From contig NZ_CP019384.1 of NCBI RefSeq assembly GCF_004102945.1, positions 1,650,001-1,682,000 on the forward strand: a DNA stretch of 32,000 nucleotides. Reading direction: 5' to 3'. This document shows, one piece after another, positions 1 to 32,000 of the stretch. Under the pieces are notes generated by a model. It was given only the letters and a program-made list of their open reading frames with translations. It had not been told where the DNA came from and did not search any database. Position numbers and translations under genes: made by a program. How positions within the stretch are numbered: the stretch's first letter is position 1; each line of letters opens with the position of its first letter. The DNA comes from Candidatus Velamenicoccus archaeovorus (lineage in GTDB: Bacteria > Omnitrophota > Gorgyraeia > Velamenicoccales > Velamenicoccaceae).

Positions 1-834
1 GATAAAAAGAAACCCTGTATCCAGGACCAGACAACCGTCGCGCGACCTGGCGATAGGCATCCCATAGCTGCCCACCTCTTGACCGCAGGATGCGGCTGCC
101 GCCTCCAGAGCCTGTGCGGCCTGGGCCTGTTTGGCGACCGCCGGAGTCAACCCCAAAAGGGCCGCTGCCGCATCAAACAGGCGGCCTGCGCTCGACGAAA
201 GCGGCGTCTGAACCCCCCGGGCGATCATCTGATCGATAAGACGGAGTGTTTTGGCAGGGATCTTTCCTGAAAACGGCGTGCGGCCGGCACCCGCTGTCCT
301 GAGGATCCCGTATGCGATGCGCCATGGCTCCCGGATCGCCGCTTCATTGCCGGCCAAGGGCTGATAATCCAGGTGGCCCGCGCGCACAAAACCTTTGGCG
401 CTGCAGTAAAAAAATTCGCCGCCCCACATCCGGCCGTCGGCGCCGAAGCCCGTTCCGTCAAAAGCCGCGCCGATGAAAGGCCGCCGCGTTTGCATATCGA
501 AAACGGCATTGGCCACATGGGCCCAATGATGATAGACGGCTTGGAGGCGGGCAGAGGGAAAGAGCTCTTTCTGAAGAAGAGGCGCCAGCCTCCGGCAAGC
601 AAAATGCGGATGAGGATCAAAAGCGATGACGGCCGGCCGCACGCAGTATCTTCGAACGGCAAAGGCGACCGCCTGCCGATAAAATTCCTCGATATCTTCC
701 GCCTCCAGCCGAGGAGACAACTGGAACAGGGTTTTTCCGTCAACCCAACAAAGACCCGGCCGCGTATCCGTGCCCAGAGCCAGAATACGCCGGCCCCCAT
801 CAAATTTCAGCGGTGTCTGCGTTACGGAAAACAT
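1..834 (-). CDS. HypF-like Kae1-type (C-terminal carbamoyltransferase) domain protein; the 3' end runs off the window
   Basis: Absent from the ORF track because there is no stop codon in the window. My translation from ATG 834..832 gives MFSVTQTPLKFDGGRRILALGTD...AVYHHWAHVANAV...GAAFDGTGFGADGRMWGGEFF...PLAGNEAAIREPWRIA...SSSAGRLFDAAAALLGL. These match the HHxAH, DGTGxGxDGxxWGGE, AIREPWR and GRLFDA blocks of the HypF C-terminal domain. An alternative GTG start at 864 makes a GTGA overlap with the upstream stop. No acylphosphatase, Zn-finger or YrdC part precedes it. Confidence 0.75.
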   Translation of the reverse strand, partial: MFSVTQTPLKFDGGRRILALGTDTRPGLCWVDGKTLFQLSPRLEAEDIEEFYRQAVAFAVRRYCVRPAVIAFDPHPHFACRRLAPLLQKELFPSARLQAVYHHWAHVANAVFDMQTRRPFIGAAFDGTGFGADGRMWGGEFFYCSAKGFVRAGHLDYQPLAGNEAAIREPWRIAYGILRTAGAGRTPFSGKIPAKTLRLIDQMIARGVQTPLSSSAGRLFDAAAALLGLTPAVAKQAQAAQALEAAAASCGQEVGSYGMPIARSRDGCLVLDTGFLFI

Positions 835-860
835 CTCGAAGGGCGCCCGAGTCCGGCGGC

Positions 861-2348
861 TCACTCCTTGCCGACGTAAGACCTTGTGCCGTGGGATTCC
901 TTCTCGAAATGGCCCACGTTATTCATGAAATCCCTCACACACAAGCCGACGAGGGGATCGTAATTGCGGTTATGCATGGCCCTCTGGATACGGCCCGGTT
1001 TTGAATAAAATTCGCGGAACGCCCAGGAACCAAGGTCCGCTATCTCCGGGACCGTCAGGTGGTTCGTCGGGATGATCGGCTGATGAAAATCCCACTGTCT
1101 GATCTTTTTGTTGAGGTCTTCCAGACGCAAGAGGCCTTTTTTGGTTGCCTCCTCCCAGATCGGCGATCCGGGGATGGGCGTCAAAAACTGAAGGGCGATG
1201 ATGTCCGGATCGACCTCATCGACAGCCTCAAAGCGCGCCTTGATCTTCTCTTCGTTATCGTCCTCGAAGCCCATCATCCAGGTCAACACCGTCGCGATCC
1301 CGGCTTCCCTGAGTTTCGCCACTGTTTCCTTGACCTGCTCGACGGTAATGCCTTTCTTGATCTTGCGCAGCTCCTCATCATCGGCGACTTCCAGGCCCAC
1401 AAGGCACATAAAACAGCCGGCACGCCGCAGGTCCTTGAACAAATCGATATCGCGGATAAAATACGGCGCCCTGCCCAACGGCATCCATTTCATCTTGTTG
1501 TCGCGACGCAAACACTCCTCGATCGTCTCTTCCACGCGCGAACGATAAACATTATACGTATCGTCCATCATGACAATGACACGCGTGCCGTGCTTTTCGT
1601 ACAAAATCTCCATTTCGTCGACGACCTTCTTGCCGGAACGATAGCGGTAATTTTTCAGGTCCTGATGCCCCCGGGGGTCATACTGGCCCCATTCATAGCA
1701 AAAGGTGCAGGCCGCCGGGCACCCGCGGGAATTCCACGTCTCCGAATAATTCTTCCAATAGGTATGGCTGACGTAGACATCCATGGGAAACAGATCGTAG
1801 GCCGGCATAGGCAAAGTGTTCAGGTCCTGGATGAGGGGCCGGTATGCATTGAGGGTGATCTTGCCGTTATCGCGCCAGCAGATACCCTTGACGCCGGCGA
1901 TGTCCGGCTTGGTCTTGACCAGCTCTTTCAATAACTCGCTCAACGTCAGCTCCGCTTCCCCTGCGATACAGAAGTCCAGGTGCGGATTTTCCTTCATGGT
2001 AAATTCCGACGCTGAAGCATAAAAGATGCCGCCGACGATGATCTTGACATGAGGATAGCGCTCCTTGATCTTGCGCGCCGCCTCATTGTAAATGAAAACA
2101 ACGGCCAATCCTCCGGTCGTATGCAGAATATCGCCGAGATAAACGATGTCGGCGCCGGACTCTCCCACCTTGTCGAGCATCTGCGCTTCCGTCAGGCCGT
2201 AGGCGCGGCAATCCAGGACGGCGAGCTCCAAGTCCGGGTTATGCTGACGCAAGAAACCCGCCAGCTGCGCATGGCCGATATTGATGGCTTTATGCGTTCC
2301 CCATGTCGCCCAGGCGCCCAACGGCGGTTGAACAAATAAAATCTTCAT
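861..2348 (-). CDS. B12-binding domain radical SAM enzyme (paralog 1)
   Basis: 495-aa ORF. The N-terminal Rossmann-like cobalamin-binding region reads MKILFVQPPLG...IVGG. The radical SAM cluster motif is SRGCPAACTFCYEW (CxxxCxxC). AAGGAGG lies 7 nt upstream of the ATG at 2348. It is roughly half identical to the ORF at 13862-15334 by eye. Confidence 0.9.
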   Translation of the reverse strand: MKILFVQPPLGAWATWGTHKAINIGHAQLAGFLRQHNPDLELAVLDCRAYGLTEAQMLDKVGESGADIVYLGDILHTTGGLAVVFIYNEAARKIKERYPHVKIIVGGIFYASASEFTMKENPHLDFCIAGEAELTLSELLKELVKTKPDIAGVKGICWRDNGKITLNAYRPLIQDLNTLPMPAYDLFPMDVYVSHTYWKNYSETWNSRGCPAACTFCYEWGQYDPRGHQDLKNYRYRSGKKVVDEMEILYEKHGTRVIVMMDDTYNVYRSRVEETIEECLRRDNKMKWMPLGRAPYFIRDIDLFKDLRRAGCFMCLVGLEVADDEELRKIKKGITVEQVKETVAKLREAGIATVLTWMMGFEDDNEEKIKARFEAVDEVDPDIIALQFLTPIPGSPIWEEATKKGLLRLEDLNKKIRQWDFHQPIIPTNHLTVPEIADLGSWAFREFYSKPGRIQRAMHNRNYDPLVGLCVRDFMNNVGHFEKESHGTRSYVGKE

Positions 2349-2510
2349 TCGTATCCTCCTTAATTTTGCCTATATTGAGGTTTCTCTTCCTTACAAAATT
2401 AACTCCGCGGCTTGCGCCGTAAATTTTTGCCGGATGGCCGTCCTGGCGAAGCCGACGGCCTACCCTGGAAAAATTGACAAGCGTTGAGACAAGGGATAAA
2501 CGCTTATTCC
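2349..2510 (-). repeat. Intergenic cassette copy 1 (hairpin module plus promoter/RBS-like core) before radical SAM paralog 1
   Basis: The core on the minus strand is ACCTCAATATAGGCAAAATTAAGGAG (2381..2356), preceded by TTGTAA (2396..2391). A long AT-based stem (2421-2433 with 2464-2475) encloses GGCCGTC/GACGGCC (2436-2442 with 2454-2460) and the motif AGGGTAGGCC. Confidence 0.7.
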
Positions 2511-3431
2511 CTATAACTTTACCTCCTGAAAAATCCTCTCCAAGGTCCCGCCCAAGATATCCCGGCGGTCCTTTTCCGCTATATCCAAGTCATGCAGGAT
2601 CCCCATGGACCCCTTGACATCTTTTTTTGCCGGATAATCACTGCCCCAGACGATATGGCCGGGGCCGAAAAGCTCCAGGGACGACAGGTAGTTTGCCGCC
2701 GTTCTGTCGCCGCTGGTATCCACATAGATGCGCTTGAGATACGCCGAGGGGAGGTCCCCGAGGTCGCGGACGAAATTGACACCCCTCAACATCGTGTATG
2801 TCGCGTCATAGCGGTGCGCAATAAAAGGCGTGACGCCGCCGAAATAGGCAAAGATGAAATTCAGCTCCGGGAACCGCTCGAAGACCTGGGACATGAGCAG
2901 CTTGCCCACGCACATGGTCGTTTCAAAAACATATTCAATCACCGGCGTCAGGAGGGGATCTTCCACTTTCTCGGATCCGATAGGCTTGACGATCTGGGGA
3001 TGGACAAAAACCGGCACCCCCTCGTCCTGCGCCAGGGCATAAAGATCAAAATACCGCGGGTCGTCCAAAAATAAGCCGTTGGTGCTGGTCGCAAGAGAAA
3101 TGGCCCGAAAACCCTGTTCGGCCGTCGCCTTCTTGTACGTATCGACCATGCCTTTTTTCTCATCGACCGGAAGGACGACCGCGCCGATGAATCTCTCCGG
3201 ATATTTACGCAGGACTCCGGCCACGCTCCCGTTAAAGACCTCCGCCACCTCTCTGAAGCCTCCCAGGCGCACAAAAGCATCGGAGGTCGGATAGCTCAAA
3301 ACCGCGCGGTCAACCCCCGCCTCGTCCATGGCCTTGAGATGGGCTTCGATATCTCCCCAGGCCTTGGAGTAAAAATGGGCGGAGCTTATGATCTCCTGCG
3401 GCAACCAGTGACTATGGGCGTCGATAATCAT
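2511..3431 (-). CDS. Amidohydrolase_2 / ACMSD-type metal-dependent hydrolase or decarboxylase
   Basis: 306-aa ORF. The N-terminal MIIDAHSHWLP (HxH metal motif) and the C-terminal GSDYP are typical of the amidohydrolase-2 family, which includes non-oxidative aromatic acid decarboxylases. Confidence 0.8.
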   Translation of the reverse strand: MIIDAHSHWLPQEIISSAHFYSKAWGDIEAHLKAMDEAGVDRAVLSYPTSDAFVRLGGFREVAEVFNGSVAGVLRKYPERFIGAVVLPVDEKKGMVDTYKKATAEQGFRAISLATSTNGLFLDDPRYFDLYALAQDEGVPVFVHPQIVKPIGSEKVEDPLLTPVIEYVFETTMCVGKLLMSQVFERFPELNFIFAYFGGVTPFIAHRYDATYTMLRGVNFVRDLGDLPSAYLKRIYVDTSGDRTAANYLSSLELFGPGHIVWGSDYPAKKDVKGSMGILHDLDIAEKDRRDILGGTLERIFQEVKL

Positions 3432-3492
3432 ATGGATTCATAAAGTTCGTTGAGTTCATAGAATTTTTTAACTCAAGAGGCTCAAAAAACTA

Positions 3493-4176
3493 TCAATTTA
3501 ACGGCTCCAGGCTGACGTCATCCACATCGATCGTGCCTTTGGCGATGGCGATCGGCTCGAACTGAAAACTCATGACGGGAAAATCCAGGGCGCCGTTAAC
3601 ATCCGCCGTCGGCGGCTGCCAATCGCCCCTAGGGAAAAACTGGTCGAAGGGACAAACGACCTGCTTCCAGCCTTTCGTGTCATCCGTCACCATAAAACGG
3701 AACATCTCGCCGCCGGCGTCCTTGATATCAAAAGCCATCCGCATCCCCGACGCCGTGCCGTAGAGATAAAAACTGAGCGCGCCATAGCTCGACCAGGGGA
3801 TATCCTGCGGTTTTTTCGTCCACCGGTCGGCCCCTTTCACATCCAGGTTGAATCCCCGCGCCACCCAGATATATCCGCCGCTGACGGCGTCGTAATCGAT
3901 CTTCAAAGACTGCTCTCCTGATTTTTTATTTTCCTTATCGGCGCTGACGGCCACGCTTGAGCCGTTCCCGGCGCCGGCGTCAATGGTCCCCTTGGGATCC
4001 GAGATGATGGGCCCCTCAAAATCATCCAGGACAAAAGCCTTCGGGGCATCCTGGGCCTGGACGCAACCGGCCACAAGCAGGACCGACAAAAAAAACAACT
4101 GTCCCGCTTTCGCCGGAACATGGCCGAAAAACCTTGCGCGGCGCTTACAAACATTTCCACATGGATGCATCAACAT
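3493..4176 (-). CDS. Predicted lipoprotein with a CBM/CIA30-like beta-sandwich domain
   Basis: 227-aa ORF. The signal peptide has a basic n-region and a lipobox LLVAGC. The mature part has a DDFEG...SLKIDY...W..Y.ALSFYLYG...W pattern resembling carbohydrate-binding or CIA30-like modules. The family assignment is weak. Confidence 0.6.
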   Translation of the reverse strand: MLMHPCGNVCKRRARFFGHVPAKAGQLFFLSVLLVAGCVQAQDAPKAFVLDDFEGPIISDPKGTIDAGAGNGSSVAVSADKENKKSGEQSLKIDYDAVSGGYIWVARGFNLDVKGADRWTKKPQDIPWSSYGALSFYLYGTASGMRMAFDIKDAGGEMFRFMVTDDTKGWKQVVCPFDQFFPRGDWQPPTADVNGALDFPVMSFQFEPIAIAKGTIDVDDVSLEPLN

Positions 4177-4188
4177 AACGACTCCTTG

Positions 4189-4962
4189 TTATTTAGTCGG
4201 ATGGTTCTGTTTCAACGGAATAACGGGTTTTGTCCACGGCGTCTGCTGGTTGATGACCGAGATCTCCAGAGGACAGACGTTTGCCGGGACCGTCAGGGCG
4301 AACTTGACCGCATTCTCGATCGCCTCCGTCGACATAAGACGGCTGCGGTCTTCGGAGACGTCCTTGAGCTTACCCGTCAGTTCCGTATCCGTCACGCCGG
4401 GCAACAACGACGTCACCTTGATGCCGTAATCGCGCATCTCCCAGAAAAGCCCTTTGCCGAACTTGCGCAGGGCCCACTTCAACGAGGTATAGACGATGAA
4501 ATTCCGCGGCGGCGGATCGACCATGGTCGATCCGGAAACCATGTTGATGACCGCCCCGCCCTTGTTGGCGACAAAATGATTGATGATCAGACGCGTCAGC
4601 ATGACGTAGCCGAAAAAGTTAGTATACATAAGCTTCTCGATGTCTTCGAGGGGTTGCTCGTGGAACGGATACTGGCTGGAAACGCCGGCATTGTTGATGA
4701 GCGCATCGATCTTTTTGTATTCCTTGATCGAAACATTGACCAGGTTCTCCAGGTCCGCCTGCTTGCTGACGTCGCAAGGCACGGCCAAGACCTTGACGCC
4801 GTAAGCCTTGGCGATCTGGGCGGCTGTCGCCTCCAGCGTCTCCTTGCCTCTGGCCGCAATCACAAGATTCACGCCTTCTTTCGCCAGGCTCTCGGCAATG
4901 GCCCGGCCGATGCCGCGGCTGGCGCCCGTAATGATGACCGCTTTCCCTTTTAATGACGTCAT
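4189..4962 (-). CDS. Short-chain dehydrogenase/reductase (candidate polyketide ketoreductase)
   Basis: 257-aa ORF with TGASRGIG cofactor motif, NNAG, and catalytic YTSLK (YxxxK). Its start overlaps the MFS stop as ATGA at 4959-4962. Confidence 0.9.
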   Translation of the reverse strand: MTSLKGKAVIITGASRGIGRAIAESLAKEGVNLVIAARGKETLEATAAQIAKAYGVKVLAVPCDVSKQADLENLVNVSIKEYKKIDALINNAGVSSQYPFHEQPLEDIEKLMYTNFFGYVMLTRLIINHFVANKGGAVINMVSGSTMVDPPPRNFIVYTSLKWALRKFGKGLFWEMRDYGIKVTSLLPGVTDTELTGKLKDVSEDRSRLMSTEAIENAVKFALTVPANVCPLEISVINQQTPWTKPVIPLKQNHPTK

Positions 4963-6086
4963 GCCAACTCCTTTTTTAAAATTTTATCTGTTTGAAGATA
5001 CATCAAAAACAAGGCAACCGCAAAAACGGCAAAACCCGGCGCAAACCCCCTCTGCATGACCCAGCCGCCGGCGATCACGCCCAGTCCGCCGGAAACGAAC
5101 CGCACGGAACTGTTGAGACTCGAGATCTCCTTGATGTAGTGCTTGTTCAAATCCGTCAAATGCGTCGAGAGCCCGGCATGGTTCATGGTCCAGCCGAATC
5201 CCCAGATAAGCAGGATGACGCACAAGGCGGCCACGGCCTTAAAAAAGATCAGGATCGCCAAAGACAGGACCATCAGGAAAACGCCCATCTTGAGCGTCGG
5301 AATACGCCCCTGGCGGTCGGACAAGAACCCGCCCATGGCTTCGCCGAAAATGCCGGCGATGCTTGCCATGGTCAGGACCATCGATACCCAAAACTGACGC
5401 AGACCCAATCCTTGCGCAAAATACACCCCCAGCCACTGCCGCACGCCGTGATACAGCATGCTGATCAAAAAAATATAGGCAAAGGCCGCCAGGATCCCTC
5501 GGTCCCGGAAGGCCTCGGCATAGCGCATGCCGACCTCATCCCGCCTCTCGGCGGAACCGAAAGGCGCGCCGGCAAGCGTCGCCGGAAAATGACGCGCCGT
5601 CAAAAAAGCCGTGATCCCGCCCAGCACCGCCGGGATAAAAAACATGGCCCTCCAGGGGATGATACCGCTCAAAAAAAGCCCGCTTAAATCCGCGATAAAC
5701 GTCGCACTGAAAAACAGCCCGACAGCTTTACCCCTGCCGTCTTGCGGGGCATGGTCCGCGATATAGATCAAAGACAGCGGTGTGATGGCTGCCGCAAACA
5801 TCCCGACGAGTAACCTGTAGACAAAAAGCTGTGAGATATCGGCGGCGATCCCGGACAAAAAACTGAAAATCGAAAAACACAAGAGGCTTGCGACCGCGAT
5901 ATGCCGGTTCTCAAACACACGCGTCAAAGGGCCGTAGAGAAGCGCCATGATGCCGTAAGGCAGCATGTAGGCCCAGTTGATGCGGCCCGCCACAAAATCA
6001 GAGATGCCGAAATCCGAGGCGATGGCCGGCACGATGGCCGATACCGACGCCACATTAAACGCGATACAAAACCCTTGCAGGCACAA
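4959..6086 (-). CDS. MFS transporter
   Basis: 375-aa ORF, highly hydrophobic with about 12 predicted TM segments and typical MFS loop motifs. The start is uncertain. The only candidates are TTG at 6086 or an unusual codon further upstream, and an in-frame TAG lies about 60 nt upstream. Confidence 0.8.
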   Translation of the reverse strand: MCLQGFCIAFNVASVSAIVPAIASDFGISDFVAGRINWAYMLPYGIMALLYGPLTRVFENRHIAVASLLCFSIFSFLSGIAADISQLFVYRLLVGMFAAAITPLSLIYIADHAPQDGRGKAVGLFFSATFIADLSGLFLSGIIPWRAMFFIPAVLGGITAFLTARHFPATLAGAPFGSAERRDEVGMRYAEAFRDRGILAAFAYIFLISMLYHGVRQWLGVYFAQGLGLRQFWVSMVLTMASIAGIFGEAMGGFLSDRQGRIPTLKMGVFLMVLSLAILIFFKAVAALCVILLIWGFGWTMNHAGLSTHLTDLNKHYIKEISSLNSSVRFVSGGLGVIAGGWVMQRGFAPGFAVFAVALFLMYLQTDKILKKELA

Positions 6087-6131
6087 TATCGAAAAATCAG
6101 AACGCTTGATAGCAACCTCTCTAAATTTGCC

Positions 6132-6288
6132 AATGTCCGATTCCTAAATCCGAATGACGAATAAATTCTTAATGTCAACCCATGCTCCCCGGCCTAAAGG
6201 GCGGAGCCTTAGGCCGCGCAGAGTCAAAGATCAAAATAACGAAGCCCCCGAACTTTGGCCATTCGTCATTCGACATTTATTGGACATT
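6132..6288. repeat. Long-range hairpin element between the MFS and SRPBCC genes
   Basis: AATGTCC (6132-6138) pairs with GGACATT (6282-6288). CGAATGACGAAT (6151-6162) pairs with ATTCGTCATTCG (6261-6272) as a perfect 12 bp. The apical hairpin is GGCCTAA/TTAGGCC (6191-6197 with 6209-6215). Confidence 0.55.
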
Positions 6289-6307
6289 CATCATTTGGAA
6301 TTCGGAA

Positions 6308-6751
6308 TTAAACTTGTGCAGCTTCTTTTTCTATCACTCTTTTGAAAATTTCCAGGTTCTCCCTGGAGTGCTTATTGATGAACCCTTCCACCTGCTCGTC
6401 ATTGAACTTGGCCTTCTTGTCCATCGTGAAATGCTGGATCCAGGTCAAGATGACGCCGTCGGGAGTCGGCGTATAGAGCCAGATGATCTTCATGTACTCA
6501 AAGGGAAATTTCGGGTCTAGCCTCTCGGCGTACGTAAAATAATCCTTTTTGAACAGGAGCCTGAAGGACTGCCAAGAACGGCCCTCGTCGTCCGTCAGCT
6601 GGAAGACGATCTTGCTGGCCTCTTTTTTGACGACCCTGGCCTCTTTATACTCGCCGCCGAACAACTCCGTCCATCTTGGGATATCGTTGGAGATATCGAA
6701 TATCTTCTCATAAGGCGCTTTGATCGTGATCGAATTGCAGGTATATCCCAT
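6308..6751 (-). CDS. SRPBCC-fold polyketide cyclase/aromatase-like protein
   Basis: 147-aa ORF. Its size and pattern (ITIKAPYEKIFDISNDIPRWTELF...) fit the TcmN-type Polyketide_cyc2/SRPBCC family. GAGGGG lies 7 nt upstream of the ATG. Confidence 0.7.
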   Translation of the reverse strand: MGYTCNSITIKAPYEKIFDISNDIPRWTELFGGEYKEARVVKKEASKIVFQLTDDEGRSWQSFRLLFKKDYFTYAERLDPKFPFEYMKIIWLYTPTPDGVILTWIQHFTMDKKAKFNDEQVEGFINKHSRENLEIFKRVIEKEAAQV

Positions 6752-6850
6752 AATAAACCCCTCAATTTCTGCTGAATGTGTTTGTCTGAAATTGACCCCG
6801 AGCCCTCCCCTCCCTGACGTCTATCGCAGAGGCGAGGGGCCTTTCTTCTC
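6752..6850 (-). repeat. Element B copy 1 (hairpin plus conserved 29-mer) before the SRPBCC cyclase gene
   Basis: On the plus strand, ctcaatttc..gctgaatgtgtttgtctgaaattgaccccga...gcgaggggcc spans 6759-6841. The same blocks recur at 25188-25267. Confidence 0.65.
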
Positions 6851-7657
6851 TCACTCTTCTATGATCGCAACGGCCCGCGTCCAGCCGGCGCCCGCATCCT
6901 TCACCTTGACGGGAAAACAGCACACCTTGAAACCGAAGGGCTTTGGGATGTCTCCCAGGTGGCCCAGACGTTCCATGTGGACATATTCGCGCTTGCGCCC
7001 CAAAAAGTGGCAGGGCCAGATCTTCTGTTTGTCCTTGGTGTCCAGGAATTCCTTAAACATCTCGAAGCATGGCCGGTCCAAGCCGATCGTGTCGATGCCG
7101 AGCATCCTGACACCCTGGTCCAGGATGTATTCCAGGGCGTCGGGAAGCATGCCGACATATTTGTTGACGTAGTCCGGCGTCCCCACGAGTTTGTCCCCTC
7201 CCGTATAAATAAGAACAATGTCATTTTTTTGGAGCCTATAGGAGATACGCTTGAGGGCGGCGACGACATCAGCTTTCGCGATGTTCTGCGGGTATCTCAG
7301 GTGCGTAAAATCCAAGACGACCCCGGCACCATAGCACCATTCCAAAGGAAGGTCGGCGATCTTCCTGGCGGGTTTGCCTTGGCATTTCGAACCGTAATGG
7401 AACGGCGCATCCACATGCGTGCCCATATGAACGGAGGCGTGGACGATCTCCAAAGAGAGCATCTCGCCGTCGGGAACCTCCTCCGGCATCGCCGCCCGCT
7501 CACCTTTCCGGAAACGCTCTTTGCCGCCGGGCTGCCTGGCCATCACGATCTCATTGAAATGCTCGACACCCTCGGCATGCGCGATCCTGTCGATCCTTGC
7601 CGCATGGGTCTCGGCCAGCGTATCGTCAATAGGAAGGCTCAAATCAATGATCTTCAT
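6851..7657 (-). CDS. Putative cyclase family protein (PF04199, kynurenine formamidase/polyketide cyclase-like)
   Basis: 268-aa ORF with the family signature HMGTHVDAPFH (HxGTHxDxPxH). Its start overlaps the upstream gene's stop as ATGA at 7654-7657. Confidence 0.85.
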   Translation of the reverse strand: MKIIDLSLPIDDTLAETHAARIDRIAHAEGVEHFNEIVMARQPGGKERFRKGERAAMPEEVPDGEMLSLEIVHASVHMGTHVDAPFHYGSKCQGKPARKIADLPLEWCYGAGVVLDFTHLRYPQNIAKADVVAALKRISYRLQKNDIVLIYTGGDKLVGTPDYVNKYVGMLPDALEYILDQGVRMLGIDTIGLDRPCFEMFKEFLDTKDKQKIWPCHFLGRKREYVHMERLGHLGDIPKPFGFKVCCFPVKVKDAGAGWTRAVAIIEE

Positions 7658-8046
7658 TTCGTCTCAACCAATTTCTGCAACAGGTTCAGTTTTTTCCGTT
7701 CCCAGACGGAAAAGCCAAGAACAAAAATCCCCATCACCATCGTCAGCGTCTGGGCAAAACGGATCGTGAGGACCTTGAGGATCGCCCTTGGCGCGATGAT
7801 CAACGTCTTCGTCACAGCCAACAGTTTCTTCTCGCGGAGAGAAAGCGGCCCGGCTGTATCCAGCTTACTCAAGATCACCCGCTCCTCTGCGCCGGGTCTC
7901 AAAAGATAAGCCTGCAGACGCTGGCTGGAAAACGCCAGAAAAATCCAGGAAAAAACAACACAGGCGATAAGCGCCCAGCCGCAGAAAAACAACCTGCGGT
8001 TCGCCCTGCGCCATCTCAACAACTGTTCCTGAAGGACCGTATCCAT
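7654..8046 (-). CDS. Small integral membrane protein, unknown function
   Basis: The ORF has two clear hydrophobic segments (FFCGWALIACVVFSWIFLAF and MVMGIFVLGFSVW). I prefer the ATG at 8046, which has AGGAGG 7 nt upstream, over the track's TTG at 8085. Confidence 0.6.
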   Translation of the reverse strand: MDTVLQEQLLRWRRANRRLFFCGWALIACVVFSWIFLAFSSQRLQAYLLRPGAEERVILSKLDTAGPLSLREKKLLAVTKTLIIAPRAILKVLTIRFAQTLTMVMGIFVLGFSVWERKKLNLLQKLVETK

Positions 8047-8081
8047 CACCCGCCTCCTGGCCTTGGATATAGCGAAACCGA

Positions 8082-8315
8082 TCAACCTTTCTTTTTATTA
8101 ATGACGCCGGCGATCTGGTCAAGCGTCTGGTATTTCGTCACTTCCTTCTCTCCGAGCTGCACGCCGAATTCTTTCTGAAGGGCAATGCAGACCTCGACCA
8201 TCTCCGTCGAATCGACGCCCAGGCTCTGCTCAAGGGTCTGGCCTTCTTTAAGCTCTTCCGGCCTGACCTTAAGCAACTTCACGACGACGTCCTTCACCTT
8301 TCCTTTCGTGTCCAT
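8082..8315 (-). CDS. Acyl carrier protein
   Basis: 77-aa ORF with the phosphopantetheine attachment motif LGVDSTEMVEV and an acidic helix-II region. Confidence 0.9.
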   Translation of the reverse strand: MDTKGKVKDVVVKLLKVRPEELKEGQTLEQSLGVDSTEMVEVCIALQKEFGVQLGEKEVTKYQTLDQIAGVINKKKG

Positions 8316-8538
8316 CTAGCCTCCTTTAATGAGCGCAGAATTTACGGAACGATAGTGAACGTAAATTGTTTTGCGCGAATTAAACCCAGCACTAATTTTA
8401 CTGATATACTTTTCTATATCGCAACAACCTGTCCCCCAACACCAACGTTTATCTCTACATCTAAACTTGTTAGTAAAATTGGTGCTGGGTCAAATGCGGA
8501 CATTAAGTTGTGTTCGCCTTGCTCCACAACTTAAGTCC
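8316..8538 (-). promoter_or_regulatory. Structured 223-nt spacer between the KS-beta and ACP genes
   Basis: Three inverted repeats are present. GGACATTAAGTTGTG pairs with CACAACTTAAGTCC next to the KS-beta stop. ACCCAGCACTAATTTTACT pairs with AGTAAAATTGGTGCTGGGT at 18 of 19 positions. CGCAGAATTTACG pairs with CGTAAATT..TGCG next to the ACP RBS. Confidence 0.45.
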
Positions 8539-9777
8539 TTATTTGACTTTTTCCAAAGCGACGACCGCATTGATCCCGCCGCGTCCTCGCGAAATCACCA
8601 GCGCCTTATGAATCTCGGCCGGCCGGGCCTTTTCTCTCACATAATCCAGCCCCGCGCAACGGGGATCCACATCTTTAAGGTTCAGCGTAGGAGGAATAAG
8701 GCTATGCTCCATGGCCAGCAAGGTGATGATGATGTCGACGGCGCCCGACGCCCCCAGAAGATTGCCGAACATGGTCTTGGGCGCGCTGACAGGCAGATGC
8801 GCCGCGCGGCTGCCGAAAACATCTTTGATGGCCGCGGCTTCGCTCACATCGCCTTCTATGGTCGCCGCGCCGTCCAAAGAAATGTAATCGATGTCCTGCG
8901 GCTTATAGCCGGCGTCATCCAAGGCCATGCGGATGGCGCGCGCCAGCTCTTTGCCGTCGGGATTCGCCTTGATCCTGTCCACGCCGTCGCAGGTCGTACC
9001 GTATCCCGTGATATAACCGTAAGGCTTGCGGCCACGCGCCTGAACCCGCTCCTGCGGCTCAAAAATCATAATGCCGGCGCCTTCTCCGACGACAAAACCA
9101 GCCCTGTTTTTATCGAACGGCTTATACGCGGACTCGGGATGTTCGTTATCCACAGACAAGTCGCCGTTGGTATTGCAACACAATAGACCGTAGGGCGACA
9201 AGGGCGCTTCCATGCCTCCGGCGAGGATAAAATCCAGTTTGTCCTTACCCAGCACCTTGGCCCCGTGGCCGATGGCCATCAATGAGCTCGCCCTGTCGGA
9301 GACGACGGTCTTGGAATACCCTTTGATGCCGTAATAAATGGAAACCTGCCCCTGCGGCGCCGCCGGAAACCATGCCGAAGCCATGTAAGGGCTTACCCCT
9401 TCGCGCCCTTCGATATAAAGGTCGCGCAACTCGGTCTCTCCGTAAAGCCACCCGCCCAGGGCATTGCCCATGAAGATGCCGATATGGTTCAGGTTCTCTT
9501 TGGTCAGGTCGATACCCGCGTCCTTGAGGGCCATCTCGGAGGCGATCAGGGCCATATGGGAAAACGGGTCTATCTTCTGGAGCAGGCGCGAAGAGATATG
9601 CGAGTAGGCGTCAAGCTGGTGGATCTGGCCGCCGATGTGCGACGGATACAGCTGTGCGTCATAACGGTCGATGGTCTTGATCTCCGAACGGCCGGCCTTG
9701 ATATTGGCCCAAAAGACCTTCTTGTCTATCCCGGAGGGAGCAACGATGCCGATACCTGTGATGGCGATCTTCTTCAT
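8539..9777 (-). CDS. Ketosynthase beta / chain-length-factor-like subunit (catalytic triad absent)
   Basis: 412-aa thiolase-fold ORF. In an ungapped alignment to the neighbouring KS anchored on AG(A/G)xEAPL, GYG and DIDY, the positions of Cys, His and His are Arg (VVSDRASS), Asp (TTCDGVD) and Asp (SLDGAAT). The start codon shares one base with the KS-alpha stop (TAATG at 9775-9779). Confidence 0.85.
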   Translation of the reverse strand: MKKIAITGIGIVAPSGIDKKVFWANIKAGRSEIKTIDRYDAQLYPSHIGGQIHQLDAYSHISSRLLQKIDPFSHMALIASEMALKDAGIDLTKENLNHIGIFMGNALGGWLYGETELRDLYIEGREGVSPYMASAWFPAAPQGQVSIYYGIKGYSKTVVSDRASSLMAIGHGAKVLGKDKLDFILAGGMEAPLSPYGLLCCNTNGDLSVDNEHPESAYKPFDKNRAGFVVGEGAGIMIFEPQERVQARGRKPYGYITGYGTTCDGVDRIKANPDGKELARAIRMALDDAGYKPQDIDYISLDGAATIEGDVSEAAAIKDVFGSRAAHLPVSAPKTMFGNLLGASGAVDIIITLLAMEHSLIPPTLNLKDVDPRCAGLDYVREKARPAEIHKALVISRGRGGINAVVALEKVK

Positions 9778-11042
9778 TATTGACCCTCCTGGTAACGCTT
9801 CATGACCAGAGACGAATGGATCCCGGAAAATCCGCTCGATGTCTTCAGGATCAAGTCCACCTTTTTCTCAATCGCTTTGTTAGGAATGTAATTCAGGTCG
9901 CACTGCGGATCGCGCACCTCCTGGTTGATCGTCGGAGGAATCAGGTTGCGCTCGAAAATGATGGAGGCCATCACCATCTCGATGGCATTGGCCGCCGCCA
10001 AGGGGTGGCCGATCATGGATTTGAGCGAACTGATCGGTATGCGATACGCCTCTTCGCCCAGGGCGATCTTGTAGGCATTGGTCTCAAAGACGTCGTTCAT
10101 CCGCGTCGAGGAACCGTGCGCATTGACGTAATCGATATCCTTGGGCGCGATCCGGGCGTCCTTGAGCGCGAGCGTGATGCAATTCGCCATGGCCAGGCCG
10201 TCGGCCGGAAGGTCCGTCATGTGGAAAGCGTTATTACAGGTGCCGTAACCGATGATCTCGCAATAAATATGCGCCCCTCGCTTTTTAGCATGCTCAAGTT
10301 CTTCCAAGACCAGAATGCCGCATCCTTCGGAAAGCACAAAGCCGTCGCGTTTGTTGTCAAACGGCCGCGAGGCCTTCTCCGGCTCATCGTTCCTGGCGGA
10401 CAAGACGCTCACCACGTCAAAGGCGCCGAAGGTGATGGGCGTCAGGGGCGCTTCCGAGGCGCCCGCGATCATGATATCCGCGTCACCGTCGGCGATCGTT
10501 TCAAAACAGAACCCCATGGAATCGGTCCCAGCCGTGCATCCGGTCGATATCGTATTGCAGATACCATTGAGATGGTATTTGGCGGCAATCTCGGCCGAAG
10601 GCGTATTGAACATGGAGGCATCATAAAGGTAAGGCCGCACAAGGCGGGGATCGATGGGATTTTTGCCGTTATCCGTCACCAGCGCGAATTCTTCTTCCAT
10701 GTATTTGGTGCCGCAGATGGCATTGGCCAGGCTTACGCCGGCGCGCTGCCTGTTGATCTTTGAAAAATCCAGCTTGGCGTCTTTGACCGCCATCTGGGCC
10801 GCCACGACCGCGAACTGCACATAGCGGTCCATCCGCTCCGCTTCTTCTTCATTCAAGCCCAGCTCGAACGGATTGAACTCCTTGGAATAAGCGGCGATCC
10901 GCGTGCGGAACATCGAGACATCAAACATATCGACCCTGCGCACGGCGGAAACGCCGCCGACCATGGCCTTCCAGCAATTTTCTTTTCCGATACCGTTGGG
11001 CGATATGACACCCAGGCCTGTCACCACAACTCGTCTCTTCAT
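9777..11042 (-). CDS. Ketosynthase alpha (type II PKS-type KS)
   Basis: Active-site ISTGCTAGTD, with the His residues in AFHMTD and NAHGSST. I prefer the start at MKRRVVVTGLG (ATG 11042, AAGGAG 8 nt upstream). The 21 extra N-terminal residues in the track ORF come from an intergenic repeat. Confidence 0.9.
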   Translation of the reverse strand: MKRRVVVTGLGVISPNGIGKENCWKAMVGGVSAVRRVDMFDVSMFRTRIAAYSKEFNPFELGLNEEEAERMDRYVQFAVVAAQMAVKDAKLDFSKINRQRAGVSLANAICGTKYMEEEFALVTDNGKNPIDPRLVRPYLYDASMFNTPSAEIAAKYHLNGICNTISTGCTAGTDSMGFCFETIADGDADIMIAGASEAPLTPITFGAFDVVSVLSARNDEPEKASRPFDNKRDGFVLSEGCGILVLEELEHAKKRGAHIYCEIIGYGTCNNAFHMTDLPADGLAMANCITLALKDARIAPKDIDYVNAHGSSTRMNDVFETNAYKIALGEEAYRIPISSLKSMIGHPLAAANAIEMVMASIIFERNLIPPTINQEVRDPQCDLNYIPNKAIEKKVDLILKTSSGFSGIHSSLVMKRYQEGQ

Positions 11043-11203
11043 GAAAAACACTCCTTTAATCACCAGTGACCAAGAAACAAATCCCAAGCAAATTCCAAAT
11101 CCCAATCACCAATGATCAAACAAACAACAGCGCTGTTTGATTATTGAATCTTGGTGATTGGTTATTGTTTGAGATTGCATCTTGGAGCTTGATTATTGAC
11201 GCG
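11043..11203. repeat. CCAAAT/ATTTGG-rich long hairpin element, copy 1
   Basis: CCAATCACCAA (11102-11112) pairs with TTGGTGATTGG (11151-11161). The central palindrome is AACAGCGCTGTT (11126-11137). The arms share segments with the element at 15335-15514 in inverted orientation. Confidence 0.6.
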
Positions 11204-11836
11204 CTATTTGTCTTTTTCTTCCACTCTCGTCAATTTGAAAACAACATGGCCGCCGTCGGGACACGTCAGCGTATCCAATGAATCCGGGTTTTCCATGAAC
11301 GGATATGACGCCCCGAAATTCAATGCAAACAGCGTCGGGAACATCATATGATAGGCCGCCCCGCAAAAGCCGTCGGGGCACTTGAGCCCTTTGACACGGA
11401 TCTTGTCGCCGATCTCGTAGCCATAATGACACTTGCCTGTGCACTCCTTGATTTCGATGTCCATGGTCTTGGGGTTCGGGCCCGCGGGTGCCGCGCTTCG
11501 GGGCTTCGCCAAAACATTTCCTTGTTCATCAATGACTTCGATCAAAAATTCCACTTTCTTTCCGTCCGGACACGTCGTACGCAAAGACCGCGTGTTTTCC
11601 ATAAAAGGGAACTCTGCACCGAAAGTCAAGGCATACATCGCCGGGAACATCGAATGCACCGCCCCCAGACAGAAATCTTTCTGCGGATGGGTAAAATCCT
11701 CGAAAACAAACTGGTTGCCCACCTCATAGTGGTGATAACAAAATCCTTCTTTCTTGACGACGGTCGCGCGCAAGCGGCAGAATTTCATCCGCAGTCTCCG
11801 CCGCAGCGCCCCAAATGTCTGTTTTTTCTCTTCCAT
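11204..11836 (-). CDS. Tandem-duplicated TIGR04076-like Cys-rich protein
   Basis: Two internal repeats of about 95 aa share C-[HY]-H-x-Y-E-[VI]-G ... FC-x-[GA]-A-x-H-x-MFP-x-x-x-AL-x-FGA-x-x-PFMEN-x-x-SL-x-T-x-CPDG. I prefer the ATG at 11836 (GGGAG 6 nt upstream) over the GTG at 11878. Confidence 0.65.
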   Translation of the reverse strand: MEEKKQTFGALRRRLRMKFCRLRATVVKKEGFCYHHYEVGNQFVFEDFTHPQKDFCLGAVHSMFPAMYALTFGAEFPFMENTRSLRTTCPDGKKVEFLIEVIDEQGNVLAKPRSAAPAGPNPKTMDIEIKECTGKCHYGYEIGDKIRVKGLKCPDGFCGAAYHMMFPTLFALNFGASYPFMENPDSLDTLTCPDGGHVVFKLTRVEEKDK

Positions 11837-11887
11837 CTTAAACTCCCTGTCTCCTCGAGGCCCCCTCAAAAAACGCACAGCCTGATA

Positions 11888-12883
11888 TCAAACTTCCAAG
11901 GCCGCAAGAATTTGTTCCTCCGTCATATATTTTCCAGACTTCTCCACCTGATGCACCATCTCAACGATCCGGGAATTCAGGACCGCGTCGACATTATGAA
12001 GCTTGGCCTGATTGGCGAATTCGCCGTTAATATAATCGATCTCCGAAGGCCGGCCGCGCCGGATACTCTGGAGGATCGAACCATACAGCGGCTCCCGGCT
12101 CAGATTCACCATGATCTGCGAATAAACGGGCGCTGCCTGGTCCGGCGGCATGCGGGTCAACCCCTTAAGCTTCTCAACATCGAACTCCGGCATGCTCGCC
12201 GGTGCGATACCGAGTTTTTCCAAAAGATCGAATCCTTCCCGCTGGAGCCGCAAGGCCAGCTTGCACATCTCCATGTTCGCATACGTCTCCTGGATGCTCT
12301 TGCCCAGGATCGCCGGCAGGGCATTGCCGGAATTCAAAAAAATCTTCGTCCATTTCATCGCCTGGATGTTCTCGACTTCTTCGGCCGCAAATGCCGGCGT
12401 CAAAAAATCGACGACCGCCTTGACCTTTGCGTCATTGGTTCCTCCGGGCCGGCCGATCAGCCATTTGCCCTCAAAATTATGCACGACCTTGTTGTAGGGA
12501 ACATAGGTCGCGCCGAACATAACGATGCTCGAGATGATCCTCTCCTCGCCCAGCATCACCCCCAGGAGCTTGTCGGCACGCACGCCGTTCTGGGCCGAAA
12601 GGATGTCGGCCTGGGCCAAAAAGACGCGCGACTTGTCGACGGCATCCCGGATATCCTGGGTCTTAACCGTCACGATCGCCAGGTCCACGCGCTCTTCCAG
12701 CCGCGGCCGAACGTCCAAATAAACGACCGAACGCCCGCGCACGCCGTCAATCACGAACCCTTCACGCTCTACCGCCTCTTTCTGCTCCGGGCGGCCGACC
12801 GCGACCACAGGGATTCCGCGAGACTTCAAGCAGCAGGCGACGAGCCCGCCGATAGCTCCCAATCCGATAACGGCAACCTTCAT
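11888..12883 (-). CDS. Ketopantoate reductase (ApbA/PanE) family NAD(P)H oxidoreductase
   Basis: 331-aa ORF with the N-terminal MKVAVIGLGAIGG dinucleotide fold and a C-terminal ApbA_C-like block RGRPSEIDYINGEF. Confidence 0.85.
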   Translation of the reverse strand: MKVAVIGLGAIGGLVACCLKSRGIPVVAVGRPEQKEAVEREGFVIDGVRGRSVVYLDVRPRLEERVDLAIVTVKTQDIRDAVDKSRVFLAQADILSAQNGVRADKLLGVMLGEERIISSIVMFGATYVPYNKVVHNFEGKWLIGRPGGTNDAKVKAVVDFLTPAFAAEEVENIQAMKWTKIFLNSGNALPAILGKSIQETYANMEMCKLALRLQREGFDLLEKLGIAPASMPEFDVEKLKGLTRMPPDQAAPVYSQIMVNLSREPLYGSILQSIRRGRPSEIDYINGEFANQAKLHNVDAVLNSRIVEMVHQVEKSGKYMTEEQILAALEV

Positions 12884-13023
12884 CCCCTTAAATCTCCAAA
12901 AAATACTGCTGGCCGCTAAACACCGTCTTATTCATGCCCCATGGGTCGGCTAACCACATAGCGGAAGGACTAATCTACAAGGGACAGGCCTGCGCATACC
13001 ACACCAGGAGGGCCTGGCGGGAC

Positions 13024-13542
13024 TCACTGTGTCTCCATGAATATCTTCAGGTTCCCCAGTATCTCTTTGATGTTACGGTCGTGCAGGCGCCGAAAGACCA
13101 GAAACCACAGAAACCTGTTTAAAGATCCGCACACCTCGTAATGCATGGCGTACTCCACCCGCCAGCCGCCGGCCACCCTCTGGAAACTCACTTGCTCGAA
13201 TCCCTTGAACATCCCGTCGAGAAACCTGCGGGAAATGCCCCCGTTCGTCACCTCGCTGACCTCAACGCGCCACCGGGGCGCCAAGGGCAAAAGCACCTTC
13301 TGCATATAGAGGGTGCCTACGGCAACTTCGCCCGAGGAGAGGCGCTTGAAGGCCATCAAAGAACCCTTCGGCCACCACTCCGCCTCCCCCCAGCAGATGA
13401 TTTCTTTTCTCAAAAGAGCAGGTTGGTCCGTCCTGATGATGATGGAATGCCTGTTTTCTTCCACTGTCAGCGGACGCTTGCGCCGTTCCTGACCGGCAGA
13501 CGCCGTTTGAAAAAATTTTCCCGTTTCGCCATGCTCCATCAC
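13024..13542 (-). CDS. SRPBCC-like hypothetical protein
   Basis: 172-aa ORF. The beta-rich middle and long C-terminal helix (NRFLWFLVFRRLHDRNIKEILGNLK) are compatible with a Bet v1/SRPBCC fold. Only its gene context supports a function. Confidence 0.45.
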   Translation of the reverse strand: MMEHGETGKFFQTASAGQERRKRPLTVEENRHSIIIRTDQPALLRKEIICWGEAEWWPKGSLMAFKRLSSGEVAVGTLYMQKVLLPLAPRWRVEVSEVTNGGISRRFLDGMFKGFEQVSFQRVAGGWRVEYAMHYEVCGSLNRFLWFLVFRRLHDRNIKEILGNLKIFMETQ

Positions 13543-13593
13543 AACAACCTTGCGCCCACAGGGTCCTCTCTTGAAACCAATGTGATATTTTTT

Positions 13594-13869
13594 CTAACGG
13601 GGCAGATTGTATTTCTTATAATCAAAGCCCACATCGTCCAGGAGCTTGATCATCAAAGAATAGAACTGCATAGGCACCTCGGAGAACATGGCGCGCATCA
13701 GATCCTCTTCCTCGACGGTCCTGGAGCCGCGCGTCTTGGCGTTTTGTTCCGCCTTCTGGGTGGCGCCGACCTCCGTCATGTGCCGATGGAAAATCGGCAT
13801 CTTGGAGAGCATCTTATTGAAGCGCTCTTCCGTCGTCTTTTCCCAACTCATGGTGATATGCTCAGACAT
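13594..13869 (-). CDS. PCP_red (protochlorophyllide reductase subunit B C-terminal-like) small protein
   Basis: 91-aa ORF. SWEKTTEERFNKMLSKMPIFHRHMTEVGATQKAEQNAKTRGSRTVEEEDL fits the W..eA...l..iP.F.R......E..A...G...vt.e.l pattern. AGGAG lies 6 nt upstream. The ORF overlaps the radical SAM stop by 8 nt. Confidence 0.55.
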   Translation of the reverse strand: MSEHITMSWEKTTEERFNKMLSKMPIFHRHMTEVGATQKAEQNAKTRGSRTVEEEDLMRAMFSEVPMQFYSLMIKLLDDVGFDYKKYNLPR

Positions 13870-15334
13870 ACAAATCTCCTTTAGTGGCCGCAGCCTCGAA
13901 CTTGGAGATGTTCGCCATATAGTCCTTGACGCAGAGTTTGGCCAGATCTGAATAATTGCCGGCCATGATCCTATGGATACGGTGGGGCCTTGAGAAAAAT
14001 TCCCTCATGCACCAGGACCCCAGACGCCCGACCTCTTCGACGGAAAGGTGTTTAGTCGGGACAACCGGATGCTGAAAATCCCAAGCCTTGAGGCTGATCT
14101 TGGCTGGATCCAGCAGGCCCTCCTTGACGACCTTCTTCCAGAGGGGAGATCCGGGCACGGGTGTCACAAACTGCAACGCAAAAATATCCGGGTCCACCTG
14201 ATCGGCAAATGAAAACCGTTTCTTGACGGCTTCCTCCGTATCATCCTCAAAACCGATCATGAACGTCCCGATCGTCGCGATATTATTCCTGCGCAGGGCA
14301 TCAACGGTCTTCTTGATCTGCGAAACCGTCACCCCTTTGCCGATCCGCGACAACTCGGCATCATCACTGACCTCAATGCCGACCAACCCCATGAACATAC
14401 CGGCCTGCTTCATCAAGGGAATCAAATCCTCCTGTCTCGACCAGTCGTCCGCACGGCCGAGGATCACCCAATTGATCTTGATGCCTTTCTCGAGGATGCC
14501 GTTACAGACATCCTTCACCATATCGTAATTCACGTTAAAGGCGTCATCCTGAAAGACGACGGTCTTGACGCCGAATTTTTTCGTCAAGAGCTCCAGTTCT
14601 TCGACGATCCGGCCGGCGGAGTGCGAACGCCAGGAGACAAAATCCTGCGGAAAGCGCGGATCATACTGGCTCCATTCATAACAGAAAGAACATCCGCCCG
14701 GACACCCGCGGCTGGTAAAAAGCTCGCAGAAATTCGTCCAGTAGGTGTGCGCCACGTATTTCTCCATAGGGAACAGATCGTAAGCAGGTAAAGGAAGAAC
14801 GTCGATATCCTTGATCAGCTCCCTGTGGGGGCCGACCGCGACCTGCCCGGCCTTGCGGGACGCCAGACCGGCGATGCGGGAATAATCCGCCCCTTTTGCG
14901 TCGTCGAGCTTGCGCAGCAATTCATCCAGCGTCTGTTCGCCTTCCCCGATCAGGACAAAATCGATCGCCGGATTTTCTTCCAATGTTTCCCGATAAAGGG
15001 CTGAATACCACAGGCCGCCGACGGCCACCTTGCTATGCGGACTCACCTCTTTGACGGCCTGGGCTATTTTGTTAAAATGCCAGATGACCGCCAGTCCGCC
15101 TGTCGAATGCAGGATATCGCCCAAAACAACAAGGTCGGGCCCGATATCCTTGATCTTCGCCTTGATGCCGTCGTAGGTAAGATCGAGCGCGCGCGCATCC
15201 ACGACAAAAGGCTCTCCGGACTGTTTTTGCCGGACATAGGCCGCCAATTGGGCATAATACTGGTTAGGCGCCTTGATCACGCCGTGCGTCGCCCATCCAC
15301 CGATCGGAGGCATGATGAACAATACTTTTTTCAT
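13862..15334 (-). CDS. B12-binding domain radical SAM enzyme (paralog 2)
   Basis: 490-aa ORF with cluster motif SRGCPGGCSFCYEW. It is collinear with the ORF at 861-2348 along its whole length. GAGGAG lies 6 nt upstream of the ATG. Confidence 0.9.
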   Translation of the reverse strand: MKKVLFIMPPIGGWATHGVIKAPNQYYAQLAAYVRQKQSGEPFVVDARALDLTYDGIKAKIKDIGPDLVVLGDILHSTGGLAVIWHFNKIAQAVKEVSPHSKVAVGGLWYSALYRETLEENPAIDFVLIGEGEQTLDELLRKLDDAKGADYSRIAGLASRKAGQVAVGPHRELIKDIDVLPLPAYDLFPMEKYVAHTYWTNFCELFTSRGCPGGCSFCYEWSQYDPRFPQDFVSWRSHSAGRIVEELELLTKKFGVKTVVFQDDAFNVNYDMVKDVCNGILEKGIKINWVILGRADDWSRQEDLIPLMKQAGMFMGLVGIEVSDDAELSRIGKGVTVSQIKKTVDALRRNNIATIGTFMIGFEDDTEEAVKKRFSFADQVDPDIFALQFVTPVPGSPLWKKVVKEGLLDPAKISLKAWDFQHPVVPTKHLSVEEVGRLGSWCMREFFSRPHRIHRIMAGNYSDLAKLCVKDYMANISKFEAAATKGDLYV

Positions 15335-15514
15335 AGAAACTCCTCTTGCCTAATCACAAGCCGCACGTTAAATTCCAAACACCAAGCTCCAAATTCCAAA
15401 CAATGTTCAAATCTCAATTGACCAACGACCAGCATCTTTTATATTTGTAATTTTGGTGATTGGAATTTGTTTGGGATTTGGAAATTGGGATTTTGGATTT
15501 TTTCATTCTATGCC
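15335..15514. repeat. CCAAAT/ATTTGG-rich long hairpin element, copy 2
   Basis: CCAAATTCCAAACAA (15389-15403) pairs with TTGTTTGGGATTTGG (15467-15481) at 14 of 15 positions. TTGGTGATTGG (15453-15463) is identical to 11151-11161, and TTGGAGCTTG is also shared. Confidence 0.6.
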
Positions 15515-16993
15515 CTACACATTAAACCAAGAGGCGACCAAGGTCTTGCCGCCCGGCGTCAGATCGACATTGACATGCTTGACCTGCGTTAATTCGCACA
15601 GGCCTTCCTTGCCGAGTTCCCGGCCGAAACCGCTCTGCTTGTAGCCGCCGAAAGGCGCTTCGTTATAAAATCCGCCGAAGGTATTGACCCAGACCGTGCC
15701 TGCGCGCAGCCTTCTGGCCACGGTCGCCACCTTGTTGACGTCTTTTGTCCAGATCATGGCCGCCAGGCCATAGATCGTATCGTTGGCAATGCGCACGGCA
15801 TCCTCCGCATCCCTGACTTTGATGACCGACAGGACGGGACCGAAGATCTCCTCTCTGGCGATGCGCATGCTGTTGTCCACATCGGCAAAAATGGTCGGCT
15901 CGACGTAGAAACCCCGGCGCAAATCCTTCGGCGCGCCGCCGCCGACGACCAACCTGGCCTCTTTTTTTCCGACGGCGATATACTCCAAGACGGTTTTTCT
16001 CTGTTTATCGCTGACCAAAGGGCCTATGTCCGTTGCCGGATCCTCGGGCGAACCGACCTTGAGCTTTTTGGTCTTTTCAACCAAAAGCTCGACACACTTC
16101 TCATAAATGGATTCTTCGACCAGAAGCCGCGATCCCGCCACGCACATCTGCCCCTGATTCATGAAGATGGCGCACAAAGAGCCGTTGACGGCCGTCTCCA
16201 GATCGCAGTCCGCAAAAAGGATATTCGGCGACTTGCCGCCGCATTCCAGAGAAAGCCTCTTTAAATTCGAAGAGGCCGCCTTCATCACGTCCCGGCCGAC
16301 TTCCGTCGATCCGGTAAAAGAAAGCATATCGACATCCATGGATGCAGCCAGGCCGTGCCCCAACAGGCGGCCTTCGCCTGTCACGATGTTGACGACGCCG
16401 GCAGGCAATTCCACTTCCTGAAGGATCTTGGCCAGCTCCAGGCAGCTCAACGAGGCCTCCTGCGAAGGCTTAAGCACCAAGGTGTTACCTAAAATAATAC
16501 CTGAGGCAATCTTCCAGGCCGCCATCAGAAACGGATAATTCCACGGGATGACAGCGCCCACGACGCCTACGGGCTCCCGCAGCGTATAGCTCATGGCCGG
16601 CGCCGGGACCGTCATCGTCTCGCCCTTGACCTCGGCGGCAGCCCCAGCAAAATATTCGTAGGCATTGGCGGCGGTCGGGATATCGATGAACGTGGTCTGC
16701 TTGGTCGTCTTGCCGGTGTCCTGCGTCTCGATCTTCGCAAGCTCATAGGCGCGTTCACGGATCAGATGCGCCACGCGCACCAGGATCTGCGCCCGTTCAG
16801 ACAAAGACATCCGCGGCCACTCGCCTTCGTCATAAGCCCGGCGGGCCGCACGGACCGCCTCTTCCAGGTCCGCCGTCCCCGCTTTCGGGAACGATGCAAT
16901 CTTCTCTTCTGTCGCCGGGTTGGCGCCCTCCAGCCGCGCGCCGTCCCTGGCATCGCACATCTTGCCGTCGATATACATCTGATATTGCATCAT
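15515..16993 (-). CDS. NAD(P)+-dependent aldehyde dehydrogenase
   Basis: Catalytic blocks LECGGKSP and FMNQGQMCVAGSRLLV, plus EEIFGPV. I prefer the ATGATG start at 16993 (GAGGA 5 nt upstream) over the track's start at 17020. Confidence 0.9.
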   Translation of the reverse strand: MMQYQMYIDGKMCDARDGARLEGANPATEEKIASFPKAGTADLEEAVRAARRAYDEGEWPRMSLSERAQILVRVAHLIRERAYELAKIETQDTGKTTKQTTFIDIPTAANAYEYFAGAAAEVKGETMTVPAPAMSYTLREPVGVVGAVIPWNYPFLMAAWKIASGIILGNTLVLKPSQEASLSCLELAKILQEVELPAGVVNIVTGEGRLLGHGLAASMDVDMLSFTGSTEVGRDVMKAASSNLKRLSLECGGKSPNILFADCDLETAVNGSLCAIFMNQGQMCVAGSRLLVEESIYEKCVELLVEKTKKLKVGSPEDPATDIGPLVSDKQRKTVLEYIAVGKKEARLVVGGGAPKDLRRGFYVEPTIFADVDNSMRIAREEIFGPVLSVIKVRDAEDAVRIANDTIYGLAAMIWTKDVNKVATVARRLRAGTVWVNTFGGFYNEAPFGGYKQSGFGRELGKEGLCELTQVKHVNVDLTPGGKTLVASWFNV

Positions 16994-17039
16994 CTTATCC
17001 TCGCAGCATCCATGCCCCACACGCAGGTGCGGGGTAAAA

Positions 17040-18035
17040 CTATGCTACCGGCGCGCTCGTCCACAGATCGAAGAGCCGGTTGAACGGCACATACCAGCGC
17101 GAAATCTTGGCGAAATCCCCTTTAAGTTTCAGCTTCTTCTGCGTCGTCGCGGCAAAGGGATCGAGCTGGCGCTTGAAGATCGCGCGCCAGTAATCCGATT
17201 TGCCGGAGATCACGAATTCGGCGTCGCCGACCTTGTCCGTGAAATCCTTGATCCCGCCTCCGGAAAAATGGAAGCAGTATGCCGTCTGGGTCTCGTCCAG
17301 CACGACCGCCAGTTTCGTCTCCAGGTTCGTCTGCAGGGCGAGCTGGCGGAACTGGGCGTCCTGATTCACGAGACGCACAATCTCGACTATCTGCTCTTTG
17401 GAGAACAATTCAAAAGTCCCGCCCGCAGGAGAAACAGCCGCATTCCCGCCCGAAGCCGGCGCCGCCGGACGATCCACTCTTACATAAAGATCTTTGATGC
17501 AGGCGATCTTGACCGCTTCCTCCAGGGTCTGCGCCAAAAAGAACGCATCGTTCAACGTCTCTCCGATGGCCACGACCCCATGGTGCTTCAAGACAACGAT
17601 ATTGCTGTTTTTGAGCGCCTCGATCACCGGCATGATATCGGTGATCGTCGGCGTCTTCTGGTCGACGACCGGCACGTCCCCTAAAACAAGACGTGTCTCG
17701 AACGTATCAAAACTGATCCTGTCATGGACGGCAAAATACCCGTTGCAAAACGTCGGATGTACGTGAACGACAGCCTTGGCATCCAGATGCTGATAAACGC
17801 TCGTATGGAACAATTTTTCAGAAGACGGGACGAACCCTTTGACCAAGGGGTCGCCGTCCATGCGTATGGTGCAGACGTCTTCGGCCTTGAGCGCACCCAA
17901 GCAGGTGCCGCGGCCCGTGATCAGGATGGTCTCGTCGTCAACGCGCAGGCTTAGATTACCAGAGGCGCCGCCCGAGAGGTCCTTCTCCCAGATCCACTTG
18001 CCGATACGGATAATCTCGTCTATCTTTTTCTGCAT
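17040..18035 (-). CDS. Class II aldolase/adducin-family enzyme fused to a C-terminal SCP2 sterol-carrier domain
   Basis: The N-terminal half has GGASGNLS, VVHVHP (HxH metal ligands) and KHHGVVAIG. The C-terminal roughly 110 aa has an SCP2-like pattern (FVISGKSDYWRAIFKRQLDPFAATTQKKLKLKGDF). The ATG at 18035 lies 4 nt after the upstream stop. Confidence 0.8.
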   Translation of the reverse strand: MQKKIDEIIRIGKWIWEKDLSGGASGNLSLRVDDETILITGRGTCLGALKAEDVCTIRMDGDPLVKGFVPSSEKLFHTSVYQHLDAKAVVHVHPTFCNGYFAVHDRISFDTFETRLVLGDVPVVDQKTPTITDIMPVIEALKNSNIVVLKHHGVVAIGETLNDAFFLAQTLEEAVKIACIKDLYVRVDRPAAPASGGNAAVSPAGGTFELFSKEQIVEIVRLVNQDAQFRQLALQTNLETKLAVVLDETQTAYCFHFSGGGIKDFTDKVGDAEFVISGKSDYWRAIFKRQLDPFAATTQKKLKLKGDFAKISRWYVPFNRLFDLWTSAPVA

Positions 18036-18039
18036 ATCC

Positions 18040-18528
18040 TTATGCTCCCGGATTCTGTCCTTGCGTGCGGCCGACAAGGCTCATCGGCACTTCTTCCAGC
18101 AAAGGGACATATGTCTTGATCTTCGACGACGTCACCTTCATCCCCCCAATCTTTAACAGGTCGGCGCCCTTCGCCTCGCGCGGCATGGCGCCCTCATGCA
18201 AAACGACCGGGATCCGATGGGTGTGGGCGCAGAGGGCCGCGATCAGGGAACCCGTGCGGCAAAGCGCGACATCGTTTTTCCGGCCTTGCGCAAAGATGTG
18301 GACGGCGCTCACGAGTTTCCTTTCCATACAAAACGCCATCATATTATCGCAGATGACGACCGGCTTGACGCCGCGCCCTATGAGTTCTTTGGCGACGTCT
18401 TTCATGCCTTCCAAGGCCGGCCTCAATTCCGCCACAAAGACCTTTTTCGCCTTGAGTTGCGCGTAAAAATCCTCCTGCGGCACGCCGAAAATAAGAGGTA
18501 TTTGTTCTTTAACGAGCATGAATCGCAA
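18040..18528 (-). CDS. Truncated IF-2B/MtnA-family paralog (C-terminal Rossmann half only)
   Basis: 162-aa ORF. VFVAELRPALEG...VVICDNMMAFCM...CRTGSLIAALCAHTHRIPVVL parallels the ETRP..QG...LI.DNA...ANKIGTY..A..A....IPFYV region of the neighbouring MtnA-like protein. It lacks the GxDR Asp and the N-terminal domain. Confidence 0.6.
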   Translation of the reverse strand: MRFMLVKEQIPLIFGVPQEDFYAQLKAKKVFVAELRPALEGMKDVAKELIGRGVKPVVICDNMMAFCMERKLVSAVHIFAQGRKNDVALCRTGSLIAALCAHTHRIPVVLHEGAMPREAKGADLLKIGGMKVTSSKIKTYVPLLEEVPMSLVGRTQGQNPGA

Positions 18529-19477
18529 TATGTTTTGTCACCCATTGGTGCGGCACGACGTCGAAACCCGGATAAAAAGCGGCTGTGCCTTCAGGCGCAA
18601 GATTCCTGCCGGCAAAACACAGGATCTCTTCGTCCCGACGCACCTCGATCGGGATCTCGCGGCCTGAACTTAATTTGTCCGACGACTGGACAAGCACGTA
18701 AAAAGGGATGCCGAAATGCCGGGCCAGAAGAGCGATCTGATATGTCCCTATCTTGTTGGCGAAGTCGCCGTTGGCCGCGGAACGGTCGGAGCCGACAAGG
18801 ACGCAATCCACGTCACCATCGCTCATGACCTTGGCCGCCGCATTGTCCGGGATAAGCGTCACATCAAAACCCTCCCGTTTCAGTTCCCAGGCGGTCAGCC
18901 GCGAACCCTGAAAATAAGGCCGCGTCTCCGTGGCCAGAAAACGGACCTTCTTTTTTGCCTTTCGGCAGAACTCCGCGACTAGGGGCAGCTCGCCGGAGAC
19001 GTTGCAGTGCGTCAATACCGTGGCGCCGTCCTTGATCAATGCGGCAGCTTCCTGGGCCCTTTGATACCTCTTCTGCCTGATCCCCTGCTCCAAGAAACCG
19101 TTCATGGCCGAAATAAAATCCTGACGGAACATGGGACTTCCGGAGACCTTGCGCGCCACCCCCAGCACCATGCCCGTCACTTCCTCGAAGGGAAACGTGG
19201 GACGGCTCCTGTTGAAGGCCGCGGCGACGCGTTCAAGCAAACGCATCTGCGCACCGGCCGAAAGCCCGTCGGCCTTCTGCATCTCCAGCATGAACGTATA
19301 GCAGACGGTCAAAAACTGCCCGAAGGCGCGCGTCTTCATCGTCACGACCGCGTCGATCGCCTGATGATAATGACGGACCTTCAGGTAAACGATCCGCTGC
19401 GGTATCTTTGTCTCGTCTAAGATATAAAGCGTGCGGCCCTTCAGATGCACGGGCCAAAAGAGAACAGATTCTTTCAT
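18509..19477 (-). CDS. MtnA-type (IF-2B family) sugar-1-phosphate isomerase
   Basis: 322-aa ORF with LTHCN (catalytic Cys), ATETRPYFQGSRLTAWEL, VGSDRSAANGDFANKIGTY and IPFYV. No SD sequence precedes the ATG. Confidence 0.85.
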   Translation of the reverse strand: MKESVLFWPVHLKGRTLYILDETKIPQRIVYLKVRHYHQAIDAVVTMKTRAFGQFLTVCYTFMLEMQKADGLSAGAQMRLLERVAAAFNRSRPTFPFEEVTGMVLGVARKVSGSPMFRQDFISAMNGFLEQGIRQKRYQRAQEAAALIKDGATVLTHCNVSGELPLVAEFCRKAKKKVRFLATETRPYFQGSRLTAWELKREGFDVTLIPDNAAAKVMSDGDVDCVLVGSDRSAANGDFANKIGTYQIALLARHFGIPFYVLVQSSDKLSSGREIPIEVRRDEEILCFAGRNLAPEGTAAFYPGFDVVPHQWVTKHIAIHAR

Positions 19478-19686
19478 TAATTTTGCCTATACTAGGGTCC
19501 TTTTCCTCGCAAAATTAACCCCTGCCCGCCTTTGGGCGGGCGAGTCTACGCAGGAAATTTACGCCGGATGGCCGTCCTGGCCGGCTACGCCAGGCCGACG
19601 GCCTAGCCTTGGCGGAAATTTCCAAGTGATTAGACGCAAGGGTAACCTTAATATCCTTAATTTTGCCTCTACCGAGGTATTATTCC
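19478..19686 (-). repeat. Intergenic cassette copy 2, with a core at each end, before the MtnA-like gene
   Basis: Cores lie at 19476-19498 (TATAGGCAAAATTA directly followed by the ATG) and 19654-19678. Stem 19553-19567 pairs with 19607-19623 and encloses GGCCGTC/GACGGCC (19570-19576 with 19597-19603). There is an extra hairpin CCCGCC-tttg-GGCGGG. Confidence 0.7.
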
Positions 19687-20439
19687 TTATGACCCTTGCG
19701 CCAGCTTCTTGACCGCATCCAGGCACACCTTGACCACCCTGGCCTCGGCCTCGTAATAATCCGGGTTGATGAAACCGAGCTCGCCGGTGATCAGATTATC
19801 GCTGACGGCCGAGATCGAGGCGGCCTTGACATTGTTCAATTGCGCGATCGTCAGAAGCGCGCTCGACACCATGTCGACGGCCACGGCCCCCTCTTTTTTG
19901 ACCTTCTCGATCAATTCCCGGGTCTCGCGCAACAGCGCATCCGTCGTCCAGATCAGTCCTTTGCGGATCGAGACCTCGTTTTCTTTGGCCGTTGCTTCCA
20001 GGGCCGCCGTCACAGACACATCCGTCACTGTTTTATAATCCTTGTCCACGTAATAGGGCGTCACACCGTCGCCGCGCACGACACCTGTGGCCAGGACGAC
20101 ATCGCCGACCTTGATGGTCTCATCCAGGGCGCCGCAGGAACCGGCCCGGATGATGCACTCGACCTTCCCGGCGCACAGGATCTCGGCGATGATCGCGGAA
20201 TCCGGCGAAAACCGCCCGCCGTTGCCGACGGCGATCTTGATGCCCTCATAAAAGCCCGTATACATCGTATATTCAAAAAAGGAAAAGCTCTTGACCGGTT
20301 TTTCCAGATGCTCCAGGATCGCATCTCGGCGCTCGGCCGTGCCCGGAATAATGGCATACTTGCCGAAATCTCCCGGCTTGACTTGGACCATTCCCAGAAG
20401 ATCCCGACCTGTCAAATGGATGTCTTTCTTCATCTGCAT
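19687..20439 (-). CDS. PNP/UDP-family nucleoside phosphorylase
   Basis: 250-aa ORF with IIPGTAERRDAI, RAGSCGAL and VGDVV, laid out like hexameric PNP/Udp/MTAP-type phosphorylases. AAGGAG lies 7 nt upstream of the ATG. Confidence 0.8.
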   Translation of the reverse strand: MQMKKDIHLTGRDLLGMVQVKPGDFGKYAIIPGTAERRDAILEHLEKPVKSFSFFEYTMYTGFYEGIKIAVGNGGRFSPDSAIIAEILCAGKVECIIRAGSCGALDETIKVGDVVLATGVVRGDGVTPYYVDKDYKTVTDVSVTAALEATAKENEVSIRKGLIWTTDALLRETRELIEKVKKEGAVAVDMVSSALLTIAQLNNVKAASISAVSDNLITGELGFINPDYYEAEARVVKVCLDAVKKLAQGS

Positions 20440-20560
20440 AGTGAACTCCTTAATTTTGCCTATACCGAGGTTTTTTCCTTACAAAATTAACCCCGAAGCT
20501 CGCGAAAAAAATTTATTGCCGGCCTACCCTGGCAATAAATTTTCGAGCGTTTGAGCAAGG
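20440..20560 (-). repeat. Intergenic cassette copy 3 before the nucleoside phosphorylase gene
   Basis: Core at 20446-20471, and TTGTAA at 20484..20479. A perfect 12-bp stem AAATTTATTGCC/GGCAATAAATTT (20509-20520 with 20531-20542) has the loop GGCCTACCCT. A U-run follows it on the minus strand. Confidence 0.7.
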
Positions 20561-20906
20561 GGTCTTTCTTAACAATCGTCCGTCTCTGACGGGGTTAGGC
20601 CCTCCGCTATGTGGAATGCGGAGGCCTACCCTTTCTGGGTTAACTCCACCACCCGGCCTCATCGGATTGGCCGGTGTGCCGCTTCCTGCGGCGGTGTATC
20701 TTGAGAATTTCTGGATGCACCTGGCCCCAGCTGAACGGGCCAGTGTTCCGCTTTCTGCGGAACCCGTCCGAACTCTGTGAGGACTGGTCGCAGACAGATA
20801 TTGACAAAATGCAAACGCGAGGAGTAAGGTTAATTTCCTTCATTTTGCCTATATTGAGGTAGTTTTACCTTAATTCCTGCCTACAACAGGTTATTCATCA
20901 CAAAAG
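20561..20906 (-). promoter_or_regulatory. Long structured non-coding leader (candidate cis-regulatory RNA)
   Basis: Two more core copies lie at 20835-20860 and 20867-20891. Nested hairpins follow: GTTCCGC/GCGGAAC (20745-20751 with 20757-20763), GCCGC/GCGGC (20678-20682 with 20688-20692), CCGGCC/GGCCGG (20653-20658 with 20669-20674) and GGCCCTCCGC/GCGGAGGCC (20598-20607 with 20618-20626). No convincing ORF is present. Confidence 0.5.
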
Positions 20907-22433
20907 TTAACATTTTTCCCCCACATTCACGTCATTCTGTCTCAACGCCACCTTGTCGATCTTGCCGGTCCTCGTCTTAGGAAGAGTATCGACGAAAACA
21001 ACGGTGTGGGGGATCTTAAAATGCGCCAGGTGCTGGCGGCAGAATTGCTTGACGTCCTGATCCGTGAGCGCTGTGCCTGTCTTCAGGACGATAAACGCCT
21101 TCAATGCTTCTCCGCGCAGCGCGTCGGAGACACCGATAACCCCGACTTCCGCCACGGCCGGGTGCTTGTGGACCGCCTCTTCGATTTCCGCCGGAAAGAC
21201 AATCTGGCCGGAAACCTTGACCATGTCTTTCTTGCGGCCGGCGATATAATACATGCCCTCTTTGTCCCGGCGGCCCAGGTCACCCGTATGGAACCAGCCG
21301 TCCCGCAAGACTTCTGCGGTCAGGGCGGGGTCCTTGTAATAACCGTCCATGACCACCCAGCTCTTCAGGACGATCTCCCCGATCTCGCTTTCGGGCACGT
21401 CCTGGTCGTCATCGTCGACCAGGCGGACGCTGATCCACGGCGCCGGCCTGCCGATAGACTCGATCTTCTCGGACCCCATGGGCGTCACGATATTCGGGGC
21501 GTTTGTCTCGGTCATCCCCCAGCCGTTAAGCAGCTTGGCATTCGGGCAATAGGTCTTGAAGCGGCGGATGGCGTCGGGTGAATTCGGGGCGCCGAAGACG
21601 TTGACCCACCGGATGCTGGAAAGGTCGTATTTCTCGAATTCCTTGAGGTGCAGGAGGGCGTAATACATCGACGGCACCATGTGAAAACAGGTCACCTTGT
21701 ATTTTTCTATATTTTTGAGATACTCGACGGGAATGAAGCGTTCCATGAGAATGAGGGTGATGCCGTAAAAAATGCAGTTCTGCAGGTAGACCAGTCCGCC
21801 GCCGTGCGACAACGGCAAGGCCGATAATTTCACGTCGGACGGCGTCAAGTCCACGAAAAACTCCATCGCCTCCGGCGCCGCGTTCAAATGCCGGTAACTC
21901 AGGCAAACCCCTTTGGGGCGGCCGGTCGAACCCGAGGTGTACAGGATCAAGGCGGGATCGGATGCGCCGATGGACGCCGAGGGAGCTTTGGAAGACCCCT
22001 GGGCAACGAAGTCATCGAAAGAAAGATATCCTTCTTTGCGTTCACGCGCAAGAAGGATATCCTTGAGCTTCGGCACGTGCGCCTTGATATTCTCCAGAGA
22101 AACATCAGGCCTGCTCTTGGCGACGAGAAGGACGGAATCGGAATGGTTTAAGCAGGCTTCCAGCTCATCATTCTTCAGCATGAAATCGAACGGAACGACG
22201 GTGGCGCCGATAGAAAACAAAGCCAGGTAGGCGTAAATATATTCCGGCCAGTTCGGCAGATACAAGGCGACCTTGTCGCCCTTCTTGACCCCCGAGGCCG
22301 TCAGATTGTTGGCGAGCCTGAAGACCCTGTCTTTGAGCTCACCGAACGTAACAGGCTTGTCTTCAAAGATAATAGCGGCTTTTTTTGGAAAAGCAGCCGC
22401 CTGTTTTATCACCAAGTCCCGGATTATCTGCAT
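20907..22433 (-). CDS. AMP-dependent acyl-CoA synthetase/ligase
   Basis: AMP-binding motif YTSGSTGRPKGV, plus WGMTE, GWFHTGD and the C-terminal PKTRTGKI. The start is ambiguous. I prefer the ATG at 22433 because the GTG at 22460 would place a strong hairpin inside the coding sequence. Confidence 0.88.
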   Translation of the reverse strand: MQIIRDLVIKQAAAFPKKAAIIFEDKPVTFGELKDRVFRLANNLTASGVKKGDKVALYLPNWPEYIYAYLALFSIGATVVPFDFMLKNDELEACLNHSDSVLLVAKSRPDVSLENIKAHVPKLKDILLARERKEGYLSFDDFVAQGSSKAPSASIGASDPALILYTSGSTGRPKGVCLSYRHLNAAPEAMEFFVDLTPSDVKLSALPLSHGGGLVYLQNCIFYGITLILMERFIPVEYLKNIEKYKVTCFHMVPSMYYALLHLKEFEKYDLSSIRWVNVFGAPNSPDAIRRFKTYCPNAKLLNGWGMTETNAPNIVTPMGSEKIESIGRPAPWISVRLVDDDDQDVPESEIGEIVLKSWVVMDGYYKDPALTAEVLRDGWFHTGDLGRRDKEGMYYIAGRKKDMVKVSGQIVFPAEIEEAVHKHPAVAEVGVIGVSDALRGEALKAFIVLKTGTALTDQDVKQFCRQHLAHFKIPHTVVFVDTLPKTRTGKIDKVALRQNDVNVGEKC

Positions 22434-22453
22434 AGCCACATACTTTCCCTGGG

Positions 22454-22484
22454 GCCCCACGGGTATAGTCCGTGGGGCTTTTTT
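22454..22484 (+). terminator. Intrinsic-terminator-shaped hairpin, oriented on the plus strand
   Basis: GCCCCACGG (22454-22462), a 7-nt loop, CCGTGGGGC (22470-22478), then TTTTTT (22479-22484). On the gene-sense (minus) strand it is an A6-preceded 5'-UTR hairpin with no U-tract. Confidence 0.4.
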
Positions 22485-22530
22485 GATACGCCCTCGCCAG
22501 CCGCTTACGACGGACAGAAAATTCTGGCAA

Positions 22531-22597
22531 ATTAGTAAAATTTTACTAATTAAATTTTAGTATGTCAAGAATTATTCTTGTTTTGTTTTCACAAAAC
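22531..22597. promoter_or_regulatory. Three dyad-symmetric operator candidates overlapping the promoter
   Basis: ATTAGTAAAATTTTACTAAT (22531-22550) is a perfect 20-bp palindrome covering the -10 box. CAAGAATTATTCTTG (22566-22580) abuts the -35 box. GTTTTGT-tttc-ACAAAAC lies at 22580-22597. Confidence 0.45.
22540..22568 (-). promoter_or_regulatory. Sigma-70-like promoter candidate for the biosynthetic locus
   Basis: The minus strand reads TTGACA (22568..22563), a 17-nt spacer, then TAAAAT (22545..22540). It sits in an AT-rich gap between the PadR stop and the acyl-CoA ligase start. Confidence 0.5.
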
Positions 22598-22654
22598 CTT
22601 AACTATCATATTTTCAATTAGTTGTGTGGATATCTCTTCAGAAGAAAACTATGG

Positions 22655-23215
22655 CTAAGAGGAATGGGGCCACTCGGGGATATTGATATTCTTATTGGTA
22701 AGCTCCTGGCTGACGTTTTGGATGAACTTTTTTTCAGCGCGCAGAAGCTCCAGATTGTGCTCGACGATGGAATGAAGATGGTAGGACGACTTCACCTGAA
22801 GTTGTTCGGAAAGCTTCCCTAAGGCCTCCTCGACTTTGGAGAGGACCCGTATCCGGCCCTTGAGCCGCCTCAAGGCGACATCCGGCGGCAGATAGGGCAG
22901 AAAATAAAGAGCAACGTCGATACTGAAATTCGGGCGGTCGGCCGTCAAAAGACTTTTCGTCAACAACTGCTGGAAGCGTTCATGCCCTTTGGGCGTCAGG
23001 CTGTAGATGAATTTTTCCGGCCTTGTGCCGCCGGTACTGACCGCCTTCTTGAGATATCCCTTTTTTTCAAGGAGGTTGAGGGAGTAATAGATCGATTCGA
23101 CTTCCAACGCGGCAAACGTGCTGATCACGTCCTTGATCTGTTTTTTGATCTCGTAGCCGTGCCGCGGCTTATCCTCCAAGAGCCCCAGGATGATCAATTC
23201 CTGCTCAATCTTCAT
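22655..23215 (-). CDS. PadR-family transcriptional regulator
   Basis: The N-terminal winged helix LIILGLLEDKPRHGYEIKKQI...ESIYYSLNLLEKKGYL is followed by a C-terminal helical domain. GGAGG lies 10 nt upstream. Confidence 0.85.
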   Translation of the reverse strand: MKIEQELIILGLLEDKPRHGYEIKKQIKDVISTFAALEVESIYYSLNLLEKKGYLKKAVSTGGTRPEKFIYSLTPKGHERFQQLLTKSLLTADRPNFSIDVALYFLPYLPPDVALRRLKGRIRVLSKVEEALGKLSEQLQVKSSYHLHSIVEHNLELLRAEKKFIQNVSQELTNKNINIPEWPHSS

Positions 23216-23355
23216 TCCGTTAGACCTCCGGAAGAAACGGACGCTTCAACAAAAATCATCTTCTTCATAATAACCCGAACTTACATGAAACGAAACGCTC
23301 TCCACAATGCCTAATCCACAAAGAACAGATCCCCCCCTGCCATATCGAAAAAGGG

Positions 23356-24324
23356 CTAACGGGACTCGTGGGCCTCCTCGAGAATTTGCCCCATCGCGCG
23401 GAATTTCTGGTAACGACGGTCAACCAGCTGATCCTCGGAGAGTTTCATGAGTTCGATAAAATATTTTTTCACGCACGCCTTGACATTCTTGGCCGCTTCT
23501 TCGGGATCGCGGTGCGCTCCGCCAAGAGGCTCCTTGACGATCTCGTCGATCACGCCGAACTTCAGAAGGTCTTGGGCCGTCAGCTTCAGGGCCTCGGCCG
23601 CTTCAGGCGCCTTGGTGCTGCTCTTCCAAAGGATTGCGGCGCACCCTTCTGGCGAGATGACCGAGTAATAGGCATTCTCCAGGACGCAGACACGGTCAGC
23701 CACACCGATCCCGAGCGCCCCTCCGGAACCTCCTTCGCCGATAACGACGGCGACGATCGGCGTGCGGATGCCAGACATCATCTTCAAGTTCCAGGCGACA
23801 GCCTGGGCTTGCCCCCTCTCTTCGGCGCCGATCCCGGGATAGGCCCCCGGCGTATCGATAAAAATAAGAATGGGGAGATCGAACTTTTGCGCCAGTTCCA
23901 TGACGCGCAACGCTTTGCGGTAGCCTTCGGGATGCGCGCAGCCGAAAGTACGGACAAGATTCTCCTTGGTGTCGCGCCCCTTCTGATGGCCCATCACGAT
24001 GATCTTTTGTCCGTCGAGCCTGGCAAACCCGCTCACGATGGCGCGGTCGTCGCGGAAAGACCGGTCGCCGTGGATCTCCAGGAAATCCTTGAGGATCAGT
24101 TGAATATAGTCCAGGGTATACGGCCGGTGGGGATGACGCGAGATTTGCACGCGCTGCCAAGGCGTCAATCTGCCGTAGATATCCCTGCGCAGACGCTCGA
24201 GCTTCTCTTCAAGACGCTTGACTTCGCCCGAAAGATCGATGTGCTTTTCTTCGGTGAAGCTTCTGAGCTCACGGATCTTTTTTTCAAGCTCAACGATAGG
24301 CTTTTCAAAATCAAGGGCGATCAT
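23356..24324 (-). CDS. accA: Acetyl-CoA carboxylase carboxyltransferase subunit alpha
   Basis: 322-aa ORF with ISRHPHRPYTLDY, FIDTPGAYPGIGAEERGQ and VIGEGGSGGALG. Confidence 0.93.
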   Translation of the reverse strand: MIALDFEKPIVELEKKIRELRSFTEEKHIDLSGEVKRLEEKLERLRRDIYGRLTPWQRVQISRHPHRPYTLDYIQLILKDFLEIHGDRSFRDDRAIVSGFARLDGQKIIVMGHQKGRDTKENLVRTFGCAHPEGYRKALRVMELAQKFDLPILIFIDTPGAYPGIGAEERGQAQAVAWNLKMMSGIRTPIVAVVIGEGGSGGALGIGVADRVCVLENAYYSVISPEGCAAILWKSSTKAPEAAEALKLTAQDLLKFGVIDEIVKEPLGGAHRDPEEAAKNVKACVKKYFIELMKLSEDQLVDRRYQKFRAMGQILEEAHESR

Positions 24325-24346
24325 AGAAATATCCTTGGAAACCCGT

Positions 24347-25180
24347 TCAGTCGATGATGGTGACTTCGGTATTGACAGGCAAGAGATCGTAGAGTTCCTC
24401 GACCTCCGCGTTGAGCATGCGTACGCATCCTGCCGTCACCTGCTGACCGATGCTTTCGGGTTGCGTCGTGCCGTGGATACCGTAACCGGGAATATCGAAC
24501 CCCATCCAGCGTGTCCCCAGGATATTCTCTGGGCTTTCCGGCGAATAAACCTTGCCGTCGTGCGTCCAGGGAGGATTTTTGAGCTTATTGACGATCTTGA
24601 ACGTCCCGACAGGAGTGATATTGTCCTTGCCCGTAGAGACGCGGTAGGTCTTAACGACGTCCCCGTTACAACGCAGGGTCAAAAGATTCTGGGACTTATC
24701 TACCAGAACGGAAAAACGGCCCGTCCAGATCCTCAACTGCATGCCCGGCCGGATGACATCCGACGTCAGCCCATTCTCCTTTTTGATCATCTCGACGGTC
24801 GTTCGGTATTCATCGGCGATCATGCTCAACGTATCGCCGGCCTTCACCTCCCGCATCACCGTCTCATCCGGCACTTGGATGGCGGACAAGATGATCTTCA
24901 TGTTCACATCTTCAAGCTTCTTTTGCACGGCCTCGATGCCGGGATCGGCCGCATTCTTCAGAAGGATCTCCCGAAAAGCATCCCGGGCCGCCAAGAGCTC
25001 GCCCTTTTGAAACAAACCGTCTGCACGGCGCACATCCTTGTCAAAACTCCCGGCAGATGCGTCGACGGCCGGCTTCTGGCTACCTGAAACAGCAGGCGTT
25101 CCCTTCAGCCTCAAAACGATAAAAACAAGAACCGCAACGGCACAAACGGCGAGCGCCGTCCATAAAATATTTTTTTTCAC
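24347..25180 (-). CDS. LysM domain-containing L,D-transpeptidase (YkuD)
   Basis: N-terminal TM/signal segment, a LysM block VKAGDTLSMIADEYRTTVEMIKKENGL, and a YkuD active site HGT...GCVRM. GTG start at 25180. Confidence 0.85.
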   Translation of the reverse strand: MKKNILWTALAVCAVAVLVFIVLRLKGTPAVSGSQKPAVDASAGSFDKDVRRADGLFQKGELLAARDAFREILLKNAADPGIEAVQKKLEDVNMKIILSAIQVPDETVMREVKAGDTLSMIADEYRTTVEMIKKENGLTSDVIRPGMQLRIWTGRFSVLVDKSQNLLTLRCNGDVVKTYRVSTGKDNITPVGTFKIVNKLKNPPWTHDGKVYSPESPENILGTRWMGFDIPGYGIHGTTQPESIGQQVTAGCVRMLNAEVEELYDLLPVNTEVTIID

Positions 25181-25270
25181 ATCTTCCTCTCAATTTCCCG
25201 CTGAATATGTTTGTCTGGAATTGACCCCGACGCTTCGGTCAGCGCTCTTCCCGGAAGCGAGGGGCCGTTC
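25181..25270 (-). repeat. Element B copy 2 before the LysM/YkuD gene
   Basis: gctgaatatgtttgtctggaattgaccccga matches copy 1 with 2 mismatches. The flanking ctcaatttc and gcgaggggcc are shared, while the central part differs but still forms a stem (CGCTTC/GAAGCG versus CCTC/GAGG). Confidence 0.65.
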
Positions 25271-25376
25271 ACCACCGCACCTACGCATCAAAAATCACTT
25301 CGAGGCTTCTATCCATCTCGAAAAGCAAAAAGCTTCCTTTTCGCAAAGCCATATTCTCGAAATCCCGGAAAATCGC

Positions 25377-25820
25377 TCAATAAATCAACCCCAAGAGGAT
25401 CCCGATAATCGCCCCCATGATGACCTCGATAGGTGTGTGACCGATCAATTCCTTGAGGCGGTCTTCCTCTATTTTTCCCTGCCAATAAATATCGTCCAAT
25501 ATCTTGTTCAGGATAGACGCCTGCTTGCCTGTAGAGCGGCGGACCCCCTGGGCGTCGAACATGGTCACGATCGCAAACACGACGCCCAAAGCAAACAAAG
25601 GAGAATCGAATCCATAATCCGTGCCGATCACGACGGCCAAAGCGCTGGATCCCGCCGAATGGGCCGAAGGCATGCCGCCCGTTCCGATGAACCAGCGAAA
25701 ATCAAACCGCTTGGTCCGCAAAACGCCCAACGCCACCTTGATCGTTTGGGCGGTCAACCACGCCAAAAAAGTCACTATCAGAACGTGATTATGAACGATT
25801 TCATAAATCACAAGTTTCAT
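25377..25820 (-). CDS. Divergent PAP2 (DUF212) family membrane protein
   Basis: 147-aa ORF. GGMPSAHSA and FDAQGVRR are characteristic of the acid phosphatase/vanadium haloperoxidase-related family. Confidence 0.8.
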   Translation of the reverse strand: MKLVIYEIVHNHVLIVTFLAWLTAQTIKVALGVLRTKRFDFRWFIGTGGMPSAHSAGSSALAVVIGTDYGFDSPLFALGVVFAIVTMFDAQGVRRSTGKQASILNKILDDIYWQGKIEEDRLKELIGHTPIEVIMGAIIGILLGLIY

Positions 25821-26524
25821 GCCGGCCCTCCTCCTTGGGGAACAGGGATGACACGGATATCAACCTTATCCAACAACGTTGACTCTCCATCCTTGACCAC
25901 AAATCCCTCGTTCCCCTCCGTGGCCTGGTCTGCAGGAACAGGCGGCGTCACGGCAGGCTTTGGATTCACGACAAGCACCTTCTTCTTGGGCTGCCGGACT
26001 TTTACAGGAGCGACCTTCTTACCCGCCTGTTTATTTTTGGAGGCTGCCCGGCGCGCGGGCTTCTTGCGCAGCGCCGCCATCGCCTTTTTTAATTCCGCGG
26101 CCGAGGAAAGGGTTTTCTTCATCTCCTGGTTCTCAAAAGACACGCGCACATACTGCTCGCTCATTTCCTGATTGCGGGCCTGCAAGAATTCATTAACCCG
26201 GCGGGCCTGCTGGATGATATTCCCAAGAGAATTGATCTTGTTCTTTTGTTCTTCGAGCTCCTGCTTGGCGCGGGCAAGCTTGGAATTCAATAAAACCGCT
26301 TCATTTTCCAATTGGGTATTCTTCTGGTACGTCTCAGTCAGAAGCGTCCTGGTCTGATTCAATCCCAATTGGGTGGCGGACAATTCGATCTGAAGACGCC
26401 CCAACTGCTCAAATAAATAGCTGTTTTTGTGCATCAGGGCCAAGGACTGATATAACCCAAAGATCGAGAAACCCGCCAACAACGCGATGATCCCTGTTTT
26501 AATCCTGTTATTCACGACACACAA
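25817..26524 (-). CDS. Membrane-anchored coiled-coil protein with a Lys/Pro-rich linker, unknown function
   Basis: 235-aa ORF with an N-terminal TM segment (IIALLAGFSIFG), a long heptad-like Q/E/L/N region, then a KKPARRAASKNKQAGKK tract. Its stop overlaps the downstream start as ATGA. Confidence 0.6.
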   Translation of the reverse strand: MCVVNNRIKTGIIALLAGFSIFGLYQSLALMHKNSYLFEQLGRLQIELSATQLGLNQTRTLLTETYQKNTQLENEAVLLNSKLARAKQELEEQKNKINSLGNIIQQARRVNEFLQARNQEMSEQYVRVSFENQEMKKTLSSAAELKKAMAALRKKPARRAASKNKQAGKKVAPVKVRQPKKKVLVVNPKPAVTPPVPADQATEGNEGFVVKDGESTLLDKVDIRVIPVPQGGGPA

Positions 26525-26844
26525 TCCCTCCGGCCGTTCTTGACAAAAAAGAAGGCACGTGATAGGATACCCTCTGTTCTAATCCTTCCCCCGCCCCGTT
26601 CCCTCAAAGGACCAAATCCAGCAGTTCATACGTTCGCCGCCCAGGCAATCATTCAAGGCAGTCACAAAGGCGGCTCGGCATCAATCTGTGGCAAACTTCG
26701 ACCTGAAGGCCGAGGTCGTCGTAGGTTGATTATAATTGCATCCTCTTTAAAAATCAAGCGGATTTACCCCGTTACAGGCAGAAAACGCTCGACTTACGAA
26801 ACTTCAACACGTTGTCCCTGGCGGGGTTTAGCCTCTATCAAAAA

Positions 26845-28401
26845 ATGCTTGCCAAGACGCATACATTGGGTCTTATCGGCCTGGATGCCCATCCCGTAGA
26901 CATCGAGGTCGATGTCGCCAACGGCCTGCCGCAGACGACCATTGTCGGCCTTCCTGATTCAGCCATCAAGGAAAGCAAGGAGCGTGTCCGTTCAGGGATA
27001 AAGAACAGCGGTTTCCGTTACCCGGCCGACAAGATCACGGTCAGCCTGGCCCCGGCGGACATCAAAAAGGAAGGCGCCCTTTATGATCTCCCTATCGCCA
27101 TGGGAATCCTGGCCGCCTCAAAACAGATCCAGCCTGCATTGCTCGAAGAATATTGGTTTGCCGCCGAACTTGCACTGGACGGCCGCCTGCGGCCCGTCAA
27201 GGGCATTCTGGCCATGGCCCAAGCCCTTTCAATACACAGAATAAAAAAACTTGTCCTTCCTGCTGCCAACGCCCCTGAAGCAGCTCTCGTGGAAGGCATC
27301 CAGGTCTTCGGTTTCAAAACGCTTAGGGATCTCATAGAAGGTCTCCACAACCCGGAAACCCTCAAGCCGTTCCGAAACCCCGTGGCCTGCGCTGCTCGTC
27401 ATGACGCCGGCGACGAACCGGATTTTGCGGATGTCAAAGGCCAATTCCTGGCCAAGCGGGCCATGGAAATCGCCGCCGCTGGCGGGCACAACATCCTCTT
27501 GGTCGGGCCGCCGGGAAGCGGAAAAACCATGCTGGCAAGGCGGCTGCCCGGCATCCTTCCGGAGATGACCGCACACGAATCGCTGGAAATCACAAAAATC
27601 CATTCTGTCGCCGGTTACGCCCCGCCCGGATCCCCCCTGCTTCGCCAAAGGCCGTTCCGCGCGCCCCACCACACGATCTCCGACGTGGCCCTGGCCGGAG
27701 GAGGATCCAATCCCCAGCCCGGCGAAATCAGCCTCGCCCACAACGGCGTCCTCTTCCTTGACGAACTTCCGGAATTCCACCGCAACGCCCTGGAGATCCT
27801 GCGCCAGCCCCTCGAAGAAGGCTGCATCCGGATCGCCAGGGCTCAGAGGTCCTTGAATTTCCCGGCGCGCTTCATGCTGATCGCCGCGATGAATCCCTGC
27901 CCCTGCGGGTATTACACCGACCCGGTACGTCCTTGCCGTTGTTCCCAAAGTAAAATCCATCAGTACCTTGGAAAGATCTCGGGTCCATTATTGGACAGGA
28001 TCGACATCCATGTGGAAGTCCCTGCCATCAAATACCAGGAATTAAGCGACAATACTCCTGCGGAAAGCTCGGCGCAGATAAAAGAAAGAGTGAATAAAGC
28101 CAGGGCCGTCCAGGAAGCGCGCTTTTCCGCTGGCGAGGGCCGAGACGGCAAAAAAGACGGCATCTTATCCAACGCGCAGATGTCACACCGGCAGACCCGA
28201 AGATATTGCGCCCTCGGAAAAGAAGAAAGCGAGCTGCTCCGGACGGCAATGAACAACTTTCACTTGAGCGCCAGGGCCTTTGACAAAATACTGAAAATCT
28301 CAAGGACGATTGCGGATCTGACAGGATCCCAGGATATCACGACACAGCATCTCTCGGAAGCCATCCATTATCGTTCGCTGGACAGGGGATTCTTCCTGTA
28401 G
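26845..28401 (+). CDS. YifB/ComM family Mg-chelatase-like AAA ATPase
   Basis: Walker A GPPGSGKTM, Walker B LFLDELPEF and a C-terminal ChlI-like region. I prefer the ATG at 26845 (MLAKTHTLGLIG, the typical family N-terminus) over the TTG at 26812. Confidence 0.9.
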   Translation: MLAKTHTLGLIGLDAHPVDIEVDVANGLPQTTIVGLPDSAIKESKERVRSGIKNSGFRYPADKITVSLAPADIKKEGALYDLPIAMGILAASKQIQPALLEEYWFAAELALDGRLRPVKGILAMAQALSIHRIKKLVLPAANAPEAALVEGIQVFGFKTLRDLIEGLHNPETLKPFRNPVACAARHDAGDEPDFADVKGQFLAKRAMEIAAAGGHNILLVGPPGSGKTMLARRLPGILPEMTAHESLEITKIHSVAGYAPPGSPLLRQRPFRAPHHTISDVALAGGGSNPQPGEISLAHNGVLFLDELPEFHRNALEILRQPLEEGCIRIARAQRSLNFPARFMLIAAMNPCPCGYYTDPVRPCRCSQSKIHQYLGKISGPLLDRIDIHVEVPAIKYQELSDNTPAESSAQIKERVNKARAVQEARFSAGEGRDGKKDGILSNAQMSHRQTRRYCALGKEESELLRTAMNNFHLSARAFDKILKISRTIADLTGSQDITTQHLSEAIHYRSLDRGFFL

Positions 28402-28468
28402 GGCCCCGCCGGCCATCCGGAGCCCCGCGGACCTGCCCGGGCGGGCAGGAAATTCTGACAAACGGGAT

Positions 28469-28846
28469 TCAGCGGATATTCTCGTCGATCACTTCGATCA
28501 GCTGTTTGATATCGACGGGCTTGGCCACAAAAAGATGGCCGCCGATAATGCCCCCTCTCTGCACCACTTCCTCCTTGCCGACGACGGCGGTCAAAAAAAC
28601 GACGGGGATGTCTTTTGTCTCATCATCCTCCCTCATCTGGGCGGCCACTTCGCTGCCCATGAGATCCGGCATCAGGACATCCATTAAGACCAGATCCGGC
28701 TTAAAAGACTTTGCCGCCGACAGCGCCGCCGTCCCACGGCTTTCCGCCCTGACCTCAAATCTTCCGGTCTGCTCAAGATTCAGCCTGATCAGCTTCGCAA
28801 AATCCGCTTCGTCATCGATCACCAATATTCTTTTTTTCTTTTTCAT
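28469..28846 (-). CDS. Single-domain response regulator receiver (CheY-like)
   Basis: 125-aa ORF with ILVIDDE, the phospho-acceptor context LVLMDVLMP, and the conserved K in AKP. Confidence 0.88.
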   Translation of the reverse strand: MKKKKRILVIDDEADFAKLIRLNLEQTGRFEVRAESRGTAALSAAKSFKPDLVLMDVLMPDLMGSEVAAQMREDDETKDIPVVFLTAVVGKEEVVQRGGIIGGHLFVAKPVDIKQLIEVIDENIR

Positions 28847-28896
28847 GCCGCGGCTCCTTTCCGATCACCTTATCGCTGCCTCGCGCTCTCTTTGCA

Positions 28897-31059
28897 TTAT
28901 GCTCTTTCGGCCAGCTTCAAGATCAATGTTATCTTAGTCCCCTTTCCCTCGACGCTTTCTGCATGTACCAGCCCCCGGTGCATATGGATAATGTTTCTCG
29001 TAACGGACAGCCCCAACCCCGACCCCTTCTGGCCTTTCGTCGTAAAAAACGGATCGAAGATCCTTTTCAGGTTCTCCTCGGGGATGCCGCAGCCCGTGTC
29101 TTCGATCTCTACGACCGCCGCCAATTCTCCAAAATAAAAACTGTCTTGCGCCCTTTTACCGATGCCGTTCCTGATCTCTTCGAGTTTTTTGTCATAGCTG
29201 CGCACGGTGATGCTGCCGCCCTGGGGCATGGCCTGGACTGCATTCAGGAGAACATTGATAAAAACCTGCTCCAGCCTGTTCTTGTCCGCCAGGACCAAGG
29301 GCATATCTTTCTTGAGTTCTTTAATGATAAGAATATTGTCGAATCTGGACCTGGTCCTGACCAGATCCAGAGAACTCTCAATGATCAAATTCACGTCTGC
29401 AGGCGTGAGATTCAGATGCGCGGCCCTGGAAAAATCAAGCATGTCATTGATGATCTTGTCCGCCCTCTTGATGTTCTCCCGCAGTATCGCCAGGACCTCG
29501 AAAATATCCCCCGAGGAGGGAGATGTCTTGATCTCAAGATAGTCAATGCCCTGCAGGATGATCGCCAGAGGGTTCCTGACCTCGTGCGCCACGCCGCTGG
29601 CCAGCTGGCCCACGGCGTTCAATTTCTCGGCCTGGATCAGCTGTTCCTGTATTTCTTTGAGCCTGATATACGCTTCTTTGAGTTCGTCTTCGGCCTTTTT
29701 GCGCTCGGTAATGTCTGTGTCCACGCCGCGGTATCCGAAAAAACGGCCCTTTTCGTCGATGATCGGAGAACCGCTCGTATCCAACCAAACGATATGGCCG
29801 TCTTTATGCATATTCCGGTTGATAAAATTCTTGAATGATCTCCGGGCCCCGATAGCCTCCCAGGCCTGCTTTCTCAGGCGCTCCCTGTCTTCGAGAACAA
29901 ATAAATCGTAAAAATACTTCTTGCCGACAATCTCATCCGGCCGATAACCAAGGATCTTTTCGACGATGGCGCTGGAATACGTATAGAGACCGTCGCTGTC
30001 CAACTCCCAGATCCACTCCTCGGCGGCAGCGGCCACCTGCTGGAACCTCTTTTCCGCCTTATTGCGCTCGATGATTTCCCTGACCAAATCCTCTTTCTGC
30101 CTGAAAAATCTGGATATCAACCGCGATATGTCCCCGAACTCACTGGTGTCTTTTTCCAAAGGGCGAAGGTAAACGGCGTTCTCTTTTTTCAATGCCTGGG
30201 AAATAAACCCAAAAGGCCTGCTGAGCATCATCATCATGAATGCCGTGATGACGACGATAATAATAACGAGGAAATAAATAAACGTCGCTGTGACATTCCG
30301 GGAGAATCGTTTGTAAATGTCCAGTTCCGCGGAATGGATACTGACATAAAGATATGCCGCCGGCCCTCCCCGCCAATCGAGAAGCTCCTTTGAAAAAATA
30401 ATCATATTGGTATCCAAAAGGGTCTTGGAATCAGGGATCGCCGGTTTCATCCGGTCGATAACGATCTCGCCGCCGATCAGCTCCGAGAGATCGTCGAGAA
30501 AACCCTGGTTCCAGAGGCGGCCGGCAAAAAAATACCCCTGGGGAGGCGTCTGTCTTTCCGGGTCTGCTGTCGGATGAATGGTGGCGCCCCGGATTTCCAT
30601 CAGGCCTGCGCCTGTATACACAAAAAAATGACACAGCCGCTTTTTTGAAAAAATGTCCTTAATGATCTCGACGGAAAAAGGAAGGTCCTTGAGGCCGGAG
30701 GCGTTTTCGCTCTGAATGGAATACGCCCGAGAAAGATCCGGGCGATACACCCATATCGCGTCCGCCTGATATGTCCCCAGGGCGGTTTCATCCATATTCT
30801 GCCTGGCCCATGCCATGTCCTTGTTGCCGCGGACAAAACCCACCATGTCATCCCAATAGGTATAATCGACGGACAAACTTTTCAGGTTGGCGCCCTTGAG
30901 AATGATCAGCTTGTTGAAATAAATCTTCTTTTCTTCGCTGCTCTGCTGAAACAGAAGATAAACGCGTTCATTTTCAAAGGTCTGGTGCAGATGCCTTGCG
31001 GCGAGCAGTATGACGGCGAGAAACAACAACAGCGAGGTTAATTTTGTCTGGACTCTCAT
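28897..31059 (-). CDS. Sensor histidine kinase (CHASE4-like periplasmic domain, PAS, HisKA, HATPase_c)
   Basis: 720-aa ORF with two TM segments flanking a YTYWDDMVGFV CHASE4-like region. A PAS block and coiled linker follow, then H-box HEVRNPL, N-box NAVQA and G-boxes DTGCGI/GSGLGL. Confidence 0.88.
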   Translation of the reverse strand: MRVQTKLTSLLLFLAVILLAARHLHQTFENERVYLLFQQSSEEKKIYFNKLIILKGANLKSLSVDYTYWDDMVGFVRGNKDMAWARQNMDETALGTYQADAIWVYRPDLSRAYSIQSENASGLKDLPFSVEIIKDIFSKKRLCHFFVYTGAGLMEIRGATIHPTADPERQTPPQGYFFAGRLWNQGFLDDLSELIGGEIVIDRMKPAIPDSKTLLDTNMIIFSKELLDWRGGPAAYLYVSIHSAELDIYKRFSRNVTATFIYFLVIIIVVITAFMMMMLSRPFGFISQALKKENAVYLRPLEKDTSEFGDISRLISRFFRQKEDLVREIIERNKAEKRFQQVAAAAEEWIWELDSDGLYTYSSAIVEKILGYRPDEIVGKKYFYDLFVLEDRERLRKQAWEAIGARRSFKNFINRNMHKDGHIVWLDTSGSPIIDEKGRFFGYRGVDTDITERKKAEDELKEAYIRLKEIQEQLIQAEKLNAVGQLASGVAHEVRNPLAIILQGIDYLEIKTSPSSGDIFEVLAILRENIKRADKIINDMLDFSRAAHLNLTPADVNLIIESSLDLVRTRSRFDNILIIKELKKDMPLVLADKNRLEQVFINVLLNAVQAMPQGGSITVRSYDKKLEEIRNGIGKRAQDSFYFGELAAVVEIEDTGCGIPEENLKRIFDPFFTTKGQKGSGLGLSVTRNIIHMHRGLVHAESVEGKGTKITLILKLAERA

Positions 31060-31114
31060 GGTCTCATGTCCCCTTGATGATCTCTATCGCCCCTGTGCGT
31101 CTCATGCATCCTAT

Positions 31115-32000
31115 CTAATAGCTGAATGTCACGCTGGCCTCGATCTGATAAGCGCCGTCGGCCTCGCCGTCGCCCCGCAAAAAAGGAGAAAAAAGGCTGC
31201 CGTCGGTATCATCCCGCTCCTCTTTGTAATACTCGCCCGGAAAAAAATAGCCGCAGAACAGACTTAGCGCCACATGCTTGTTCAATTCATAGTTGAAATA
31301 CATGTCCAGCTCGTTACCCAGGTCAGTCGCAAGCGTCTTGGTTTCGCCCGCCCAGGTGCCCACACCTCTTTCGGCAGACCTCAAATACCACCAGTCAAAC
31401 GTCATAGAAAGCTTTTCCGTTATCTGAAAATCAAGGCCCAGACAGACAAGGATGAGGTTTTCGAACAAATAAGGGTCTGAAAAGGTGGTCGGACGACCGA
31501 CGCCGTAATTCAACCCGTTGCCGCCGCCCATAGCCACCAAAGGCATGCTTTCCGGACCGATGGGATAAATGGAATCCGCCAGGTTGGTGTTCAGGGGAGA
31601 ATAAACGCTGAAGGCGCGGTTTTTGCCGCTGGTGAACGTGTCGTCGCCCACCTGGTCCACGGGCACCTTGTTGCCGGAGGCGTAGGCGAATCTCGAATGG
31701 GGGACGATCCGATCGAATCTGTAAGCGGCATCCGCATAGACCAGGTAACCGCAATGTTCGACATCTTTACGGGCCGGGTCCGTAGACTTGGCCTCGCCGA
31801 AATTCCTGGCCGCCTCTATCCCTAGAGAAAACTTGTCCAACGTCGCATTCCAGGAAAGACCGCAGGTGCCCAGGATGTCCTCATGCGTAGACGTAGAAAA
31901 AAGATTCGTGCGTTTGGCTCCGGAATAATCCGACAGAACCTCCAGATAGGGCTGGAGGGAATAGTTTTTGAAGGTGAAAAGCGCGTCGGCGGCGAAGAAA
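31115..32000 (-). CDS. Outer-membrane beta-barrel protein (alginate-export/porin-like); the 5' end runs off the window
   Basis: The reading frame is open to the window edge. The track's TTG at 31840 is internal, and my translation upstream continues FFAADALFTFKNYSLQPYLEVLSDYSGAK. It shows an alternating beta-strand pattern and a C-terminal aromatic residue (VTFSY). Confidence 0.65.
   Translation of the reverse strand, partial: FFAADALFTFKNYSLQPYLEVLSDYSGAKRTNLFSTSTHEDILGTCGLSWNATLDKFSLGIEAARNFGEAKSTDPARKDVEHCGYLVYADAAYRFDRIVPHSRFAYASGNKVPVDQVGDDTFTSGKNRAFSVYSPLNTNLADSIYPIGPESMPLVAMGGGNGLNYGVGRPTTFSDPYLFENLILVCLGLDFQITEKLSMTFDWWYLRSAERGVGTWAGETKTLATDLGNELDMYFNYELNKHVALSLFCGYFFPGEYYKEERDDTDGSLFSPFLRGDGEADGAYQIEASVTFSY

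Follow-up and report, generated by a model that had tools for sequence, protein, structure and literature searches.

A conserved Omnitrophota gene cluster with a probable aromatic type II polyketide route, B12-radical SAM tailoring and 5'-deoxyadenosine salvage

A strongly conserved gene cluster of the Omnitrophota, an uncultured and mostly anaerobic bacterial phylum, seems to finish an aromatic polyketide by means of B12 radical enzymes where oxygen-using ones would be expected, and seems to come with a pathway for the waste that these radical enzymes produce. We analyzed it in a stretch of 32,000 nucleotides (the window) from a Candidatus Omnitrophota MAG. It is established which genes the cluster holds, that their catalytic motifs are intact, where they belong phylogenetically and that they are conserved together; every chemical step is inferred. 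We give a probability of about 0.6 to an aromatic type II polyketide route with B12-radical SAM (rSAM) tailoring and dedicated 5'-deoxyadenosine salvage, whose product would be of the anthrone, naphthol or alkylphenol type.

All genes listed in an earlier, sequence-only reading were recovered on the minus strand, as were all features below, and they had significant family matches with the exception of one label (PCP_red). The overlapping gene junctions that it had described amounted to five. Gene presence was counted in the 30 species-level loci whose flanks were complete, and all fractions of 30 refer to these.

The polyketide core and its accessory enzymes

[quoted passage not shown] Reading the residues in both ketosynthases bore out that the Cys-His-His triad is intact in KS-alpha (Cys in STGCTAG, His in FHMTD and NAHGSST) and lost in KS-beta, where Arg stands in place of Cys and Asp in place of both His. 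This Arg was found in 78 of 78 distinct KS-beta orthologs, with Asp or Asn instead of His.

Could the pair be a fatty-acid FabF? Against PDB entries, KS-alpha scored 415 bits with AntD, 388 with Act KS-alpha and 358 with the best FabF, and its 455 bits with the NCBIfam FabF model fell below the cut-off of 493.75. In a neighbor-joining tree, KS-alpha was separate from FabF and shared a clade with the KS-alpha of actinorhodin and the AntD of Photorhabdus (98% bootstrap); within this clade, it formed a subclade with AntD and the C. botulinum and Laceyella members (90%). KS-beta fell among the CLFs belonging to other type II pairs, and the type II pairs were split from KS genes in a FabG-ACP context (100%). 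The nearest relatives outside Omnitrophota are annotated as "minimal PKS ketosynthase (KS/KS alpha)". The bit scores, the tree and the cut-off thus support the assignment of the pair to type II PKS and not to FabF, as initially proposed. Given this placement, the clustering with FabF that the sequence-only reading had set against its own proposal was not found.

The active KS-alpha and the inactive KS-beta would assemble malonyl units into a poly-beta-keto chain carried by the ACP. In line with the earlier reading, no malonyl-CoA:ACP transacylase (MCAT) or PPTase was matched among the scanned proteins of the locus; because these genes are absent, malonyl units and phosphopantetheinylation are presumably supplied in trans.

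Folding and aromatization of the chain would fall to a PF04199 "putative cyclase" and two SRPBCC-fold proteins. The former (OxyN-type; 6851-7657; 1.9e-29) carries the motif HxGTHxDxPxH as HMGTHVDAPFH. The first SRPBCC protein, a TcmN-like, single-domain aromatase/cyclase candidate (6308-6751; PF10604, 1.3e-06; PF03364, 4e-06), has a Pfam match that is weak, yet above the gathering threshold (29.2 versus 27.4 bits). The 171-amino-acid protein encoded at 13024-13539 (12/30 loci) matched no Pfam or NCBIfam family. Its AF2 model (pLDDT 84.9) adopts a helix-grip fold with Foldseek matches to Bet v 1, PYR/PYL and TcmN ARO/CYC (2rer) at E values of about 1e-5, and by this predicted structure it is the second SRPBCC/Bet v 1-fold protein of the locus.

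Carbonyl reduction would be carried out by a classical SDR oxidoreductase, a candidate ketoreductase (4189-4962; PF00106, 1.1e-51; KR domain PF08659), and by a ketopantoate-reductase-family (ApbA/PanE) oxidoreductase, KPR (11888-12883; PF02558, PF08546), which exceeds the TIGR00745 subfamily cut-off (161.6 versus 141 bits). A ring carboxylate may be removed by an Amidohydro_2 protein of the ACMSD/LigW/gamma-resorcylate non-oxidative decarboxylase type (2511-3431; PF04909, 5.3e-27), which in the PDB matched ACMSD and the decarboxylases of 5-carboxyvanillate and gamma-resorcylate. An MFS transporter (4959-6086; PF07690, 4.5e-42; 25/30 loci), the probable exporter, would release the product.

Proposed radical SAM tailoring and 5'-deoxyadenosine salvage

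No family match to an oxygenase, P450 or ABM was found among the scanned proteins of the locus, as the sequence-only reading had noted. Tailoring would instead be performed by one (universal) or two cobalamin-dependent rSAM enzymes, replacing oxygenases and ordinary methyltransferases. The universal one is a class B, BchE/HpnJ-like enzyme (rSAM1; 13862-15334; PF04055, PF02310); its paralog (rSAM2; 861-2348; PF04055, PF02310) is about 47% identical to it, and both genes are present in only 7/30 loci, all of the window's own clade. Both enzymes score far under all curated family cut-offs, rSAM1 reaching 200 versus 481 bits with the BchE model and 169 versus 578 with HpnJ. Their most likely role would be to C-methylate the aromatic core or to oxidize it without O2.

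A tandem TIGR04076 protein (11204-11836; 108 bits in two stretches; 20/30 loci) may act as a redox helper. Each of its two repeats has three invariant Cys; the first has two invariant His and the second a nearly invariant one (invariant C33, H35, H50, C56, C89, C136, C158 and C192; nearly invariant H163). Its AF2 model (pLDDT 88) had no fold match in the PDB (best E value, 0.047; TM, 0.27). The gene of a conserved 91-amino-acid protein (13594-13869) overlaps rSAM1 by 8 nucleotides. This protein had been labeled PCP_red, an assignment that was not confirmed at 18 bits versus a gathering threshold of 32.5; its only matches, to PCP_red and DUF2621, are sub-threshold.

5'-Deoxyadenosine is left over from each rSAM turnover and is inhibitory to such enzymes, and this would be why the cluster has its own phosphorylase, isomerase, aldolase and aldehyde dehydrogenase (ALDH). 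These belong to five genes at 15515-20439 that the sequence-only reading did not mention, and the module that they form is one of the features that set the locus apart. Judged by family assignment, the region at 15.5-20.4 kb corresponds in its series of enzymes to the 5'-deoxyadenosine "DHAP shunt", and we infer its link to the rSAM enzymes. The PNP_UDP_1 nucleoside phosphorylase (DeoD/uridine-phosphorylase-like; 19687-20439; PF01048, 5.8e-35) matched uridine and purine nucleoside phosphorylases and one MTA phosphorylase in the PDB. It is followed by an MtnA-like (IF-2B family) sugar-1-phosphate isomerase (18509-19477; PF01008, 1.2e-50), which scored 240 and 216 bits with the NCBIfam methylthioribose-1-phosphate isomerase models (cut-offs, 271 and 279), and by a truncated IF-2B/MtnA-like fragment gene (18040-18519; 159 amino acids; PF01008, 7e-12, profile positions 129-212 only) kept in 17/30 loci. 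The class II (FucA-type) aldolase with a C-terminal SCP2-like domain (17040-18035; PF00596, 8.2e-37; PF02036, 6e-08) has intact metal and phosphate motifs; all three gene orders retain its GN-S, SSE, HxH and HG motifs together with the C-terminal domain in full. Like the isomerase, it stays under the curated equivalog cut-offs, and the NAD(P)-dependent ALDH (15515-16993; PF00171, 2.6e-175) reaches none in NCBIfam. Together, the salvage enzymes would turn 5'-deoxyadenosine into DHAP and acetaldehyde, then acetate, which the adjacent AMP-forming acyl-CoA ligase may re-activate (20907-22460; PF00501, 3.7e-86; PF13193). The best NCBIfam match of this ligase, found within the locus in 17/30 loci, is the long-chain-fatty-acid-CoA ligase PRK06187 (447 bits versus a cut-off of 476).

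Limits and conservation of the cluster

The cluster probably spans about 22 kb of one-strand, biosynthetic genes, bounded by a PadR gene (23215) and the second rSAM gene (861). Its upstream limit most likely reaches the PadR-family gene (22655-23215; PF03551, 8.8e-16), a probable cluster regulator that gene orders of the L003 and L005 types likewise carry immediately upstream. A promoter-like TTGACA-17-TAAAAT lies between this gene and the ligase (22568-22540, minus strand), though such sites are not above chance region-wide. The AccA gene is just upstream of the cluster. Uniform GC content and syntenic flanks argue for vertical inheritance.

At the other end, the window edge cuts a HypF Kae1-like-domain-only protein (1-834; PF22521, 6.7e-41; PF17788), which had been counted among the tailoring enzymes. 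This role is unlikely: in locus L009 the full-length homolog (about 390 amino acids) is followed by a HypC-like gene, and the gene is restricted to the closest clade. It is probably a hydrogenase-maturation neighbor and not a cluster member. Inside the cluster, a 130-amino-acid membrane protein with no significant family match (7654-8046) occurs in only 3 loci and is not kept beyond the closest relatives, and a CBM_11-like lipoprotein (3493-4176; PF03425, 1.3e-18; lipobox LVAGC) occurs in 13/30.

A relative is encoded by 316 species-level genomes, with KS-alpha identities of 72-98% in the 80 best of the 316 related species-level loci, and the gene set vanishes outside the phylum. The expected co-conservation was observed: KS-alpha, KS-beta, ACP, the PF04199 cyclase, SRPBCC, SDR, KPR, the 91-amino-acid protein and at least one B12-rSAM enzyme are present in 30/30 loci, and Amidohydro_2 in 27/30 (90%). 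In 28/30 loci (93%), no more than 10 kb separate the phosphorylase from the KS; its position is upstream of the core in 17 of these and downstream of it in the other 11. Synteny extends to housekeeping neighbors such as AccA, so that adjacency alone is weaker evidence here than in more fluid genomes.

Comparison with known systems

A catalogue of 2023 (PMC10132072) already includes KS-CLF pairs of "Candidatus Omnitrophica". In the literature searched, we found no description of the cluster, of its product or of its role and, consistent with the first impression that the locus matches no described cluster, no characterized pathway with this gene set. The KS pair, ACP, PF04199 cyclase and two SRPBCC-fold proteins correspond to the "ancestral" non-actinobacterial type II PKS architecture. 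However, the Gln that canonical CLFs have is missing from KS-beta, so that the textbook model of priming may not fully apply, and the nearest PDB entries of the SDR are generic SDRs and not ActKR, without specific kinship to known C-9 ketoreductases.

The trio of phosphorylase, isomerase and class II aldolase is the enzyme set defined for 5-deoxyribose and the DHAP shunt (PMC6079011; PMC10986504). Unlike the cluster, the described shunt has neither ALDH nor CoA ligase, and the small, hydrophilic 5-deoxyribulose-1-phosphate substrate does not explain the conserved SCP2 domain of the aldolase.

In L094, a related Arg-CLF locus of another organism, an O-methyltransferase and a multicopper oxidase are encoded where Omnitrophota have rSAM. 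This contrast, the universal presence of a B12-rSAM gene and its position between KS-beta and ACP in the L005 gene order lend support to the original suggestion that oxygen-dependent tailoring may be replaced here.

A KS-alpha/KS-beta gene cluster conserved in Omnitrophota

The open reading frames of the window were listed and translated, and their products were scanned with Pfam and NCBIfam models. The cluster most likely extends from 861 to 23215, with every gene on the minus strand. At its center, KS-alpha (9777-11042) and KS-beta (8539-9777) are followed by an acyl carrier protein (ACP; PF00550; 8082-8315), a small membrane protein taken from the ORF listing (7654-8046), a PF04199 cyclase (6851-7657), an SRPBCC protein (PF10604/PF03364; 6308-6751), an MFS transporter (4959-6086), an SDR (4189-4962), an Amidohydro_2 protein (2511-3431), and a B12-binding radical SAM enzyme (rSAM2; 861-2348). 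On the other side of KS-alpha lie a tandem TIGR04076 protein (11204-11836), a KPR-family reductase (11888-12883), a 171-aa protein (13024-13539), a 91-aa protein (13594-13869), a further B12-binding radical SAM enzyme (rSAM1; 13862-15334), a block of five genes at 15.5-20.4 kb, an acyl-CoA ligase (20907-22460), and a PadR protein (22655-23215). Every gene listed in the sequence-only reading was recovered, and the five-gene block, which that reading had passed over, was added. Its statements that the locus holds no recognisable oxygenase and neither a malonyl-CoA:ACP transacylase (MCAT) nor a PPTase were also borne out: among the proteins scanned, there was no match to an oxygenase, P450, or ABM family or to either of the latter two families.

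Five of the gene junctions overlap. The GC content of the window is even (0.51-0.58), and its GC skew stays below zero over nearly the whole length, consistent with a single direction of transcription. The best sigma-70-like site of the region (TTGACA-17-TAAAAT, 11/12) is located at 22540-22568 (-), between the PadR and ligase genes. Promoter and terminator scans of the region gave overall counts not above chance, and an Rfam scan of the window returned no riboswitch or other RNA family at the gathering threshold.

Several neighboring genes were noted in passing. Within the cluster, the gene of a CBM_11-like lipoprotein (3493-4176 (-); Pfam; lipoprotein signal LVAGC) separates the SDR gene from that of the putative decarboxylase and is kept in 13/30 of the homologous loci compared. 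Outside the cluster, we found a ComM/ChlI-type AAA protein on the opposite strand (26812-28401 (+)), a response regulator (28469-28846 (-)), a CHASE4-PAS histidine kinase (28897-31059 (-)), and a fragment of an alginate-export-like outer-membrane protein (31115-31840 (-)). The order of the ComM-like, DUF212, LysM-YkuD, and AccA genes is retained in distant Omnitrophota (homologous locus L005).

KS-alpha harbors an intact Cys-His-His triad (C in STGCTAG, H in FHMTD, and H in NAHGSST), and the same residues are found in the aligned Omnitrophota orthologs. Compared with solved structures, it scored 415 bits against Photorhabdus AntD and 388 bits against the actinorhodin (Act) KS-alpha but at most 358 bits against any FabF. 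Similarly, neither KS-alpha (455 bits) nor KS-beta (372 bits) reached the cut-off of the FabF equivalog TIGR03150 (493.75), and family scans of the window proteins found no FabG/FabZ/FabI/FabD-type neighborhood around the pair. In a search of 1.84 billion representative proteins, relatives outside the family or phylum were at most 54% identical to KS-alpha, and its named neighbors were a "minimal PKS ketosynthase (KS/KS alpha)" and proteins of Clostridium botulinum and Laceyella/Thermoactinomyces. A neighbor-joining tree with 100 bootstraps was then calculated from the window pair, its Omnitrophota orthologs, metagenomic KS pairs, KS genes in a FabG-ACP context, AntD, Act KS-alpha, and Bacillus subtilis FabF. 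KS-alpha fell into a KS-alpha clade that includes Act KS-alpha and AntD (98% bootstrap) and, within it, into a subclade with AntD, C. botulinum, and Laceyella (90%), and all KS-alpha and chain-length factor (CLF) sequences were split from the KS of fatty-acid context at 100%. Therefore, in this distance tree, which has few labelled references and none of the aryl-polyene type, the pair does not cluster with FabF, a placement that the sequence-only reading had named as speaking against a type II PKS.

The start of KS-beta overlaps the stop of KS-alpha by one base, at 9777. In KS-beta, the catalytic Cys is replaced by Arg in 78/78 distinct orthologs, and the His residues are replaced by Asp or Asn. 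The Gln that canonical CLFs carry at the KS-Cys position for decarboxylative priming is thus absent here, although it was present in the CLFs of three metagenomic KS pairs (L097, L098, and L103). Arg recurred at this position in three pairs from outside Omnitrophota (L093, L094, and L108), indicating that KS-beta belongs to an Arg-type CLF lineage and not to the canonical KSQ type. A blastn search of the KS pair against plasmids returned only weak partial matches (64-67%), mostly to Streptomyces KS genes.

Two further sets of KS sequences came up in the searches. Four representative proteins of 784-869 aa (P0121, P0125, P0131, and P0133) matched the KS-alpha query in two stretches and look like KS-alpha/KS-beta fusions or merged gene calls. 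Additionally, a high-GC metagenome contig (Ga0315298_1002964; L124:7655-13997) encodes, among glycosyltransferase genes, a B12-rSAM, an SRPBCC protein, a single KS, another B12-rSAM, and a DegT-type aminotransferase. Its KS is 43% identical to the window KS-alpha, has an intact triad, and, in the neighbor-joining tree, branched close to the CLFs within the type II PKS clade.

The KS-alpha homologs forming the best 120 clusters of the protein search are 72-96% identical, and all named ones are from Omnitrophota. Among GTDB contigs taken from one genome per species, a KS-alpha relative was found on 316 stretches; the best 80 of these 316 are 71-98% identical, and most are labelled Omnitrophota or Omnitrophica, the others being labelled "uncultured Planctomycetia/Planctomycetales" and, in one case, "Deltaproteobacteria." Gene presence was determined by tblastn of all window proteins against the homologous loci, with counts taken from the 30 loci having full 10-kb flanks. 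KS-alpha, KS-beta, ACP, the PF04199 cyclase, the SRPBCC protein, the SDR, the KPR reductase, the 91-aa protein, and at least one B12-rSAM were present in all 30 loci; co-conservation of the gene set in relatives, which had been put forward as a check on the initial proposal, was thus found. A PNP phosphorylase gene lay less than 10 kb away in 93% of these loci, while Amidohydro_2, MFS, and TIGR04076 genes were found in 90%, 83%, and 67%, respectively, and a second rSAM gene was found in 7/30.

Three gene orders were observed. Loci of the window type have two rSAM genes and TIGR04076, and those of the L003 type have one rSAM gene and no TIGR04076. In loci of the L005 type, the rSAM gene separates KS-beta from ACP, and the phosphorylase-isomerase-aldolase-ALDH block, rather than standing ahead of the core, comes after Amidohydro_2. 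Relative to the core, the block lies upstream in 17 loci and downstream in 11. In the same genome pairs, KS-alpha was 72-74% identical and AccA 66-72%, indicating that KS-alpha is at least as conserved. Furthermore, among the matches listed from a metagenome sample, loci with a KS-alpha of at least 73% identity carried the whole set, and those with a KS-alpha of at most 48% lacked the rSAM, KPR, 91-aa, and salvage genes.

Accessory enzymes and a proposed biosynthetic route

Based on this gene content, we hypothesize that KS/CLF assembles a poly-beta-keto chain on ACP. Aromatisation of this chain would fall to the cyclases and SRPBCC proteins, and carbonyl reduction to the SDR and the KPR-type reductase. 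An ACMSD/LigW-type enzyme would decarboxylate a hydroxy-aromatic acid, and one or both class B rSAM enzymes would methylate the core or oxidise it anaerobically. The product would then be exported by the MFS pump, and the 5'-deoxyadenosine (5'-dAdo) formed in the rSAM reactions would be cleared by the salvage module.

The cluster encodes both a dedicated ACP (PF00550) and the aromatase/cyclase families PF10604/PF03364 and PF04199, all at the same 30/30 frequency, and the PF04199 protein carries an HxGTHxDxPxH motif. The 171-aa protein had no family match and did not match the SRPBCC family of the cluster by hhalign (probability, 2%). However, its AF2 model (pLDDT 85) has a helix-grip fold, for which Foldseek returned Bet v 1, PYR/PYL, and TcmN structures. 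We thus predict a second SRPBCC-fold protein, which was present in 12/30 loci. For the Amidohydro_2 protein, the nearest structures are ACMSD, 5-carboxyvanillate decarboxylase, and gamma-resorcylate decarboxylase. The nearest solved structures of the SDR are generic SDRs, for example, clavulanate and glucose dehydrogenases, and not ActKR, and a role as C-9 ketoreductase was dropped for this reason.

The tandem TIGR04076 protein is a member of its family (108 bits against a cut-off of 33, in two repeats). Three Cys are invariant in each repeat, together with two His in repeat 1, and one His is nearly invariant in repeat 2. A confident model of the protein found no fold match among PDB structures (best E 0.047; TM 0.27), and a literature search found no functional study of the family. 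Judging from the conserved Cys and His, our guess is a metal or redox helper.

Two of the initial assignments had to be given up. The 91-aa protein had been called PCP_red, but it scored only 18 bits against a threshold of 32.5. The HypF Kae1-like fragment at 1-834 (-) (Pfam) had been counted among the tailoring genes. The gene encodes the Kae1-like subdomains alone and, having no acylphosphatase, Zn-finger, or YrdC domain, does not qualify as a HypF carbamoyltransferase. An exact look-up of rSAM2 gave no record, and the sequence past the window start was therefore deduced from L009 (stretch 19628-21130), a 97%-identical locus in which the full homolog is about 390 aa long. A role in tailoring is unlikely because the gene is followed 3' in L009 by a HypC-like 77-aa gene (start MCLAVP) and because the Kae1-only gene is confined to the close clade of the window. 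It is more plausibly part of hydrogenase maturation; a HypF in split or truncated form is in any case uncommon.

For both rSAM enzymes, the best-scoring curated families were BchE (TIGR02026; 198 and 200 bits) and HpnJ (157-169 bits). They share with these the B12-binding domain and the CxxxCxxC radical SAM core, and BchE and HpnJ perform O2-independent chemistry on hydrophobic polycyclic substrates. However, the scores are far under the cut-offs (481 and 578, respectively), and the gene context in the window is unrelated to bacteriochlorophyll or hopanoids. A precedent for rSAM tailoring of a type II aromatic polyketide is the C-methylation of an anthraquinone (coelulatin), which is reported for a HemN-like enzyme (PMC9714029). 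The coelulatin enzyme belongs to class C and works without cobalamin, whereas the window enzymes are of the B12-binding, BchE/HpnJ-like class B.

One of the Arg-type pairs from outside the phylum lies in a locus (L094, 6180-15546) with genes for an O-methyltransferase, an SRPBCC protein, KS-alpha, CLF, an alpha/beta-hydrolase, a PF04199 cyclase, and a multicopper oxidase. This locus has the appearance of an aerobic counterpart, with the tailoring roles taken by ordinary methylation and O2-dependent oxidation.

The phosphorylase-isomerase-aldolase-ALDH module

The five-gene block encodes a PNP_UDP_1 phosphorylase (PF01048; 19687-20439), an MtnA-like isomerase (PF01008; 18509-19477), a 159-aa fragment covering only the middle of the IF-2B/MtnA fold (18040-18519), a class II aldolase with a C-terminal SCP2 domain (PF00596; 17040-18035), and an aldehyde dehydrogenase (ALDH; 15515-16993), all on the minus strand. 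[quoted passage not shown] The isomerase stayed under the curated scores of the MtnA equivalog models (240 versus 271 and 216 versus 279 bits), as did the aldolase for PRK08660 (116 versus 203 bits), suggesting that both are divergent paralogs. The aldolase, which matched DrdA (6btd) with only 36 bits, keeps GN-S, SSE, HxH, and HG motifs, which we take to be the FucA-type residues.

The SCP2-like domain occupies the C-terminal third of the aldolase (17040-17440 (-)) and is strongly conserved in every gene order; a plain 5-deoxyribulose-1-phosphate substrate does not account for such a lipid-binding fusion. The IF-2B fragment gene shares 11 nt with the end of the isomerase gene and is kept in 17/30 loci. 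The ALDH gene follows the aldolase gene, and the CoA ligase gene adjoins the phosphorylase gene in 17/30 loci. An ALDH acting after such a trio is also found in the fluoroacetate pathway of Streptomyces cattleya, where it makes fluoroacetate from fluoroacetaldehyde. There, a phosphorylase, isomerase, and aldolase series leads to fluoroacetaldehyde, an analogy drawn in PMC6079011. Unlike both the DHAP shunt and the fluoroacetate pathway, the window module is embedded in a PKS cluster with a CoA ligase nearby, has its aldolase fused to SCP2, includes an additional truncated IF-2B gene, and has an isomerase and an aldolase under the equivalog cut-offs.

We favor a role of the module in clearing the rSAM by-product 5'-dAdo through a DHAP shunt. 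Alternatively, following the logic of fluoroacetate biosynthesis, it could be a starter-unit pathway that supplies a CoA-thioester primer to KS/CLF instead of disposing of waste, which we regard as unlikely. A 5'-substituted 5'-deoxyadenosine would be phosphorolysed, isomerised, and cleaved to DHAP and X-CH2-CHO, and the latter would be converted via X-CH2-COOH into an X-CH2-CO-CoA primer; the input would be 5'-dAdo, MTA, or an adduct of the 5'-deoxyadenosyl radical with a lipophilic acceptor. Such a route would account for the ALDH and the ligase, which are superfluous for plain disposal, for the SCP2 domain, whose conservation suggests a hydrophobic substituent, and for the Arg that replaces Gln in KS-beta, since a CLF without Gln may be unable to self-prime by malonyl decarboxylation. 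The gene series, with the ligase adjacent in more than half of the loci, also matches the conversion of 5'-fluorodeoxyadenosine to fluoroacetaldehyde (PMC6079011 analogy). However, neither a SAM halogenase nor an HpnH/MqnE-type adenosylating rSAM was recognized in the cluster, and family scans found no KSIII or priming acyltransferase there. The rSAM enzymes that are present belong to the B12-binding class B, and we know of no member of this class that forms adenosyl adducts. Furthermore, Arg-type CLFs also occur in loci without the module, and in the L005-type order, the ligase was not seen beside the module within the DNA available.

It is likewise improbable that the salvage-like genes have no functional tie to the PKS, with the block serving general 5'-deoxynucleoside (MTA/5'-dAdo) salvage and standing next to the PKS through conserved gene order. 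The AccA, LysM-YkuD, DUF212, and ComM-like housekeeping genes keep their position beside the cluster across diverged members, which indicates that synteny is generally conservative in this lineage, and stand-alone operons of the DHAP-shunt trio are widespread (PMC6079011). However, the block is adjacent in spite of its two positions, upstream of the core or downstream of Amidohydro_2, its gene junctions are tight, and housekeeping versions do not usually have an SCP2 fusion or an additional IF-2B fragment gene.

A bolder view, which seems to us quite unlikely, extends the primer route and treats the cluster not as an occasional "secondary" pathway but as the source of a polyketide required by the phylum Omnitrophota at large, such as a quinone-like redox carrier or an effector tied to their lifestyle. 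The skeleton of this polyketide would be primed from the 5'-deoxyadenosyl group of SAM, and B12-radical chemistry would replace oxygenases. The rSAM by-product or adduct would pass through the phosphorylase, isomerase, SCP2-aldolase, ALDH, and CoA ligase to prime the Arg-type KS/CLF. If true, rSAM turnover would be directly coupled to polyketide priming, and we have seen no such description.

Relation to known systems

Our literature search on Omnitrophota or Omnitrophica in connection with type II PKS or rSAM returned only a phylum-level listing and "ladderane" BGC calls (PMC9902471). The listing is a 2023 catalogue in which Candidatus Omnitrophica is one of 14 phyla with KS-CLF pairs (PMC10132072). 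We came across no account of the cluster, the accessory genes, the product, or the conservation throughout the phylum. The sequence-only reading had been unable to match the locus to any described cluster.

The cluster is solid, and it is unusual in its conservation and its accessory chemistry; its main enzymology is inferred. As a rule, type II PKS clusters occur sporadically, in actinobacteria, and O2-dependent enzymes dominate their tailoring, whereas this one is inherited across a whole uncultured, largely anaerobic phylum. It represents a test case for O2-free tailoring of aromatic polyketides and touches on the proposal that type II PKS had an ancient, "non-oxidative" origin. It also offers new enzyme candidates, namely, class B rSAM enzymes that would act on polyketides and an Arg-type chain-length factor, and it suggests that the metabolism of rSAM by-products is linked to polyketide synthesis. 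Its product may matter for the biology of Omnitrophota, which is poorly understood and possibly dependent on a host.

A fatty-acid-type or ladderane-like lipid cluster, in which a FabF-derived KS/CLF-like heterodimer and rSAM enzymes would make an unusual membrane lipid, deserves mention because cluster I of the anammox Planctomycetota pairs a KS and a triad-less KS with rSAM enzymes (amxFabF2/amxFabFmut, amxACP, amxFabZ, and rSAM; bioRxiv 10.64898/2026.05.19.726425), likewise in an anaerobic PVC-group bacterium, and because "ladderane" BGCs have been reported in Omnitrophota MAGs (PMC9902471). KS-beta does score higher against FabF (299 bits) than against Act CLF (268 bits), and the ligase is closest to long-chain fatty-acid-CoA ligases; nevertheless, this reading is highly improbable given that the cluster lacks a FabZ/FabA dehydratase and an enoyl reductase in family scans, that all 30 loci encode two cyclase families characteristic of aromatic PKS, and that KS-alpha lies in the aromatic KS-alpha clade. 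The KS lineages also differ: KS-alpha gave 273 and 204 bits to chains B and C of PDB 9s5h, which we take to be the anammox FabF heterodimer, compared to 415 bits to AntD. The catalytic Cys is changed to Val or Thr in anammox cluster I and to Arg in the window. Finally, the rSAM enzymes are not TIGR04072 members (lipid-biosynthesis B12 rSAM; scores of 79 and 100 bits, cut-off 360), and neither this rSAM family nor amxFabZ nor an amxFabF2/amxFabFmut-type KS pair was found in the cluster.

The aromatic type II PKS that we favor is closest to the ancestral-type, non-actinobacterial clusters, namely, Photorhabdus ant (AQ-256), Dendrosporobacter den (dendrubins), and clostridial clr (clostrubin). 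These share with the window a KS-alpha with the CHH triad and an inactive partner, an ACP, a TcmN-type SRPBCC protein, and an OxyN-type PF04199 cyclase (PMC7693217). Among them, ant provides the KS-alpha nearest to ours in the PDB, den and clr come from anaerobic hosts, as does the window cluster, and a terminal decarboxylation has been proposed for the dendrubins too. The ant cluster also has a CoA-ligase gene and a reductase, as in the window. However, the window KS-alpha is at most 54% identical to any relative outside the phylum, and its CLF has Arg instead of Gln. Moreover, the window set includes the B12-rSAM, the KPR reductase, TIGR04076, the 91-aa protein, and the DHAP-shunt-like module, none of which was seen in non-Omnitrophota relatives among the matches listed. 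Unlike these sporadic clusters, the one described here is inherited throughout its phylum.

Follow-up and report, generated by a model that had tools for sequence, protein, structure and literature searches.

Hairpin-forming modules ending in a Shine-Dalgarno sequence in Candidatus Velamenicoccus archaeovorus and related Omnitrophota: probable composite interspersed repeats

In a 32,000-nucleotide stretch of the Candidatus Velamenicoccus archaeovorus chromosome (contig NZ_CP019384.1, positions 1,650,001 to 1,682,000; hereafter the window), a structured intergenic cassette precedes three genes that can each be connected with S-adenosylmethionine (SAM), and the question raised by this locus is whether the element is a regulatory RNA dedicated to such genes, a reused set of expression signals, or a repeat that has come to reside there. 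A sequence-only reading of the window had put forward the first two. The genes of the region all lie on the minus strand, in the order PadR, acyl-CoA ligase, PNP_UDP phosphorylase, MtnA-like isomerase, short IF-2B-like ORF, class II aldolase-SCP2, aldehyde dehydrogenase, B12-radical SAM gene, ketosynthase pair, cyclases, MFS transporter, SDR, CBM11, amidohydrolase and second B12-radical SAM gene. We take the phosphorylase, isomerase and aldolase to resemble a DHAP shunt for 5'-deoxyadenosine, and it is because of this resemblance that SAM was originally suspected. The full cassette is found at only 3 of the ~30 genes in the window, and the other radical SAM gene (13862-15334) has no copy. The 250-aa MtnP ORF of the window has no exact database record, the recorded form being 249 aa long (P0001).

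The occurrence of the cassette on the minus strand at 2349-2510, 19478-19686 and 20440-20560 was confirmed at all three sites. The 19-mer TATAGGCAAAATTAAGGAG gave 5 matches in the window at up to 3 mismatches and 0 in 100 shuffles, GTTAATTTTGYRAGGAA is matched exactly 3 times, and AGGGTAGGCC is located at 2457-2466, 20521-20530 and 20623-20632, with the variant AGGCTAGGCC at 19600-19609. A repeat search returned a 37-nt core with 5 occurrences in the window, two of which are additional half-cassettes (19654-19690 and 20836-20872). The AT-rich stems, the optional GGCCGTC...GACGGCC insert and a fourth unit at 20598-20632 are likewise present as described. The individual parts, using the type names (H and U) that are defined below, are:

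2346..2361, minus strand: Shine-Dalgarno sequence (SD) AAGGAGG, 6-nt spacer and ATG of the radical SAM gene, the SD being the 3' end of module copy 1
2357..2507, minus strand: H-type module copy 1, between the amidohydrolase stop and B12-radical SAM gene 1
within copy 1, minus strand: 5' leader ATAAGCGTT... and AT-rich stem 2467-2477 / 2420-2431
2437-2463, minus strand: apical GTAG-tagged hairpin of copy 1, followed by a short GCAA-loop hairpin
2394-2402 / 2360-2368, minus strand: terminal hairpin of copy 1, TTAATTTTG / CAAAATTAA, with 3' end AAGGA
19474..19653, minus strand: H-type module copy 2, preceding the MtnA-like gene; apex AGGCTAGGCC plus a longer GGCCGTC...GACGGCC hairpin, next a GCCCGCC-CAAA-GGCGGGC hairpin, then a terminal hairpin ending ...CAAAATTAATG, the start codon being fused into the motif
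19654..19690, minus strand: half-cassette (mini-module) TAAGGA/ATAATACCTCGGTAGAGGCAAAATTAAGGA, directly 3' of the phosphorylase stop codon, without the 5' strand TTAATTTTG
20437..20452, minus strand: SD AAGGAG, spacer and ATG of the phosphorylase gene
20447..20570, minus strand: H-type module copy 3, preceding the phosphorylase (MtnP-like) gene; apex AGGGTAGGCC, without a GC-rich palindrome
20571..20835, minus strand: long U-type module of nested hairpins, with loops AGAAA/AGGAA and TCCGAT
20598-20632, minus strand: GTAG-tagged hairpin GGGTAGGCCTCCGC...GCGGAGGGCCTAA inside the U-type module, which is the fourth unit mentioned above
20836..20872, minus strand: half-cassette TAAAACTACCTCAATATAGGCAAAATGAAGGA, directly 3' of the acyl-CoA ligase stop

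The U-type module at 20571-20835 also has a degenerate terminal hairpin and is non-coding, and a 67-codon ORF (at 20836) is unconserved in homologous copies.

A looser search combined with a parse of the spacers resolves a full module into D1, D2 and UAAGGA(GG). D1 is a long imperfect palindrome closed by (A/U)CYCC...GGRG, which holds an AAATTT-rich stem and a variable apex, in many cases a GC-rich, REP-like hairpin with a GTAG tag. D2, a hairpin with TTAAT...ATTAA at its base and GGA(GG) after it, terminates every module. There are at least two full types (H and U) as well as half-modules. The H type, which is the cassette recognised at the outset, has a D2 of the form TTAATTTTG-(yrAGGAA..ACCTCnnTATAG)-GCAAAATTAA, whereas that of the U type is a compact TTAATCTCGCC-AGA-GGCGAGATTAA (a GCC-AGA-GGC loop); one locus, L004, displays a form intermediate between the two. 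The CCCTTG with which the cassette had been said to begin is present, and can now be described more precisely as the 5' strand of the large hairpin's closing stem, since D1 is closed by (A/U)CYCC...GGRG; its partner is the GGGG/GGAG directly 5' of TTAAT. Similarly, GTTAATTTTG pairs with CAAAATTAA.

The modules are not confined to single units. Loci L009 and L008 contain tandem strings of the form H-U-U and H-U-H, the H-U-U string lying upstream of a small zinc-ribbon ORF and a further string preceding a thioredoxin-like gene in L009, and in L002 a GTAG-tagged hairpin is nested within the D2 loop. Varied strings of H, U, half-modules and nested GTAG hairpins are therefore found, as in the sub-module mosaics of BOX and BIME elements. 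Orientation is strict: the gene-sense strand holds all 31 terminal motifs and the opposite strand none, and copies with a D2, which occupy 5' UTRs or intercistronic spacers, are always sense to the downstream gene. The same locus L002 also holds a lone D1-type palindrome in opposite orientation. Most of the modules that stand first in a string are preceded by an AAGGA-like sequence, often overlapping a stop codon.

That the changes between copies preserve pairing, and hence reflect selection on structure, had been argued from the three window copies, and this argument proved correct in a larger sample. In the 12 H-type modules compared, 95.6% of the cells form pairs, versus 38-58% with slid partners; RNAalifold predicts 31 pairs over these modules, 11 of which show compensatory double changes, and the covariation score was reached by 0 of 500 shuffles. 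When 25 copies of the terminal hairpin are pooled over both types, 90.5% of cells are paired and UA<->CG swaps occur at 3 positions, and further compensated variants include TTCATTTTG/CAAAATGAA, TTGATTTTG/CAAAATCAA (L039) and TTGGTTTTG/CAAAACCAA (L004). The loop sequences TATAGGCAAAAT, AGA, TCCGAT and AGAAA are kept while the stems covary, the unpaired segment TATAGGCAAAAT being nearly invariant. Folding z-scores range from -1.3 to -5.3 on the sense strand, with similar antisense values, and together with the covariation they predict stable stem-loops in a transcript of the kind formed by BOX and BIME elements. It should be borne in mind that a palindromic mobile element would also maintain pairing. 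G.U pairs outnumber A.C pairs by a small margin (10:4 and 11:7), which weakly favours the sense strand; an assignment of strand from this wobble-pair asymmetry was dropped, as the excess is weak and the sense and antisense strands fold equally well.

At the 3' end of the modules the relationship with the downstream gene is direct. Each module ends in UAAGGA(GG), and in the module-preceded genes that were measured the ATG follows the AAGGA end by 6-9 nt, the last module of a string supplying the AAGGAG(G) before the ATG; the ribosome-binding site that had been ascribed to the cassette is thus genuine. The SD is 6-7 nt long in module genes versus mostly 4 nt in other genes. Its accessibility as predicted by partition-function folding is 0.50 for module genes and 0.40 for non-module genes, a difference that is not significant (p = 0.28). 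In copy 2 the SD position reads AATGAA and includes the mtnA start codon, and as such this copy lacks a canonical SD.

An exact scan of one genome per species located the core motif at 9 loci in 4 other MAGs, namely Omnitrophota UBA6210, another Omnitrophota MAG and 2 labelled 'uncultured Planctomycetia'. By Pfam assignment, the downstream products include ribosomal protein L19, ClpP, the gamma subunit of pyruvate:ferredoxin oxidoreductase (POR), a 4Fe-4S delta-like subunit, desulfoferrodoxin, an M48 peptidase, a thioredoxin-like protein and DUF975, and a diverged copy precedes a rubredoxin-like ORF that was assigned from its translation MEKWECTVCGYIYDP alone. Most of these genes are unrelated to SAM. 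Rfam yielded 0 matches, to a SAM/SAH class or to any other, at the gathering score in the window and in 6 module-rich related loci, and in permissive mode over 19300-21000 returned only chance-level matches (E > 1); the search for a known RNA family, which had been proposed as a check, therefore came back empty. A metagenome scan with the 3' stem left unspecified produced 22 matches, all of them chance and none a new copy, viral contigs contained no module match, and no module was detected in ~83 kb of MtnP-orthologue loci at 62-86% MtnP identity. Because these relatives and the metagenome and viral contigs are without modules, the family is, as far as such scans can indicate, confined to a narrow Omnitrophota clade. 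Module density is ~1-2 sites per 20-30 kb, unlike classical high-copy REPs; in loci picked independently of the motif, modules are seen at the mtnP site only, per ~20 kb.

These motif-independent comparison loci are those that were found via MtnP orthologues, and they allow the same junctions to be compared between close relatives. The mtnP->mtnA spacer is 3 nt long in six relatives (L032-L037; MtnP 99-100% identical), with the junction ...CAAGGGTAGGCCATG, contains only a 31-nt mini-module in L038 and L039, and extends to 209 nt in the window, where it is occupied by the mini-module and a full H module. The ligase->mtnP spacer varies in a like manner, with lengths of 106 (one U), 139, ~140 (one H), 436 and 467 nt and a different module content each time. 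The clearest case is that of L038 and L039, which have identical MtnP and ~99% identical flanks, yet carry a U module and an H module respectively. The swapped segment extends from the last ~10 ligase codons to AAGGAGCT..ATG, and its left breakpoint, AATAAYGTTA, resembles the 5' start of a module. L003, whose flanks at the rSAM1 site are 87-89% identical, carries there an additional ~145-nt block that ends in ...TTAAGG. Furthermore, H copy 1 of the window is 85-86% identical to non-orthologous UBA6210 copies versus 67% to the copy at the orthologous site, and U copies share 93-94% identity between genomes that share ~79% in their coding DNA. In every strain variant, a hairpin, AAGGAG and ATG are kept upstream of mtnP. 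These comparisons show that whole modules are gained, lost or exchanged between strains with near-identical flanking genes, and presence and content that vary between close relatives are also a hallmark of BOX and BIME-type repeats. The conservation of the U modules and the near-invariance of TATAGGCAAAAT point to selection at the level of sequence, which fits a functional RNA or protein-binding site and a mobile element equally well.

Taken as a whole, the cassettes are probably lineage-restricted composite interspersed repeats that form hairpins, comparable to BOX and REP/BIME mosaics, that are co-transcribed and that carry an SD; the family's overall behaviour is closest to that of pneumococcal BOX elements and BIME mosaics. 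We would envisage the modules to spread or exchange by insertion or recombination at (T)AAGGA sites that are SD-like or overlap a stop codon, and to be co-transcribed with the downstream gene, for which they may provide a generic, ligand-independent leader of hairpins plus a strong SD that alters mRNA stability or translation.

The BOX elements of Streptococcus pneumoniae are composites of the form boxA-boxB(n)-boxC, and have been described alongside RUP and SPRITE (Croucher et al. 2011, PMC3049150); an influence on the expression of the downstream gene is reported for boxA and boxC (PMC3049150). The modules share with them a composite build, a variable number of sub-units, a size of tens to hundreds of nucleotides, nesting, strain-variable presence and extensive predicted RNA stem-loops, and co-transcription with neighbouring genes, which for the modules is inferred, would be another trait in common. 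In contrast, the two have no sequence relationship and occur in different phyla, and the strictly sense orientation and SD end at a fixed distance from the start codon are traits of the modules not described for BOX. The GTAG-tagged REPs, for which a GTAG end tag, a stem of 5-13 bp and a loop of 2-20 nt serve as the definition, are also strain-variable and have been reported in the PVC superphylum (Di Nocera et al. 2013, PMC3733652). Taken alone, the apical sub-element conforms to this definition (aggGTAG GCCGTC ggcttcgccag GACGGC at window position 2463), and the unit recurs identically in L008 (3 copies) and as a long-loop variant in L009; strict GTAG units number 5 in 212 kb, all of them within H modules. 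BIMEs resemble the modules as motif mosaics in transcribed spacers of co-directional operons, with strain-variable copy content. The REP group further comprises REPINs, which RAYTs mobilise. However, only the apex is REP-like, whereas D1, D2 and the SD tail are not; REPs are mostly found downstream of genes and the modules immediately upstream of start codons; the GTAG of the modules is partly predicted to pair (GGGT/ATCC), unlike that of GTAG-tagged REPs; and the copy number of the modules is apparently low, with no RAYT found adjoining any copy.

Correia (CREE/NEMIS) and ERIC/IRU elements are likewise small repeats that are co-transcribed, form long hairpins and change how transcripts are processed or how stable they are; neighbouring genes can in addition obtain expression signals from Correia elements. 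Elements of these groups provide promoters or RNase sites, possess defined TIRs together with TA target duplications, and are inserted in either orientation. They and the modules are thus both small hairpin repeats, and only the modules supply an SD. Engineered RBS insulators (RiboJ-type) are synthetic, place a hairpin or ribozyme directly 5' of the SD and rely on self-cleavage. The modules are similar in layout, with a stable structure directly upstream of a strong SD, and by this analogy such an arrangement would free translation initiation from the influence of upstream sequence. ERICs and Correia elements are also mentioned in the paper on the pneumococcal repeats (PMC3049150).

A bolder form of the repeat interpretation, which we regard as speculative and rather doubtful, is that the modules act as portable ribosome-binding sites. 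Mobile structured repeats would home to (T)AAGGA/GG junctions that resemble an SD or overlap a stop codon, where their own 3' end would restore a perfect SD; the RAYT-like Y1 transposases common in Omnitrophota may be what mobilises them. As modules are inserted, lost or exchanged, the translation or mRNA stability of individual genes within an operon would be retuned, strain by strain. The D1 closing stem ACTCC...GGAGT could be taken for a TIR, and (T)AAGGA frequently flanks a module at either end. Against the repeat interpretation as a whole, a search for a transposase, an IS, a clear terminal inverted repeat or a target-site duplication associated with the modules gave nothing, whereas the TIR/TSD and cognate IS of BOX are known. 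A RAYT-like Y1_Tnp family occurs widely across Omnitrophota; ~210 kb of module-bearing DNA contained no such gene, and the one RAYT-like copy examined (L041) is flanked by different palindromes in a region without modules. An integron attC origin was also considered and rejected, as the core site GTTRRRY is unmatched by GTTAATT or GTTAACC.

Without invoking a selfish element, one can instead postulate a general-purpose mRNA leader, that is, a shared cis RNA that is read by a trans factor (an endoribonuclease, a global RNA-binding protein or the ribosome), was recruited to highly expressed or stress/redox genes, is maintained by selection and was duplicated by recombination. The conservation of the U modules beyond that of coding DNA, the loop sequences retained amid covarying stems, the strictly sense orientation and the invariable hairpin, AAGGAG and ATG before mtnP are all in keeping with such a leader, as is the redox or proteostasis character of many targets (desulfoferrodoxin, the rubredoxin-like ORF, thioredoxin-like protein, POR, ClpP, HtpX-like). 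However, one and the same site may be occupied by either an H or a U module and the mtnA junction may have no module at all, no obvious regulon unites L19, DUF975 and biosynthetic radical SAM genes, the D1-type palindrome of L002 is solitary and opposite in orientation, and no trans factor was identified; on balance we consider this explanation unlikely. A CsrA-type binding site, composed of the AAGGA loop and the SD, was given low weight, as the U loops are AGA and GGA is far sparser than in CsrB/RsmZ-type RNAs.

The simpler proposal of the sequence-only reading was a reused terminator-promoter-RBS cassette that divides the locus into transcription units, and here the evidence is considerably less favourable. 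Its ribosome-binding component is sound, a U-rich stretch, UUAAUUUUG, comes after the stable D1 hairpin, and the highly conserved ACCTCnnTATAGG might be a promoter of an unrecognised type. A scanner found no sigma-70-type promoter (-35/-10 hexamers at 16-18 nt spacing) and no sense-strand intrinsic terminator (G+C-rich stem and U-run) within the window cassettes. The T-run after the AT stem is a part of that stem and pairs with the upstream A-run. The terminator component is not upheld on the minus strand. Nor is the promoter component, and canonical promoters are situated upstream of module strings. The sole strong promoter in 19300-22800, TTGACA-17-TAAAAT (22568->22540), is located 5' of the ligase gene; in L008 an 11/12 promoter, TTGTCA-16-TATAAT (3655->3628), precedes a 4-module string leading to the M48 peptidase gene, and in L004 TTGATT-17-TATAAT (7580->7552) precedes a U module. 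Since the L008 and L004 modules have canonical promoters upstream of them, they sit in 5' UTRs or intercistronic spacers, that is, between promoters and their genes. The U modules are without TATAGG and ACCTC although they take up the same position, and the spacing from GTTAATTTTG to TATAGG varies. A T7-like promoter (CTCAnTATAGG) and a Bacteroidetes-type promoter (TTTG-N19-TAnnTTTG) were dropped as candidates, both being absent from U modules at the like position in genomes that use canonical sigma-70 promoters. Two H modules of L008 were flagged as weakly terminator-like by the scanner, their closing stem being followed by TTAATTTTG, and because of this signal modules may cause partial attenuation. 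In sum, we hold a terminator-promoter-RBS cassette to be improbable.

A riboswitch-like RNA reserved for genes whose products use SAM or remove its by-products is scarcely credible: although the three full copies of the window precede B12-radical SAM, MtnA-like and MtnP-like genes and the structure covaries, an element specific to SAM is refuted because modules precede L19, ClpP, POR and other functionally unrelated genes, just the scatter that the sequence-only reading had itself said would speak against it, and the uncovered second radical SAM gene, the empty mtnA junction of six close relatives, the lack of any Rfam match and the wholesale replacement of modules between L038 and L039 add to this.

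The removal of a false riboswitch lead is of some general relevance, as a repeated hairpin that covaries and precedes related genes is insufficient evidence for a riboswitch, and it was the gene context together with the inspection of orthologous sites that proved decisive. What is documented in its place is a composite repeat family in Omnitrophota, a phylum without cultured members, for which we found no published description, and whose unusual traits are that it systematically carries the SD of the downstream gene, adheres to a strict sense orientation and turns over between strains faster than genes diverge. In practical terms, the modules will mislead gene callers, which report small spurious ORFs (the 67-codon ORF at 20836 is one), and will also confound the assembly of these MAGs and ncRNA screens run on them. 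If the portable ribosome-binding sites considered above were real, they would represent a class of SD-targeting repeats without a described counterpart. Should the modules affect expression, they would give these organisms rapid, gene-by-gene variation of expression within operons, and would be a natural analogue of engineered RBS insulators.

The positions immediately before the start codons at the junctions between the acyl-CoA ligase gene and mtnP (the PNP_UDP phosphorylase gene), and between mtnP and mtnA (the MtnA-like isomerase gene), can also be occupied by sequences that differ entirely from the hairpin modules found there in closer relatives. In L042, a more distant locus (MtnP 78% identical), a wholly different repeat, TCTTAACGCTAATGATCGCGAATCAAACGCGAATAATCGCAAATATATTCGCGTAAATTAGCGTTAGATTAGCGTAAAT, stands at both junctions:

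L042 9880-10000 and 10757-10849, TCTTAACGCTAATGATCGCGAATCAAACGCGAATAATCGCAAATATATTCGCGTAAATTAGCGTTAGATTAGCGTAAAT repeat, at the same two junctions as the modules

Because both positions are filled by a different repeat in this lineage, the data suggest that they are hot-spots of lineage-specific repeats. At the second junction in the window, the ATG of the MtnA-like gene arises within the cassette itself (GGCAAAATTAATGAAAG, 19475-19491, minus strand), and the gene therefore lacks a canonical Shine-Dalgarno sequence, an arrangement common to the relatives carrying the half-cassette, or mini-module; relatives with an empty mtnP-mtnA junction instead use an AAGGG within the 3' end of mtnP.

The components of the cassette (a D1 palindrome, a TTAAT...ATTAA terminal hairpin and a UAAGGA(GG) Shine-Dalgarno sequence) are also found apart, as seen in the related locus L002:

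L002 674-749, plus strand, lone D1-type palindrome in reverse orientation, in a promoter-side spacer
L002 954-1068, minus strand, module resembling the originally noted (H-type) cassette without a Shine-Dalgarno sequence, in a 3' UTR position with a terminator downstream

The terminal hairpin of the latter is a perfect 14 bp (TTGTTTAGCCCGCC-CTTA-GGGCGGGCTAAACAA), and from these two elements it follows that D1 can occur independently of the part bearing the Shine-Dalgarno sequence. Modules of the U-type, which have a compact GCC-AGA-GGC loop, also exist in long forms built of nested hairpins with conserved loops:

window 20640-20835, minus strand, long U-type module
L009 6241-6536, long U-type module
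L036 9523-9990, long U-type module

The conserved loops are CGC-AGAAA-GCG, CGC-AGGAA-GCG and GGCnn-TCCGAT-nnGCC, and the stems of the last covary. A 67-codon ORF from 20841 shows no conservation in the homologous long modules and is probably spurious.

One related locus encodes a transposase of the kind linked to REP repeats:

L041 2452-2934, minus strand, RAYT-like Y1 transposase, 160 aa (PF01797; NHIHLI and YVEQNPVRA motifs)

This gene, between ComM-like and QueC-like neighbours, has GAAACAGTTTCC-type palindromes on both sides; its homologues are common in Omnitrophota (60-80% identity), and one source names a homologue RayT.

A second upstream repeat, unrelated to the cassette, runs from GGCCCCTCGC through a hairpin to TCGGGGTCAATTYCAGACAAACAYATTCAGCRGRAAATTGAGRGG, after which comes the start codon:

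6752-6850 and 25181-25290, minus strand, GGCCCCTCGC...TCGGGGTCAATTYCAGACAAACAYATTCAGCRGRAAATTGAGRGG repeat; also L004 844-902

It precedes a polyketide-cyclase-like and a LysM/YkuD gene in the window, where the two copies share 89% identity over 36 nt, and is 87% conserved in the related MAG UBA6210. Like the cassette it has a Shine-Dalgarno-like end (GAGRGG), and it has no match in Rfam.

The surrounding gene cluster is conserved in Omnitrophota (window; L032-L043), with synteny holding down to 62% MtnP identity:

861-22460, PadR; acyl-CoA ligase; DHAP-shunt-like trio (phosphorylase, isomerase, aldolase-SCP2); aldehyde dehydrogenase; B12-radical SAM gene; ketopantoate-reductase-like gene; ketosynthase pair; (ACP); cyclases

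Further features of the window in and near this cluster are:

22532-22568, minus strand, canonical promoter TTGACA-17-TAAAAT (11/12), 5' of the ligase gene
18040-18528, minus strand, second, short IF-2B-family ORF (about 155-162 aa), overlapping the end of the MtnA-like gene
11270-11350 and 11576-11656, 81-nt direct repeat (72% identity) inside an unannotated 224-aa ORF, 11204-11878

The ligase promoter is overlapped by a perfect 18-bp palindrome, TTAGTAAAATTTTACTAA, with the PadR gene ending just upstream; the palindrome looks like a candidate PadR operator that would govern the long cluster downstream. The short IF-2B-family ORF, a separate gene call in all relatives but L043, might represent an isomerase domain that was split off or duplicated, and the 81-nt repeat is probably an internally duplicated protein repeat. 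The conserved cluster may represent a lipid or polyketide pathway with 5'-deoxyadenosine salvage built in.

Follow-up and report, generated by a model that had tools for sequence, protein, structure and literature searches.

A phosphorylase–isomerase–aldolase module in a type II polyketide cluster of Omnitrophota, possibly supplying a nucleoside-derived building block

Five consecutive genes, together with an adjoining acyl ligase gene, in the window (the whole 32,000-nucleotide stretch of Candidatus Velamenicoccus archaeovorus DNA that was analysed) may make up a sub-pathway with a biosynthetic role within a type II polyketide cluster that is conserved across Omnitrophota, rather than a housekeeping or clean-up unit; the probability of this reading is put at roughly 45%. 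A DeoD-like phosphorylase would strip the purine from a 5'-modified nucleoside to give a pentose-1-phosphate, which an MtnA-like isomerase, perhaps acting with a half-length IF-2B protein, would convert to the ketose-1-phosphate. A Zn aldolase would then cut between C3 and C4, releasing DHAP and an aldehyde bearing C4, C5 and the 5' substituent, with its fused SCP2 domain binding or handing over a hydrophobic part. The aldehyde would be converted to an acid by the aldehyde dehydrogenase (ALDH), the acid would be activated by the ligase as a CoA or ACP thioester, and the thioester would be taken by the ketosynthase/chain-length factor pair (KS/CLF), with use as a non-acetate starter the simplest case. 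A small, SAM-derived 5' substituent (methylthio or H) is conceivable, as is a larger hydrophobic one, which the neighbouring B12-radical SAM enzyme might put in place or alter. Direct support comes from the protein families, their conserved catalytic residues, the structure of the operon and co-occurrence; what goes beyond family membership and synteny we infer. Building-block supply appears more likely than the waste clearance favoured in the initial annotation, whose secondary suggestion, a route from aldehyde through acid and CoA thioester to the polyketide synthase (PKS), fits the operon structure better.

An ORF check with Pfam and NCBIfam bore out the gene content of the block as first annotated (15515–20439, all on the minus strand): a PNP/UDP-family phosphorylase, an MtnA-like isomerase, a half-IF-2B protein, a class II aldolase and an aldehyde dehydrogenase. 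The ligase gene and the block lie on the same strand throughout, with gene junctions of 0–11 nt (Table 1). Alongside a minimal KS/CLF/ACP set, the cluster has cyclases of the ARO/CYC and DpsY types, and the ANL ligase stands at its head. At the Cys/Gln site of the CLF, the position of the priming Gln, an invariant Arg is found, neither Cys nor Gln, and the His residues are absent, a pattern consistent with a starter being required from outside. Against this reading, neither a KSIII nor an acyltransferase that could load a starter was found in the window.

Table 1. Features of the window discussed in the text
Feature	Coordinates	Strand	Remarks
PadR-family regulator	22655..23215	-	Pfam PadR E 9e-16; upstream neighbour of operon
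Promoter-like site TTGACA-17-TAAAAT	22540..22568	-	11/12 consensus match; between PadR gene and ligase
AMP-forming acyl-CoA (or acyl-ACP) ligase	20907..22460	-	AMP-binding + AMP-binding_C; first gene of operon
Intergenic insert with GC-rich hairpins	20440..20906	.	between ligase and PNP; flanked by ~25-37 nt repeat copies
PNP/UDP-family nucleoside phosphorylase	19687..20439	-	PNP_UDP_1 E 6e-35
Second intergenic insert, same repeat family	19478..19686	.	PNP stop to isomerase start
MtnA/DrdI-like aldose-1-phosphate to ketose-1-phosphate isomerase	18509..19477	-	IF-2B E 1e-50
Half-length IF-2B paralog	18040..18528	-	162 aa; IF-2B profile positions 129-212 only
Class II (Zn) aldolase-family + SCP2 fusion	17040..18035	-	Aldolase_II E 8e-37
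NAD(P)-dependent non-acylating aldehyde dehydrogenase	15515..17020	-	Aldedh E 3e-175
B12-binding radical SAM enzyme rSAM_A, BchE/HpnJ-like	13862..15334	-	usual neighbour of block
Ketosynthase (KS alpha)	9777..11105	-	triad Cys190-His330-His367
Chain-length-factor-like KS beta	8539..9777	-	Arg162, Asp302, Asn339 at Cys/His/His positions
Acyl carrier protein	8082..8315	-	PP-binding E 3e-10
Amidohydro_2 family protein (decarboxylase/hydrolase type)	2511..3431	-	distal end of cluster
Second B12-binding radical SAM enzyme rSAM_B	861..2348	-	47% identical to rSAM_A

Omnitrophota KS–CLF pairs have so far only been catalogued (PMC10132072). Co-occurrence was assessed in 83 non-identical related loci, reaching down to 44% aldolase identity and showing three different upstream flanks. 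The order PadR, ligase, PNP, isomerase, half-IF-2B, aldolase-SCP2, ALDH, (B12-rSAM), ApbA, KS, CLF, ACP, cyclases recurs in each related locus extending far enough (about 80 loci), and the arrangement of the block is not due to chance. In the window-type family the block always adjoins the PKS core, as the initial annotation had suggested checking (KS in 34/35 loci, CLF in 32/33); the phosphorylase was found in 53/53, ApbA in 37/37, the ligase in 42/43 and the half-IF-2B protein in 67/68 loci, and ALDH follows the aldolase in all 54 window-type loci. Other Omnitrophota carry a paralogous cassette, 35% identical and lacking the phosphorylase, which is also found in the same type of cluster and which includes the half-IF-2B protein; a relative of the Amidohydro_2 protein (37–40% identical) accompanies it elsewhere. 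A related block in L106 (ligase, PNP, isomerase, rSAM, half-IF-2B, aldolase-SCP2) lies beside a gene for an MMPL exporter, and neither ALDH nor a PKS occurs within 10 kb of it; likewise, no PKS is near the paralogous cassette of L103; feeding a PKS therefore cannot be the only role of the module. The steadiest companions of the cassette are B12-binding radical SAM enzymes, which may make or modify its substrate.

The phosphorylase is nearest to the uridine phosphorylase and DeoD models of NCBIfam, every score being far under cut-off. Residue comparison with E. coli DeoD revealed retention of Arg24, Arg87, Ser90, Met180 and Asp204, and the phosphate Arg and the Asp of PNP are invariant among homologues. 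Two DeoD contacts, the Glu binding the 2'/3'-OH and the His touching the 5'-OH, are missing: Val191 stands for Glu181 and Met17 for His4, both invariant in 54–59 homologues. The enzyme is DeoD-like and probably specific for purines, and its ribose and 5' pocket is altered. Its substrate may be other than an ordinary nucleoside. No kinase was present in the related loci, and the phosphorylase is therefore required for formation of the 1-phosphate. The best NCBIfam match of the isomerase is the MtnA subfamily NF004326 (240 bits, cut-off 271). Its catalytic Cys and Asp, already noted in the initial annotation, are Cys158 and Asp211, aligning with Cys160 and Asp240 of B. subtilis MtnA and invariant in 60 homologues. 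The truncated IF-2B paralog proposed there was likewise recovered; it has lost the N-domain and the Cys loop but still carries the ExRP motif and, from the DN motif, the Asp, and is possibly a partner subunit of the isomerase. ALDH, with catalytic Cys and Glu motifs visible in the sequence, reaches no NCBIfam equivalog cut-off. The ligase matches PRK06187 best (447 bits, cut-off 476) and its nearest relatives are medium- and long-chain acyl-CoA ligases.

The initial annotation had described the block as DHAP-shunt-like and as a dedicated unit for clearing by-products of two radical SAM enzymes immediately downstream. The first description holds for the logic: the order phosphorylase, 1-phosphate isomerase, class II aldolase, ALDH is readable, and the block has three enzyme superfamilies in common, in the same logical order, with the DHAP shunt or 5-deoxyribose disposal pathway (MtnP or MtnN+MtnK/DrdK, MtnA/DrdI, Ald2/DrdA), the catalytic Cys and Asp of the isomerase and the Zn, Glu and phosphate-binding residues of the aldolase being kept and DHAP plus an aldehyde being the expected products. 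It does not hold for the enzymes themselves. On phylogenetic placement, the three sugar enzymes form clades of their own and are not orthologs of MtnA/DrdI, Ald2/DrdA, MtnP or MtnN: the isomerase is 32–37% identical to every MtnA/DrdI reference, the aldolase only 22% to E. coli Ald2 and 23% to Bacillus DrdA, and the phosphorylase is DeoD/UP-like. Unlike the stand-alone shunt, the block sits within a type II PKS operon and adds the half-IF-2B protein, the SCP2 fusion, ALDH and a coupled ligase. Of the two radical SAM enzymes, only rSAM_A is immediately downstream; rSAM_B lies 13 kb farther, at the far end of the cluster.

Dedicated disposal or salvage of SAM-derived by-products (5'-deoxyadenosine and perhaps also MTA or SAH) of these B12-radical SAM enzymes, giving DHAP and acetaldehyde or (methylthio)acetaldehyde and then acetate or acetyl-CoA, is accordingly regarded as unlikely. 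The link to by-products is kept alive by B12-rSAM being the steadiest companion: rSAM_A follows ALDH in 41/43 loci, an rSAM_A-like enzyme (52–53% identical) heads the paralogous cassette in L103, L107, L109 and L110, and a B12-rSAM lies inside the L106 block. The enzyme families equal those of the shunt, and a 5'-deoxy substrate would be a good match for the Met that stands where DeoD has its 5'-OH-binding His. However, the block is retained where the adjacent rSAM_A is absent (three lineages: L007-type, L073 and L077), and the paralogous cassette does without the phosphorylase, the sole step needed for removal of the inhibitor; in E. coli, inhibition by 5'-dAdo and MTA is relieved by the first step (nucleosidase) only (PMC10986504). 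The existence within the phylum of two cassettes so distantly paralogous argues for different substrates rather than one generic by-product. Moreover, the SCP2 fusion, ALDH and translationally coupled ligase would be unneeded, standing idle in a clearance unit.

A rather improbable alternative is that a hydrophobic polyketide or lipid intermediate receives the 5'-deoxyadenosyl radical from a radical SAM enzyme, after which PNP would remove adenine; the isomerase and SCP2-aldolase would release C1–C3 as DHAP, leaving -CH2-CHO on the intermediate, which ALDH and the ligase would turn into -CH2-CO-S-CoA. In favour of such grafting of two carbons is the SCP2 domain. The aldolase ORF spans 17040–18077, and the probable true start at ATG 18035 yields a 331-aa protein matching homologues, with an aldolase domain (residues ~1–187), a linker (188–204) and a lipid-binding SCP2 domain (~205–331; 33 bits, over the Pfam cut-off) that the initial annotation had missed; in the AF2 model (pLDDT 89.6) the linker is disordered. 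Every aldolase of the family carries this fusion, and the SCP2 motif is its most conserved stretch. Genes for MMPL (sterol-sensing type), DUF1329 and DUF1302 exporters beside related cassettes, the ligase's medium- and long-chain relatives, the evolutionary link between rSAM and cassette, and the altered 5' and ribose pocket of PNP also point this way. Precedents are HpnH/HpnG of hopanoid side-chain synthesis, where HpnG acts on adenosylhopane, and MqnE/MqnB of the futalosine route: a PNP-family enzyme debases a nucleoside whose C5' is joined to a hydrophobic skeleton, the futalosine route keeping the ribose in part only (PMC13459092 and general knowledge). However, the radical SAM enzymes here are B12-binding and BchE/HpnJ-like, and the known adenosylating HpnH and MqnE are of another type, absent here; those pathways, in turn, have no isomerase or aldolase step. 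The phosphorylase scored 52 bits against the HpnG model (cut-off 187) and 25 bits against that of futalosine hydrolase (cut-off 125), and persistence of the block in lineages without rSAM_A is again unfavourable.

Building-block supply also depends on the chemistry of the aldolase. Aldol cleavage is not certain, because the nearest sequence is the decarboxylase YgbL/OtnC (31% identity) and Tyr113 of FucA is replaced by Phe; the fold matches of the model, YgbL, FucA and DrdA, are all at about E 1e-14, and no NCBIfam equivalog cut-off is reached. The protein could accordingly belong to the class II aldolase/adducin superfamily as a decarboxylase, dehydratase or epimerase, so that the ketose-1-phosphate would yield some other product and ALDH and the ligase would act on something else, but this is improbable. 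All of the FucA residues N29, G44, S71, S72, E73, H92, H94 and H155 are present, among them the PSSE motif, at which OtnC carries Lys; the Zn, Glu and phosphate residues are invariant across homologues, and the constant succession of ALDH is consistent with an aldehyde product. An MtnB-like dehydratase would need enolase-phosphatase-type genes, which are absent from the window. The block is not one of ordinary methionine salvage, named in the initial annotation as the outcome that would overturn it: MtnB models score 59–69 bits against cut-offs of 137–226, and the window contains no gene of the mtnC/D/W/X type.

Host dependence, assumed for members of Omnitrophota, counts in favour of ordinary nucleoside scavenging for carbon by genes lying beside the PKS by chance, as does a catabolic cluster on a Pusillibacter replicon (L095) with DeoD, MtnA, a class II aldolase and a nucleoside-binding ABC transporter; this is nevertheless very improbable, since strict co-location and translational coupling tie the block to the ligase and PKS genes across deep divergence and varied flanks, related loci contain no nucleoside transporter, and catabolic clusters have neither the SCP2 fusion nor the half-IF-2B protein.

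For the building-block reading, the salinosporamide chloroethylmalonyl-CoA pathway (SalL chlorinase, SalT phosphorylase) is a parallel: there, phosphorolysis of a 5'-modified nucleoside derived from SAM leads to a polyketide building block that contains pentose carbons of that nucleoside. Unlike the block, its later steps use a phosphatase, dehydrogenase, dehydratase and decarboxylase, with no isomerase or aldolase, and its product serves an actinomycete type I PKS/NRPS as extender unit. The fluoroacetate pathway of Streptomyces cattleya (fluorinase, FlB phosphorylase, isomerase, class II aldolase, aldehyde dehydrogenase) has the same four post-nucleoside steps, namely phosphorolysis, 1-phosphate isomerisation, aldol cleavage to DHAP and X-CH2-CHO, and oxidation to X-CH2-COOH, and is a biosynthetic, not a salvage, use of the chemistry of the block (PMC6079011 and general knowledge); its conversion of 5'-fluorodeoxyadenosine into DHAP together with fluoroacetaldehyde is the chemical precedent (PMC6079011). 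Unlike that pathway, the acid formed by the block would go to the ligase and PKS, and neither the window nor any locus examined yielded a gene resembling those for fluorinase or chlorinase (SAM_HAT/DUF62). In its minimal KS/CLF/ACP, its cyclases and its head ligase, the cluster resembles type II PKS systems with a ligase-supplied non-acetate starter (enterocin EncN, aurachin AuaE/EII). It differs from them in that the starter would derive from a nucleoside rather than an aromatic acid, in the CLF Arg in place of Gln, and in the host phylum.

Only one strong promoter-like site was seen; it precedes the ligase gene and, judged by consensus match, likely marks the operon start; promoter-like sites in the region are as numerous as in shuffles, so that this one is suggestive by position only. 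A PadR gene was found in 36 of the 40 related loci with enough upstream sequence. The insert between ligase and PNP is missing or far shorter in relatives (146–220 bp in L001/L002, 0–2 bp in distant loci), the PNP start directly abutting the ligase stop in the majority of loci, among them L007, L009 and L106, and the gap corresponding to the second insert is about 7 bp in close relatives. At the edges of the first insert, the repeat terminates in the ribosome-binding site.

The genes at 15515-20439 of the window were found to form a block (phosphorylase, isomerase, half-IF-2B protein, aldolase-SCP2 fusion and aldehyde dehydrogenase) within a polyketide operon. We infer that the block is biosynthetic, its mechanistic steps being suggested by comparative genomics, the families of the enzymes and the residues that they conserve. 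In this operon, a nucleoside would be converted via a pentose-1-phosphate and a ketose-1-phosphate to DHAP plus an aldehyde. The observation made in the initial annotation was confirmed and its interpretation was supported in part. The block coordinates and all five gene calls agreed with Pfam and NCBIfam scans, although an SCP2 domain fused to the correctly called aldolase had been overlooked. The claim of two radical SAM enzymes immediately downstream was overstated, rSAM_A being the sole adjacent one.

Gene map of the window from Pfam and NCBIfam scans plus a small-ORF listing, with gene retention across loci and the positions of the second cassette in other Omnitrophota
Feature	Position	Strand	Basis	Present in loci
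PadR regulator	22655-23215	-	Pfam/NCBIfam scan	
AMP-forming acyl-CoA ligase	20907-22460	-	Pfam/NCBIfam scan	42/43
PNP/UDP-family phosphorylase (PNP)	19687-20439	-	PNP_UDP_1	53/53
IF-2B/MtnA-like isomerase	18509-19477	-	Pfam/NCBIfam scan	59/59
Half-IF-2B protein, 162 aa	18040-18528	-	Pfam/NCBIfam scan	67/68
Class II aldolase + fused SCP2 domain	17040-18035	-	Pfam/NCBIfam scan	
Aldehyde dehydrogenase (ALDH)	15515-17020	-	Pfam/NCBIfam scan	54/54
B12-binding radical SAM enzyme rSAM_A	13862-15334	-	Pfam/NCBIfam scan	41/43
172-aa protein, no function assigned	13024-13542	-		
ApbA/ketopantoate-reductase-like reductase	11888-12883	-	Pfam/NCBIfam scan	37/37
Tandem TIGR04076 protein	11204-11878	-	NCBIfam scan	
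KS	9777-11105	-	Pfam/NCBIfam scan	34/35
CLF-like KS	8539-9777	-	Pfam/NCBIfam scan	32/33
ACP	8082-8315	-	PP-binding	
Small membrane protein	7654-8085	-		
PF04199 cyclase	6851-7657	-	Pfam scan	
SRPBCC aromatase/cyclase	6308-6751	-	Pfam/NCBIfam scan	
MFS transporter	4959-6086	-	Pfam/NCBIfam scan	
SDR	4189-4962	-	Pfam/NCBIfam scan	
CBM11-like protein	3493-4176	-	Pfam/NCBIfam scan	
Amidohydro_2 protein	2511-3431	-	Pfam/NCBIfam scan	
Second B12-binding radical SAM enzyme rSAM_B	861-2348	-	Pfam/NCBIfam scan	
Second cassette, L103	5428-20447			
Second cassette, L107	5433-14490			
Second cassette, L109	5376-17772			
Second cassette, L110	5456-12439			

Every gene of the region is on the minus strand, transcription running from high to low coordinates. 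Only one site on the coding strand of the window strongly resembles a promoter; it is a consensus match only and lies 5' of the ligase gene. Above 23300, profile scans showed accA, LysM-YkuD, DUF212, comM and a two-component system, all housekeeping-like. A scan of the entire window with Rfam at the gathering threshold returned zero matches, indicating no riboswitch in the intergenic gaps. Comparison with the PDB yielded only generic ANL enzymes for the ligase (feruloyl, FadD, malonyl, oxalyl) and weak matches to AprD4, TokK and CysS for rSAM_A, with no substrate call for either protein. No halogenase, kinase, nucleoside transporter, KSIII or acyltransferase was found in the window or among genes inserted into the block elsewhere.

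When genomes were scanned with the aldolase-SCP2 protein, six loci emerged, all fully syntenic including their flanks; four were labeled Candidatus Omnitrophota/Omnitrophica, and two otherwise (Planctomycetia, Deltaproteobacteria). In protein searches, the fusion had over 900 relatives and the phosphorylase over 2000, and the source names among the best 120 of each search all pointed to Omnitrophota, save for an occasional 'Deltaproteobacteria' label. Gene retention was counted by tblastn with the window proteins over 83 non-identical loci, collected from context look-ups and from 80 metagenome loci retrieved with the family alignment; the denominators in the table are the loci reaching far enough. 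The few 'misses' of KS, CLF and cyclase were traced to selfish insertions displacing the gene past the end of the locus. The upstream flank was observed to differ by clade, being comM to accA in that of the window, EAL/CNNM/epimerase in another and CRISPR-Cas in one locus (L011), and the linkage of the block is thus more than conserved chromosome order. In typical loci, the junctions from ligase to ALDH are 0-11 nt long, and the PNP start abuts the ligase stop. A chance gene order was rejected, the same order being present in about 80 loci.

Selfish genes were also seen between block genes, which they do not disrupt, in several metagenome loci (L046 1087-2605 and 7264-9751; L063 4906-6341; L064 11139-12611). 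The inserted ORFs encode a DNA methyltransferase with an HNH/restriction-like partner, Fic/DOC, nucleotidyltransferase-type toxin-antitoxin parts and secreted unknown proteins. Between the window and its close relatives L001-L003, no protein of the locus is nearly as well conserved as the phosphorylase (97.6-99.6% identity, and 79-96% for its neighbours).

The isomerase and aldolase were placed against MtnA and Ald2 of E. coli ATCC 11775, which belong to the experimentally studied DHAP-shunt cluster mtnK-mtnA-ald2, against Bacillus DrdI and DrdA from a drdK-drdI-drdA-type locus, and against MtnA of B. subtilis and T. maritima. Further references were E. coli FucA, AraD, YgbL, DeoD and Pfs. In neighbor-joining (NJ) trees, the isomerases of Omnitrophota group in one clade of their own, as do the aldolases and the phosphorylases. 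These trees, with few taxa and without support values or an MtnB reference, show distance and not fine placement, and MtnB was compared through HMM scores. The proposed kinship of isomerase and aldolase with the DHAP shunt holds for the superfamilies and not for orthology with MtnA/DrdI or Ald2/DrdA, both enzymes falling into clades of their own. Judged by sequence, the block enzymes would be DHAP-shunt enzymes at the superfamily level but not at the ortholog level.

The isomerase aligns over its full length to solved MtnA structures, is 32-37% identical to each MtnA/DrdI reference and equidistant from MtnA and DrdI, and scores 216 bits, under the MtnA equivalog cut-off of 279. Its Cys158 and Asp211, invariant in 60 homologues, correspond to Cys160 and Asp240 of B. 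subtilis MtnA, its catalytic residues; the Cys and Asp of DHAP-shunt isomerases are thus present in the block enzyme. Entry to the DHAP shunt is by MtnP, or by MtnN with MtnK/DrdK; the candidate entry enzyme here is of the PNP family and DeoD/UP-like. Neither the window nor the genes called in related loci include a kinase or nucleosidase. With no kinase in these loci, the PNP-family enzyme would itself have to supply the 1-phosphate for the MtnA-type isomerase. The phosphorylase is 26% identical to E. coli DeoD, and likewise to Pfs, and retains the PNP_UDP_1 phosphate-binding Arg37 and Arg98 and catalytic Asp214. Relative to E. coli DeoD, Arg24, Arg87, Ser90, Met180 and Asp204 are kept, corresponding to a purine-type SD motif, and counterparts of Arg43 and Arg217 are missing. 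DeoD His4, through which the neighbouring subunit contacts the 5'-OH, is replaced by an invariant Met, and Glu181, the 2'/3'-OH contact, by an invariant Val. Plain adenosine or inosine is a less likely substrate given this Met in place of His4.

The aldolase lies in a separate NJ clade and is not an Ald2/DrdA ortholog. Its identity is 22.0% with Ald2 of E. coli and 22.7% with DrdA of Bacillus, compared with 27% for FucA and 31% for YgbL, and searches against structures gave 36 bits for DrdA (6btd) and 73 bits for YgbL. The models that it matches best are those of archaeal-type FucA-like aldolases and of the OtnC decarboxylase; one MtnB model gave 58.9 bits (cut-off 137) and another 69 bits (cut-off 226), the latter over the N-terminal half only. 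FucA residues N29, G44, S71, S72, E73, H92, H94 and H155 are kept, a set that includes the catalytic Zn, Glu and phosphate residues, and Phe replaces Tyr113. The C-terminal domain is an SCP2 sterol-carrier domain (Pfam, 33.4 bits; cut-off 21.3). The model of the fusion (pLDDT 89.6, confident except in the linker) shows a separate, confident C-terminal alpha/beta domain at residues 205-331; a fold search with this model was non-discriminating, YgbL, FucA and DrdA scoring about equally. The densest invariant run of the fusion, exceeding the aldolase domain, is the SCP2 C-terminal motif DPF[VA]ATTQKK..LKGDF.KIS.WY.P (window 17040-17400). In addition, a 694-aa protein (P0264) combines a radical SAM N-terminal half with an aldolase-SCP2 lacking its first ~47 residues, and is either a true fusion or an assembly/frameshift chimera.

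The operon encodes the constituents of a minimal type II PKS: a KS with an invariant C190, H330 and H367 triad, a CLF without the active Cys, and a PP-binding ACP. The CLF is nearer to the actinorhodin CLF (268 bits) than to the actinorhodin KS (215 bits). It carries invariant R162, D302 and N339 at the Cys(Gln)/His/His positions, lacks the canonical Gln and contains a D-R-A-S-S motif that is invariant in 33 homologues. In a canonical CLF, the Gln decarboxylates malonyl-ACP and so primes the chain. With Arg in place of this Gln, an external starter would be expected. A biosynthetic block accounts for the operon structure and the ligase, and fits a CLF with an invariant Arg and without both His. 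Nucleoside-derived PKS building blocks are known from salinosporamide. The four chemical steps proposed for the block also serve biosynthesis in the fluoroacetate pathway (PMC6079011); no fluorinase or chlorinase (SAM_HAT/DUF62) was found among the window proteins or the genes called in related loci. KS-CLF pairs of Omnitrophica have so far merely been listed in a catalogue of type II PKSs (PMC10132072). Searches of the literature turned up no account of a nucleoside-cleavage module of this kind within a polyketide operon and nothing linking an MtnA-type isomerase to a polyketide starter. If correct, this would be the first DHAP-shunt-type chemistry inside a polyketide operon, an unprecedented setting for a chemistry so far known from salvage, carbon scavenging and fluoroacetate formation. 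An SCP2-fused aldolase, a half-length IF-2B partner and a coupled ALDH and ligase are absent from described pathways. The cluster is kept across a whole uncultured phylum, and the finding offers a testable entry point to what this anaerobic, phylum-wide pathway for an aromatic polyketide or lipid makes, and bears on how SAM-derived nucleosides are reused.

Both rSAM_A and rSAM_B are B12-binding and BchE/HpnJ-like. rSAM_A matches the 'ladderane' lipid radical SAM model TIGR04072 with 100 bits (cut-off 360). Omnitrophota are among the phyla with 'ladderane-like' BGC calls (PMC9902471), and, because of this sub-threshold match and the TIGR04076 protein, such calls may be clusters of the present type.

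Does the block occur in other contexts? In an exhaustive search of cluster representatives, aldolase-SCP2 fusions reached down to ~30% identity, and a profile of the distant fusions led to a second Omnitrophota subfamily. This second cassette (B12-rSAM, Amidohydro_2, Aminotran_4, IF-2B, half-IF-2B, aldolase-SCP2 and ALDH) is ~35% identical and contains neither phosphorylase nor ligase. In three loci (L107, L109 and L110), it directly follows the tail of the same PKS type (KS-CLF-ACP-cyclase-ARO-MFS-SDR). The B12-rSAM at its head is there 52-53% identical to rSAM_A, and DeoC with Zn-ADH and/or an MMPL (sterol-sensing type)/DUF1329/DUF1302 exporter and a 4HBT thioesterase come next. A complete 1.82-Mb Omnitrophota genome (L103) has the second cassette and the exporter, with no PKS within 10 kb. 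Another locus (L106 4206-15798) shows the accA-PadR flank of the window followed by ligase, PNP, IF-2B, B12-rSAM, half-IF-2B, aldolase-SCP2, MMPL, DUF1329 and DUF1302; it lacks an ALDH, and a PKS was not seen within 10 kb. Fusions in Thermodesulfobacteriota are solitary. The second cassette was not found in the window, the distal end of whose cluster keeps an Amidohydro_2 and rSAM_B pair, and the locus sets of the two cassettes share no nucleotide overlap (flanks up to 10 kb). An exact look-up of the window's rSAM_B likewise had no match. Isomerase, half-IF-2B and aldolase-SCP2, usually with ALDH, are thus a mobile evolutionary unit whose steadiest companion is a B12-rSAM. The PKS, MMPL exporter, long-chain-type ligase and SCP2 domain as neighbours or parts point to a hydrophobic product.

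It had been proposed that the block is dedicated to disposing of the 5'-deoxyadenosine by-product of radical SAM enzymes. The link between cassette and rSAM is in keeping with this proposal, which is nevertheless weak, as five counts stand against it. The block is kept without rSAM_A in three lineages, and its enzymes are not housekeeping orthologs. By-product disposal also leaves no place for the ALDH, the translationally coupled ligase, the SCP2 fusion and the half-IF-2B protein. The second cassette lacks a phosphorylase, although base removal alone eliminates the inhibitory nucleoside; in E. coli, inhibition was relieved by Pfs only, not by MtnK/MtnA/Ald2 (PMC10986504). Finally, two ~35%-identical cassettes in one phylum, the second within the same cluster type, imply different substrates and not one generic by-product.

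Another reading, which we consider unlikely, is that the cassette and its companion B12-rSAM serve, under anoxic conditions, to attach two carbons to a hydrophobic intermediate that is not activated. Radical adenosylation at C5' would join the intermediate to the nucleoside first. Phosphorolysis, isomerisation and aldol cleavage would then leave a -CH2-CHO stub, with SCP2 holding the hydrophobic part, and the stub would be oxidised and then activated. SCP2, MMPL and the rSAM link allow for a large hydrophobic 5' group arising in this way, and HpnH/HpnG and MqnE/MqnB are precedents for radical adenosylation (PMC13459092). However, the rSAMs here are B12-type, unlike in the hopanoid and futalosine systems, whose combination of an HpnH-/MqnE-type rSAM with an HpnG-/MqnB-type enzyme is absent here. 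The block PNP scores far under the cut-offs of the models for HpnG (52 bits; cut-off 187) and futalosine hydrolase (25 bits; cut-off 125). Such grafting would extend, in other Omnitrophota, to two paralogous copies within a phylum-wide polyketide/lipid cluster type, and, if true, would be a third biosynthetic use of the SAM adenosyl moiety beside futalosine and hopanoid side chains. Ordinary methionine salvage, raised as an alternative in the initial annotation, was rejected, since the MtnB models score below cut-off and no mtnB/C/D/W/X/K-type gene is present in the window or among the genes called in related loci.

A catabolic-looking nucleoside cluster was observed on a Pusillibacter faecalis replicon (NZ_AP023421.1; L095 1200-7112), with genes for a class II aldolase, DeoR, a cupin, an SDR, mtnA, a BMP-family nucleoside-binding ABC transporter and deoD. 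In this gut Firmicute, nucleosides may thus be used in a DHAP-shunt-like way that is based on DeoD.

The window also contains five copies of a ~25-37-nt repeat (2357-2470, 19474-19690 and 20447-20872), which ends in a Shine-Dalgarno sequence (minus strand '..CCTCGGTATAGGCAAAATTAAGGA'). Copies flank hairpin-rich inserts of ~180 bp between PNP and isomerase and ~390 bp between ligase and PNP, and the same repeat was again found upstream of rSAM_B. The corresponding junctions measure ~7 bp and 146-220 bp, respectively, in close relatives and 0-2 bp in distant ones. Since the junctions are longer in the window than in these relatives, the window's strain has gained intergenic insertions of a MITE/REP-like kind, by which the ribosome-binding region is duplicated.
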